Below are positions 1 through 64,000 of a DNA stretch of 64,000 bases, in pieces. A model generated the notes under the pieces. That model saw only the letters and a program-made list of their open reading frames with translations, did no database searches and was not told the DNA's origin. The stretch's first letter is position 1, and each line of letters opens with the position of its first letter. The position numbers and the translations under genes were made by a program. This DNA comes from Cetorhinus maximus (lineage: Eukaryota), in NCBI RefSeq assembly GCF_964194155.1, contig NC_135889.1, forward strand, positions 84,444,001 to 84,508,000, in the 5' to 3' direction.

Positions 1-2834
1 ACAACAGTGGAAAGGTTTTTGTAGACTGCTAATGCCATTTCTTCTGTCTCCGGTGCAGGTGAAATCTCTTCTGCTGACCTGAATATCATTGACAGGCTGT
101 CATTCCCCTCCAAGGATGAGGAAGAACCCTCAGACGAAGCACCATCACATCCTCTCTCTAGCCCAAGCAGCAGTGCAGATACCGGCATGCTGGCAGGAAT
201 TAGTGTGTCAGGACAAAGACAGGCACAATCTGGTGAGGCCACTTCACATTCGCATGTGCAGCTGCCAGAGAATATGGTGGAACAAGCCTTGGACAGCTGG
301 AGGAATGCCCGGGGTGATCCAGAGACTGATTTTGAGTTGAATGATGAGCTTCTGGAGTCAGCCATGAGGCAGCAGATGCTGGATGTCCAGCACGAGGTCT
401 GTGGGGATTTGGCGGATATACCAGAGGGGTTGCATGCTCTGGCCTGGACTGTGGAGGTGCCCATCCAGGCCATGTACACTGTGATCATCCACTCTTCAGA
501 GTGCCAAGCTTCCTTCATGGGCAGACTGGCAACTGTCCTGGAGGGGCAAACCAAACATACTGCAGACACAATCATGGGTATGCACTTCAACTTGCACTTT
601 ATCTCATCTTAGGGGCCCATAGCCAGGACAACAGGGGGACTAGGAGCATGGGCACCAAGCCAGCTCCTGGGACCTCATGAGAAGGCAGGGAGGACCACAT
701 GGACCCAGTGGCAAAGGATGAGCAGCAGCTTCCACCCTCTGGAAACACCTCTCAGGACACTTCTGATGGGGGCCGCGTCTCCTCCATCCATCTGCTGTTG
801 ACACAATCCTTGGCCAGTGCTGCAGTGACAGAAGCTCCTCCTGCCACTCAGCAGTACTTCTCGAGCGTGGCAGGCTGCTCAAGGCCTCTGACACATAGAG
901 GACCCCTGCCAAAGTCATCCAGGGTGAGGAAAGTGGATCAGTGCAACTGCAAGCAAGGTGGGGGAGCACTACACCAGAGCACGAGGAAATGCATCAAGAA
1001 AACTCCGCAGTAGTCACCAGGTGAGTCACGTGAGTCTGTTTTTTAAGGTTGTTAATATAATGTCTCATAGTTATTATGTAAGTAAACCCTAACCTCGCTG
1101 TCCCTCATGCAGAGATTATTTTAATATGTTATGCTGTTGAACCTCTTTAGGGAGATAGGCATTAGCTTTAATAATTTGAAGCAGGGCAGGATGCATTCAA
1201 TGTCAATAACTGGATAGAGTGAGTGTGTTGACAGGACAGTGACATGAGTTTCCCATTCCACGTGGAGCAAGGTTTGGACACATGCCACGAGACGAGAACT
1301 TCATAAACTATTGAAACCTCTGCCTTATCAAGGCGCCCCTGATGTCCCAGCCATCCAAGCAATCAAGTCCAGACCCTTCCACCTGATCGTCATCACGTAC
1401 CCTCACCTCATCCTCAGATGAATGGCCCCTATCTACCGTCCCCTCTTCCTCAAGGACATCCTCTCTCTGAATAGCGAGGTTATGGAGGGCGCAGCACACC
1501 ACGACACGTGATGGAGCATGCTGAAAGGTGTCTCCTTATCTGTTAAGGGATCTGGAGCTCCTTTTCAATAGCCCGATGATCTGTTCAACAATGGCCCTGG
1601 TGCTTCTGTGACTTTCATTGTGGTTTGGCACATGTGAGTTAAACAGAATGAAGGACTCAAATCTGCTGCCCAGGTACCTGGCACATACTTGCATGACCCA
1701 TCGATGATCACGGACAAGATGAACATTCAACAAGTGAAAGCCCTTCCTGTTAATAAAAGTGTAGGGCTGTCTAGCTGGTGCCTTTATGGTGATGTGCATG
1801 CAGTCAATGGCTCCCTGAACCCTGGGGAAACCTGCAATCGCCGTGAACCCTCTGGTTCTTTTCAGTTGTCTCTGGCCATCCATTGTGAATGAGGTGTAAT
1901 TTCCTGCCCTTCTGAACATAGCATCAGTGATGATACAGTGATGTGTAGCAGGCTGCGTTATGCCACTGAGGTCTCCATATGCTGCCTGAAAGGATCATGT
2001 CACAAGGAAATTGAGTGCAACAGTGACCTTGACAGCTACAAGCATTGGGTGACCCCCAATGCAGCTGGACGAAATTTCTCCTGCCAGCATGTCATAAAGG
2101 GATGTGACTGTGGCTCTTGGCAGCCTGAGCTACCTCTTGCATTGTGTCTTGGATATCTGCAGATAGCTCAGTCTCTGCCCATATACTCAAGGGCCTGCAT
2201 AAGTCCTTCTACGCCTCCCTTGGGGATTCATGGTGGTTTCCACCCTCATGCATCATCAGTGCATCCTGGACCTCCTGATGTGCCCCTCTTCCTCTCGCTC
2301 TCCTCCTCCTCACTGGAGGTTGTGTCTCCCACAGAGACCACAATCCTCATGTTTAGTCCAATTTGAAGGCTAAGATGATGATCAAGGTTTGAATGGACCT
2401 CTCTGCAGCAGGAATAAGATCTCTACACAAGGTCAGTTGGAAATAAAAACTTTGCTTCTTGTATGAAGTACTTCTAGCAGTCACAAAACTCCGAACTGCT
2501 AAGCTGAAACTCAGGGCTCAGCTGAACCCTTTAAACCTGCCCTAACAACCTGCCTAATAATAAAAATATAACCGGGACACGCACCTGGCGTGAGATACAT
2601 TCTACAAGTGATTTATCGCTCACGACATTTTACTCCAGTCATTTGTCCAATTAATGATCTTAAATACCCCATTTAATTTGAATAAAGCAGACTGGCACCT
2701 GATTTTCAGCCCCACCCAACTGATATATTATCCAGAACTGGCGTGATGATGTTGGGAACTTGACCTAATGTCATTGCACCCAATAATACGTTGGCCACGG
2801 GCGCATAACACTCCTGTTTTCGGAGCATATTATT
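1..2834. mobile_element. PIF/Harbinger DNA transposon A', partial (duplicate of the right part of the element at 44874-49034)
   Basis: Minus-strand transposase remnants (GFTAIAGFPRVQGAIDCMHI, FINRKGFHLLNVHLV, STRAIVEQIIGLLK, CCALHNLA) converge on a plus-strand last exon of the Myb/SANT-like partner gene; degenerate terminal repeat atattattctgc. Confidence 0.88.
1308..2350 (-). pseudogene. Harbinger (HARBI1-like DDE) transposase, frameshifted and internally deleted
   Basis: ATG at 2350 (MRIVVSVGDTTSSEEEES); ORF fragments 1536-1919 and 1308-1502 carry HARBI1-family motifs; the WLLGDxGY segment is missing. Confidence 0.85.
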
Positions 2835-2835
2835 C

Positions 2836-4060
2836 TGCATATATTTCACCTACCAAGTGTCTGCCCATTCCACCAGCCTGTCACTGTCCTCTTGAAGTGT
2901 ACCACTATCCTCTTTGCAGTTCACAATACTTCCAAGTTTTTTTGTCACCTGCAAGTTATAAAATTGTGCCCTGCATACCCAAATCTAGGTCATTCATGCA
3001 CATCAAGAAAAACAATGGTCCTAATACTGACCCCTGGGATATCGTACTCACGGAATCATATCTATTAGCTAACATCCGAGACTCTTCCATCACCAGGCCT
3101 GGTTAGGTCCTGCCCCATCACTGAGATAGACCCACCAGAGGTGGGGGCATAACAGCAGTAGCGCTGGGAGACCTCAACATTCACTCTCCATGAAGTCGCG
3201 GCTTGCAGATCAAACCTTGTGATCACTACCTACCACATATTCTGCCATTCAATGAGGCCAAGGCTGATCAGATACCTAACTCCATATGATCACCTTTATT
3301 CCATATTCCTAAATACATAATCTATCAATATCAGATTTAATATTAACAATTATTCTAAGTATCAATTGCTATTTGCAAAAGAGTTCCAAACTTCTACCCC
3401 TATTTGTGTATGGAAATGTTTCCTAACTTCATTCCTGAAGTGCCTGGTTCTAATTTTTAGGCTATGTCCCCTAGTTCTAGACTACACAATGAGTGAAAAT
3501 AGTTTCTCTCTGTTGAATTTCCATCCCTGATTGAATATTAATTTCCCTGGGATGTCTGGCATGCTATCCTCTTCCTTTACCCTAAATACTTACACCAAGT
3601 AATTATTCAACATGCCCACCATTTCCTTACTTTCATTTATAATACCACCGTCACCAGTTTACAAGGCACCCACATTGCTCATTACCACCCTCTTTTTTTT
3701 CTAATGGTAAAGAATTTTTGTGTGATTTTAATATGCCTTGAAAATTTCTTTTCACACTCCCTTCTTGTAACTCAAACTGTTCATCAACTTTTGTTGTTTT
3801 CTGCATAACTTAATATCAGGATCTACGCTTGTATTTTGGCATTTTTGTATGCTTTACCTTTTAGTTTTATGTTGCCCTTACTTCCTTTTTTTGTCCATGG
3901 CTGCTTTTTTGGCTAGTAGAGCTCTTGTCTCTTAGGGTATAAACTAGTCCTGTAACATTAAATTACTTGTGAACACCTCTTCTGTCTATTTTTACCCATT
4001 AATAGCTTTGTCCAGTTCACTTTGGACAGTCCCTGTCTCGACACACTGAAGTCAGAATTG
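2836..4060 (-). mobile_element. Decayed CR1-type LINE fragments
   Basis: Antisense CR1 RT and 3' sequence (cagtattaggaccattgttt, gaatgggcagacacttgg, actaggggacatagcctaaaaattagaaccaggcacttcaggaatgaagttaggaaacatttc). Confidence 0.6.
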
Positions 4061-4331
4061 CCTAAATCTTGAATTTTGGATTCTAGAACTGTAGCACACT
4101 GAGCCTTTAACAAGATCACCTTAATCAACCCAAATAAAGAATTGAATCTAGGACTGTTTTGGTTTGTACTCAGTATGGTGCATTTATCACATACTTGACG
4201 ATGAAGGGAATTGTACCAAAGAAAATTTCTTCAAATTTCTAACTACATGGGGGCAAACTGAGCTACACAGCAATATTCAGGTGAAAGTGCTATAGATCAT
4301 ATATGCATCCACCAACCAGTTGTAAAACATA

Positions 4332-5412
4332 TGCTACGATTCTTGGCCAGACCCCAAGTTGTTGGTGAGGCTCGGTTCAGGACCAATAACGTTTTTTTTT
4401 AAATTAGGCAAAGTTTGAGATTCAAGATACTTACTGAGTGAAGAAAGCCACAGGATTCCATGGGTTTAGAACAAACAAAGATAAACTTTACTATACAAGT
4501 TCAGAAAGGTAAACACTTTACAATATCTATCTTACACTCCAACATTCAGGGTAAGTGTGAAGTATGTGTGAATTAACAGGCAAACTGTGGTTGAACACAC
4601 CCCACTACAGAATAAATGCCAAATGCTACCAAAATAGATTCCATCAATTTCTCAACAACCTGCCCAGACATTCGTCACACTGAGTCAAACAATCTCACTG
4701 AAACTTCGTCTCTCTCATGAGGGTTCCCAATCTTCACTTCGAAGATCTTGCCTTGGAGTCTCTCCAACTCAGACAGTTTCAACAACGGCCCATCTCACAG
4801 GATTTCAATCTCACCCTCTGAGATTACATTCCCCTGGATTTCCGAGTTCACTCAAGCATCAATTTACAATTCAGATCTTTGGCGGTGTCAAGCAGGACAC
4901 CATTGCTCCAAAGGAGTACCTTTACCCCAGTGGCCCGCAGCACGGAGTCACCAACCTTCGGCTGCCTTCTCGGATCTTCAGGTCTTCTTATGAGCCCCCT
5001 TAGATTATCAGGGCTTCTCCCAAGCCCACTTCACTTAAAGTCTGCTCCCCACAGCCCTTTATTTAACTTGTAGCCTGTTTCTCTGATCCTTTCCTTTTAC
5101 TTAACTGATACCCGTTTCTGTCCCCTGTGTTTGTACCTTACCTGGGACTTCCTTTTGGGACCTGTCCCTGTCCCTCTCCCTGGGATACTTATTTTCTGAT
5201 TAAAACTGAATGACTGACTCAAATTGACTGTTCATTGACCCTTAAACTGATCTGGTGACCTTTCAAAACACTCAAAGAGGGTCCCACCCTTGTTACTAGG
5301 CAGAAATAAATGTAACAAACAGTGGAACATCCTGTACCTTAAATGTTACAATCTCTACAGACTATAAGCTTACATAGCACTCAGAGACACAGAATGAATG
5401 GATTTCATAACG
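4332..5412 (-). mobile_element. Probable solo LTR (~1.08 kb)
   Basis: Ends tgctacga...ttcataacg resemble a degenerate TG...CA terminal inverted repeat; flanks cata/tata resemble a 4-bp TSD; AGTAAA on the minus strand near the left end. Copy at 50523-51603. Confidence 0.45.
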
Positions 5413-6174
5413 TATAATACATGAATGTTAGGTGAAAAACACAAAACATGGCAGAGAATACATTTCCCCACCCCTCATACTAAATATTCCCATTTCTGAG
5501 AACGTTACATAATTTCTTCCAAAAGCAAATCTGGCTAACTTAATAAATAATATTTGAATATTGCAATTTGAAATGAAACATCCAAATTTTTTCAGCATTT
5601 AGAAATATCAGTCTGACAATTCTAATTATCAATGTGCTGCATGTTGCGTTTACAGTCTTCAAAATAGTCAGAAGAAAACATAATTACTGCTCTCAACTAT
5701 ATCACACCAAGGCATTGATTTAGTTAATGTTTTATTTCATATCCATGAAAATTCAACAAATAGTAAATTGCCTGATCAGGTTACTGTAAGTGTTATACTC
5801 ATCATTCTCCATTTTATGATGTTTTTTTAAAAACAGGTTATTTGTCTACTCTTAGCAATTGCTACATTTGTAATCCAAATATTGAGCTATGAAGGTCAGT
5901 TATTTCTTCTAGACCTAACTGCTAAGAGCATAATGATAATCTACATCATTCCTTCAATTTATATAAATATAAAAAGCACATTTGAACATTCTAATAAATG
6001 AAGTGCAACAGTAGCTAGCCCCCTGTGTTTGTACAGTGAATTTCCTAATGTACAATTATTGGGAAAAGAAATCTGGAAAAAAAACATTGGATATATTGCA
6101 CATGGTTTTATCTTCATCAGATTCACGCTAGCAAGTGATATAGTTGACTAGAAAGTGCCTGATAAGTTAACAGC

Positions 6175-6480
6175 CTTTAAATTTTTACAGGGCTTGACAA
6201 ATTAGATGCTAAGAGATTGACTCCCCTAGTTAACCATGCATCTCCCTAGTTAATCATTTAAGACTCAGATGGGACATTGCTTCACCCGAAGATTGTGAAT
6301 CTTTAGAGTTCTCTACCCCAGAGGGTATGTGGATGCTCAGCAGTTCAGTATATTTATGAAAAAGATCAATAGATTTTTGGATACTAAGGAAAATGGGGAT
6401 AGCACCGGAAAGTGGGGTCTAGAAAATCCATCATAATCTTATGGAGTAGTGGAACAGACTATTTCTGCTTTTAATTTTTT
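6175..6480 (+). mobile_element. CR1 LINE 3' fragment at the duplication breakpoint
   Basis: cagggcttgacaaattagatgc...gtgaatctttagagttctctaccccagagg...gatcaatagatttttggatactaagg matches other CR1 3' ends in the window (e.g. 63730-63990). Confidence 0.75.
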
Positions 6481-6639
6481 ACATTTATAAAAATGTAAAT
6501 AAAATCAGCTTACTCCAGAGTTTCTGAATTTACTTCAACAAATTTTGGATTAGAAAGAAAAGGAACAGTGATAAATTGGGCACATGAACTTCATACAGTG
6601 GTAACATACTCTGAAATAGGGGATGAGCACAGAATCTGG

Positions 6640-6870
6640 ATTGACACTTTGGCAGAATCCATCAGTTAGGTGTCACCTTTCAAAAGGGATCTTAAACTAA
6701 AGCCCAATCTGCTTGTTCAGGTGCACATTAAAGATCTCATGGCATTATTTGCAGAAGAGCGTTTCTGTCAAATGTCCAAAATTTACATCTGAACCTACAC
6801 CACTATAAAGCATTTTAGGACATCAGAGGACATGAAATGTGCTACATGAATGCAAATTCATTCTTTCACC
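6640..6870 (+). mobile_element. Old Deu-domain SINE (SacSINE1/AmnSINE-like) fragment
   Basis: cccaatctgcttgttcaggtgcacattaaagatctcatggcattatttgcagaagag followed by an L2-like tail (atgaaatgtgctacatgaatgcaaattcattcttt). Confidence 0.55.
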
Positions 6871-7140
6871 CACCCTTGACACTTGCTAGAACATTTGTTT
6901 CAAAGGCCTTTGAAATCAATAAAGATGCCTTGGATGCCAAAATAGTACTGGGGTTGGATTATGAATAACTGTTTCAGAAGCTCATTTATGGGAGGATACT
7001 AGAGCACTACACCTCACCTCAAGACATTTGTACTTTGGCTTTCTGATAAAGAAGTCAATTATGACCAACGTTTACCATCTTTGCACTACAAGGTAGCTAA
7101 CAAAGAGGAAACATTTGAGGCCTGCTTTATACAATTAGAT

Positions 7141-9858
7141 TTTTTTTTAATTCATTCACGGGATGTGGGCTTCACTGGCTGAGCCAGCATTTATTGCCCA
7201 TCCCTAGTTGCCCTTGAGAAGGTGGTGGTGAGCTGCCTTCTTGAACAGCTGCAGTCCATTTGATGCAGGAACACCCACAGTGCTGTTAGGGAGTGAGTTC
7301 CAGGATTTTGATCCAGCGATAGTAAAGGAATGGCGATATATTTCCTGGTCAGGATGATGAGAGACTTAGATGGGAACACCACAACCTGGAAGTTCCCCTC
7401 CATCTGCTGCCTTGTCCTTAGAGTGGTCGTGGGTTTGGAAGGTGCTGTAAAAGAGCCTTGATGAATTCCTGCAGTGTATCTTATAGATGGTACACACTGC
7501 TGCTACTATGCAATGGTGGCAGAGGGAGTGAATGTTTGTGGATGTGATGCCAATCAAGCAGGCTGCTTTGTCCTGAACAGTGTCCAGCTTCTTCAGTGTT
7601 GTGGGAGTTGCACTCATCCAGGCTAGCAGGGGGTATTCCATCACACTCCTGACTTGTACCTTGTAGGTGGTGGACAGGCTTTGGGGAGTCAGGTGGTGAG
7701 TTACTCGTCACACGATTCCTAGCCTCTGACCTGCTCATGCAGCCACAGTATTTATATGGCTAATCCAGTTCAGTTTCTGGTCAGGATGTTGACAGTGGGG
7801 GATTCAGTGATGGTAATGCCATTGAATGTCAAGGGGCGATGGTTGGATTCTCTCTTGTTGGAGATAGTTATTGCCTGACACTTGTGTGGCACAAATGTTA
7901 CTTGCCACTTGGCAGCCCAGGCCTGGATACTGTCCAGATCTTGCTGCATTTAGACACGGACTGCTTCAGTATCTGAGGAGTTGCGAATGGTGAGCATTGT
8001 GCAATCATCAGTGAACATCCCCACTTCTGACATTATGATAGAAGGAAGATCGTTGATGAAGCAGCTGAAGATGTTTGGGCCGAGGACACTGCCCTGAGGA
8101 ATTCTTGCAGCGATGTCCTGGAGCTGAGACGATTGACCTCCAACAACCACAACCATCTTCCTTTGTCCTAGGTAAGACTCCAACCAACAGAGAGTTTTCC
8201 CCCTGATTACCATTGACTCCAATTTTGTTAGGGTTCCTTGATGCCACACTCGGTCAAATGCTGCCTTGATGTCGGGGACAGTCACTCTCACCTCACCTCG
8301 GGAGTTCAGCTCGTTTGTCCATGTTTGAACCAAGGCTGTAAGGAGGTCAGGAGCTGAGTGGCCCTGGCAGAACCCAAACTGGGCAGTGAGCAGGTTATTG
8401 CTAAGCAAGTGCCGCTTGATAGCACTGTTGATGACTCCTTCCATTACTTTACTGATGATCGAGAGTAGACTGATGGGGCGGTAATTGGCCGGGTTGGATT
8501 TGTCCTGCTTTATGTGTACAGGACATATCTGGGCAATTTTCCACATAGCCGGGTAGATGCTAGTGTTGTAGCTGTACTGGAACAACTTGGCTAGGGGTGC
8601 CGCAAGTTCTGGAGTATAAGTCTTCAGTACTATTGCCGGGATATTGTCAGGGCCCATAGCCTTTGCAGTATCCAGTGCCTTCAGCTGTTTCTTGTGATCA
8701 CATGGAGCAAATCGAATTGGTTGATGACAGGCATCTGTGATGCTGGGGACCTCCAGAGGAGGCTGAGACGGATCATCCACTTGGCACTTCTCGCTGAAGA
8801 TTGCAGCAAATGCCTCAAACTTATCTTTTGTACTGATGTGCTGGGCTCTTCCATCATTGAGGATGGTGATATTTGTGGAGCCACCTCTTCCAGTGAGTTG
8901 ATTACTTGTCCACCACCATTCACGACTGGATGTGTCAGGACTGCAGAGCTTAGATCTGATCCGTTGGTTGTGGGATCGCTTAGCTCTGTCTATCACTTGC
9001 TGCTTATGCTGTTTGGCACGTAAGTAGTCCTGTGTTATAGCTTCACCAGGTTGACACCACATTTTTAGGTATGCCTGGTGTTGCTCCTGGCATGCACACC
9101 TGTACTCATCATTGAACCCGGGTTGATCCCCTGGCTTGATGGTCATGGTCGAGTGGGGGATATGCTGGGCCATGAGGTTACAGATTGTGTTTGAGTACAA
9201 TTCTGCTGCTGCTGATGGCCCACAGCGCCTAATGGATGCCCAGTCTTGTGTTGCTAGATCTGTTCGAAATCTATCCCATTTAGCACGGTAGTAGCGCCAC
9301 ACAACACGATGGAGGGGATCCGCAATGTGAAGGCAGGACTTCGTCTCCATAAGGACTGTGGAGCAGTCATTCCTACCAATACTGTCACGGACAGATTTGA
9401 GGATGAGGTCAAGTATGCTTTTCCCTCTTGTTGGTTCCCTCACCACCTGCTGCAGCCCCAGTCTAGCAGCTATGTCATTTAGGACTCGGCCAGCTCAGTC
9501 AGTAGTGGTGCCACTGAGCCACTCTTGGTGATGGATATTGAAGTCCCCCTACCAGAGTACATTCTGTGCCCTTGTCACCCTCAATGCTTCCTCCAACATA
9601 GGTGTTCAACATAGAGGAGCACTGAATCATCAGCTGAGGGAGAGCAGTACATGGTAATCCGCAGGGGGTTTCGTTGCCCAATTTTGACCTGATGCCATCA
9701 GACTTCATAGGGTGCAGCGTCAATGTTGAGGGCTCCCAGGGCAACTCCCTCCCGACTGTATACCACTGTGCTGTCACCTCTGCTGGGTCTGTCCTGCCAG
9801 TGGGACAAGACATACCCAGGGACGGTGATGGTGGCGTTTGGGATATTGACTGTAAAGT
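7141..9858 (-). mobile_element. 5'-truncated non-LTR retrotransposon (CR1-group LINE, endonuclease C-terminus + RT)
   Basis: ORF 7950-9446 has PTRGKSILDL, KAMGPDNIP, PANYRPISLLS, QFGF, DIKAAFDRVWH, PQGSVLGP and FTDD. The 3' tail gggcaataaatgctggc...cccacatccc.tgaatgaa + poly(A) lies at 7141-7210. Confidence 0.92.
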
Positions 9859-10518
9859 ATAAGATGAGATAGAAGAATATGGTATTATCCTGATAATTTC
9901 ATGTACAGCAACTTCAATGTTGTGAAAAAATAAAATTCCTGGAATAGTAATATGGAAACAGAATGCCAGATAGGTCACACAATTGTCCGTCACATCTTAA
10001 CTGCTGTAAGATGCAAAGCTGATACCAATTTTTTTTTGCAATCGTGCAAATCCAAGAAATCTATTTCAAATATTCCAATTTGGTCTCAAACAATGCAAAT
10101 TAAAAGACAGCATTCATCAAAAAAAAAATCAAAAATAGAAAAACCATGGGTGCAGTGGTACCACTTGCCTAGTTTGGTGGATCAGCTTCCCTACCAAAGG
10201 TGATGGAACTGTAGCCACCAATGCTTCAACTGGTGTAAGCTACCTCAAAATGCTATCCCACTGATATGAATAGATCCCACTATCTGAAAGTAACCGAACT
10301 GAAGGGTTTCCAGATAGTTCAAAATAGCCTTTCCAACCAGAACAAGTTCCTGTCAGTGATTGAAGCAGCAGTGTTGCTCGATTCATAAATGCAATGGAGG
10401 TTTCACATCATAATTACAGCTTACTGAATTCCATGGTGAGCTCGTTTCTCTCGATCATGATCACACAACCTATGTATTGATGGGTTGCCCTCTTTTCCAA
10501 ACACCAGGACGTACCTAC

Positions 10519-10649
10519 CTGTACTGCCAGCCCTTTCCTCTCCCCACCAGTTTGTGGACAGGCGCTTCTGCTTTCACATCAGGTTCAGGCACTTTCATGG
10601 AGGCTGAGGCTGAGGCTGAAGCTGTAACTGTCACGTCCCCTCCTTGCAT
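10519..10649 (-). CDS. OSBPL11: Oxysterol-binding protein-related protein 11, first coding exon
   Basis: Translates to MQGGDVTVTASASASASMKVPEPDVKAEAPVHKLVGRGKGWQY+AG|gtaggt. This matches the recalled vertebrate OSBPL11 N-terminus (MQGG...MKV.E...KGWQYS), has a phase-2 GT donor and lies in a CpG-rich island. No downstream exons were found in the window. Confidence 0.82.
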
Positions 10650-11000
10650 TGTTGAACGCCTGCAGCCGCTCCGGCCGGGGTCTCCGGGTTTACAGTGAGA
10701 CCGAGCCGGTGTGAGAGTAGGCCGGGGTTGGGGATGCGGCTGTGTTACAGGCTGCAGGATACCCAGCCAGCGCCTGCGCTCCAAGTGGCAATTAGCAGAG
10801 ACCCCCTGCCCACATTGTCACCCGCCAGACTGACCCGGAAGCTGTTAAAGGAACGGAAACCACTGGCGACAAGCGCCGCCTGTAGGCCGAGGTCACCTGT
10901 AGTGACGTCAGTTCAAAGCCATGTCTTCCGGGTTGCCAGCGAGGTGAGAGGGGAAACCCCTTTGTTAATGATGTCAAGTCGCCATATTTGTGCGGGGCAC
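10650..11000 (-). promoter_or_regulatory. CpG-rich housekeeping-type promoter/5'UTR of the OSBPL11-like gene
   Basis: Local CpG enrichment; perfect CRE palindrome TGACGTCA at 10903-10910; ETS-type CCGGAAG motifs (~10835 and antisense ~10925); YY1-type CGCCATATT at 10980-10988. Confidence 0.7.
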
Positions 11001-11089
11001 AGCCAACACAGATCTGACCTGACATCCATTCCTGCTGATGTTGGCCATGGCACATTTGCCTCTCTTTTGTTTCTGTACAGATAACAATC

Positions 11090-11830
11090 AACAGCGACTC
11101 CTTTTCATTGGCGTCCTTGCTCCTTGCACCCAGAGACTGAAGCTGCTCATTTGCAAATCCTTCCATTGCTCTTCATAATTACCCCACCTCGTTGAACATC
11201 CTCGGCTTCTCCCTCAGGATGAAGCTGGTGGTTCGCAAACTTCGCTTCTCTTTGATCCTAAGTGCATGGGTCTGTTGCCAGGACCAGATTCTTCCTTGTC
11301 CAAGAAACTTTCTGCAGACTCTTGTTGCCACGGAAACCTTAATCCACACTTTCATTGCCTCACGTATTGACTTCTTAAACCTCGCCCTTAATAAATTTCA
11401 CTGATTTAGATGTTCACAGTCCATGTCTTGTCATATCCCATTGTTACCGAGCTGCAATAATACCCTGTAGCCCAGTGAATTGATTTTGGTATCCTTGTCC
11501 TTATCTTCAAACCTCTCCAGGGCCTATTTGTGTCCAAAATGAGCTATATTCACCAGCTGTACTCTCCGTTCCTTTTGACTATGGATTTCTACTTGTTTCC
11601 GAGAGGCTGGTAACAGTTACTATGGTCCAGCGCTCCAAATTATCTTCTACACAATATTTTGGTTTTCTACACTTTACCCCACCCCCAATTCAAAATCTTT
11701 CCAAACAACAAACACCCACCCATTCTACCCTGCCTTTGGTCTTGCCCAGTTAAAAATGCTCTTTTTACTATTCAATGCCCATCTATCCACAAAAGTGCTT
11801 TTAAATGTTTTACATGAGATGTACCAAACA
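11090..11830 (+). mobile_element. Highly decayed L2 LINE 3' region
   Basis: gaaaccttaatccacactttcattgcctcacgtattgacttcttaaac (ETLIHTFIASRIDFLN resembles the L2 'ETLIHAFITSRLDYCN' motif). Confidence 0.55.
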
Positions 11831-12116
11831 TAAAGTGTTTATAGCATTAATTATTTAAGGCTGATCTATTAATCATTGATAAAGAATTGGGAGGTTTATG
11901 TACATGGGAGGTATGTTGGTGTTAAAGTAATTTTTTATGTGATTTTAGTGAAAATGCTGAATTTTGTAATTTTTTCTTTGTATTTAAGAAATAACTGGGA
12001 TTCACATCTTGATTCCTTTAAAGCTTATTGAATTCCTATAAATATTACAACATACCATTTAGATAAATAATTTGTAATATTTCTTTCTGTTTTGCCATAG
12101 AAGCCAAACTTCATCA

Positions 12117-14020
12117 TAGTCCAGTCCCTTCCCACCTACATCCGTGATTCCTATGAAACCCTACATCATATCAACAATTTCCAGTTCCCTGGCCCCAACC
12201 ACCTCCTCTTCACCGTGAACGTCCAATCCCTCTACATCTCCATCCCCCACCGGCTTGGTCTGATGGCTCTCCGCTTCTTCCTCGAACAGAGGCCCGAACA
12301 ATCCCCATCCACCACTACTCTCCTCCGTTTGGCTGAACTTGTTCTCTCACTGAACAATTTCTCCTTAGACTCCTCTCACTTCCTTCAAATAAAAGGTGTG
12401 GCTATGGGTACCCGCATGGGTCCCTTTCATGCCTGTCCCTTTATGGGGTATGTGGAACATTCCTTGTTCCAGTCCTACTCCGGCCCCCTCCCACAACTCT
12501 TTCACCAGTACATCGATGATTGCTTCGGTGCTGCTTCATGCTCTCATCTGGACCTGGAAAAATTTATTAATTTTGCTTCCAATTTCCATCCCTTCATCAT
12601 TTTCACATGGTCCATCTCTGACACTTCCCTTCCCTTCCTTGACCTCTCTATCTCAATTTCTGGTGATAGACTGTCCACCAATATTCATTACAAGCCTACT
12701 GACTCCTACAGTTACCTCGACCACAGCTCCTCACACCCCGCTTCCTTTAAGGAGTCCATCCCATTCTCTCAGTTCCTTCGCCTCCGTCGCATCTGTTCTG
12801 ATGATGCCACTTTCAAAAACAGTTCCTCTGACATGTCTTCCTTCTTCCTTAACCGAGGTTTTCCACCCACGGTGGTTGACAGGGCCCTCAACCGTGTCCG
12901 GCCCATCTCCCACGCAACCGCCCTCACACCTTCCTCTCCCTCCCAGAACCGTGATAGGGTCCCCCTTGTCCTCACTTATCACCCCACCAGCCTCCGCATT
13001 CAAAGGATCATCCTCCGCCATTTCCGCCAACTCCAGCATGATGCCACCACCAAACACATCTTCCCTTCAGCCCCCCGGCGGCATTCCGCAGGGATCGTTC
13101 CCTCCGGGACACCCTGGTCCACTCCTCCATCACCCCCTACACCTCAATCCCCTCCCAAGGCACCTTCCCATGCAACCGCAGAAGGTGCAACACCTGCCCC
13201 TTTACTTCTCCTCTCCTCACCATCCAAGGGCCCAAACACTCCTTTCAAGTGAAGCAGCATTTCACTTGCACTTCCCTCAGTTTAGTCTACTGCATTCGTT
13301 GCTCCCAATGCGGTTTCCTCTACATTGGAGAAACCAAACGCGGACTGGGTGACTGCTTTGCGGAACACCTTCAGTCTGTCCGCAAGCATGACCCAGACCT
13401 CCCTGTCGCTTGCCATTTCAACACTCCACCCTGCTCTCATGCCCACATGTCCATCCTTGGCCTGCTGCATTGTTCCAGTGAAGCTCAACGCAAACTGGAG
13501 GAACAGCACCTCATCTTCCGACTAGGCACTTTATAGCCTTCTGGACTGAATATTGAGTTCAACAATTTTAGATCATGAACTCTCTCCTCCATCCTCACCC
13601 CCTTTCCGATCCCCCTTTTTTCCAATAATTTATATAGACTTTTCTTTTCCCACCTATTTCCATTATTTTTAAATGTATTTCCATGCATTGTTTTATCTCT
13701 ACCTTTTAGCCTATTTCGATCCCTTCCCCCTACCCCACCCCCACTAGGGCTATCTGTACCTTGCTCATCCTGCTTTCTACCCTTAATGTCACCTATTATC
13801 ACATTCCTTAGATAATATCACCACCTTCAACACCTCTTTGTCCTTTTGTCTATGACATCTTTTGGCTATCTCCACCTATCACTGGCCCTCTTTCCAGCTT
13901 TACTTGTCCCACCCCCCTTAAACCAGCTTATATTTCACCTCTTTTCTATTTTTCCTTAGTTCTGTTGAAGAGTCATATGGACTCGAAACGTTAACTGTGC
14001 TCCTCTCCGCAGATGCTGTC
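12117..14020 (+). mobile_element. Penelope-like retroelement, 5'-truncated (RT + GIY-YIG endonuclease + 3' repeat)
   Basis: ORF 12215-13252 has SLYISIPH, QIKGVAMGTRMGP, YIDDCF, LPFLD and YKPTDS. ORF 13249-13536 has VYCIRCSQCGFLYIGETKR (GIY-YIG) and HFN...EQHLIFRLGTL. Frameshift and stop present. Confidence 0.93.
13958..13996 (+). ncRNA. Minimal type I hammerhead ribozyme-like motif in the Penelope 3' repeat
   Basis: AGTT-CTGTTGA-A-GAGTC(ATATG)GACTC-GAAA-CG-TT-AACT: stem I, variant core, 5-bp stem II, GAAA and palindromic ACGT in helix III. Confidence 0.6.
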
Positions 14021-17000
14021 ATTGTCGTGTGGGTCATGGCGATGTCCTCTGTGGTGGAGGATGAGCATTCCTATGACTAGAATGAGATTTAGTGGTATAC
14101 TCACCTCTGTGTTTCGCTGTCAGCAATAGACGGCTGATACCAGGTTCCAGCATCTTTTGTGGCTTTGGCATGCTGGCTGGGAGTTGAGGTGTATGTTCAT
14201 TGGTTGCAGTGTTGACCTGCTGTACCATCGTCGGAGCTGGAGGTTGAGGCTCATCAGACTACTGACTGCTCTTTTTCACATCCTCCAATGGAGGTATCGT
14301 GGTTACCTCCTGGGTGGTTGGCTGGTCTGACCATTGAAGGTTTTCCGGCACTTGTAACGAGAATGGATAAACCTGCTCCGCAAAGAGAGAAGACAGTTCA
14401 GAGCTGAAGTCCCAGTTAGGATACTCTGAGTACTCAGGAACTTGCAGTTCTGTATGATTAACGACAGTGGTTGTCTTTACAGCTTCTGCTGTTTTAAAGA
14501 GATCTAGGTATCTCTGCTCAAGCGATAGAAAGGCTGGTCATGGATGATGTACATCAGCTCGAAGATTTGTTTGCTGCCAGACATTGGTGGTTCCAGAATC
14601 ATGCCTATGACTGGAAGTCAGATTCCTCCAGGTCCGTAGAGTGCTGTGTCTGTTGTTTGAAGCCAGAGGTCTTTTAGCCATGGTTCTTAGTACAACAGGA
14701 CTATTACGCAGGCTCCTGTGTCTGATTTAAAATTTGGTAAATGGCTATTGACTGAAATGTCCACATCCCAAAATGAGAAAATAAGATCTTTGACCTCACC
14801 CAAGAAGCATGTTGTGTCTTCCAGGCTGGCAATCTCGACCTCGTGGATGATCTTTGGGTCTTCTGTGCATTTCAGCTCTGGCTGGTAAAAGTAGGGAAAA
14901 TCCCAAGATATTCTATTAGTATATCAATGGGAAGAGGATAACCAGGGAAAGATTAGGGCCCAAAAGGGACCAAGGGGGCAATCTATGGGTGGAGCCAGAG
15001 GACATCACTAGAGTGTTGACTGAATACTTCACATCTGTCTTCACCCAAGAGAGTGAGGATGAAGGTATCGATCTCGGGGAGAGAGACTGTGAGGTTCTTA
15101 AGCAAATTGATATAGGGAGTGACAAGGTATTGGAGGTGTTGGCAGGCTTAAAAGTGGACAAATCTCCAGGTCTGGATGATTTGTGTCCTAGACTGCTGAG
15201 GAGATTGCAGGGGTCCTGACCCAAATTTTTAATTCCTCTCTGGCCACAGGGGAGGTGCCAGAGGACTGGAGAACAGCTAATGTGGTTCTGCTATTTAAGA
15301 AGGGTTGTAGAGATAAGCCAGGGAACTACAGGCCAGTGAGTCTCACGTCAGTGGTAGGGAGACTATTGGAGAAAATTCTGAAGGAGAAAATCTATCTCCA
15401 CTTGGAGATGCAAGGTTTTATCAGGGATAGTCAGCATGGCTTTGTCAGAGGGAGGTCAGCCCTAACAAATTTGGTTGAATTTTTTGAGAAGGTGACCAGG
15501 TGTGTAAATGAGGGTAATGCAGATGATGTAGTTTATATGGATTTCAGCAAAGCCTTTGACAAGGTCCCACATGGGAGACTTATAAAGAAGGCAAATGCAC
15601 ATGGGATACAGGGTAATGTGATAAGGTGGATTCAAAATTGGCTTAGTTGTAGGAGACTGAGGGTGATGACAGAAGGCAGCTTTAGTGACTGGAAGCCAGT
15701 GTCCAGTGGCATACCACAGGGTAACCTATTATTTGTCATTTATATAAACGACATAGATGACTATGTGGCGGGTAGGATTAGTAAGTTTGCGGATGACATA
15801 AAGATTGGCCGGGTGGTTAATAGTGAGGTTGAGTGTCTTGGGCAATAGGAAGATATAGACGGGATGGTCAAATGGGCAGATAAGTGGCAGATGGAATTTA
15901 ACGCTGAAAAGTGTGAGGTGATACACTTTGGAAGGAGTAATTTGACAAGGAAGTATTCAATGAACGACATGACACTAGGAAGTTCTGAGGACCAAAGAGA
16001 CCTTGGCGTGTGCGTCCATAGATCCCTGAAGGTGGAGGGGCATGTTAGTGGAGTGGTGAAAAAGGCAAATGGGACACTTGCCTTTATCAACCGAGGCATA
16101 GATTACAAAAGTAGGAAGGTCATGTTGGAGTTGTATAGAACCTTGATGAGGCCACAGCTGGAATGCTGTGTGCAATTCTGGTCGCCACATTATAGGAAGG
16201 ATGTGACTGCACTGAAGGGGGTGCAGAGGAGATTCACCAGGATGTTGCCTGGGATGAAACATTTAAGTTATGAAGAGAGGTTGGATAGCCTTGGGTTGTT
16301 TTTGTTGGAGCAGAGAAGACTGAGGGGCGACCTGATCGAGGTGTACAAGATTATGAGGGGCATGGACAGGGTGGATAGGGAGCAGCTGTTCCCCTTAGTT
16401 GAAGGGTCAGTCACAAGGGGACATAAGTTCATGGTGAGTGGCAGTAGGTTTAGGGGGGATGTGAGGAAAAACTTTTTTTACCCAGAGGGTGGTGACGGTC
16501 TGGAATGCACTGCCTGGGAGGGTGGTGGAGGTGGGTTGCCTCACATCCTTTAAAAAGTACTTGGATGAGCACTTGGCACGTCATAACATTCAAGGCTATG
16601 GGCCAAGTGCTGGTAAATGGGATTAGGTAGGTGTTTCTCACGTGTCGGTGCAGACTCGATGGGCCGAAGGGCCTCTTCTGCACTGTGTGATTCTGTGATT
16701 CTTTTCAGGTCAGAATGCTTTGTTAAATTTTTTCTCAGTCTTGCAGCATTTTAGTTTTTCTCCACATTTTCTGCTAGGTTTTAGGTTTTTGCACAAGCTG
16801 CCATCATATTGTAGGGTGTTGGTTACAGTTCAGTCGGTCTGAAGAAGTCTTCATAGTCATATGTAGGTTAACTGTCAGTCTTTATTGACTCTTAGAATTA
16901 TTTACAAATACACAGTAAAGGGTATAAGATAGGAGCTGTCTCCATGCTTGCTGGTACACACAGCTCTGTCCAACACTAGACTGACCCTGGGTGTGGGTCA

Positions 17001-17067
17001 CGTGATCTCTTACATCACTGTATGGGCAACACTGTCCTCAGTCCCACAGTGACCCTGTTATGTACCA
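14021..17067 (-). mobile_element. Decayed, internally deleted Gypsy-type LTR retrotransposon interrupted by a CR1 insertion
   Basis: Minus-strand translation near 14560-14860 gives IHEVE...FLGEV...FWDVDISVNSHLPNFKSDTGACVIV...LYGPGG (aspartic protease DTGA motif). Putative 5' LTR at ~16813-17067 has AATAAA (~16880), ends ..ccctaca and is followed by PBS-like tgatggcagc. Confidence 0.6.
14885..16701 (+). mobile_element. CR1 LINE (HER1-like), 5'-truncated, relatively young
   Basis: ORFs with DKSPGLDD, PGNYRPVSLTS, SQHGF, DFSKAFDKVPH, KFADD, WQMEFNAEKCEVIHFG and RRLRGDLIEVYKI; 3' end gactcgatgggccgaagggcctcttctgcactgtgtgattctgtgattct. Confidence 0.93.
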
Positions 17068-18099
17068 GACCCTTGTTCCCTTTAGAAAGTATCCTGTATG
17101 CCTTCTTAATCATCTTCTGCACATGCCCTGTAACCTTCAATGACCTATGAACATGCACTTCAAGGTTTCTCTGTTCCTCTGCACTTAAGTATTCTACCAT
17201 TTATTGTGTATTCCCTTGTCTTGTTTGCCCTCCCCAAATGCATTACCTGACAACTAATACAAATGTAATATTATGAGATTACTGTCTACTGTTTGTGTGG
17301 ATACGGTTGCTTCATAACTGGAACTGACATGTGAGCACTGAAAACACAATGATTTCCAATTTTCTACTTAACGGCTTTGGAAGATACAATACATTTTGGT
17401 GCTAATTTCTGGGCAACATTCCCTTTCTGAGATCGTATATGGCTATCAGGTGAATATGCTCTGCTGACCTTCACGATCTTAAGTTCATATATGAAGGATG
17501 GCAACGTCAGCAGGATAACAGATGGTGATTAATACCTGTGGGATAGTGCTTAGGGTGAGGTTGAAACAATAAAAAAAATTAAAGGGGAATTTATTCAGAA
17601 ATACACATTCTATTCTCATACATGACAATACGTTGTGCACTAGACAAAATATTCTTTATTATTTGAAAACAAAATTATTTCTCCTGAATTTGCTTTTTAA
17701 TTGAGTAACATAATTTAATATGTAGTGGTAAATTTCCCAGACCTGTCAGAAGATGGTTTTTGTTTCACAGAATTTACAGCAATGGAACAGGTCATTTGGT
17801 CCAGCGTTAGATCAAAAAAGGGAAACCTAAAGTGACTTGCCCCTTTTAGAGATGATCATTTTCTGATTTTCATTGTAGGACCGAAAACAATGGCGACAAT
17901 ATAGGCTGGGTGTCCTGGCTACTATGCATGAAGCCTGCAATGATTACGCGGGTACTGTCCATTTGAATTTACATCTTCACTGCATTGAAAAATGCAGAAT
18001 AATTTAACGTGTCATGTTTAATTCATCCGCGATGAAATAAATCCAAATATTGGAAAATATTTCAGATCAGAGAAAACACTGAGAAGTGGCGTTCGATGA

Positions 18100-18330
18100 G
18101 GTTGGGTTATGAATGAGAAAAACCTCCTCTTCTGGGCAGTGACCGCAGTGCAATGTGAATATGATTGTATGATCGACAGAGCCACAAGCCAATCACTGGC
18201 TACGGGAAAGGTAGCAAGGAAGTTACAACATCTGCAACGATTTCAACCTCGCCGTGTAGATCTAGAAACACCCTGAAAAGGTCAGGTGAAACTCAACTAT
18301 TCCTAAATTGTCTGGTATAACAACACTGAC
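18100..18330 (+). promoter_or_regulatory. Proximal promoter/5'UTR of the GPD1-family gene
   Basis: CCAAT (agccaatca) at 18189-18193, ~140 nt upstream of the ATG, in locally CpG-containing unique sequence. The TSS cannot be determined. Confidence 0.4.
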
Positions 18331-18374
18331 ATGCCTGATCGCAAGAAGATCTGCATCGTTGGATCCGGCAACTG
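18331..18374 (+). CDS. gpd1c: GPD1-family exon 1 ([15 protein letters not shown])
   Basis: ATG at 18331; donor TG|gtatgt, phase 2. Confidence 0.93.
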
Positions 18375-21300
18375 GTATGTTGGACACTCGTTAAATTTGT
18401 TCCTTTTGGATGTTGTTAGTGTTGTCCCGTTTAAAAGGGAGGATGCTTGGTTCTTCACTCCAGCATCTGGTGATTGCTAATTGTAGAATGTAAATCCGTT
18501 ACTACCCCGAGCAGTTTGGAACACGGATACCTTCAGCGCTGCCAGAAAATTCAACAGGCTTCAACAGGGAACACCAAGAAAAGAAATAATATTTTCTCTA
18601 GTCACTGGTAACAGCTAAACGATATTAGATCATGAATTGTATACACTGCTACTGACGAATCTTCATTAGTGACGATCCAGTCATTAAATTTTAATCCCAA
18701 TTTCCTGACATTGTACCTCGATTCTCATATGGGCATTTTTAAAAAAAAAAAATCTTTTTTTTTAGTATGTTTGAAAAACGTTATCCCAATGTTGACGAGG
18801 GGTCTGTCTGGACACAGGAGATAAGGAGAAACTGTTTCCATTTGGTAGTAGGGTTGAGAACCAGAGGACACCAGTTTAAGGTGAATGGCAAAAGAAAGCG
18901 AAGGTGGCATGAGGAAAAACTTTTTTATACAGAGGATTAGGGTCTGGAATGCACTGCCAGAGAATGTGGTGATGCCAGATTCAATAGTGGCTTTTGAAAG
19001 GGTGTTGGATAATTATCTGAAGAGAAAAAAGTGCAGGACTACATGCAAAAGGCAGGGGAGTGTGACTAGCTGAGTTGCCCTTACAGAGAGCTGGCATGGA
19101 CACAAAGGGCTGAACACCCTTCCTCCGTGCTGCGATCATTTTATGATTGTATTCTATAACACCATTATTTATGTTATAACGTCACTGGCCCCAAATTTCC
19201 ATGTTTTTAATCCAGGGCAGGGCCTAAAATAGGAACAGTCACATTTTCTGACCAGAAAAATCAGTTTCCTACATCGCAACAGTGACTATGCTTCAAAAGT
19301 ATGTCATTGGCTGTAAAACACTTTGGGACATCTGGTGGTCATGAAAAGTGTTAAATTAAATGCAAGTCTTTCTTTTGCAAACCCCTCTCCTAACTATACT
19401 TCAGTTCTGTTGAAGGGTCGTGTGGACCCGAAACGTTGACTCTTTTCTTCTCCACCGATGCTGCCAGACCTGCCGAGTTTTTCCAGGTAATTCTGTTTTT
19501 GTTTTCTTTTGCAAAAGCTGTTTCTGCCAGTTTGCTGGCCCAAAATAAAACTGCTGAGATTAATGATTATTATTTGGTCACCAGGTCCTTGCGCACTTGA
19601 TTTACATACATTTAGATGAGGGACAGTGGTGCTGGTGTCTTGAATTTTCAGGAGTTATGCTCACATTATGCCAAATTAGATGAAGAAACACAAGCCACAC
19701 CAGGATATCTGTGACTGGTGCAAGTGAGGACCTTTTGAGCCTGAATACTGTTGAAGGTTTATGCACCAATTACTGCAACTGGGAATTAATTTTTTCAATG
19801 TCTTACTTTTATTTTGAGCCTTGACACCATTGTACTTGCCCCTGATTGCCAGGAGGATTATGAGAACACTGGAACTCTCTCTTACAGAGAGAGGGACAAA
19901 TGTGGGATTGTCTTTGCATGCCATTGCCATGCAACAGAGAATGTAGGAAAACTGCGTGAGGCAAAATTTATCTTCAACTAGTAGCCTCGCTCCCTTTCAT
20001 GAGGCAATAAGAGAGCTGTGGTGAAGGTTAAAACCAAACTCATCCTTCGTGGCCCTGAGCCAATTCAGACAGGCAAGGGATGCCTGTTTAGTATTGCGCA
20101 GGATATTTGGCAAATGACTGACATAAGTGCTGGAGGATCCATACAGTTTAGTCTCACCACAAAGCATGAATAATATAGTGCCACCCAATTTTACGGGATT
20201 GCTGGCTTTCCCAAGGTACAGCTTGCAGTAGAAGACATCTACATTCTTTACGGCCAGAATTTTTAGCTCAGCATGCGGGCACGTGCCTGACACGTCTGAG
20301 CGTGAAATAAAGTGTGTTGACGTCGGCCAAGCGTGCTAACGTCAACACGCACTTTCGCGATATTTTGGTAGGTGGGCGCGTGATGAAGACAGAGGCGCAC
20401 CTGCTATTAATTTAGTGGCCAGTTAAGGCCCTTGAGACACCAATTGTCTTGGACTTTACGTAGCCTATGTGATTTTCAGGCTGTTGCACAGGCTAAACAG
20501 GCAGGCAGGGCAGGCCACAATTTCATAAAACTCATCCACGGGCGGGATAAGAGGGGTCAGTGGGTTTGTAAATGCGAGTAGTTTGTAGTTTAGGATATAA
20601 CTTGCTGCTGGTTGCTTGTGTGAACAGGACATCTTCATTTTGCTTCAGAGCTGCTTTGACAGAAATAAGAGGCTTCAGTTCAGGACTCAGTGTTGTTTTC
20701 CAGGCCCCCAGAGGACTCTTGCCACTTGGGGCATTCCAGGTTTCAAGACAGTCTTCCCTTACCCTGGTAACGGGGATTGTGGTCTCCACTGGAGGCACAT
20801 CCTCTGAGGAAAAAGAGAGAGCCAGAAGGGGGAGGATGCCAGGTGTCCCTATTCACCCACCAGGGGAGCGATCTTTGGGAGGAGAGGCACAGGCACAAGG
20901 GGCGCAGGGCCAACAAGAAGTCCAAGGTGGAAGGTGCCGCAGAAGACGCCCCTATCCTGCTGCCAGGGTTTACAGGCTACAATGCAGCTACCTCAGTATG
21001 TCTAAGGTGCAGTGCCGAAGGAGGCTCCGTCTCTCAAGGGAGACAGTGACCTCCATTTGTCAGAGGATCGGCCCTGAGATCAGCTCCGATTGTGTGGGTG
21101 GACACCCCATGCCAGTGGCGCTGAAGGTCACGGTTGCCCTCAACTTCTATGCCTCCGGCTTCTTCGAGGGCTCAGTGGTGGAACTGTTTGGAGTCTCCCA
21201 ATCAGCTGTCCACAGTTGCGTCAAGCTGGTGACAGACACTCTGTTCAGGCATGCATTGACTTTCATTCACTATAGTACGGATGAGGCCAGCCAGGCAGAG

Positions 21301-24300
21301 CGAGCCAGAGGCTTTGCAGCGATTGCTGGGTTTCCCCCATCCAGGGTGCAATCGAATGCACACGACCATCAAGGTGCCATGGGTGAGCTGGGTGCCTTCG
21401 TCAACAGGAAGGGATTCTATTCCATGAACATGCAGATAGTGTGTGATCACAAGATGCAGATTCTGCAAGTCTGTGCAAGGTACCCTGGCAGCTCCCATGA
21501 CGCTTACATCCTGAGACACTCCCAGGTGCTGGGGCTCTTCAGTGCTCTACCCCGACTGGATGGATGGCTGCTGGGTGACAAGGGCAATCCCTTCAAAAAG
21601 TGCCTCTCCGCCACCCAAGAACAGAGGCCAAGCAGCGGTACAACTGGAGCCACGCCTCCACAAGGGCTGTGGTAGAGAGAACTATTGGTCTTCTCAAGAT
21701 GCGCTTCCGATGTCTGGACCGTTTAGGGGGCGCATTCCATTACCCCCCAGATTGTGTGTCACTGATAATGGTTGCATGCTGTGCTCTACGCAATCTGGCA
21801 CTGGAAAGGGGGGATGCAGTGTAGGAAGAAGATCTTGACGCAGCTACACAGGCAACAGACGATGAGTCCAGTAGTGAGTCCAAGGATGAGCACGGTCAGG
21901 AGAACGCTGAGGGCACAGACACTGACCTGGGCAACCTCCATGGAGCAGGAATACGCAGGACACTTTGATCCAATGCTCCCTCGGCTAGCCTACCAAATAA
22001 GAGCCACCACCACATGCCAGGGTTGCAGGCTCCATACTCGATCCCTGACAGGATCAGTTCCTTGGTCAACAACATAAACTTTATTGAAATGGCACATAGT
22101 GTAAAGAGAAACACGTCCATCATAACATCATGGCTTACCCGGCACCTGCAGAACGAATGAAGCATCCAGAGGCCAATTGCACAAAAACACACTTAATTAA
22201 CTGATGCCTGGCAAACGTTATACAAATTAACATTGACGGGTGTTTTCCATCACACCAATAAACACTGAACGGAAAAATGGGGGAAACAAATATCAGGCCA
22301 TGTTGTGATTAAGGTGCTTTAAGTTTTCACTTGGGGTTGCTACGTCTTGGTGCTCCTCTTTCACTGGCACCGGCATTGGAGACAGCCTGCTCACTCTGCT
22401 GTCCTGTTGGCTTTGATAATTTTGGCGGACGTCCTCTGGCCTGTGGAGCCTGTGCTGGCCCCGCCTGGGAGGGAGTGACCAGTGCAATGCCTGGCATCTC
22501 CCCAGTCATAGCAGCCTCATCGGATGCCACAGTCACTGGCAGAGGGGCGGAGGAGCTGCTGCCTCGTCTGGAGCGCCCTGAGAGGAAGCTGCAGAGACAA
22601 CAGGCAGCTCGTGCGCCAACATGAGGTCACTCTGGGCCTTCCTGCTCACCATTGATAAACGGGCACCTAGCTGGGATACTGGGTGTCCAATCTATCTCCC
22701 ACACTGACACTGACCACCTGAGGACATTGCCAGTGTGAGGGCTTGCAGGTCAGAGCGCACCCCCAGGAACCCCTGATTCAGTTCTTGGAGGAGTCTCTTC
22801 ATGAGAGTCACCACTCTCTCCATGGAGGAGGCATTGTGCTCAGCCATGAGGATCAACGCATTGCTCACGCTCTGCAAGGACTTCTCCATGACGGTGACCA
22901 TGGCACGCATTCCCTCATGTATCTCTGCCAGATCCTCCCGCACACCCTGCTGGAGGTCCAGCATCTGCTACCTCATGGATGACTGCAGAGGACATCATCA
23001 GCCATCGATTGAGCATTGTCTTGGTTCTCAGCAGTCCTCTGACTGCTGGTGCCCTGGGCACTCTCTGCCTTCACCTGCACCTCAAGCAAGCGTGAAGTGC
23101 CCTCACCAATGTGCACCATGATAGTAGCCGGCGATCTAATGCCCACCAAGGTGCTGGTATCTGTGCTGGTGCCTGCTTGAGAGAGCGGGTGTGATGCAGG
23201 TGCGTTCTGATCAGTGTGGTCCTCAGGGGTCAGGCCCCTCATCCCAAAGGGCTGCTGGTGAGCTTAAAAGTAAGAACAAGGACATGTCATTAGTTGAAGT
23301 CATCATACTGTTACTGTGCATGTCTGGCAGCCTCATGAGACAGAGATATGCATCAGGGTGCCCTAGTCTTTCCATTAACAATGGGGATTCCAGGTTTGAG
23401 GCTCACATCAATATAGAGACTACACTGGAATGGTTGCAATTACCGACATTCTCACCTCAGCACACTGCACTCTTACCTCCCTGTTGCACCCCAACCTCAC
23501 CGTGGCCGCTTGACCTAGGTGTATGCACCTCTTCAGCTCCAGGGCCTCCTGCTCATACCAAGTGAGGATTAGTCGGTGTTATGGAATGTTTTCCCCTGAA
23601 AGGACAGAGGAGCATTGATTAGTAGCGCCATTGCAGCCTGGCCAACCCCACCTGAGGAAGACCTCACAGGGCTCAGCCAATTCGTGACCCTGGAGCCGCA
23701 AGGCACTTGTCCAAGCAGCTAGAGCTCACCCCCTTGCGCAGATGCTGCCTCATTGACATTTGGCACTCACACTCTAACACCCCTGAGGTCCACAGAGGGG
23801 ATGGGCAGCTCTTAACCGCTCTGCAAAGTGACCCATGGCAACACGGTACCACCCTTCCCTTTCGCAGGGGATCGTTGAAGCGCTTCCGGCACTGTTCCCA
23901 TGTGCGCCTCACCACATCGTGGCTGCTAACCCTGGATGCCATCTCCACCCAGGCCTTTTTGGTGAGGTGGGAGGTCGGTTTGGGTGGGGTGGGGGGGGGG
24001 GGGGGGGGGGGGGGGGGGCTCCTCCTCCCATCCCTGGGGACAAGCATTTCTCTCCCCGCTGCCACCTCCTCCAGGAGGGCAGCGAGGCACTCATCGGAGA
24101 AACGCGAGGCCAAATGCCCCTCCGACCTGCCCTCCTGCCTGTGTTGTCCGCCCGTAACACTGTCCACCACGACTTCCACGGTGGGCTCAGGGATGATTGC
24201 TCTCAAGAGGCTCATTAATGAGCCTAACCTGCGTCGGGCCCATCCCTCCAGCCACTAAATGCAGGACAGTTTTCCCACCGCTGGGAACTGGACACAGTGC

Positions 24301-27300
24301 CCCCATGCCCTACCATCATGCCTGCTCCAGAGGGCTCCATTAAATTCCACACATGAACTCTGTTCCCTTTTTAATAGTGGAAATCTAGAATCCCAACAAG
24401 CTATTGAGGCTAGATAATTTGAAAATTAAAAAATAACTATGATTGCTGGATTTTCATAGGAATGGATATTAAGGGTTGTGGAAAATTAGGTGAGTAAATG
24501 GAGTTGAGATGGAGATCAACTGTGATTTAATTGAATGGTGGAACAGCTTGAGAAGCTGAATTTTTTTTATTTGTTCGTTCATGGGATGTGGGCATCACTG
24601 GCTAGGCCAGCATTTATTGCCCATTCCTAATTGCCCTTGTTTAGAGGGCATTTAAGAGTCAGCTGCATTGTTGTGGGTTTGGAGTCACATGTAAGCCAGA
24701 CCAGGTAAGGACGACAGATTTCCTTCCCTAAAGGACATTAGAGAACCAGATGGGCTTTTACGACAGTCGACAATGGTTTCATGGTCATCATCAGACTTTT
24801 AATTCCAGATTTTTAGTGAATTCAGATTTCACCATCTGCCATGGCGGATTCAAACCCAGGTTCCCAGAGCATTACGCTGGGTCTCTGGATTACCAGCCCA
24901 GTGACAATACCACTAGGCTACCGCCATCCCCCATAGGCCTCATTCTGTTCCGATGTTCCTATCGGGTCTTGAAAATTCCGGAAGGTATCAGTCCACATCC
25001 CAGCCTGGATCTGAAAGCTGTTGAATCTCTTTTTAGCTGCTCCCAGAGTTGCAGTTTGTGCTTCCAAGGAGGATGTGTTACTGGCTGGTCCCGGGTCTTA
25101 GTTGCAGGGTGGTGTAGGGCTTTGGGGAAGAGGGTGTCAGGGGAAGCTGGTTATTGCAGATTCCAATGAAACCTCCACACGTTCCATTGGTCTGCAACAA
25201 AATAAAGCTTCCCGAATGTTGCCACAGAGGATGCTTGTAGAGTTATGGGTGTCAGTTGCTGCACATTTGCAGAGACTCATTTTAGAGTCTCAATATCCTT
25301 CTTTTCAATCAATTGGTAGGGAAGATATTTTTGATAGGACTGTCACAATATATAACTCACTTCTTTCTGTCTCTTTCAGGGGTTCTGCTGTTGCCATGAT
25401 TATTGGCAAAAATGTAGCAAAGTCAAACCATTTTGACCCTATTGTGAAAATGTGGGTTTATGAAGAAATGATAAATGGTAGAAAACTCACAGATATAATA
25501 AACACAGACCACGAAAATGTTAAGTACTTGCCAGGTTATAAGCTTCCAGAAAATGTGGTAAGTCAAAGTTCAAGAAACACTGCACAAAAATTATAAGATT
25601 TTACTTGCCATTTTGTAGCCTGCATGGTATTGTGGTCTTCTCTGATATACTCTCAATATTACCTTTTTAAAGACTTCACAATGACTTCTTAAAAAAAGGA
25701 TCTTGCTAAAACATTGAACTTCAAGGCGGATATGTTTACATAAAATTGCTTTTTTAAATCTTAGGATACAACATATCAGTAAATCACAAAACAAATGTTT
25801 TATTGCTATGGTAGTTGTGATAGTCATTAAAATCATAATAATAATCAGGCATATAGCTTTGGTATTCAAAAGGCACTTTGTGCTGTATGGTACACAACAT
25901 AAGTAAGATGGTACCATTTCAAGTTAAGTCAAATGACTGTCAATTTCTGATTAACAGAAAAATCCCCGATTTTAAGCTAAGAAAAGTTTACATCGTAATG
26001 CCAAGTTATGTGTGATTTAGGAGTAAGATTTAAATTTCAAGGTTGCTTTGTTTAGAAAAAGTTACTATATTCATACAAATTGTGAAAATTGTATTTATGA
26101 ATAAGAAGCTAAGAAAATGGTGGAAGGGAAATGTGTGTTGTAATCAGTTGCTCGTATAACACATAGAGTTAGATGGACTCATAAATGGGAGTTTCTTAAC
26201 TTTGCCCTCGTTCAAAATTTACCAAAGTCTACTTGCAGTTCCACATCAGTTTTCGTGCAAAATGTTCCATTTCCTTTTAACAGATAAGATTAAGTAGAAA
26301 CAAAATGCAACTTTGGACTTTTAAATTAGATTTTAAGATTAGCTATGTTATGAAAACTTATTATATTTTTGTATGAAGTTTAACCAATGTTTATTTTGTG
26401 ATTTTTAAGTAATGGGGCCCCAAGTGTAACATTTAAAATCCTGTTGGGGTGGTTTTAACCCTGCCAGCCTGATGGAAACTTGTAAAGTTCATCATAGGAT
26501 TAAATGGAATATAGGCTCAGAATTTACTGACAACACAAAAGTAGGGAGTTAGGGAAATAATGAACAACTATGAAATACTTCAGGTTATCAGAATAAGCAG
26601 AGCTTTGAAAGATACAACTTAATGTGGATATGTGTAAGGTAGTAGATTTTGAGAAAAAATATATATGAAATGAGTCTATAGAATCAAAGGGCAGAATTTT
26701 ACAATTCGCCGCCAGCAGGTTTGCAGGTGTGGCCCATAAAATTCCGTGGGTGCCCTACCTGCAGCCTATCCGCCTACCCCCGACCTGACAGCAATCGAGG
26801 CCCTTAAGTGACCACTTAAGGGCCGAGTGCTGCCTGACTGAAATTTTTAGATCCATGCATGGAGGCCCCCCACCCAGGGCCTCCTTTTCTGGTCCTGTCG
26901 AGAGATCCTCAGACTTACCTGCCTCCTGGGCTCCCGGCACGTTGTTCTGTGGCCACCGTTCCCAGTGGTACTGCTGGGACTAGAGAACTGCCAGCCAATC
27001 AGATTGGGCAGCAACTCTCTGCGGGGTGGGACTTCCTTCCCAGATGGGGGTGAAAAGCCCGCTTCCAGCCATATAACGTTTCAGAGCATTAAATGATTGC
27101 GGGGCAGCTGGCAGGAGCCAGGACGTGTTCCCTGCCAACTTCTTCAGTAGCTGGGCGGGAAACACCATCATCCAAAAAATTCTGCCCATAGAACAATAAA
27201 GCACATTTGGCCCATCATATCTATACCAGCTCTTGGGTAGAGTATTCAATGAGTTCCACTCCTTTGTACTTCCCCTTTGGCCCTGCAATTTTTCCCTTCA

Positions 27301-30300
27301 AGTATTTATCTAATTCCCCTTTAGAAGTTACTATGGAATCTGCTTCCACCATCCATTCGGCCAGTGCATTCCAGGATCACAATAATTCACTGTGTTAAAA
27401 ATTTCTGTGACACCTGATAAACCTTTTTTCTGGCTGTTAAAAACATGTATTAATAACATCTTTGTGGGAAAAAAAAACTGTTATATTCTAGTGACAGGCA
27501 GAAATGGAGTTGTATACCTAATGGAAAGACACTGAAGGGTATAGATGACAGAGACCCCCAAAGTTCAGGTACATAATCCGCAAAAAAGTGTGAATGTTGG
27601 TCGATTAAGCCATAAAATAAGTCAATAACATTTAGGGTTTATAAATCAGTAACGCAGAATACATGAGTAAGGAAGCAATGATAAATTTATACTAAATATT
27701 GTTTAGGCAACAGTTAGAATCATCCGTTTAGTTTGAGATCTATATGCACTGGGTTTCAAATATCACAGTTAGAGCGTTGGGCACCGAAATACAAAAAAAA
27801 CATTCAAATCACTGAGCGTGTACTGTGTAGATTCATCGGGATGATCCCAGGATGCAAAACTATAGCTATGAGGAGGGATGAGGTACTGTGTCTAATTCTA
27901 CTAGTTCAAAGAAAGCTATGAGGAGATTTAGTAGAATTTTTAAAAAAGTACATAGCTGGTTTTGATAGTGGATAGGAAATTATTATTTCTTCTGGAAGAG
28001 GCATTAGTGACAAAAGGTTACCAATTTTAAATTATTACTAAGAAAGGAGAGTGGTTTGGAGAAATGTGCTTACACCAGGGTTGTTGGAGCATGAAATGTT
28101 TTGCTGAAGGGTGTGGTTGAGGCATTTTTAGAGACGACTGGATAAACATTTGGAGCAGGTGAAAATACAGGGTTAGGGGAAGAGAGCAGGGCAGTGGAAT
28201 TCGTCTTGGATTGCTCTAGAAAACAGCTCGTGCACACATGACGGGTCAAATAGCAACTTGTGCTATAAATATCAGTGGTTCTTTTGCCCGTCTTTGCTTT
28301 GCAAATATACATTGTATTGAGGAGGTAGAATTTCTGATAGCAGTGCTCTTCCAAGATCTTGTGAGATTATATTGGTATTTTTGAATTTTAGCAGGCTGGT
28401 ACTGTCTATTTAATACGAACAGAATGTGTAATGGTTATCTGCCTTGCGGGGATCTCTCAGACTGCAAGACTAACCCTTTTAACTAACTGCATTCCAGAAT
28501 GCATGTAATAGGTCTTCCACCATATTAGATGTTAGCTTGATTGATGGTTTACTCACAGGTTTATACCTATACTTTTCAAATTCTTTTTGGTAAAGTCCAA
28601 CAATATAAATAACTTCCAACTTGTTGAATCATTTTTGGCACTCAGTTTGCAAATTATTTCCTATTTTATAGATCGCTGTGCCAAACATCACTGAAGCTTC
28701 AGATGGAGCAGATATATTTGTCTTTGTTTTACCCCATCAGTTTATTGGGTCACTTTGTGATAAAATGAAAAATCATGTGAAGGCTGATGCAATTGGAATT
28801 TCACTGATAAAGGTAAAGTTTGAGAATTCAATGAATACAAAAGATCTTGGATTTATTTTTGTAACAGACCTGTGCTGCTGATTTATTTTTTTACTTCATT
28901 ACTCTTTTTCAAATGTAATTTAGAATTTGTTGTCTTTGCACTTTCAGACTGTTACATCTGTTTCTTTCTTCATAGCTGTAGAAATGAGACATTTACAACA
29001 GATCTTTTCTAAAATAGTCACTGGGATTGATACAGGAAGTGTTTACAGCAAGAACATTATTTCATGGTTTCTTAATGTGTGGCTTATATCTGAGTGTTAA
29101 CAAGAAGGATCTATTATACTAGTATTTTTAAGAAACTGAAAATGATTTGAATCATGTACTTTAATACTATTCTATTGCATTATTTCCAGTGCTGCCATAC
29201 TTTATAATTTGCCACTCTTAATCATATTTTGTTTTATTGATGTATAATGTCTAAGAAACTATTTGTGAATTACTTCCTGCTGGACCTGCTGAAGTAGTTT
29301 TTTTTTCAGATGTAAGTACAGAAACAAAAGGCACCACCAATTTAACAGGCACTGCCACTGCTATGTTAATTATTAAGCTTTTACCTTTGGACGAAGTCTT
29401 GTTCATAATTATCTGAGATAACAAGTCTTGGTCATTTTTCCTTGTGACATGACTGAAACCCTATTTATCACAATGTGACTATGTACTATCTTGAAAAAAA
29501 TTGCTTTGCGTTCCAGTTCTAGGTGTGGTTTCAAAAAAATCTAGGGGTGGAATTTGGTTTCGACTGGTTTCGTGGTGGGCGGGAGTGGAAAATTTTCCCC
29601 TCGCCACTTTCACAATGGGATTATGGCAGCTCGGCTTCCCCGCTGTTTCATATCGGGAATTCCATTTGTATGCATTAGCATGTCATGAATACTCATTAAA
29701 AACGCAACTTGCCAGAATCACATTCCCCTCCCAATTATGTGCCACGCCAGTGGCAAATTAGACCGGTCTAAATCACAATCAGATATAAGTGGTGTGCAGC
29801 TGTCCACCCTCATTTCACTTGAGACTTTGAGGTGAGTGCAACATTCAAAGTCTGTCTGCAACAGCGCTGCTCCAGTTCCTCAGCAATGCCAGTGTTAGCC
29901 CAGACTGGTGGGGGTGTATGGTGGGGCTGCCTCGAGTGTTGAGCTGGGCTGCTCATCGTGCTGTATCAGATGTTGACTGAGCTGCTCATGGTGGCTGCCT
30001 GTGCGCTCAACGGAGATCAGCACAGCTTGGTGTGAGCAGAACATGGTCATAGTCTCATAGTCGGGGGTGTCTGACTTGGTACTGGGCTGCAGATGGGATG
30101 GTCATTGTCAGGGGAGGTATCTGTAGCCTGTAAATGGGGATGACGTAATAAAGGGAAAGGGGTACTCAAAACTCTCCTGGCGGGCTTGTGCCGGGGGGGG
30201 GGGGTCACCTTTGTATGTGACCATGCATACAGCCTCAAGATGGGGAGATGTGAAGTCCGCATGGGACATGGGTACATTGACAACGATGGGTTCGGGGGTA

Positions 30301-33300
30301 GGGGCAGGAATGTCCACTACAATGACAGTGGGATCCAGGGTTACTGGGGGCGGCTGCAGAATAACCGGAGGAAGTTCAACCTGCACATTGTGAGGCTCCA
30401 GGAAGATTAGGGGGACTCGAACTCTGACAGAGGGTCAAAGTTGGTCTCAAAGTAAAAATGCAGCACCACCATCTTGAGACCCTGAAGTTATGATACAGTT
30501 TAAAATCAAAACTGGAAAAGAATCTGCAAGGGAGGAGCCTGAGGCAGTGTAGGAGGAGCCCACAGCTGGACTCAGGGGCCCCAGTAGGAGGCACCCTCAC
30601 ACTGCTCAGTGTAACAACATGGAAATGGAGTCTGAGCTGACAGAACTCAGGAAGAGTTTATTGAGAAGGTGCAATTGGAGCCACTGAAAGTTGGAGCGCT
30701 TTAATGTGAGACTGCAGGAGTCATTGGGTTCACACTGAAGTTGATCAATTTGAGTATTAACAGAGAGGAATGTGAGAATGGAAGATGCGGCCAACCATGA
30801 AGGGAGCACAGCTGCTGGATATCTGCAAGATGACCAATGAAAGCCTCTAAGGTGCTTTCCGCAATTGGCATGGCTTCCAGTCATTCCAAAAGTGCAGGTT
30901 AGGCACAAAAAATATGCCAGATCGGACATTGTAGGAGTGCATTAGGTAGGGTTGAAATATCCAGGGTGCACTCAAGCCTCTTCCAACCTCTCTGAGATTA
31001 AGATGTCAAGTAGCTGGGGTGTCATCTTGGTCACTTAGATCTGTGAGGTATGCCTCAGCTGGAATGCTGGATCCGGGAAAGGCAAATAGTGCAAATCCAT
31101 CTCTAGGGCATGATAGTGGCTTTCTATTCTCGATTGGAAGATCTACTTTGGTTGTCCATTACTCTTTATTCTGCTGGCTCTATCTGTCCACAAGGAGAAG
31201 GAGGATTGCATAATGGATCCTGCGCTCAATGCTGCCTTCTTGATGGCTGTGATCAGATTGAAGAGGAAGAGAAGAAGGACCCAGCGCCACCTAGCGCAAT
31301 TGCGAGAAGCCCAGCCTGAGGACCATGGTCCAGGGGATGAGGATGAGGATGAGGATGAGGAGGTCAGACCCATCCCATGGAGGCGGCTTGCATGATCAAG
31401 TGTCTACTGAAGACGCTGTTCTTATCTGGAGATGAGCACGAGAATGCCATGCACTTATACATTTGTCAAGATATGTGGTGGTTCATATCTGTCACATTCT
31501 GTGGGAGGAGCTAACACCACATGGACCAGGAGGACATCCCCTGCCAGTGCCCCTGAAGGTCACAGCCACACTTAGTTGTTTTGCCACCGATTTGTTCCAG
31601 GGTTCCACAGGGGACCAATGTGGCATTTCTCAGTGCTCAGCACATAAATGTATCAAGGAGGTGACAGATGCCCTCTACCGTAAGGCTCATCATTGTGTGA
31701 AGTTCACACTGGATGAAGCTAGTCACTGCCATCAAGAAGGCAGCATTGAGCGCAGGATCCATTATGCAATCCTCCTTCTCCCTGTGGACAGACAGAGCCA
31801 ACAGATTAAAGAGTAATGGACAACTATAGTAGATCTTCCAATCAAGAATAGAAAGCCACTATCATTCCCCTAGAGATGGATTTGCACTACTCGCCTTTCC
31901 CAGCTCCAGCATTCCAGCTGAGGCATACCTCACAGATCTAAGTGACCAAGATGACACCCCAGCTACTTGACAGCTAGCCAGGCTGCCATATTCCTGGGTT
32001 TCGCTGCAATCTCTGACTTCCCTAGAGTACAGGGTGTGATCGATTGCACACAAGTGTCTTTAAGAGCTCCATGACAGCAGCCCCTGATGTTCCTTAACAG
32101 GAAAGGGTTCCACTCAGTAAATGTTCAGCTGTGTGCGATCATCAGAAGCACATCATGCATGTTTGTGTCAGGCACCTTGGGAGTTCCCATGACTCATACA
32201 CCCTGAGGCACTTAGTAAGTGGCGTGTAAGCGGCACTTACAGACCAGTTGCTTGGTGATAAGGGGTACCCGCTGAAACGTTGGCTCGTGACTCCCGTGCG
32301 TTGACCTCAAAGTGCAGGGAGGAAAGATACAACATGGCTAAGCGGTGCATAATTTGACAAGATCCATCATAGAGCAGACCATTGACATCCTGAAGATGTG
32401 CTTCCGATGCTTGGATTGTTCAGGTGGGGCTCTGCAGTACTCTCCAGAGAGGGTGTCCCACATCATTGTAGTCTGTTGCGCCCTGTAAAACTTGGTGCTT
32501 CAAAGGGGAGATCATTTGCCAGCGGGCGTAATGGAGGAGGCTGAGAACTCCTTGGACAATGAAGAACTGCAAGGGCAGGAACCTGAAGAGGATGATGGTG
32601 GGGAGCTTCCTTGTGAGGATACAATTGAAGCCACAAGATGTGAAAGACGTGGCCATGACACACTCACAGTCACAAGGTTCCAGGAGGAGTAAAGTGCAGG
32701 CCAGGGTACCTAAAGCCATTTCTTCTGTCCATTAATGGCATCCCAGTGATCTGAAAGGCCTTTACAAACACTGACATCGAGAGCAATGTCAGCATTGGGC
32801 CTTGGATCTCCACCCTCATGTTTCACCAGGCTCTAATCTTTAGAAAGGTCAAAGCTGTACGCAGCCGCTCTATGAAGTGAAAGGCAGCGCACCAGCACAA
32901 AGCCTGCGTCAAGTGGACTCGATGCACCCGTGGCCTCTTGAATAAGAGGCTTGTTGCTGCCACAGAGATGCACACATGACTGGAGAGACCATCATGGCTA
33001 CAGGCACAAACAATGAAGACAACTATTTGATAATGAGGCAACATAAGTGGTAACCCTTCAATGCAATTGAGTACACATAACTGCATGGTGTCTTTGAATT
33101 AATATCACTTCCTAACACAATTTTCAGTCATAAAGAGGTTGACACATCTCCCTGATATTAGACAAGGGGTGAGTAACTAACATGAGTCAGCTGGACGTCA
33201 CATGAATGTGAGACTCACAAAGGGAGGCAATCATGGAGTGGGAGCTTGGGTCACCCTCACAATAAGAAGTCACATAAATACACATGCAGGATGCATTCAG

Positions 33301-36300
33301 ATGATGACACCATTGTCATAAACAGCAAATGTATTTACAAAGCTGCTTGATATATACAGTGAGTGAACACCCATGACCCAAAAGTGATATCAAGGTTTCT
33401 TAATCTTTCTAACCCTACTGCTACGTCTTGGTGCATCCCCGATATCCGCAGCAGAGGTGGAGGCAGCCTGCTGACTGCTACGCCCTGTTGTCTTTGATGA
33501 CCTTGGAGGGCCCTGGCCTCCTTTGGGTCTCCTACTGTGAGGCAGGTGCACCCTCCTCAGCCTGTGGAGATGTAAGTGATGGGGTCAAAGGCAGAGGGGA
33601 TTGGGATCAGCTGAACACTCGCAGAGTCACTTGGGTGGATGGCCTCAGGGTGTCTAGCTGCTGGTCCTTCTCCCTGTGGTGCCTGACTCTTTGAGGAGAA
33701 GGTAGTCTAGGTGCCCTGCCCCACTCTTGCCTAGCCACTGGTGGATCCCAGCAATGCCAATACCAATGGAGCGCAAGTCCAAATGCAAATCCGGCAGAAC
33801 CTGCTGGATTAAAGTCTCCAAGGCAGCCGCTACCCTTCACATGGAGACCCCGAGGAACCTGCATGTCGGAGCCACGACATCAGACGGATTGCAGACAGAC
33901 TCCTCCATCCTTCGCTCTAGTCTGTTGACAGCCCCTTGCAACTCTGATGTACTGCTGCCTGTCTTTGTATCTCCAGCATGTTTGCGATGGCCACTTCTAG
34001 AGACTCATCATCTGACTCAGGCTCAGTGGTGGCTGTTCTCGAGTAGTCCTCCGAGTGCCAGAGACCTGGGCTGTCATTGCCTCTGATTGTTGTGGAGTCA
34101 TGTCAATTAGGTGTTCCTCAGAATGTGACCCTGAGTCTAATCTAGAACTATGACCCACCAGGGTGTGTGTCTCTGCACAGGTGGAGGGTGTAGGTGAATG
34201 CTGTGACAGGTCTTCTTCAAATGGTTCCTCAGCATCCACCTCTGAGATGGCCTGAGGGCTGGGGCTTATGTTGCCTGTGCTGTTCTGTCTGAACCTGCTG
34301 CTGTCTGTAAGAGATGGAAGATAGATTTAGCTCATGAACAGGTTAAATACAACATTGCATGTCACTCACTGTGAATGTGAGAATGTGATCAACTCATGGA
34401 GGGCTCGTCCGCACTGGCTTGCTGCGAGAGGCCAATCTCACCTTCGTCACAGGAGTGACCTCTGTCCATGCCCGCCAACGGCGGCATTCTCCTCAAATTT
34501 GGAGAGCTCTTGGATGTTGGTTGCCCCTCCTCCAGTCTGGGATCTCTCCCTCCTGTTCTAGGCAAGCTTGGCCTGCATGAAGACAAATGGATGGGATGTG
34601 ATGAGAAGGGATGGAGCAGAGGTTGGGAAGCATGCCTGCTGTACGTGCTGAACTCCCACACCCCAGGCCCCTCCCCCCTGCCGCCCCAAGTAGGGCTGAA
34701 GATTGTGCAGGATGATAGATGATTTGCTGGTGAATAGGCTTTCAATGCTGATATTCTCCCCCACTAATATTGTGTGAGATCCCTAAGATGTGTGACACTT
34801 TGAGCGCATGATGCCATTGTGAGAGTGAGAGTTTGGAGTGAGCTGAACGTTGACTTACCCTGGCGGTGTGGATCAGATCATTCATCTTCTTCCTGCACTG
34901 GACAGCATTTCTCTGGCAGTTGCCCGTGGAGCAGACCTCCTTCGAGACCGCTTCCCAGGCCAGCCAGGTGAGATTGGTGGACCTCCTGGATCCATCCCTG
35001 GGAAAAAGGACCTCCTGGTGCTGGCGGACTTATCTAGTTAAAGCCTCCAGGGGCCGTGACTAAATCTTAGCGCACTCTACTTATTCCTCGGGACCATCTC
35101 CGGAACTTCCAACCATACAGCTGGGCTGCAAAGAGTAATGCCTGTGTTTGGTTGGGATTTAATTATGGCTCCAGGAATTCGGCCCCATGAGGGTGCGGCA
35201 GACGGATCACCCCGCCACGTGATTCAGCGAGCAGCTCGCCAGTGCATAATTAATGAGGTTTCAAGCGGAAGATCAGGCATGGGAACCCAACCTGCCAATC
35301 AGCGGGATACTCACCTCTAATCCCGCCTGTCACTGCACCTAGTCTCTGGAGTGGAAAATTCCAACCTGCATTTTCCTCTATGCTCTGCTTCAATAAGATG
35401 TTCAAGTTCATTTTCTTAATCCCATACTTAAATGTATTTGCAGTACTACTCTGTACAAAGTAATACGATACGGTAGCTTATTTGTATATTTAAACCTAAT
35501 GGCTAATTTAGTGTTAGAAACTACACTATTGAATATTAGTACAGGAAGTAATGAGAAGCGCTTCTTATATCAATCATTTTAAAACTTCCCCAAATCGGAC
35601 ACTTTTGATGATGTAGCAGGTTAATTGCTAATTTTGCACTTATGAGGGTGTGAAAAAGAAATGGAGACTTTGAGAAAAACATAGGACAAGTGTCCCTAAT
35701 TTAAAAAAACCCTTTTGTATTCAGAAGACTCAATGCAGTTTTATTCCTTGGAACAATTTTTGCACCAGTGCCGATGTTTTATCTCCTAACGAGGCCTCAT
35801 TTTCCAAGGTTTTCTTTGTCTATGATGATGCAAGAGTTCAAATGTGCAGTACTCTTTCAGTATTGTATTCAAGTATCCATTTAGATTATGCACTCCAGTC
35901 CAGGAATGAGGCAAAAGTGCTAGCAACTGAGCCAAGTTAACACTTGAAGATTAAACCTCTACACAATTAACTCTTGCTGCTCTGGAGAGAACATGACCAT
36001 GGCTGCAGTGGGTGTGGTGGTGAATTTGTGGGGAAGAGCAGACAGCGGCCCTGAACATGTTCGGGTTTCATTTCATAACTGAACAATATTACATAGTTAA
36101 TTTTGGAAAACCTAGATGCAGAACTACTTTTGGAGTTCCAGAGAGAAACATCAAAAACTAATTTTTGAATTCACTTACGGCATTGTTACATATAGTGACC
36201 GGCATTTCTTCTAGCCTTGCCTTATGGTCTCCATTTAGGTCTGAGATGAGGAGACATTTCTTTTTTCAGAGCATAATAAATGTTTGGAATTCTCAACTCC

Positions 36301-39300
36301 AGGGAGTTATGGATGTTTAATTCCATTAAGTTGTTAATTCCAATCAAAACTGAGGGCAGAAGATTTGATTTTTGGACACCAAGGGAATCACAGGATATGC
36401 TGATAGGGTGGGAAAATGGGGTTGAGGTAGAAGAGCAGCCATACTTTTATTGAATATTGAAGAAGGCTTGAGGAGCTATATGGCTCACATCTGCCCCTAT
36501 TTCTTATATTATCATGTATGAGTTTAATATTCTTTCTATAAGCTAACAATGTTAAGCTAACCATACTAAAGTTAATTTTTATGTTTAATTCTTTAGGGAA
36601 TTGATGAAGGTCCTGATGGCCTTAAGTTAATATCACATATAATTCAAGAGAAACTTGGCATTGAAATGTCTGTACTGATGGGTGCCAACATTGCTAAAGA
36701 GGTAGCAGATGAAAAATTCTGTGAGACAACAATTGGTAAGAAATGTGACACCATGTGCTCCTGGCATTCTTCCGATTTTTAAAAACTAGATAAGCTTCTA
36801 GTTTAGATAATATATAAGCTTCTAGTTTACTTGCATTTTTTCACTCGGCACTAATGGATTCCTAGTTGGATGTTAGCTGCATTACAAAAATTGACATGGA
36901 AAATTAGTGATTGAACCTGGAGTCACCCTTAATGTGGCATTCACATCTTCAGTCTCTTCCAATCATAAAGAAATCAAGCAGTAACTGGTTAATTAATCTC
37001 AGCCAGTTTCTTTAATTTATATAAAACTGAGACTTTTTTTTCACCATTGTTGCTGACAAAATGGTAAAGATACAGTATATCAAAACAGAAAAAGCTGGAA
37101 ATACTCAGCAGGTCAGGCAGCATCTGTAGAGGGTAACACCTGCACCCTCCCCTCCACTACTTCCACTGGCTCAAAACATATTACCTTTCTATCTTTGTTC
37201 AGTTCTAATGAAAGGTCATCCACCTGAAACATTAACTGTGCTTCTCTCCATGGATGCTGCCTGACCTGCTGAATATTTCCAGCATTTTCTGTTTTCAGTT
37301 CAGATTTCCAGCATCCGTAGTATTTTGCTTTTGGATTGGTGTTGTAATGGTAAGAGTATAATCTGGTTACTCTGTTTTATTTATCGCCAAAAGGTGATAT
37401 TATAAAACCTCAAATTTTCTGTGCAAATGAGTGTTTCATTCATAATGCTTACATATAATTTTATTGCTTTGAAAATGAAGAACAAAGTGCATACAAAGAA
37501 ATTTAGTAAACAAGAACTAAGCTAACATGCTGTTGCAGATGTGGTGTAATCATGTTGCAATGTAAGGTCTGTAGAAATGCTTAGCAAGGCTTTGTAAACA
37601 ACCTCCAGGCTCTGCATGGATCTGATACTTTTACTATTCTTTTTTATGTCTGTTGCTAGGATCCAAAAATAAAACTCATGGAGAGACCCTCAAGGAGCTG
37701 ATGCAGACCCCAAATTTCAGAATTACTGTAGTAGCGGAATGTGACACAGTGGAATTATGTGGAGCATTGAAAGCAAGTGACTGACAAATTTTAAGCAATA
37801 AATCTGGATTATAGATTGGAAATATGCATAAAAAAGCTGTATTTTACTACTTGGTTTCCTGTAGATCTTGAGATCGTTAAATTTTTTGAAATATTCATAC
37901 ATTTTACACCAGGATTTTCTTTATTTTCTTCTAATTGTGTTTAGATAAATCCATTTTTACATAATTTTCCAGAAGTTGACTTTATACCTTACAACAACAT
38001 GTATTCATATGGCACCTTTAATACAATGAAGTTCTGTAAAGCAGAATTTGATACCCAGCCACATAAGGTGATATACAGGGTAAGGGCAGATGCCCAAGAG
38101 CTTAGGCAAAGAAATAAGTTTTAATGAGTGTCTTAGAAGAGGAATGAGAGGTGGAGAAGCGGAGATGTTTAGGGAGGGAATTCCAGAGCTTAGGGCCAAG
38201 ACAGCTAAAGGCTAAGCTACCAATCATGAAGCAAGTAAAACTGGAGATGTTTAAGAGGCCAGAATTAGATAAACACAGCTATCTTGAAGGTTGTGGATTT
38301 GGAGGAGATTACAGAAATCGTGAGGGGAGAGGCCATGGAGGGATTTGAAAACTAGGATGAAAATTTGAAAATAGAGGCATTGCTTAAACAGAGCCTAATG
38401 TAGGTCAGCAAATGCTAAAATATTGGGTGAATAGATTTCGTGCAAGTAAGGACACAGGCGGAAGAGTTTTGGATGATCTCAAATTTATGATGTGGGAGGC
38501 CAGCCAGGAGGGCATTGAAATAATTGAGTCTAGAAGTAACAAGGAAAGAGGGTTTCAACAGCAGAGAAGCTAATCCAAGGGTGAGCTGGGCAATGTTACG
38601 GAGGGGGAATAGGTGGTCTTAGTTGTGGCATGGATATTTGATTGTAAGTTCATCTCGGGGTCAGATAAAACACCAAGATTTCAAACAGTCTAGTTCAGCC
38701 TCAGACGAATGTCAGGAAGAAGAAAGGAGTCGGTAGCTGAGGAGTTTGTAGCCAGGAAGGAATACAATAGCTTTGGTCTTTACGTTAACTTTTAACCCAA
38801 ATCTTTAATAGAGACATTACTGCTGGCAGTAACTGCTTTTCCGACTTTTGTCTAGGAACCCAATGCAAATATTAATGCCTCAGAGAACTTCATAAATGCT
38901 GACATGTTCTGACCTCCTCTGATCTAACTTCTAACAGACTATTAGCTACCAAAGAAAATCAGTGCACTCATCGGAGAAAGTATTTTTATTTAACATCCCT
39001 GTAAGTTAATAAATAGAAAATCTGATCACTTCTTGTCAGAAATCCTGGGTCTTCCTAAAAGACTCAGAAATCATAGTTTGAAAACTTAAATAGATAGACA
39101 AGAGATCTGAAGTCTTTTTAAAGCCTCACTAAATTCCATATTTCACACTTGATTTGTGTTGTTTCATATATTATTGATTCCATATGAAGTATGAATTTCA
39201 GCCTGAACTTTTCCAATACCTACTTTGTATTTTAACCTCAATTTTATTAACTGTTTTACTTCCTAGAATATTGTGGCTGTTGGTGCTGGATTCTGTGATG

Positions 39301-40676
39301 GGCTTGGTTATGGTGACAATACTAAAGCTGCTGTTATCCGCTTGGGATTGATGGAAATGTTATCTTTTGCCAAATTATTTTGTAAAGGACCAGTTACATC
39401 AGCCACCTTCCTGGAGAGTTGCGGAGTTGCTGATCTTGTTACAACTTGCTATGGAGGGCGCAACAGAAAAGTAGCAGAAGCATTTGTGAAAACTGGAAAA
39501 GTAAGGGTTATTTTAACTCAGTTATGACAATGCTTTTTTCTTTAATATTTTATGCCGTTGAGTAGTGCATTTATAGACATTGAAGAAATAATTCTCATTT
39601 TAATGTTTTGTTTTTCATGAAAAAGTCACATATTAATGAGTAGAAAGATAAAACTCTCAATTTCATAACAAAACAGTAATACACCCCACTCTAAATATAA
39701 CACAATTCTTGGAAGTCAAGCATTTATTGATTTACAAGGTTAAGTACAACATAAGTCCCATGAAATGTAATCAAAAAGGTCAGAATTCAATATCCAATCT
39801 CAAACTGTACAAAAATAAGAGAGTTCAATGAATAGAAAAATAGGTCTTTCTGTTTGTTGCGAGAGGGAGACTGACCCTAGATTGTATTTTGGATGACCCA
39901 TGTCACTCTAATTTTTGGTAATGTCACATCTAGATATACACCACTGTTATTGCACAATGTAATAGCCACTAATTGTGATTTTGCTGAATAATTGGAATAC
40001 AGGCCAGAGTCATACCTTAGATGTTCATAGTCTTTCACCTATGTTTTATCCAGTCCATTGAGGAGTTGGAAAAAGAGTTGCTGAATGGGCAGAAGTTGCA
40101 AGGTCCTCAGACTTCAGCTGAAGTTTACAAAATACTTGCACAGAAGAACTTAGTGAACGAGTAAGTATTTTTGATGAGTAAATAAGTTGGCTTATTTACC
40201 TATAATTTTAATGAATGTGTCAGTGCATCATTGATTGTGTAATAATATAAAAATTGCATTTATATAATGCTTTTAATGTAGTATCATGTCCCATGGTGCT
40301 TCATAGAAGTGTTGTTAAATAAAATTTGCACCATGTCACATAAGGAGGTATTGAGGCCAGTGACAAAAAACTGACTGGATTATTAGTTCAGTGAAATAAT
40401 TACTATGCTACTGTATCCATTCTACAGTAAAATATATGAAAATCTATGATTAGCACTAATGTGTGTGTGCGTTTTTGTAAAAGTGCATAGCCTCTACTTG
40501 CTACTTCAAGTTTGGGGATAAGGGTCCCATCCCATATTAAATTACTTCATACCAACCTTTATAATTTTTGTTTTTACAGATTTCCACTATTTGCTGCAGT
40601 TTATCAAATCTGCTATGAGTGTAGACCAGTCAGTGACTTCATCACATGCCTTCAGAACCACCCAGAACATATGTAA
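18331..40676 (+). CDS. gpd1c: Cytosolic NAD-dependent glycerol-3-phosphate dehydrogenase, 8 exons, 350 aa (most like fish gpd1c / GPD1L2 paralogue)
   Basis: Exons 18331-18374, 25380-25557, 28672-28812, 36597-36735, 37660-37772, 39267-39500, 40054-40160 and 40580-40676 join to an open 1053-nt frame. [28 protein letters not shown] and the C-terminal NHPEHM* are intact. Family call is firm; the paralogue call rests on the [15 protein letters not shown] signature and OSBPL11/LMLN neighbours. Confidence 0.9.
18790..19150 (+). mobile_element. CR1 LINE 3' fragment
   Basis: agaaccagaggacaccagtttaagg...atgaggaaaaacttttttatacag...tggaatgcactgcc...attttatgatt. Confidence 0.75.
19260..19505 (+). mobile_element. 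SINE 3' fragment followed by a Penelope terminal-repeat fragment with hammerhead motif (19403-19441)
   Basis: acagtgactatgcttcaaaagtatgtcattggctgtaaaacactttggg...aaatgcaagtctttcttt, then agttctgttgaagggtcgtgtggacccgaaacgttgact...gatgctgccagacctgccgag. Confidence 0.7.
19900..20250 (+). pseudogene. Very old Harbinger transposase remnant abutting element B
   Basis: 20186-20245 translates to [20 protein letters not shown], homologous to the F..IAGFPRVQGAIDCTHI motif. Confidence 0.55.
20770..21990 (+). pseudogene. Harbinger transposase (HARBI1-like), frameshifted
   Basis: [95 protein letters not shown]; the start codon appears mutated to ACG. Confidence 0.9.
22327..24215 (-). pseudogene. Harbinger Myb/SANT-like DNA-binding partner gene, spliced (3 exons), decayed
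   Basis: [16 protein letters not shown]...[11 protein letters not shown]...[13 protein letters not shown]; AG acceptors near 23596 and 23262; coiled-coil-like exon 3 (22692-22964) and a basic C-terminus. Confidence 0.8.
23991..24018 (+). repeat. Poly-G tract (~28 nt)
   Basis: Uninterrupted G run preceded by tgggtggggt. Confidence 0.9.
24561..24932 (-). mobile_element. Full-length tRNA-derived SINE (Meta-domain-like core) inserted in a CR1 3' fragment
   Basis: Minus strand: A-box-like tagcctagtgg, B-box-like ggtttgaatcc, core tctggttctctaatgtcctttagggaaggaaatctg..ccttacctggtctggc, and a tail near-identical to the LINE at 7141 plus poly(A). Confidence 0.85.
25380..25557 (+). CDS. gpd1c: GPD1-family exon 2
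   Basis: tttcag| ... [59 protein letters not shown] |gtaagt; 178 nt. Confidence 0.96.
26689..27187. mobile_element. Harbinger-family MITE (499 bp)
   Basis: Perfect 12-bp TIR GGGCAGAATTTT...AAAATTCTGCCC, no coding capacity; TIR resembles the ends of elements A-C; inserted into a CR1 tail. Confidence 0.85.
27500..28270 (+). mobile_element. Decayed CR1 LINE 3' region
   Basis: tgtagattcatcgggatgatcccagg...caaagaaagctatgaggagatttagtaga...tacaccagggttgttggagcatgaaatg; degenerate CR1 ORF2 C-terminus and UTR. Confidence 0.6.
28672..28812 (+). CDS. gpd1c: GPD1-family exon 3
   Basis: ttatag| [47 protein letters not shown] |gtaaag; 141 nt. Confidence 0.96.
31004..31972. repeat. Inverted repeat, arms 31004-31252 and 31723-31972 (~250 bp), spacer ~470 bp
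   Basis: The right arm is the reverse complement of the left arm with scattered mismatches; the ORF track shows the same peptide [16 protein letters not shown] on both strands. Confidence 0.95.
31213..32692 (+). pseudogene. Harbinger transposase, disrupted by stops, frameshifts and an inverted insertion
   Basis: [98 protein letters not shown]. Confidence 0.88.
33420..35097 (-). pseudogene. Harbinger C Myb/SANT-like partner gene, decayed, spliced
   Basis: ATG at 35097, degenerate [26 protein letters not shown] followed by the donor |gtaagt (~34858). Confidence 0.7.
35580..35945 (-). mobile_element. Old Deu-domain SINE remnant
   Basis: Antisense aacttggctcagttgctagcacttttgcctc...ataatctaaatggatacttgaatacaatactgaaagagtactgcacatt...gatga..ttaggagataaaac. 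Confidence 0.5.
36235..36520 (+). mobile_element. CR1 LINE 3' fragment
   Basis: ccatttaggtctgagatgaggagacatttc...tggaattctc...aagggaatcacaggatatg...ggttgaggtagaagagcagccat. Confidence 0.7.
36597..36735 (+). CDS. gpd1c: GPD1-family exon 4
   Basis: ctttag| [47 protein letters not shown]|gtaag; 139 nt. Confidence 0.96.
37081..37332 (+). mobile_element. Penelope-derived short element with inverted terminal repeats and a degenerate hammerhead motif (37201-37237)
   Basis: aaaacagaaaaagctggaaatactcagcaggtcaggcagcatc ... gatgctgcctgacctgctgaatatttccagcattttctgtttt; AGTT-CTAATGA-A-AGGT(catcc)ACCT-GAAA-CATT-AACT. Confidence 0.8.
37660..37772 (+). CDS. gpd1c: GPD1-family exon 5 (ends at a non-canonical GC donor)
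   Basis: tgctag| (G)[37 protein letters not shown] |gcaagt; 113 nt keeps frame with exon 6. Confidence 0.92.
37990..38780 (-). mobile_element. L2 LINE 3' fragment
   Basis: acaacaacatgtattcatatggcacctttaat tail; gggagggaattccagagcttagggcc; gcattgaaataattgagtctagaagtaacaagg (antisense of VTSRLNYFN). Confidence 0.75.
39267..39500 (+). CDS. gpd1c: GPD1-family exon 6
   Basis: tcctag| [31 protein letters not shown]...[31 protein letters not shown] |gtaagg; 234 nt. Confidence 0.97.
40054..40160 (+). CDS. gpd1c: GPD1-family exon 7
   Basis: atccag| [37 protein letters not shown]|gtaagt; 107 nt. Confidence 0.96.
40580..40676 (+). CDS. gpd1c: GPD1-family exon 8 (terminal)
   Basis: ttacag| (E)[34 protein letters not shown]; 97 nt. 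Confidence 0.96.
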
Positions 40677-41503
40677 CTTGAACCAACTCCTGCAAGTCCA
40701 TGTTATAATCGCAATCTTTTTCAATTTTTTGCAGCCAAAGTATAGAAACAGGTTATTTCAGTAGCCTTATTTTAAAGTTATCATTTTGATAAGGTGATCT
40801 TTTAATAGGCTTTTTTGTGAAACTTAATGAAAATCGATTTCCATATTCCACAATAATTCTTCATTTTAATTAGGGAAATGTAGCTTTTATATGTGCTTAT
40901 GAAAACTCGTTGCAAGCTCTAGAATGCTTATTGATGTTTCAACATCTTCAATCATTCCCTACTTTTATAAATGCAATTTTTCAGCAAGTTTCTTCTGTTG
41001 CCTTAACTTTTATATTAATAAATGCTGGCCTTAGATCATGAAGCAAATGTTGGTCATCCAGTTCTGTTTCATTCAGCAATGAGTGTTGACTCTAACTGAA
41101 GATTTTAGGGTTATGGGAATTGACTGCACATGGTAGCCCTTGGTTCAATAAAATGGACTGATTAAAGATAATGTTTACATTGAAGACAAATTTGAATTTT
41201 ATGCCTAGGAAATATTTTAGTGTATTTGTTTTCAAAAATATAACTTGCTCATTGTCATGCTTGGCTTCACACAAATGAAGCACTAGAATCTTTAAAAAAC
41301 ATACTGCAATTACAGTAAGTGTTTACAGAGACTTGTGTGCATAGAAAAACACTAACTTTTAAAAATAAACCAGTCCAATAGTCAACATAGAAATGTTGTG
41401 GTTAGGTAAATATGATGAGATATTAATAGTGGAGAAAATCCAACTTTGCTTTGAATGTGATGTAAAAACTGGATAATTTTGTAACTAATTATATTTCAAT
41501 CAC

Positions 41504-41509
41504 AATAAA
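41504..41509 (+). terminator. Candidate polyadenylation signal of the GPD1-family gene
   Basis: AATAAA followed by a T/GT-rich tract (tggtcttgtagcttttt). Alternative AATAAA hexamers lie at ~41017, ~41147 and ~41364. Confidence 0.4.
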
Positions 41510-42244
41510 ATATTTGTAATAATAATGGTCTTGTAGCTTTTTAAGTATATGTTAGTGCTGAAGCACTTAAATAATTTGACTCCACAGTACTGATCAGTTT
41601 ATTGCAACATCACAAAGCCTATTTCTCATGTAATATTACAAAGTTTCAGAAGATTATGATCCATTAGTAGACCATTTGGCTCATCAACTCCCCTACTGTT
41701 TGTCCATTTAAGCCACCTGGTTGCATCTCATTCTCTTTCTTGCTTGCCCTCCTTTTGGATATTTCACTCTTTCAAACAGCTATTTAAGCCCTTTAGAATA
41801 ATTTATGAATTCAAGAATGATTTGGATGACACTATCATCTACTCTATGATTTGTAACTTTCCCTTTGATGTCAGTATCACCCCAAGTGGTGATTAAATAA
41901 AACTGGAACCTTAATTTTTGTATATGTTATTGCTATAATTTTGGAAGATTTAAGAACTGAAAATTTACAGACATTTGATCCTAGTGTAGGTTTCGTGATC
42001 AAATGTTGCATTTGTTAAACTCAATATTTACTTTGTCAATTTTCTCATCTAGGTAGAGGTATGCAAACATGATGATCTTGCTAGGCTATGCTGATATATT
42101 CTGGAGTTATTTCAGTAAAAACAATGGAAAGCATAGATTGCAGGAAACCACATTGCCAGACGAACACTTTGTGATGTAACCATGACCCTGATACTAGTAA
42201 TAACAGACACTACAGCAATGCCTTCCTAATTGGTTGCTGAACCT

Positions 42245-42985
42245 GCTGGTTAACAAGGACAATCAGGTGCCTCTAAATGCAAATATTTCCCATTCTCCCA
42301 ACATTCAAAATATATATTTTTTTATCTTTCCTACCAAATTGAATAACTTCACAACATTGTATTCCATCTGCCATCTTCTTGCCCAATCACTCAAACTGTC
42401 TCCATCCCTCTGCAGCCTCTTTGCATCCTTATCAACACTTACCGTCCCACCTAACTTTGCATCGTCAGCAAACTTTGATACATTAATTGGTCACCTCATC
42501 TAAGTCACTGATATAGACTGTAAATAGCTGAGGCCCAAGTACTGATCCTTGCAGTACCCTGGTACAGCCTGCAAACCCAAAAATTTCCAGTTTATTCCCA
42601 CTCTTCTCTGTCCAATAACCAATCCTCTATCCATGCTAATATATCACTCCCAATCCCCTGAGTCCATGAGGCAATCTCATTGAAACAATTTTTTTAAGGG
42701 ACTTGACAGGGTAGACAGTGCTTGGAGGATGGTTCCCCTGGATGGTAAGTCTAGAGCTCGGGGTCACAGGCTCAAAATAAAAAGAAGCTATTTAGGATTG
42801 AGATGAGAAATTTCTTCACTGTGAAATCTTTGTGAATTCCATACCCCAGAGAGCTATGTATACTCAGTTGTTGAGTATATTCAAAGCAGAGATCAATAGA
42901 TTTTTGCATATTAAGAGATGCGGGGGGGATAGTGTGGCAAGCTGGAGCTGAGGTAGATCAGCCATAATCCAATTGAATGGGAGAC
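42245..42985. mobile_element. CR1 LINE with inverted 5' part
   Basis: 42245-42660 is antisense CR1 RT (QGSVLGPQLF, FADD, WQMEYN); 42665-42985 is the sense CR1 3' end. Confidence 0.65.
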
Positions 42986-43013
42986 TCAAGACAGACTGAA
43001 ACTGTGAATCAGT

Positions 43014-43139
43014 GGGTGGAATTTTACAGCCCCTTGCAGCGGGGGCAGGGACAAAAAATGCGACAAGCCATTCAAAAGTTCATTGACTTCGGTGGGACCG
43101 AGAAATCCCGCCGGCGGTAAGGGCTATAAAATCCTGCCG
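43014..43139. mobile_element. Small Harbinger-family MITE (~126 bp)
   Basis: Imperfect ~19-bp TIR gggtggaattttacagccc ... gggctataaaatcctgccg. Confidence 0.75.
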
Positions 43140-43269
43140 AATGTTTCAGCCTGCTGAAAGTGCTTTTACTGTGGTCTTCACAGAACATTCAGGGATCCAT
43201 TTTATTACTGGAAAAATGTAGCAGCCTAGCAGGACAAAGTGAACCATATTTAAAATAATTTTTTTTTCT

Positions 43270-44130
43270 TAAATATTTACAGCAAACTCATGGTTACAAT
43301 ATCGGACTAGCAACCCACAGATTTCATTCAAATCTCACTGTGGCAGATTACGAAATTCAATTCAATAAATTTGTTAACTTGTAGACTAGTGTGAGAAATG
43401 TTAAACATTTTTTTGAAAAATGCAGGGTTAGTACTGGCGAGGCGAGTATTTATTTCCCATTCCTATTTCCCCTTGAGAATGTGGTGGAAACCTTCTTCTT
43501 GAACTACTGCAGTGGCTGTGATCAAATTACTTGCACAATGCTGTTAGGTAGGGAGCTCCAGGATATTAGCACAGTGACAATAAGGAATGGTGAGGCTGGT
43601 GCGCAACTTGGAGGAAAACTTAGAGGAAAATCTGCAGATAATGGTGTTCACATGGACCTGTCCTGGGTGACAGAAGTCATAGGTTTGCAAGGTACCATTC
43701 AAGAAGCTTTGCTGAGTTGCTGCAGTGCACCCTATGGATAGCACACACTGCAGCCATGGTGCACCATGGTGGTGCAGGGAAATGGATGTTTAAACATGGT
43801 GGTTAGTCCGATCAAGCAAACCGCTTTATCCTGGATGGCATCGAGCTTTTTGATTGTTACAATTGCAATCATCTGGGCAAATGGAACGTATTCCATTACA
43901 CTTCTGACTTAGCTTTTGTGATATCAGGAGTTTGGAGAAGTCACTTGCCGCAGTATACCCAGCCTCAATATAACAAAAATTCTTGTAAAAACATAACTGG
44001 TACACTTCTGTCCATTAGGGAAGCGAAGTTGTCACTTATATCTTGGCTGGCATCCATTCCCATATTACATGGTTGACATTTAATGTCCTCTAAATTGGCC
44101 TAGCAAGCCATTCAGTTGTGAACATTCACT
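43270..44130. mobile_element. Decayed SINE pieces flanking an antisense LINE 3' fragment (43420-43965)
   Basis: cccttgagaatgtggtggaaaccttcttcttgaactactgcagt resembles the 7141 LINE tail; actggtacacttctgtccattagggaag resembles the SINE core. Confidence 0.55.
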
Positions 44131-44271
44131 GCAAAATACAGCAAGAAAATCAGACACGTCTATGATCAATAATAGAGGCATTTTGAGGATAATCTCAGCC
44201 CAGTTGACCCTGCTAAGTTTTCTTCTTGATACCTAAATTGGGTTAGCTGTCCCACAGACTTGGCAGCCTGA

Positions 44272-44873
44272 CATAGAATCATAGATTGGTTACAGCACAG
44301 AAGGCCTTTTGACCTGCTATCTCCATGCCAGCTCTGTGTAACAGTTTCTGAGCTTGTGCCACTCCCCTGCCTTTTCCCTGTAGCCCTGCAAATATTTTTC
44401 TTCACAGATAATTATCCAATTCCTTTTTGAAAGCCACGATTTGATCTGTCTCCACCATATTCTCAGGCAGTGCATTCAATCCTAATTGTTGCATCAAACA
44501 GTTGTTCCTCATGTCGCCATTGGTTCTTTAGGTAATCAGTTTACATCGTGTGTCCTCTGGCTCTCGACCCTTGTGCCAATGGTAACAATTTCTCCCTATC
44601 TAGTCTGTCCAGACCCCTCATGATTTTGAACACCTCTATTAAATCTCTTCTCAACCTTCTCTTTTCTAAACAGCCCCAGCTTCACCAATCTATTTTCGCA
44701 ATTGAAGTCTCTCATTCCTAGAACCATTCTCATAAATATTTTCTACACCCTCTTTAATGTCTTCACATTCTTCCTAACTGTGCTGCTCAGAACTGGAGAC
44801 ATACTCCAGTTGAGCCAAAAGGGTTTTTTTTTAAAATAAGGTTCACCATAACTTACTTGCTTTTACACTCTAT
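44272..44873 (-). mobile_element. CR1 LINE 3' fragment, interrupted by Harbinger A
   Basis: catagaatcatag tail, ccactcccctgccttttccctgtagccctgc, ttcctcatgtcgcc; CR1 sequence resumes after 49035. Confidence 0.8.
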
Positions 44874-47800
44874 GGGCTGAATAATACATTCAGGCACGTG
44901 GGTGGGAGCCGCACCCGGAAGTGGGTGGCCTTCTGACTTCCGGGCTCGCCATCCTAACAGATAAAACGGCAAGTAGGCCAATTGGGAGTGGAGGGCGAGT
45001 TGAGGCCCCAAGGAAGTGAGGATTTCGCCCCATCAACCCGGGAGAGTGGGATGCCCGGCGTCAGAGCTTGTTGGGTCACGGCCACTCATTTAAAGGCTCA
45101 CCTGGCACAGGAAAGAATCAGGTGATGCAGAAAATGTATTCCACCAGCACAGTTCTTCAGCATTTGTGACTTGGAGATATTTGCAGGCCTTTAAGGTAAT
45201 TGTGCATCAGTTTAGGCTTTCTCTGACATGTTCATGGTTTGCCACTGATCGCAGGTGGCATTCAACTTGAACATTGACAAGTTTTCCTGACCTAAGCATA
45301 GAGAAGTTGTCCAGTTATTGCCTCCAGTTTCCCTCCAGAGATGTCCGAGGCAAGAGAGTGAGGGGAGAGGCAGGGGAGAAGGGTCAAATCAGCCCCTACG
45401 TTTGATGGCAAGACGCATAGCCTGGAAGGAGGTTGCTACAGAGGTCAGCAGCGTTGGGCTAGTGCGGCATACTTGAACGCAATGCCAGAGGAGGCTCAGT
45501 GACCTGAGGTCGGCCAGAGTGAGTAAGTCCTCAGTTTGTGTATGATTGTGACAAGAAGCTACAGGGTAGCGTTGCGAATGCTGGAGGCATGTGAATTTGT
45601 CAAAAGGTCCAAGGTAGCATGATGCAGCAAAGACATTGGTGTTTGCGCTGATGTCTGTGTGCACTTATTGCTTTGATACAGGTGGAGGGTGTGGGGTCGG
45701 GAGCCTGTGCAGATGAAGACAGTATCTTGGCAGCCAAGCATTGTGCTAATAATGCAGAGGTGGGATGACGTGAAATAACCTAACAATGTTAATGATTGCA
45801 ATGTTACACCAATTTTCAAGAGAAGTGTGCCCACAATGCACAAGAGAGAGGCCAAACTGGAGGGGGTGTGCCAGACCTGGTGATACTGTTTGAGGCCATT
45901 CGAGGAGGTTCTCATGCTCTCCGTGTCTGAATCCTCCAGGTTGATTGGCAGAGGTGAGATTGAAGGAAGGCATGGGTCTGGTGAGTTTACATATGACTGA
46001 AATCAGAAGAACGGGGGATAGGTTAAGTGGGAGGTGGATTGATGTTTTGCAGGATTCAAAGAAAGATATGAATCTTAGTCCGAGGCTAAAACCCAGGGTA
46101 ACTTCATAGCCAAAAGCGTAAGTGTGTATAGTGTTTGCATTGTCACATCATGGCACACATGACTGTAAAGTTGCTCAGCACTGTGACCTTGCACAACAGT
46201 GGAAAGGTTTTTGTAGACTGCTAATGCCATTTCTTCTGTCTCCGGTGCAGGTGAAATCTCTTCTGCTGACCTGAATATCATTGACAGGCTGTCATTCCCC
46301 TCCAAGGATGAGGAAGAACCCTCAGACGAAGCACCATCACATCCTCTCTCTAGCCCAAGCAGCAGTGCAGATACCGGCATGCTGGCAGGAATTAGTGTGT
46401 CAGGACAAAGACAGGCACAATCTGGTGAGGCCACTTCACATTCGCATGTGCAGCTGCCAGAGAATATGGTGGAACAAGCCTTGGACAGCTGGAGGAATGC
46501 CCGGGGTGATCCAGAGACTGATTTTGAGTTGAATGATGAGCTTCTGGAGTCAGCCATGAGGCAGCAGATGCTGGATGTCCAGCACGAGGTCTGTGGGGAT
46601 TTGGCGGATATACCAGAGGGGTTGCATGCTCTGGCCTGGACTGTGGAGGTGCCCATCCAGGCCATGTGCGCTGTGATCATCCACTCTTCAGAGTGCCAAG
46701 CTTCCTTCATGGGCAGACTGGCAACTGTCCTGGAGGGGCAAACCAAACATACTGCAGACACAATCATGGGTATGCACTTCAACTTGCACTTTATCTCATC
46801 TTAGGGGCCCATAGCCAGGACAACAGGGGGACTAGGAGCATGGGCACCAAGCCAGCTCCTGGGACCTCATGAGAAGGCAGGGAGGACCACATGGACCCAG
46901 TGGCAAAGGATGAGCAGCAGCTTCCACCCTCTGGAAACACCTCTCAGGACACTTCTGATGGGGGCCGCGTCTCCTCCATCCATCTGCTGTTGACACAATC
47001 CTTGGCCAGTGCTGCAGTGACAGAAGCTCCTCCTGCCACTCAGCAGTACTTCTCGAGCGTGGCAGGCTGCTCAAGGCCTCTGACACATAGAGGACACCTG
47101 CCAAAGTCATCCAGGGTGAGGAAAGTGGATCAGTGCAACTGCAAGCAAGGTGGGGGAGCACTACACCAGAGCACGAGGAAATGCATCAAGAAAACTCCGC
47201 AGTAGTCACCAGGTGAGTCACGTGAGTCTGTTTTTTAAGGTTGTTAATATAATGTCTCATAGTTATTATGTAAGTAAACCCTAACCTCGCTGTCCCTCAT
47301 GCAGAGATTATTTTAATATGTTATGCTGTTGAACCTCTTTAGGGAGATAGGCATTAGCTTTAATAATTTGAAGCAGGGCAGGATGCATTCAATGTCAATA
47401 ACTGGATAGAGTGAGTGTGTTGACAGGACAGTGACATGAGTTTCCCATTCCACGTGGAGCAAGGTTTGGACACATGCCACGAGGCGAGAACTTCATAAAC
47501 TATTGAAACCTCTGCCTTATCAAGGCGTCCCTGATGTCCCAGCCATCCAAGCAATCAAGTCCAGACCCTTCCACCTGATCGTCATCACGTACCCTCACCT
47601 CATCCTCATATGAATGGCCCCTATCTACCGTCCCCTCTTCCTCAAGGACATCCTCTCTCTGAATAGCGAGGTTATGGAGGGCGCAGCACACCACGACACG
47701 TGATGGAGCATGCTGAAAGGTGTCTCCTTATCTGTTAAGGGATCTGGAGCTCCTTTTCAATAGCCCGATGATCTGTTCAACAATGGCCCTGGTGCTTCTG

Positions 47801-49034
47801 TGACTTTCATTGTGGTTTGGCACATGTGAGTTAAACAGAATGAAGGACTCAAATCTGCTGCCCAGGTACCTGGCACATACTTGCATGACCCATCGATGAT
47901 CACGGACAAGATGAACATTCAACAAGTGAAAGCCCTTCCTGTTAATAAAAGTGTAGGGCTGTCTAGCTGGAGCCTTTATGGTGATGTGCATGCAGTCAAT
48001 GGCTCCCTGAACCCTGGGGAAACCTGCAATCGCCGTGAACCCTCTGGTTCTTTTCAGTTGTCTCTGGCCATCCATTGTGAATGAGGTGTAATTTCCTGCC
48101 CTTCTGAACATAGCATCAGTGATGATACAGTGATGTGTAGCAGGCTGCGTTATGCCACTGAGGTCTCCATATGCTGCCTGAAAGGATCATGTCACAAAGA
48201 AATTGAGTGCAACAGTGACCTTGACAGCTACAAGCATTGGGTGACCCCCAATGCAGCTGGACGAAATTTCCCCTGCCAGCATGTCATAAAGGGATGTGAC
48301 TGTGGCTCTTGGCAGCCTGAGCTACCTCTTGCATTGTGTCTTGGATATCTGCAGATAGCTCAGTCTCTGCCCATATACTCAAGGGCCTACATAAGTCCTT
48401 CAACGCCTCCCTTGGGGATTCATGGTGGTTTCCACCCTCATGCATCATCAGTGCATCCTGGACCTCCTGATGTGCCCCTCTTCCTCTCGCTCTCCTCCTC
48501 CTCACTGGAGGTTGTGTCTCCCACAGAGACCACAATCCTCATGTTTAGTCCAATTTGAAGGCTAAGATGATGAACAAGGTTTGAATGGACCTCTCTGCAG
48601 GAGGAATAAGACCTCTACATAAGGTCAGTTGGAAATACAAACTTTGCTTCTTGTATGAAGTACTTCTAGCAGTCACAAAACTCCGAACTGCTAAGCTGAA
48701 ACTCAGGGCTCAGCTGAACCCTTTAAACCTGCCCTAACAACCTGCCTAATAATAAAAATATAAACGGGAAACGCACCTGGCGTGAGATACATTCTACAAG
48801 TGTTTTATTGCTCACGACATTTTACTCCAGTCATTTGCCCAATTAATGATCTTAAATACCCCATTTAATTTGAATAAAGCAGACTGGCTCCTGATTTTTA
48901 GCCCCACCCAACTGCCATATTATCCAGAACTGGCGTGATGATGTTGGGAACTTGACCTAATGTCATTGCACCCAATAATACGTTGGCCACGGGCGCATAA
49001 CACTCCTGTTTTCGGAGCATATTATTCTGCATAT
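44874..49034. mobile_element. PIF/Harbinger DNA transposon A (Myb/SANT-like gene +, transposase -, convergent)
   Basis: Left TIR gggctgaataatac, degenerate right end atattattctgcat. Myb-like AWKEVATEVSSVGLVRHT*TQCQRRLSDL followed by |gtgagt (~45518); transposase at 47500-48542. Confidence 0.88.
47500..48542 (-). pseudogene. Harbinger transposase, frameshifted and internally deleted
   Basis: Same motifs and same lesions as 1308-2350. Confidence 0.85.
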
Positions 49035-50522
49035 ATTTCACCTACCAAGTGTCTGCCCATTCCACCAGCCTGTCACTGTCCTCTTGAAGTGTACCACTAT
49101 CCTCTTTGCAGTTCACAATACTTCCAAGTTTTTTGTCACTTGCAATTTATAAAATTGTGCCCTGCATACCCAAATCTAGGTCATTCATGCTCATCAAGAA
49201 AAACAATGGTCCTAATACTGACCCCTGGGATATCGTACTCACGGAATCATATCTATTAGCTAACATCCAAGACTCTTCCATCACCAGGCCTGGTTAGGTC
49301 CTACTCCATCACTGAGATAGACCCACCAGAGGTGGGGGCATAACAGCAGTAGCGCTGGGAGACCTCAACATTCACTCTCCATGAAGTCGCGGCTTGCAGA
49401 TCAAACCTTGTGATCACTACCTACCACATATTCTGCCATTCAATGAGGCCAAGGCTGATCAGATACCTAACTCCATATGATCACCTTTACTCCATATTCT
49501 TAAATACATAATCTATCAATATCAGATATAATATTAACAATTATTCTAAGTATCAATTGCTATTTGCAAAAGAGTTCCAAACTTCTACCCCTATTTGTGT
49601 ATGGAAATGTTTCCTAACTTCATTCCTGAAGTGCCTGGTTCTAATTTTTAGGCTATGTCCCCTAGTCCTAGACTCCACAATGAGTAAAAATAGTTTCTCT
49701 CTGTTGAATTTCCATCCCTGATTGAATATTAATTTCCCTGGGATGTCTGGCATGCTATCCTCTTCCTTTACCCTAAATACTTACACCAAGTAATTATTCA
49801 ACATGCCCACCATTTCCTTACTTACATTTATAATACCACCGTTACCAGTTTACAAGGCACCCACATTGCTCATTACCACCCTCTTTTTTTTCTAATGGTA
49901 AAGAATTTTTGTGTGATTTTAATATGCCTTGAAAGTTTCTTTTCACACTCCCTTCTTGTAACTCAAACTGTTCATCAACTTTTGTTGTTTTCTGCATAAC
50001 TTAATATCAGGATCTACGCTTGTATTTTGGCATTTTTGTATGCTTTACCTTTTAGTTTTATGTTGCCCTTACTTCCTTTTTTTGTCCATGGCTGCTTTTT
50101 TGGCTAGTAGAGATCTTGTCTCTTAGGGTATAAACTAGTCCTGTAACATTAAATTACTTGTGAACACCTCTTCTGTCTATTTTTACCCATTAATAGCTTT
50201 GTCCAGTTCACTTTGGACAGTCCCTGTCTCGACACACTGAAGTCAGAATTGCCTAAATCTTGAATTTTGGATTCTAGAACTGTAGCACACTGAGCCTTTA
50301 ACAAGATCACCTTAATCAACCCAAATAAAGAATTGAATCTAGGACTGTTTTGGTTTGTACTCAGTATGGTGCATTTATCACATACTTGACGATGAAGGGA
50401 ATTGTACCAAAGAAAATTTCTTCAAATTTCTAACTACATGGGGGCAAACTGAGCTACACAGCAATATTCAGATGAAAGTGCTTTAGATCATATATGCATC
50501 CACCAACCAGTTGTAAAACATA

Positions 50523-51603
50523 TGCTACGATTCTTGGCCAGACCCCAAGTTGTTGGTGAGGCTCGGTTCAGGACTAATAACGTTTTTTTTTAAAGTAGGC
50601 AAAGTTTGAGATTCAAGATACTTACTGAGTGAAGAAAGCCACAGGATTCCATGGGTTTAGAACAAACAAAGATAAACTTTACTATACAAGTTCAGAAAGG
50701 TAAACACTTTACAATATCTATCTTACACTCCAACATTCAGGGTAAGTGTGAAGTATGTGTGAATTAACAGGCAAACTGTGGTTGAACACACCCCACTACA
50801 GAATAAATGCCAAATGCTACCAAAATAGATTCCATCAATTTCTCAACAACCTGCCCAGACATTCGTCACACTGAGTCAAACAATCTCACTGAAACTTCGT
50901 CTCTCTCATGAGGGTTCCCAATCTTCACTTCGAAGATCTTGCTTTGAAGTCTCTCCAACTCAGACAGTTTCAACAACGGCCCATCTCACAGGATTTCAAT
51001 CTCACCCTCTGAGATTACATTCCCCTGGATTTCCGAGTTCACTCAAGCATCAATTTACAATTCAGATCTTTGGCGGTGTCAAGCAGGACACCATTGCTCC
51101 AAAGGAGTACCTTTACCCCAGTGGCCCGCAGCACGGAGTCACCAACCTTCGGCTGCCTTCTCGGATCTTCAGGTCTTCTTATGAGCCCCCTTAGATTATC
51201 AGGGCTTCTCCCAAGCCCACTTCACTTAAAGTCTGCTCCCCACAGCCCTTTATTTAACTTGTAGCCTGTTTCTCTGATCCTTTCCTTTTACTTAACTGGT
51301 ACCCGTTTCTGTCCCCTGTGTTTGTACCTTACCTGGGACTTCCTTTTGGGACCTGTCCCTGTCCCTCTCCCTGGGATACTTATTTTCTGATTAAAACTGA
51401 ATGACTGACTCAAATTGACTGTTCATTGACCCTTGAACTGATCTGGTGACCTTTCAAAACACTCAAAGAGGGTCCCACCCTTGTTACTAGGCAGAAATAA
51501 ATGTAACAAACAGTGGAACATCCTGTACCTTAAATGTTACAATCTCTACAGACTATAAGCTTACATAGCACTCAGAGACACAGAATGAATGGATTTCATA
51601 ACG
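50523..51603 (-). mobile_element. Probable solo LTR (duplicate of 4332-5412)
   Basis: Same termini and flanks as the first copy. Confidence 0.45.
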
Positions 51604-54255
51604 TATAATACATGTATGTTAGGTGAAAAACACAAAACATGGCAGAGAATACAACATTTCCCCACCCCTCATACTAAATATTCCCATTTCTGAGAACGTT
51701 ACATAATTTCTTCCAAAAGCAAATCTGGCTAACTTAATAAATAATATTTGAATATTGCAATTTGAAATGAAACATCCAAATTTTTTCAGCATTTAGAAAT
51801 ATCAGTCTGACAATTCTAATTATCAATGTGCTGCATGTTGCGTTTACAGTCTTCAAAATAGTCAGAAGAAAACATAATTACTGCTCTCAACTATATCACA
51901 CCAAGGCATTGATTTAGTTAATGTTTTATTTCATATCCATGAAAATTCAACAAATAGTAAATTGCCTGATCAGGTTACTGTAAGTGTTATACTCATCATT
52001 CTCCATTTTACGATGTTTTTTAAAAACAGGTTATTTGTCTACTCTTAGCAATTGCTACATTTGTAATCCAAATATTGAGCTATGAAGGTCAGTTATTTCT
52101 TCTAGACCTAACTGCTAAGAGCATAATGATAATCTACATCATTCCTTCAATTTATATAAATATAAAAAGCACATTTGAACATTCTAATAAATGAAGTGCA
52201 ACAGTAGCTAGCCCCCTGTGTTTGTACAGTGAATTTCCTAATATACAATTATTGGGAAAAAAAATCTGGAAAAAAAACATTGGATATATTGCACATGGTT
52301 TTATCTTCATCAGATTCACGCTAGCAAGTGATATAGTTGACTAGAAAGTGCCTGATAAGTTAACAGCATAATGAACAGAGAAGATTTTTATCCAGAATAT
52401 TTTAAGTATTGAAACATGAGTTTAGCCATGCTAATAATTCATAACCTGAGATAAATTGATTACATTCTTGAGACCTACATTCAAAACACTCTCACAACAA
52501 AATTTAATCTGCATGAAAATTCTCTCTAACAAGATTCAAGTAACTGTTAAACAGTAAAACAGTAATATATTTTATGTCTACATAGACTGCCTCCCTAAAA
52601 CTGAACCAACAAATACACAAAGCATATCTATGAACAGGATGCACTGCACCAGAGTAAAGCCATGGTCACTTTTTATTCATAGGGTCAAATAAAATTATTT
52701 GGTCTACATTATCATCTTGTGAAATCCGTGGCATGGTGCCAAATGAACCACAGAGAAGTCTGAAAGATTACAGTTGACAGTAGTTTTGTGTCACAAACAT
52801 TTTTGCTTTTTTTTTGATAGAATGTACAACTGCAATGCAACATGAAAACTGTTATCTTAACAGCAGTAATTCTCAAGGTCTAATAATTCTTCACATAGCT
52901 AATCTGACCTATCTGCTCTGTAATAGAACAGTTTTTGATTTGGCCCCCCAAATAATTTCTGACCTATTAGAAAAAGAAACCATAACTGACTAACACTAAT
53001 ATGTGCCCGCAAAACATGTATTGCACAATCATAGTTCTTTAATATTCACACTCTATCACAAAGACGAAGAGATACCTAATTGGAAACTTGTTCTCCCTGT
53101 TCAGGATGGTTATCTGACCAGTATAATCTTAGTAATTTTATGGTTAAATGATCACAGATAAAATTAACTTACATAGACTGCTTTGGCTTCTATAGGTCCA
53201 CTGTAAAAGGGAGCTATCTGGTTTAATTTTACCTTAAATAAGCTTTTAAAAAACTGACAAAAATAAATGTTTTTAATTCAGCTTTTCCTCCACCTGTTCT
53301 CAAAGTGCCAATGTCTTGTTGGGTCACAGGTGTTAGGCAGCCATCAATAACTCACACAAATGACAACTCTTCATTTACAAGCCTTGCCTGTTAGTATTCA
53401 CAATAATTCAATCTTGTGGAGCATCGCAACTGAGCCTGATCCAACTTGGGACCTTTTTTCCCCCAGCGATTCAATTGAGCCATTAAGGGATCCAAGTGGA
53501 AAAGTTATCCACTAGTCTTTAATATTTTATTTTAATCCCTTGTCAATTTTTTTCTTTTAAGTAATGTTGTATACCCAACTTCTATGGTACCCAGAATTAT
53601 GGGCAATTTTACATCTGATTACAGACTATACAGTGCAAGGAAAACAGAAAAGGGTTACAAAATGGGCAACATTACTTATTGTTAAACATGACATCCAAGG
53701 TAAACTTTTTTACTTAGAACAATAATCAAATTTCTGATGTTCACAGAATTATTAATACAGAAATTCTACCAATCATTAACAATTGTGCAGGATTTTTTGA
53801 TAAAACTGAGGCACTAAAAGTAAAACAAGCAACACAAGTGCAAATAGTGACGGTAGGATTGACATGCTCGTGAAGTCTACTCGACAATTTGTGCCAGTCA
53901 GTACCATTGATGTATGACGTTCAAACACTGAAAATCACTGAGCATATTCAGGGAATCAGAGGAGAGATTACATTTAGCTCATTTCACTATGAAGAGGTGT
54001 AGAGGTAGTTCAGTTCTGTTCAATACACAAAGTACAGTATTAGCACCCTTGTCATTTAACATAGTCATGGTTTCTTGGAGTGTTTAATCAACTGAGATTA
54101 AAAGTTGCAATCAGGCCTTGTACCTACCATGAAGACAGAATTCAGACCTTTTGGTAAAAGCACCTTGTAGATTCCTTTGCAGAATGATGCTTAACTGTGG
54201 CAGTGTTCAAACTGTACCACTTTAGTACATCCTTTAATGGGATAGTGCACTGAAG

Positions 54256-54356
54256 TTAATTCCACACACAAAGGAAGAAGCCAACCACCAGAGGGAGGAA
54301 GTTAGTCACTAGCAACCAAAGAGTAACCACCAATCCTGATGAGCTGGAGCAGGGAT
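54256..54356 (-). CDS. LMLN: Leishmanolysin-like peptidase (invadolysin), terminal coding exon with hydrophobic GPI-signal-like C-terminus
   Basis: ttttag| (D)[35 protein letters not shown]; matches the recalled vertebrate LMLN end ([19 protein letters not shown]). Confidence 0.92.
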
Positions 54357-54699
54357 CTAAAAGGGTTGATGAAAAAAATCAAATTGAACAAAATCTCTAA
54401 ATTACTGAATTAATTTTGATTTTCTGTACCATAGAAAATATCTATTCATTATATTTCTGTGAAGATTCAAACATCGTAACAATATCACTGTTAGAATGCC
54501 ATGCTGCATTTAAATTGGTGGACATTTCTAATGAAGTCCTGCACAGAATTTTCCTTCCTCACCAAAACAAAATATCTCCTTTAGAGGTGGCAACACATTA
54601 CCACGATAAGCTGAATGTTAAAATCTTTTAGATGAAAGTCCTAAGAACACAAACTACCAGAAAGTTTATTAGAAATGTGGAAATTTGTTACATGCGAAC

Positions 54700-55172
54700 A
54701 TACAAACATACAACATACAAACATGAAGGGGGAGTAGGCCACTCGGCCCCTCGGGCTTGCTCTGCAATTCAGTAAGATCATGGCTGATCTTATTGTAGTC
54801 GCCTGCCTACCCCTGATAACCTTTCACCCCTTGTTAATCAGGAATCTATCTCGTTCTGCCTTAAAAATATGCGAAAATCCTGCTTCCACTCTTTTATGAG
54901 GAAGAGAGTTCCAAAGACTCATGACCCACAGAGAAAAAAATGTCTTATCTCTGTCTTAAATGAGCGACCCTTTATTTTTAAACCATGACTCCTAGTTCTA
55001 GATTCTCCCACAAAAGGAAACATCCTCTTCACATCCACTCGTGTCAAGATCCATCAGGATCTTTAAGTTTTTAATCAAGTCACTTCTTACTCTTCTAAAC
55101 GCCAGTGGATACAAGCCAAACCCGTCCACCTTTTCCTCATAAGAGGACCCACCCATCACTGGTTTTGGTCCA
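54700..55172 (-). mobile_element. CR1 LINE 3' fragment in an LMLN intron
   Basis: catacaaacatacaacatac tail, ggagtaggccactcggcccctcg; ORF 54998-55180 SYEEKVDGFGLYPLAFRRVRSDLIK. Confidence 0.8.
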
Positions 55173-55366
55173 TCAATCAATCAAGGTGTTCTCTTTAGAA
55201 AGAGTTTTGTTACATAATTACAAAAGCAGCTACATGGTTTTTAAATTATTTTAATAAGTGTTATATGACCATTGCTGGATCAGCATTCATCAGTTTTCTA
55301 CTTTTAAACATGGATGAATCCTTTGTAGTTTTGTACAAGTGTACCTGTAGTACAGAACTTGAGTAC

Positions 55367-55791
55367 TACTGAAAAAAGAGACATGCTGTAAAAGCTTTTC
55401 ATCTTGAACTCATTAGGACAAACACAAGAATGCCAAATTTCAAAGGGAGCAACAATTTATTTAACAATTTAAGGTCATCAGTCAAGCTCACAATGTGGCT
55501 CACTTACGCTTGCTGGAAGCTACATATATTCATGCACAGGGACCTGTCCTCTGTAGGCAAAATGGAACATGTTCAGGCATTGTGTCTTTCTTAAATTAAA
55601 AAGCATGGTAGAACAATAATCCCCCGGTGTATTTCCCATGGCAACATCTTGACCAGAGCTGACTTGCCAAAAAATCAACATTGTTTTCTCTTGCAGTAAA
55701 AATTGTTGCTCCCTTTGAAATTTGACATTTTTGAATCTGTCCTAATGAGAGCAAGACAAAAAGTTTTGACAGCATGTCTATTTTTTCAGCA
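55367..55791. mobile_element. Non-autonomous element with ~90-bp inverted termini carrying degenerate hammerhead motifs (Penelope-like)
   Basis: Arms at 55367-55458 and 55700-55791; right arm ctgtc-CTAATGA-gagcaagac-AAAA-agtt-tt-gacag, left arm (minus) ttgtc-CTAATGA-gttcaagat-GAAA-AGCT-tt-tacag. Confidence 0.7.
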
Positions 55792-55920
55792 ATGTATATT
55801 TCCAACTGACAGGTAAGTAAAGAGAACAGTGAAATTATTGTACAGAAGTGTTAGTTTCAATTTGAATATTATCTGCCACTCTTCATTGTTGAAGCCCTCC
55901 CCTGTTGGAAGGTCAGTGGT

Positions 55921-56300
55921 TAACAACAAAAACTTGCATTTAATAGTGCCTTTAATGTAGTAAAATGTTCCAAGGGGCTTCAGAGGAATATTATCAAACA
56001 AAATTTTGCACCAAACAAAAAGATCTAGATAGATCACCAGAAGCTTGGTCAAAGAGGTGAAGAAGTTTAGGTAGGAATTTCAGAGCTTAGAACGAAGGCA
56101 GCTGAAGGCAAGGGTACCAATGACAGTGATTAATATTGGGGATGCGTAAGAGGTCAGAATTCAAGGAGCACTAAGAGATTTGTAGATTATAAATATAGAA
56201 TGGGACTAGGCCATGGAGAGATTGAAATCAAGAAAGAGGTTTTTTAAATCAATGCATTGCTGGACTAAAAGCCAATGTAGGTCAGAATGCACAGGCCATC
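55921..56300 (-). mobile_element. L2 LINE 3' fragment
   Basis: aacaacaaaaacttgcatttaatagtgcctttaatgtagtaaaatgttccaagg...aggaatttcagagcttag...ggcagctgaaggca...agccaatgtaggtcag. Confidence 0.7.
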
Positions 56301-57364
56301 CATCAATAATAAAATTATTAAATTAATAGTTCTTACTGCAAAATAAGTACATCAAGGGCAACAAAGAATTTAACAGTGCAGAAGGAGGCCAACCAGCCTA
56401 TTGTATTTGTGCCAGTTCTTTGGTGGAGCTATTCAATTAGTCCCACTCCCCTGCTCTTTCCCCATGGCTCTGCATTTTTTTTTCAAATAATTATCCGGTT
56501 GTCTTTTGAAAGTTACTGTTGAATCTTCTTTCGCTACCCTTTCAGGCTGTGGAATGCAGATCAATGTGCAACTCGATGTGCAATCAACTTCTGACCACTA
56601 GTAAACCTTTCTCACGGTCCGTGCAAGCCAAACATGAATATTAATCTCTTTATTTTAAAAAAACTGTTATATGTTAGTGATAGGCAAGAACTGGAGATAG
56701 TATTCATGTTTTACAGTCGTAATGGGAGATATAAATTCTAATGGCAACATTTTGTAAAGACTCATTACTGTAAAGAATAAAAGAAATTGGAAGTGTTTCA
56801 TGGTGTGGCACAACTGTAGAATACTTGAGGCTATTCATAAGACACATGACAGAATATTTAAATCTATCAGGTATGATCCATATTTCAAATACTCTAAATG
56901 CTTTTTCTACTGATGCTGATGATGTAATTTATTATGCAGGAGAGCTTCTCATAACAGTTAACAACAATCACAAAATCAATACATGCTTCAAGGCAATTTT
57001 TCATTTGGGCCTTCTGTAGTTTGAGAAATGTATGGTATGCCATATGTAGAATTATGCTGAGATACATGAGAGCTACAATGCTGATATCATCCAAGTTAAA
57101 ATGACAAAATTAACATTCAATTACATTTTGTTAATTTTATATTCACTGTGACTCCTGACAGTGCTTGGAAGCCTTATTTGCACATGCACAATGAAAGAGG
57201 TGACATCATCAAAACAGTGTCAGGAGTTAGGAGTTAACCCTTCATCTCGAAGTTTGCCCAATACTATTATCTTACAAAATTCTAAGGCAAATTTGGAGAT
57301 TATAAGGATATGCAGAGAGCCAAAGTTATACTCCAAAACTCAGATGTTTGTCATTCACTTCAAT

Positions 57365-57538
57365 AAAAACAGAAAATGCTGGAAAAACTCAGCAGGTCTG
57401 GCAGCATCCGTAGAGAGAGAAACAGAGTTAACATTTCAAGTCCATATGACTTCTTCAGAACTGGAGGCTTATGGACTTGAAACGTTAACTCTGTTTCTCT
57501 CTCCACAGGCGCTGCCAGACCTGCCGAGTTTTTCTAGC
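57365..57538. mobile_element. Near-palindromic Penelope terminal-repeat element
   Basis: gctggaaaaactcagcaggtctggcagcatccgtagagagagaaacagagttaacatttcaagtccata ... tatggacttgaaacgttaactctgtttctctctccacaggcgctgccagacctgccgagtttttctagc; hammerhead-like core on minus at 57426-57462. Confidence 0.8.
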
Positions 57539-58412
57539 TTTGGGCCTGAGGAGAGGTGGGGGGCGGGGTTGGGAGGAATTGGGGGGTGTAGGGAGGCCCA
57601 TGCCAGGGGGTGTGGTGTGGGTTTGTGCAATAGTTACCAAGAGGTTAGAAAAGGTTTTGATTCTTCAAACCTTTTTTGGGTAACTATTGGTGTAACACAG
57701 TCAGAACCATCAAAAGTTTGCGATTTAAATCGCATTTTCAGATGGTTTCCAGTGCAGAGTAATTGCCCAAGGGAAATTTGCACTTCCAGGCAATTCCGTG
57801 CAAACCTTATCTGTGAACCTCCAAAGGGAATACCTCAGCTCTGAGGTTATGGCCATTATGACTATTTTAAAGTTTGTTTACACCATGCCAGCAAACTGGA
57901 GAACAATGCCAAAAATCTTACTGAGGTGCAGACTATGGTGAATATGCTCATGAGCCACAGGAAACACAACATGCTTTTATATTTGATGTTTCAGTATTCA
58001 GATTGCAAGAGTGCAACATGCATAAATTAGTTCCTTTATCCCAACTCCTAAATTAGAGCCCACAAAAAACGGGGAATCTATGCTTTTTCATGGGGGCTAG
58101 AAAAAATTACAACTATTCAACACTATATATTTCATTTAAAATACAGGATTGTATTAAAACACAGATTGATTTAGTTACGTCACATAAATTAAAACTATCA
58201 CACAGATGCCAACACAGTATACCTAATAATTTACCAGGTATATCTTAATTTTTAACCAGAGTTGGAAATCCTAATAATATTGATGGATGGTGAACATAAG
58301 AACATAGTTCTGAATTAAATTTATTATTATTTTTGGTCCAGACAGTGAGTGGTCTTTTAACAAAGTATCTTAGACGCTCAAAAAACATACTGCAAGAAAA
58401 AATATATATTAC

Positions 58413-58623
58413 CTATCGGAATTGTCCTTGTGAAATTACTTAATGGTGGATCCCGCTCTGGTGAACAAGTACTGCAGAAGTCAAAACAAGATGGACATAC
58501 CAGGCTTCCCGTGTAGACCCAGTCATTCTTCATAACATTAATAGACAGTACCTGCCCTGCTCGACTACATAAATAGGACTTATCAGAAACCCAAATGATT
58601 AGTCCCTCAGTTGTACAGGAAAC
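58413..58623 (-). CDS. LMLN: LMLN penultimate coding exon
   Basis: ctttag| VSCTTEGLIIWVSDKSYLCSRAGQVLSINVMKNDWVYTGSLVCPSCFDFCSTCSPERDPPLSNFTRTIPI G|gtaata; 211 nt, phase fits both neighbours. Confidence 0.94.
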
Positions 58624-58810
58624 CTAAAGAACAAAACAGAAAGTACTACATAGATCAATTTATCCTCCAAATTACAAAACGTAGTCTGGAAATGTACTTG
58701 TTTTGCAAACACAAAAAATAAAATCAAACTTTCTTTGCTTCCCTTTCCTCCTCCTGTTTTTGAAGTGTACTTTTATTTCGCCACAGATGTTACAAAATTA
58801 TTACTGCACA

Positions 58811-58962
58811 TTTTTTTTATTCGTTCATGGGATGTGGGTGTTGCTGGCTAGGCCAGCATTTATTGCTCATCCCTAATTGCCCTTGAGAAAGCAGTGACAA
58901 GCTGCCTTCTTGAATTGCTGCAGTCATGTTGTGTAGGTACATCCACAATGCCGTTAGGGAGT
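58811..58962 (-). mobile_element. Short 3' fragment of the same LINE family as 7141-9858
   Basis: ttcgttcatgggatgtgggtgttgctggctaggccagcatttattgctcatccctaattgcccttgagaa. Confidence 0.8.
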
Positions 58963-59647
58963 TGAAATGACAAATAAATAGAGGAAAGGTACAAATCACA
59001 ATTCAACATTTTAAAATCATAAATGCAGGTCTTCCAACCTCAGTGGGCAACGCAAATCACCAATTTCCATTTCCTTCGCTAATTTTCAAATTTACAATGT
59101 TAAAACTCCATGATTAATGTGCGTTGAACAGTGTTCCATGCCTTAAATTGCCAGGGGTAAGGACAACAATGGATGTTAGTCAGTGTCGTAATGCTGAATG
59201 GCTCAGAAAAAGTTTCCATTTCAAATTTTATAAGGTTTATTTTTTAAATTAGATACTGACTAATCTATGGTGTATTTTCTGCAATGTTCTGTCTTATTTT
59301 AGATTTCCATAATTTTTTAAAAACTCTAACAGAAAAGGCTGTTTTAATCACATGCTCAGTCCAGGATAAGTGCCAATCATTTCTTCCTAATAAGAAAAAT
59401 GTTTTGCAAGGGTTGATCTGTAATCTTCATCTGTAGTTTATAATATTACTTGAGATGTACACTGGGATAGTACAATTTCTATTAACTACTGTGGAATCCA
59501 TAATAGCACCCTTATAGAATACAGATTTCATTAAAGATAAACTTTACACAATATTCTTACTCTGTTCATTTCAGACACATTATGGCAAGTGTTAATGGAA
59601 GCCTCGTTCTTGCTTGAGGGAAAAAAAACTTTATTAAAAACACTCAC

Positions 59648-59778
59648 TCTATAACACCCACTACCCCAATCTGGAGAGCCTGGGCCCTTGTTGCACTGCT
59701 GCATAACAAAACGAGATTTCTGAGTTAGGCAGACAGAGTCTGGTCCATATTCTTCAGCACCATAGTTTCGAGAAGGTT
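59648..59778 (-). CDS. LMLN: LMLN internal coding exon (third from last)
   Basis: tttcag| (x)[43 protein letters not shown] |gtgagt; 131 nt. Further upstream exons were not seen in the window. Confidence 0.94.
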
Positions 59779-60206
59779 CTGAAATGAAAAAAGATTAACA
59801 TTTTTACCAGCCACTCAAATCTCAACATATGTAGCTACATTATGTTTATTTGCAAGTTAAATCAAAATACAGAGAGTACATTGTACAATAGCTATCTGTT
59901 GCTCCAACTATTGCACCTCACTGGGAGTCTATCAGTTAATCTCATGAAATGAAGTAAGTTATGTTCTTGAGCTGCGTTTTTTTTACAAACTATTAATAAA
60001 GCCAAATGAACAGCAACTTGCATTTGTATGGTGTTCTTAACATAGGAAAACATTCCAAGGTGTTTCAAAGAAAGATTTTCAATCAAGGCACTGACACATG
60101 CCCCATAGAGAAACGAATTAATGAAATAATTACACATTAAATGCCCATACCTGTTAGAGGGATTAAAAATAAAATGAATCTGGATTTACAAAATTCACGG
60201 TTAGGT

Positions 60207-60396
60207 TCACAGAATCACACAGTGCAGAAGTGGCCCTTTGGCCTATCGAGTCTGCACCAACACATGAGAAACACCTGACCTACCTACCTAATCCCATTTA
60301 CCAGCACTTGGCCCATAGCCTTGAATGTTATGACGTGCCAAGTGCTCATCCAAGTACTTTTTAAAGGATGTGAGGCAACCCCCCTCCACCACCCCC
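60207..60396 (-). mobile_element. HER1-like CR1 3' end
   Basis: Reverse complement of ~16520-16700 with few differences. Confidence 0.88.
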
Positions 60397-61189
60397 CTTT
60401 GAGTTAACAGTGAATTTGGGACAATTGAGGTCTAAAGAGATAACACTTAGCAAAGATTATCTACAAGATGGATATAGGTAAAGGGAGATTTGAAAATATT
60501 TTAAGTCCATGTTTTTTTGATAATATAGTAAGTGCACTGTAGCATTTTGCACAACTCATTATGATTTTACCAGCCTTTCAAGGGTATAGTATTAGCTTAC
60601 AGAAATCTAGACTAGTTATCACATATGTATTGCGCAGACAAAATATCATCAAATTGTAAAGAAAAAAAGAACACTGTCCCAGGTACAGAGGAAGTCACTG
60701 ATAATCATCAATAAATGAAGTAAGACCAAAGGAACTGCTGCAGCAACACGTATATGTTATGTGTGCTTATGTAAATGTAGCATTAATTGACTATGAACTA
60801 GAAAATGATCCAAGGTAATTCCAGAAAAAAAGTTAATGAGTAAAGTGAAAATTGACTTTTTCCACTCAGGTTCAAAAGGAAGGTATCTGAGAATATATTA
60901 AAGTGGTTTAAATGGTCAAGTATCCCAGAGTGTGAATGTGAAGAGAAGTAAGATGTTTGTACAGGAACAAAATGACATTTGGAAGCTAGAGCACAGAGAA
61001 TGCTCAAGTTTCAAAACTATGATAAACAGCCATTACAAGAGAGTGCCCATATCTAGATCAGGTACTAGTTGCTAGAAGACACTAACATGCCACAGTAACT
61101 CATAGTACCGAGAGACCACTAAGGTAGTTAGGATTATCAAGGCCTGTAAGGCCATAATTAGATAAAGATTAGCCTACTCATTACAGTAC

Positions 61190-62015
61190 AAAGACAAAGC
61201 TCAGAACAAATGCAGCAAGACCTGGACAATATCCAGGCTTGGGCTGTCAAGTGGCAAGTAAAATTCACGCCACACAAGTGCCAGGCAATGACCATCTCCA
61301 ACAAGACAGAATCTAACCATCGCCCTTTGATGTTCAATGGCATTACCATCACTGAATCCCCAACTATCAATGTCCTGACCAGAAACTGAACTGGACTAGC
61401 TATATAAATACTGTGGCTACAAGAGCAGGTCAGAGGCTAGGAATCCTGCAGTGAGTAACTCACCTCCTGACTCCTCAAAGGCTGTCCACCATCTACAGGA
61501 CACAAATCAGGAGTGTGACAGAATACTCCCCACTTGCCTGGGTGACTGTAGCTCCCACAACATTGAAGGGGCTTGACACTGTCCAGGACAAAGCAGCCTG
61601 CTTGATTGGTACCACACCCACAAACATTCACTCCCTCCACCACTGTCACTCAGTAGCAGCAGTGTGTACCATCTACAAGATACACTGCAGGAATTCACCA
61701 AGGCTCTTTAGACAGCACCTTCCAAACCAACAACCACTACCAGCTAGAAGGACAAGGGCAGCAGATAGATGGGAACACCACCACCTGGAAGATTCCCTCC
61801 AAGTCACTCACAATCCTGACTTGGAAATGTATCGCTGTTCCTTCACTGTCACTGTGTCAAAATCCTGGAACTCCCTTCCTAGCACTGTGGGTGTACCTAC
61901 ACCACATGGACTGCAGCAGTTCAAGGTGGCAGCTCACCACCTTCTCAAGGGCAACTAGGGATGGGCAATACATGCTGGCCTAGCCAGCAAAGCCCACATC
62001 CAGTGAATGAATTTT
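61190..62015 (+). mobile_element. LINE 3' fragment (same family as 7141-9858)
   Basis: atgcagcaagacctggacaatatccaggc ... ORF 61515-61958 ... gggcaatacatgctggcctagccagcaaagcccacatccagtgaatgaa. Confidence 0.9.
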
Positions 62016-62204
62016 TAAAAATCCTGTAAATATGTCAAGCATGACATCAGCTTGGTGGGATACTTTTGCAAATATGTGCAGCACAAGTTAGCCAAATATT
62101 GTAAGGGTAGAGCCTGGTTCCTCACGAAGTTAAAGTGCTCTTATAATAGCCAGAAGTCCCTTCATCTTAATGGCAGCCAAAAAACTGCAAAGTACGGACT
62201 TTGT

Positions 62205-63281
62205 AAAGCAACGCGTTACATGGCACTACCACCATGCTAAACAGATCTAGCAACTCAAGACCTGGCATCCATGAGGCACTATGGGCCATCAGCAGCAGCA
62301 AAATTGTACTCAACCACAATCTGTAAACCTCATGGTCCAGCATATCCTCCACCCTACCATTACCACCAAGCCAGGGGATCAACCCTGGTTCAGTGAAGAG
62401 TGCAGGAAGGCATGCCAGGAGCAGCACCAGTCATACCTAAAATTGAGGTGTCAACCTAGTGAAGCTACTACACAGGGCTACTTGCGTGCCAAACAGCATA
62501 AGCATAAGACACAGCCAAGCAATTCCACAACCAACAGATCAGATCTAAGCTCTGCAATGCTGCCACATCCAGTCATGAATGGTGGTGGACAATTAAACAA
62601 CTCACTGGAGGAGGGGGCTCCACAAATATCCCTATCCTCAATGATGTATGAGCCCAGCACATCAATGCAAAAGATAAGGCTGAAGCATTTGCTACAATCT
62701 TCAGCCAGAAGTGCTGAGTGGATGATCCATCTCGGCATCCTCCAGAGGTCCCCAGCATCACAGATGCCAGTGTTCAGCCAGTTTGATTCACTCCACGTGA
62801 TATCAAGAAAAGGCTGAAGGCACTGGGTAGTATAAAGGCTATGGGCCGTAACAATATTCCGGCAATAGTACTGAAGATGTGTGCTGCGCCCCTAGCCATG
62901 TTGTTCCAATGCAGCATCAACACTAGCATCTACCCGGCAATGTGGAAAATTGCCCAGGTATGTCCTGTACACAAAATGCAGGACAAATCCAACTCAGCCA
63001 ATTACTACCCCATCATTCTACTCTCAATCATCAGTAAAGTGATGGAAGGACTCATCAACAGTGTTCTCAAGTGGCACCTGCTTAGCAATAATCCGCTCAC
63101 AGGTGATCAGTTTGGGTTCTGCCAGGGCCACTCAGCTCCTGACCTCAAAACAGCCTTGGTTCAAACATGGACAAAAGAGCTGAACTCCAAAGGTGAGGTG
63201 AAAGGGACTGCCCCTGACATCAAGGCAGCATTTGACTGAATGTGGCATCAAGGAGCCCTAGCAAAACTGGAGTCAATGGGA
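62205..63281 (+). mobile_element. LINE internal fragment (same family as 7141-9858), interrupted by CR1
   Basis: KPGDQPWF, MWKIAQVCPVHK, QFGFCQGHSAPDL, DIKAAFD. Confidence 0.9.
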
Positions 63282-64000
63282 AAATGTGAGGTGATGCACT
63301 TTGGCAGGAAGAATAGAGGAGCTGAATATTATTTAAATGGAGAAAGACTGCAGAAAGCTGCAGCACAAAAGGATTTGGGGGTCCTGGTGCATGAATCATA
63401 AAAAGCTAGCATACAAGTTCAGCAGGTAATAGGCAAGGCAAATGGAATGTTGGCCTTTATTTTAAAGGGAATGGAATATAAAAATAAGGAAGTCTAACTA
63501 AAACTATACAAGGCACTAGTTAGACCATACATAGAATACTGTGAACAGTTTTGGTCCCCTTATCTAAGGAAAGATATACTGGCATTGGAGGCAGTCCAGA
63601 GAAGATTCACTAGGTTGATCCCAGGTATGGAGGGGTTTTCTTATGAGAGAGGTTGAGTAGGTTGGGACTGTACTCACTGGAGTTCAGAAGAATCAGAGGT
63701 GACCTTATTGAAACATATAAGATTCTTAGGGGGCTTGACAGGGTAGATGCTGAGAGGGTGTTTCCCATTCTGGGAGAGTCCAGGACCAGAGGGCATAATC
63801 TCAGAGCCCATTTAAGACAGAGATGAGGAGGAATTTCTTCTCTCAGAGGGTAGTGAATCTGTGGAATTCTTTACCACAGAGGGGTGTAGAGGCTGAGTCG
63901 TTTAGTATATTCAAGGCTGAGATAGACAGATTTTTAATCAGTAAGGGAATCAAGGGTTATGGGGAAAAGGCAGGAAAGTGGAGTTGAGGATTATCAGATC
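63282..64000 (+). mobile_element. CR1 LINE 3' part, runs off the window end
   Basis: KCEVMHFGRKNRG, LVRPYIEYCEQFWSPYLRKD, VQRRFTRLIPG, RGDLIETYKILRGLDRVD. Confidence 0.9.

Follow-up and report, generated by a model that had tools for sequence, protein, structure and literature searches.

A probable tandem duplication of about 46 kb carrying gpd1c and the first exon of OSBPL11 in the basking shark

Our analysis of a 64,000-nucleotide window of Cetorhinus maximus contig NC_135889.1 (positions 84,444,001 to 84,508,000) points, on the evidence of one sample, to a real, lineage-specific, head-to-tail duplication of ~46 kb, and we regard the following history as probable as a whole. A single event in the basking-shark lineage would have copied OSBPL11 exon 1 together with the whole of gpd1c and its divergent promoter region, with one break ~1.9 kb past the downstream gene's stop codon and a second within OSBPL11 intron 1, in a fragment of a decayed LINE. 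The sampled animal would most likely carry the duplication on both chromosomes. Since the event, the gpd1c protein encoded in the window would have stayed unchanged and the other copy would have taken three changes; OSBPL11 would still be whole but would now have a pair of first exons, which flank an antisense gpd1c gene, the upstream copy.

The direct repeat and the probable duplication junction

By BLASTN self-comparison, positions 46193-52367 aligned with positions 1-6174 at 99.06% identity over 6,177 columns (53 mismatches, 3 gap openings, E = 0), which bears out a sequence-only reading that had noticed this match by eye; the second-ranked self match in the window was a LINE pair at 86%. 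In a global alignment, the differences comprised 32 transitions, 21 transversions and 3 indels, and they were unevenly distributed along the 6.17-kb repeat (i.e., 3, 5, 22, 12, 7 and 7 per 1,029 bp; chi-square p = 1e-4). The visible 6.17 kb consists of direct copies longer than 1 kb and more than 90% identical, as in a tandem segmental duplication, and the window is free of any N and hence of an assembly gap between the copies. The repeat includes part of a decayed PIF/Harbinger-type transposon (DDE_Tnp_4 by Pfam), for which a search for the terminal inverted repeats of Harbinger-type elements found none that was convincing, as well as an AT-rich stretch (5900-6174) whose only match in the window is its repeat partner. 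This unique sequence at the 3' end rules out the copying of a single transposon as the source of the repeat, as the same reading had argued. We take positions 1-6174 as the 3' end of an upstream copy, which continues beyond the left window edge, and 46193-52367 as the 3' end of the downstream copy of the unit. The complete downstream copy would span 6175-52367 (46,193 bp), with its right end given by the self-alignment and its left end placed by the break at 6174 and the doubled contig depth to its right.

The putative duplication junction maps to 6174-6189. Homology stops abruptly there, with no leading base common to both copies past 6174 and 52367. Among public read contigs, three of three runs of organism A (one sample) yielded a contig that breaks off precisely at 6174 and has no leftover letters; contigs resumed at 6189, and the true first base of the unit therefore lies within 6175-6189. 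In a relative (organism B), a contig aligned up to 6174 and continued for 671 unlike letters, with no fork. No contig bridged 6174|6175 among the contig pieces listed (32 of 10,237) or the loose ends listed (24 of 1,298), a bridging contig being expected to measure only ~60-75 nt. The right side of the junction is a decayed LINE 3' fragment (6181-6388 matches LINE fragments at 42790, 63722 and 63809 at 73-80%), and a search for a tandem array at the junction found none. We also considered repeat-mediated unequal crossing-over (NAHR), and found no support for it, as the visible sides of the breakpoints carry no common repeat. A non-homologous event, namely end joining or a replication template switch, would thus more likely have given rise to the duplication than unequal crossing-over between repeats.

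Gene content and the two gpd1c copies

The unit carries an intact gpd1c gene of eight exons on the plus strand (18331-40676; exons 18331-18374, 25380-25557, 28672-28812, 36597-36735, 37660-37772, 39267-39500, 40054-40160 and 40580-40676), which encodes 350 aa with no stop, has a GC donor at intron 5, and gives a product 100% identical to C. maximus XP_078408470.1. This gene had been read as a GPD1-family gene, which holds for the family but not for canonical GPD1, as the tree and the primer match both identify the gpd1c paralogue. The third GPD1 paralogue, gpd1c, is known from zebrafish and trout (PMC7413064), and gpd1c has also been reported from catshark (PMC11136554). More specifically, the basking shark gene fell in one clade with five teleost gpd1c rows, apart from GPD1/gpd1b (support 100/99, in a tree with no mammalian GPD1L row), and catshark gpd1c primers had one mismatch each to the window gene, versus 6-9 for gpd1 and gpd1l primers. 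Both PF01210 and PF07479 were found in both gpd1c copies. The catalytic residues of human GPD1 are Lys120, Lys204 and Arg269 (PMC11148179); both basking shark copies keep K121, K205 and R270, plus N206, D261, T265 and N271. Both copies are predicted to be full NAD-dependent GPD1-family enzymes with catalytic residues.

A second GPD1-family gene, which the sequence-only reading had expected, is present in the RefSeq annotation of the species as the full-length protein XP_078408492.1 (350 aa, 3 residues different, 99.1% alike). The two basking shark proteins are sisters to the exclusion of white shark (support 99/86), and both, together with OSBPL11, sit on sequence of the same length; we infer that the two are arranged head to tail, with the second copy immediately upstream of the first. 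All three amino-acid changes are in the second copy and none in the window copy. The copy-specific sites are codons 251, 263 and 286, in exons 6-7. Two of the three are absent from 187 homologues, including V263L, which is two residues from D261 and from T265 in the substrate-binding region. The 3:0 split between copies is not significant (two-sided binomial p = 0.25). As the protein of the window copy is unchanged and the other has three changes, the default reading is that one copy would be constrained and the other tolerated under weaker constraint; judged from the sequences, this pattern accords with relaxed selection on the latter no less well than with a dosage increase.

Coding exon 1 of OSBPL11 and the promoter region lie on the minus strand at 10519-10649 (43 codons, GT donor); this exon and gpd1c were both found where they had previously been placed. 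The exon is 100% identical to the N-terminus of C. maximus OSBPL11 isoforms X1-X3. Since the junction separates it from exon 2, it would be an extra, distal first exon, and another exon 1 would lie in the upstream copy of the unit. All three basking shark OSBPL11 models begin with the window exon 1 sequence, and thus do not tell which copy of the exon is used. Outside the unit, open exons with AG/GT ends at 54256-59778 on the minus strand represent the last three coding exons of a neighboring gene, which is putatively LMLN by its likeness to the human protein, and whose stop codon is ~1.9 kb to the right of the unit end; Pfam and Atlas searches with these short exons gave no match.

True tandem duplications such as that of ACR (PMC9516828) are likewise head-to-tail, gapless, on the same contig and >90% identical, and likewise include a whole gene with its promoter and a partial copy of a neighbor, and the basking shark case, as reconstructed here, is no different in kind. 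Particular to it is that the neighbor's partial copy is a first exon, and OSBPL11 intron 1 would therefore be longer and would enclose one gpd1c copy in antisense orientation. The order of RefSeq accessions (gpd1c 470, OSBPL11 480-482, gpd1c 492) fits nesting, and is unreliable as a guide to position.

Contig depth, haplotypes and competing explanations

All three organism A runs (X1, X3 and X4) come from one sample, possibly the assembled animal. Median contig depth over the duplicated stretch relative to repeat copies at other loci was 1.54, 1.87 and 1.89 in these runs, against a baseline drawn from the 15 of 107 joint rows listed, contig depth being a rough measure and not equal to copy number. 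In the relative, the corresponding ratio was 1.04, which rests on four values and becomes ~0.9 if a dropped fifth value (30.1) is included. Depth was about doubled on both sides of the break at 6174. At least 11 variants were found within ~950 bp to the right of the break, 8 of them matching organism B, which together with the doubled depth indicates that a second, more ancestral version of the sequence from 6175 onward exists. In addition, sites 4281 and 4292 (11 nt apart, within one 31-mer) occurred in three combinations in the one sample, namely that of copy 1 in X1, that of copy 2 in X4, and a third in X3; this third haplotype is one contig from one run, in 1 of ~8 close variant groups covered. 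Depths of version-specific contigs in X3 (53, 63) and X4 (60, 75, 97) were near the approximate single-locus baseline (73, 87) rather than half of it.

Were the repeat a false haplotype duplication, both alleles would have been assembled in succession and annotated as two genes. The published assembly has 5.5% duplicated BUSCOs, and its haplotype 1 measures 3,994 Mb versus a k-mer estimate of 3,680 Mb (PMC13044535); false duplications favor heterozygous regions, and NCBI-annotated 'like' duplicates can be false (PMC9516828). The divergence argument alone is therefore weak, and the lack of a bridging contig among those listed also suits an artefact. False duplications are, however, mostly gap-separated and at haploid depth (PMC9516828), whereas this junction has no gap and depth per copy was not haploid, contigs common to both copies standing at ~2x the approximate baseline. 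The fork at exactly 6174 in all three runs and the third haplotype likewise argue for a real duplication over a false haplotype copy, and depth, a check that the sequence-only reading had proposed, was raised (1.54-1.89x) and not halved. We consider an artefact very unlikely.

A real tandem duplication might instead be present on one chromosome only or be polymorphic, i.e., a copy-number variant, perhaps formed between two old and divergent haplotypes. That one sample forms the basis, that X1, at 1.54, comes close to the ratio expected of a heterozygote, and that the uneven divergence along the repeat could mean a haplotype mosaic all speak for such a variant; nevertheless, we judge it unlikely given the ratios of 1.87 and 1.89 in X3 and X4, the near-baseline depth of version-specific contigs in these runs, and a divergence between copies of three times heterozygosity. 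Alternatively, the arrangement may be more complex, with a second gpd1c that is not the immediate neighbor, an upstream unit differing in length or content, or more than two copies, as could be suggested by the resumption of contigs at 6189 rather than 6175 and by contig depths in X4 that, in a repeat-rich part, rise to 2.4x baseline (207). Such complexity appears very unlikely, as both junction sides appear doubled, homology reaches the window edge, and there are exactly two RefSeq proteins for the basking shark.

Age, other species and possible significance

The copies diverge by 0.86%, i.e., threefold the heterozygosity of 0.27% reported for the species (PMC13044535; Poisson p = 1e-12), a comparison that the sequence-only reading had recommended, and the duplication is predicted to predate the allelic variation of the species. 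Copy-to-copy divergence is ~0.3 of the distance to organism B, so that the label 'recent', given earlier, holds relative to that distance and not beyond it. For sharks, the one measured mutation rate, 7e-10 (PMC10587355), is expressed per generation rather than per year. We rejected an absolute date calculated from this rate, which would be 4-6 million generations. Such a span is too long for the life history of a slow-breeding shark, and we therefore give a relative age only.

Two different non-isoform gpd1c proteins on one contig were found in 0 of 21 other chondrichthyan species in the clusters examined, where identical duplicates would be hidden; this check, proposed earlier for related sharks, returned a single gpd1c protein for each. 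In Chiloscyllium, gpd1c and OSBPL11 have adjacent locus tags, and gpd1c of other sharks adjoins OSBPL11 as in the basking shark (equal sequence lengths, neighboring accessions). The trout gpd1c pair stems from whole-genome duplication and is 94.8% alike and not tandem, in contrast to the near-identical basking shark pair. Our search of the openly accessible literature found no earlier description of the basking shark duplication, which is annotated only, and nothing on gpd1c synteny or on glycerol-3-phosphate dehydrogenase duplication with shark endothermy.

GPD1b and GPD1c are endothermy candidates in bluefin tunas (PMC6340463), and regionally endothermic traits have recently been reported for the basking shark (PMC10645071). 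The tunas share the paralogue and the glycerol-3-phosphate shuttle with the present case, but there the evidence comes from amino-acid substitutions rather than from the number of gene copies. It is conceivable, though rather doubtful, that the duplicate was fixed and long kept because extra or re-tuned gpd1c raises shuttle flux (muscle heat) or glycerolipid synthesis (liver oil), with V263L as a tuning change and the OSBPL11 promoter, antisense across the second copy, giving it its own expression pattern. If so, the shark would have reached, by copy number, the gene in which bluefin tunas carry substitutions linked to endothermy. The white shark is a regional endotherm with a single gpd1c gene; the duplication is therefore not needed for lamniform endothermy, which tempers the weight of the case, and the effect of the duplicate is putative. 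As an event this is ordinary, tandem duplications confined to one lineage being common; what makes it useful is that it is a checked, specific candidate, in which the copy appears real, intact and old relative to allelic variation. For the basking shark annotation, the case also indicates that one near-identical pair of 'like' genes is unlikely to stem from misassembly.

A probable tandem duplication and its gpd1c genes

Window positions 1-6174 matched 46193-52367 at 99.06% identity (53 mismatches, of which 32 were transitions and 21 transversions, and 3 gap openings, i.e., 3 indels), confirming the close match that the sequence-only reading had seen by eye. The window contains no N, and homology ended abruptly, with 0 bases common to the copies beyond 6174 and 52367. 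Because the repeat comprises a decayed DDE_Tnp_4 transposon together with AT-rich DNA matching nothing else in the window, it is not a single mobile element, as that reading had also held. Differences were unevenly distributed along the repeat (3, 5, 22, 12, 7, and 7 in successive 1029-bp segments; p=1e-4), a pattern that conversion of one copy by the other might have produced.

The inferred unit (~46 kb, 6175-52367) was expected to carry a whole GPD1-family gene, and it does: an intact gene of eight exons (18331-40676, + strand) encodes 350 aa, sharing 100% identity with Cetorhinus maximus XP_078408470.1 and 98.6% with white shark. Tree grouping and primer matches identify the paralogue from sequence as gpd1c. 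More specifically, in a tree of 47 rows, with no mammalian GPD1L row included, it fell in a clade (100/99) together with gpd1c rows of five teleosts, separate from mammalian GPD1 and gpd1b; likewise, both catshark gpd1c primers tested matched it with one mismatch each, versus 6-9 mismatches for all four gpd1 and gpd1l primers (PMC11136554). Intron 5 starts with a GC donor (GC-AG intron, 37772-37778), which is used in the annotation, the spliced protein being equal to the RefSeq model. OSBPL11 exon 1 (10649-10519, - strand) lies inside the unit, as anticipated; its Ala-Ser run is 4 residues longer than that of white shark. To the right of the unit are three exons of a neighbouring gene, which we take to be LMLN, with its stop codon ~1.9 kb outside the unit, and AATAAA sites (- strand) at 52672 and 53526, both beyond it.

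The predicted second GPD1-family gene exists at the annotation level, as the cluster contains a second 350-aa basking-shark protein, XP_078408492.1; this protein, XP_078408470.1, and OSBPL11 are all on sequence of equal length (129,010,711). It differs from the window copy by A251V, V263L, and E286D, each a derived state when compared with other aligned sharks, and the two proteins are sisters excluding white shark (99/86). For 21 other chondrichthyan species, the clusters inspected contained no pair of distinct, non-isoform proteins from a single contig, a comparison in which identical duplicates would stay hidden. The event is most likely of a known kind, a segmental duplication in tandem that yields a young paralogue; both genes were already annotated, and full-text literature searches found no paper on the duplication.

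Real or false duplication

Two alleles assembled in series (false haplotype duplication) would give a similar arrangement. In the basking-shark assembly, 5.5% of BUSCOs are duplicated and a haplotype exceeds the k-mer estimate by 8% in length (PMC13044535), and such artefacts favour heterozygous regions; however, they usually come with a gap and haploid depth (PMC9516828), neither of which was seen here. We compared window 2850-7140 with contigs from organism A (three runs, all from one sample) and from organism B, a relative (one run). In all three A runs a contig (806, 426, and 840 nt long) stopped precisely at 6174 and had no letters left unaligned there, whereas a 1511-nt B contig aligned up to 6174 and then carried 671 unlike letters. 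This fork argues against a false duplication, for which B-like behaviour would be expected; it is indirect evidence, no piece bridging the junction being found among the 32 displayed of 10,237. No GATC or GANTC site occurs within 6140-6210.

The sequence-only reading had named half-depth coverage as a sign of a false duplication and copy divergence relative to heterozygosity as a check. In A, contigs on the stretch had median depths 1.54 (7 versus 11 values, after removal of one 9-mismatch contig), 1.87 (8 versus 15), and 1.89 (8 versus 14) times those of repeat copies located elsewhere; the corresponding ratio in B was 1.04 (8 versus 4; two left out, one of which would give ~0.9). Contig depth is not copy number, and the baseline was 15 of 107 rows, tool-selected. 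Depth was thus not halved; a duplication carried by both chromosomes should give ~1.75 when a quarter of 31-mers overlap a difference. The ~950 bp right of the break held at least 11 variants (8 matching organism B) and depth was still near double, so a second version of the DNA from 6175 onward exists too. At the site pair 4281/4292, separated by 11 nt, A runs X1 and X4 had the copy 1 and copy 2 letters, respectively, and X3 a third combination (one contig; 1 of ~8 close variant groups covered), which points to more than one diploid locus, since one allows two. Copy divergence (0.86%) is three times the published heterozygosity of 0.27% (PMC13044535). With these results, a false duplication appears highly improbable, and we favour a real one. 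Among the variants listed, window-version changes absent from organism B numbered 8 right of the junction (6400-7110) versus ~2 in the other version, with a 6 to 3 split on the left, an asymmetry that may not be real.

Predicted function and a possible endothermy link

Both gpd1c copies retain both Pfam domains and the counterparts of human Lys120, Lys204, and Arg269 (enzyme residues; PMC11148179), and thus probably make a DHAP/G3P-converting enzyme, activity being inferred from these features. Of 207 family rows, 189 were kept at ≥70% identity; of the 187 other than the basking-shark pair, none had L at position 263 or D at position 286, and 15 had V at position 251. Because all three changes fall on one copy (a 3:0 split that is not significant), we by default regard one gene as constrained and the other as apparently under weaker constraint. 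A dosage effect would need expression of both copies. OSBPL11 retains its reading frame; the window exon 1 would serve as an additional, more distal first exon, whose splicing to exon 2 would have to span the presumed upstream gpd1c copy, and all three RefSeq models begin with its sequence, which does not distinguish the exon copies.

GPD1b and GPD1c carry bluefin-specific substitutions and are listed as endothermy candidates (PMC6340463; repeated in PMC12190012), and the link to basking sharks, with their probable red-muscle endothermy (PMC10645071), is of interest; trout gpd1c is covered in PMC7413064. White shark, however, has one gpd1c copy versus two in basking shark, and thus the duplication is not required for red-muscle endothermy. 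Basking sharks also have a large oily liver. It seems unlikely that the duplicate was kept because extra or re-tuned gpd1c raises glycerol-3-phosphate shuttle flux or glycerolipid synthesis (for heat or liver oil).

Origin, age, and mobile elements

The junction joins unique DNA (left) to a decayed LINE 3' fragment (right). Because no repeat common to both sides was found in the window, duplication through one shared repeat is not supported and a non-homologous event would be likelier. Contigs restart at 6189, so up to 14 junction bases may be inserted or changed. Of 3136 sites in the 8 displayed pieces of organism B, 91 (2.9%) were unlike the window; copy divergence is 0.30 of this distance, or ~0.22 after subtracting heterozygosity by hand, and exceeds heterozygosity. 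The duplication thus postdates the divergence from B and from white shark and predates the allelic variation of today, so "recent" holds only in relative terms. Given the low mutation rate of sharks (epaulette shark, 7e-10 per generation; PMC10587355), its age in years is probably considerable.

Three decayed PIF/Harbinger-type elements, different from one another and bounded by eye, lie in gpd1c (~20250-24350, Pfam DDE_Tnp_4 and Myb/SANT; ~29540-35370, no Pfam match for the one ORF tested) and after it (~44870-49030, DDE_Tnp_4 via the copy at 1536-1991). Within gpd1c intron 3, a decayed Harbinger-like element contains a 252-bp inverted duplication (94%; 31001-31252 and 31723-31975, 470 bp between arms). 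Inverted LINE copies with RVT_1 matches (7141-9264 and 61208-63282; 84-86% alike), one within the unit and one outside, are too diverged and too distant from the breaks to have caused the duplication. Two overlapping long ORFs at 12101-13536 (no Pfam match for the one tested) presumably resemble a Penelope-like reverse transcriptase element.
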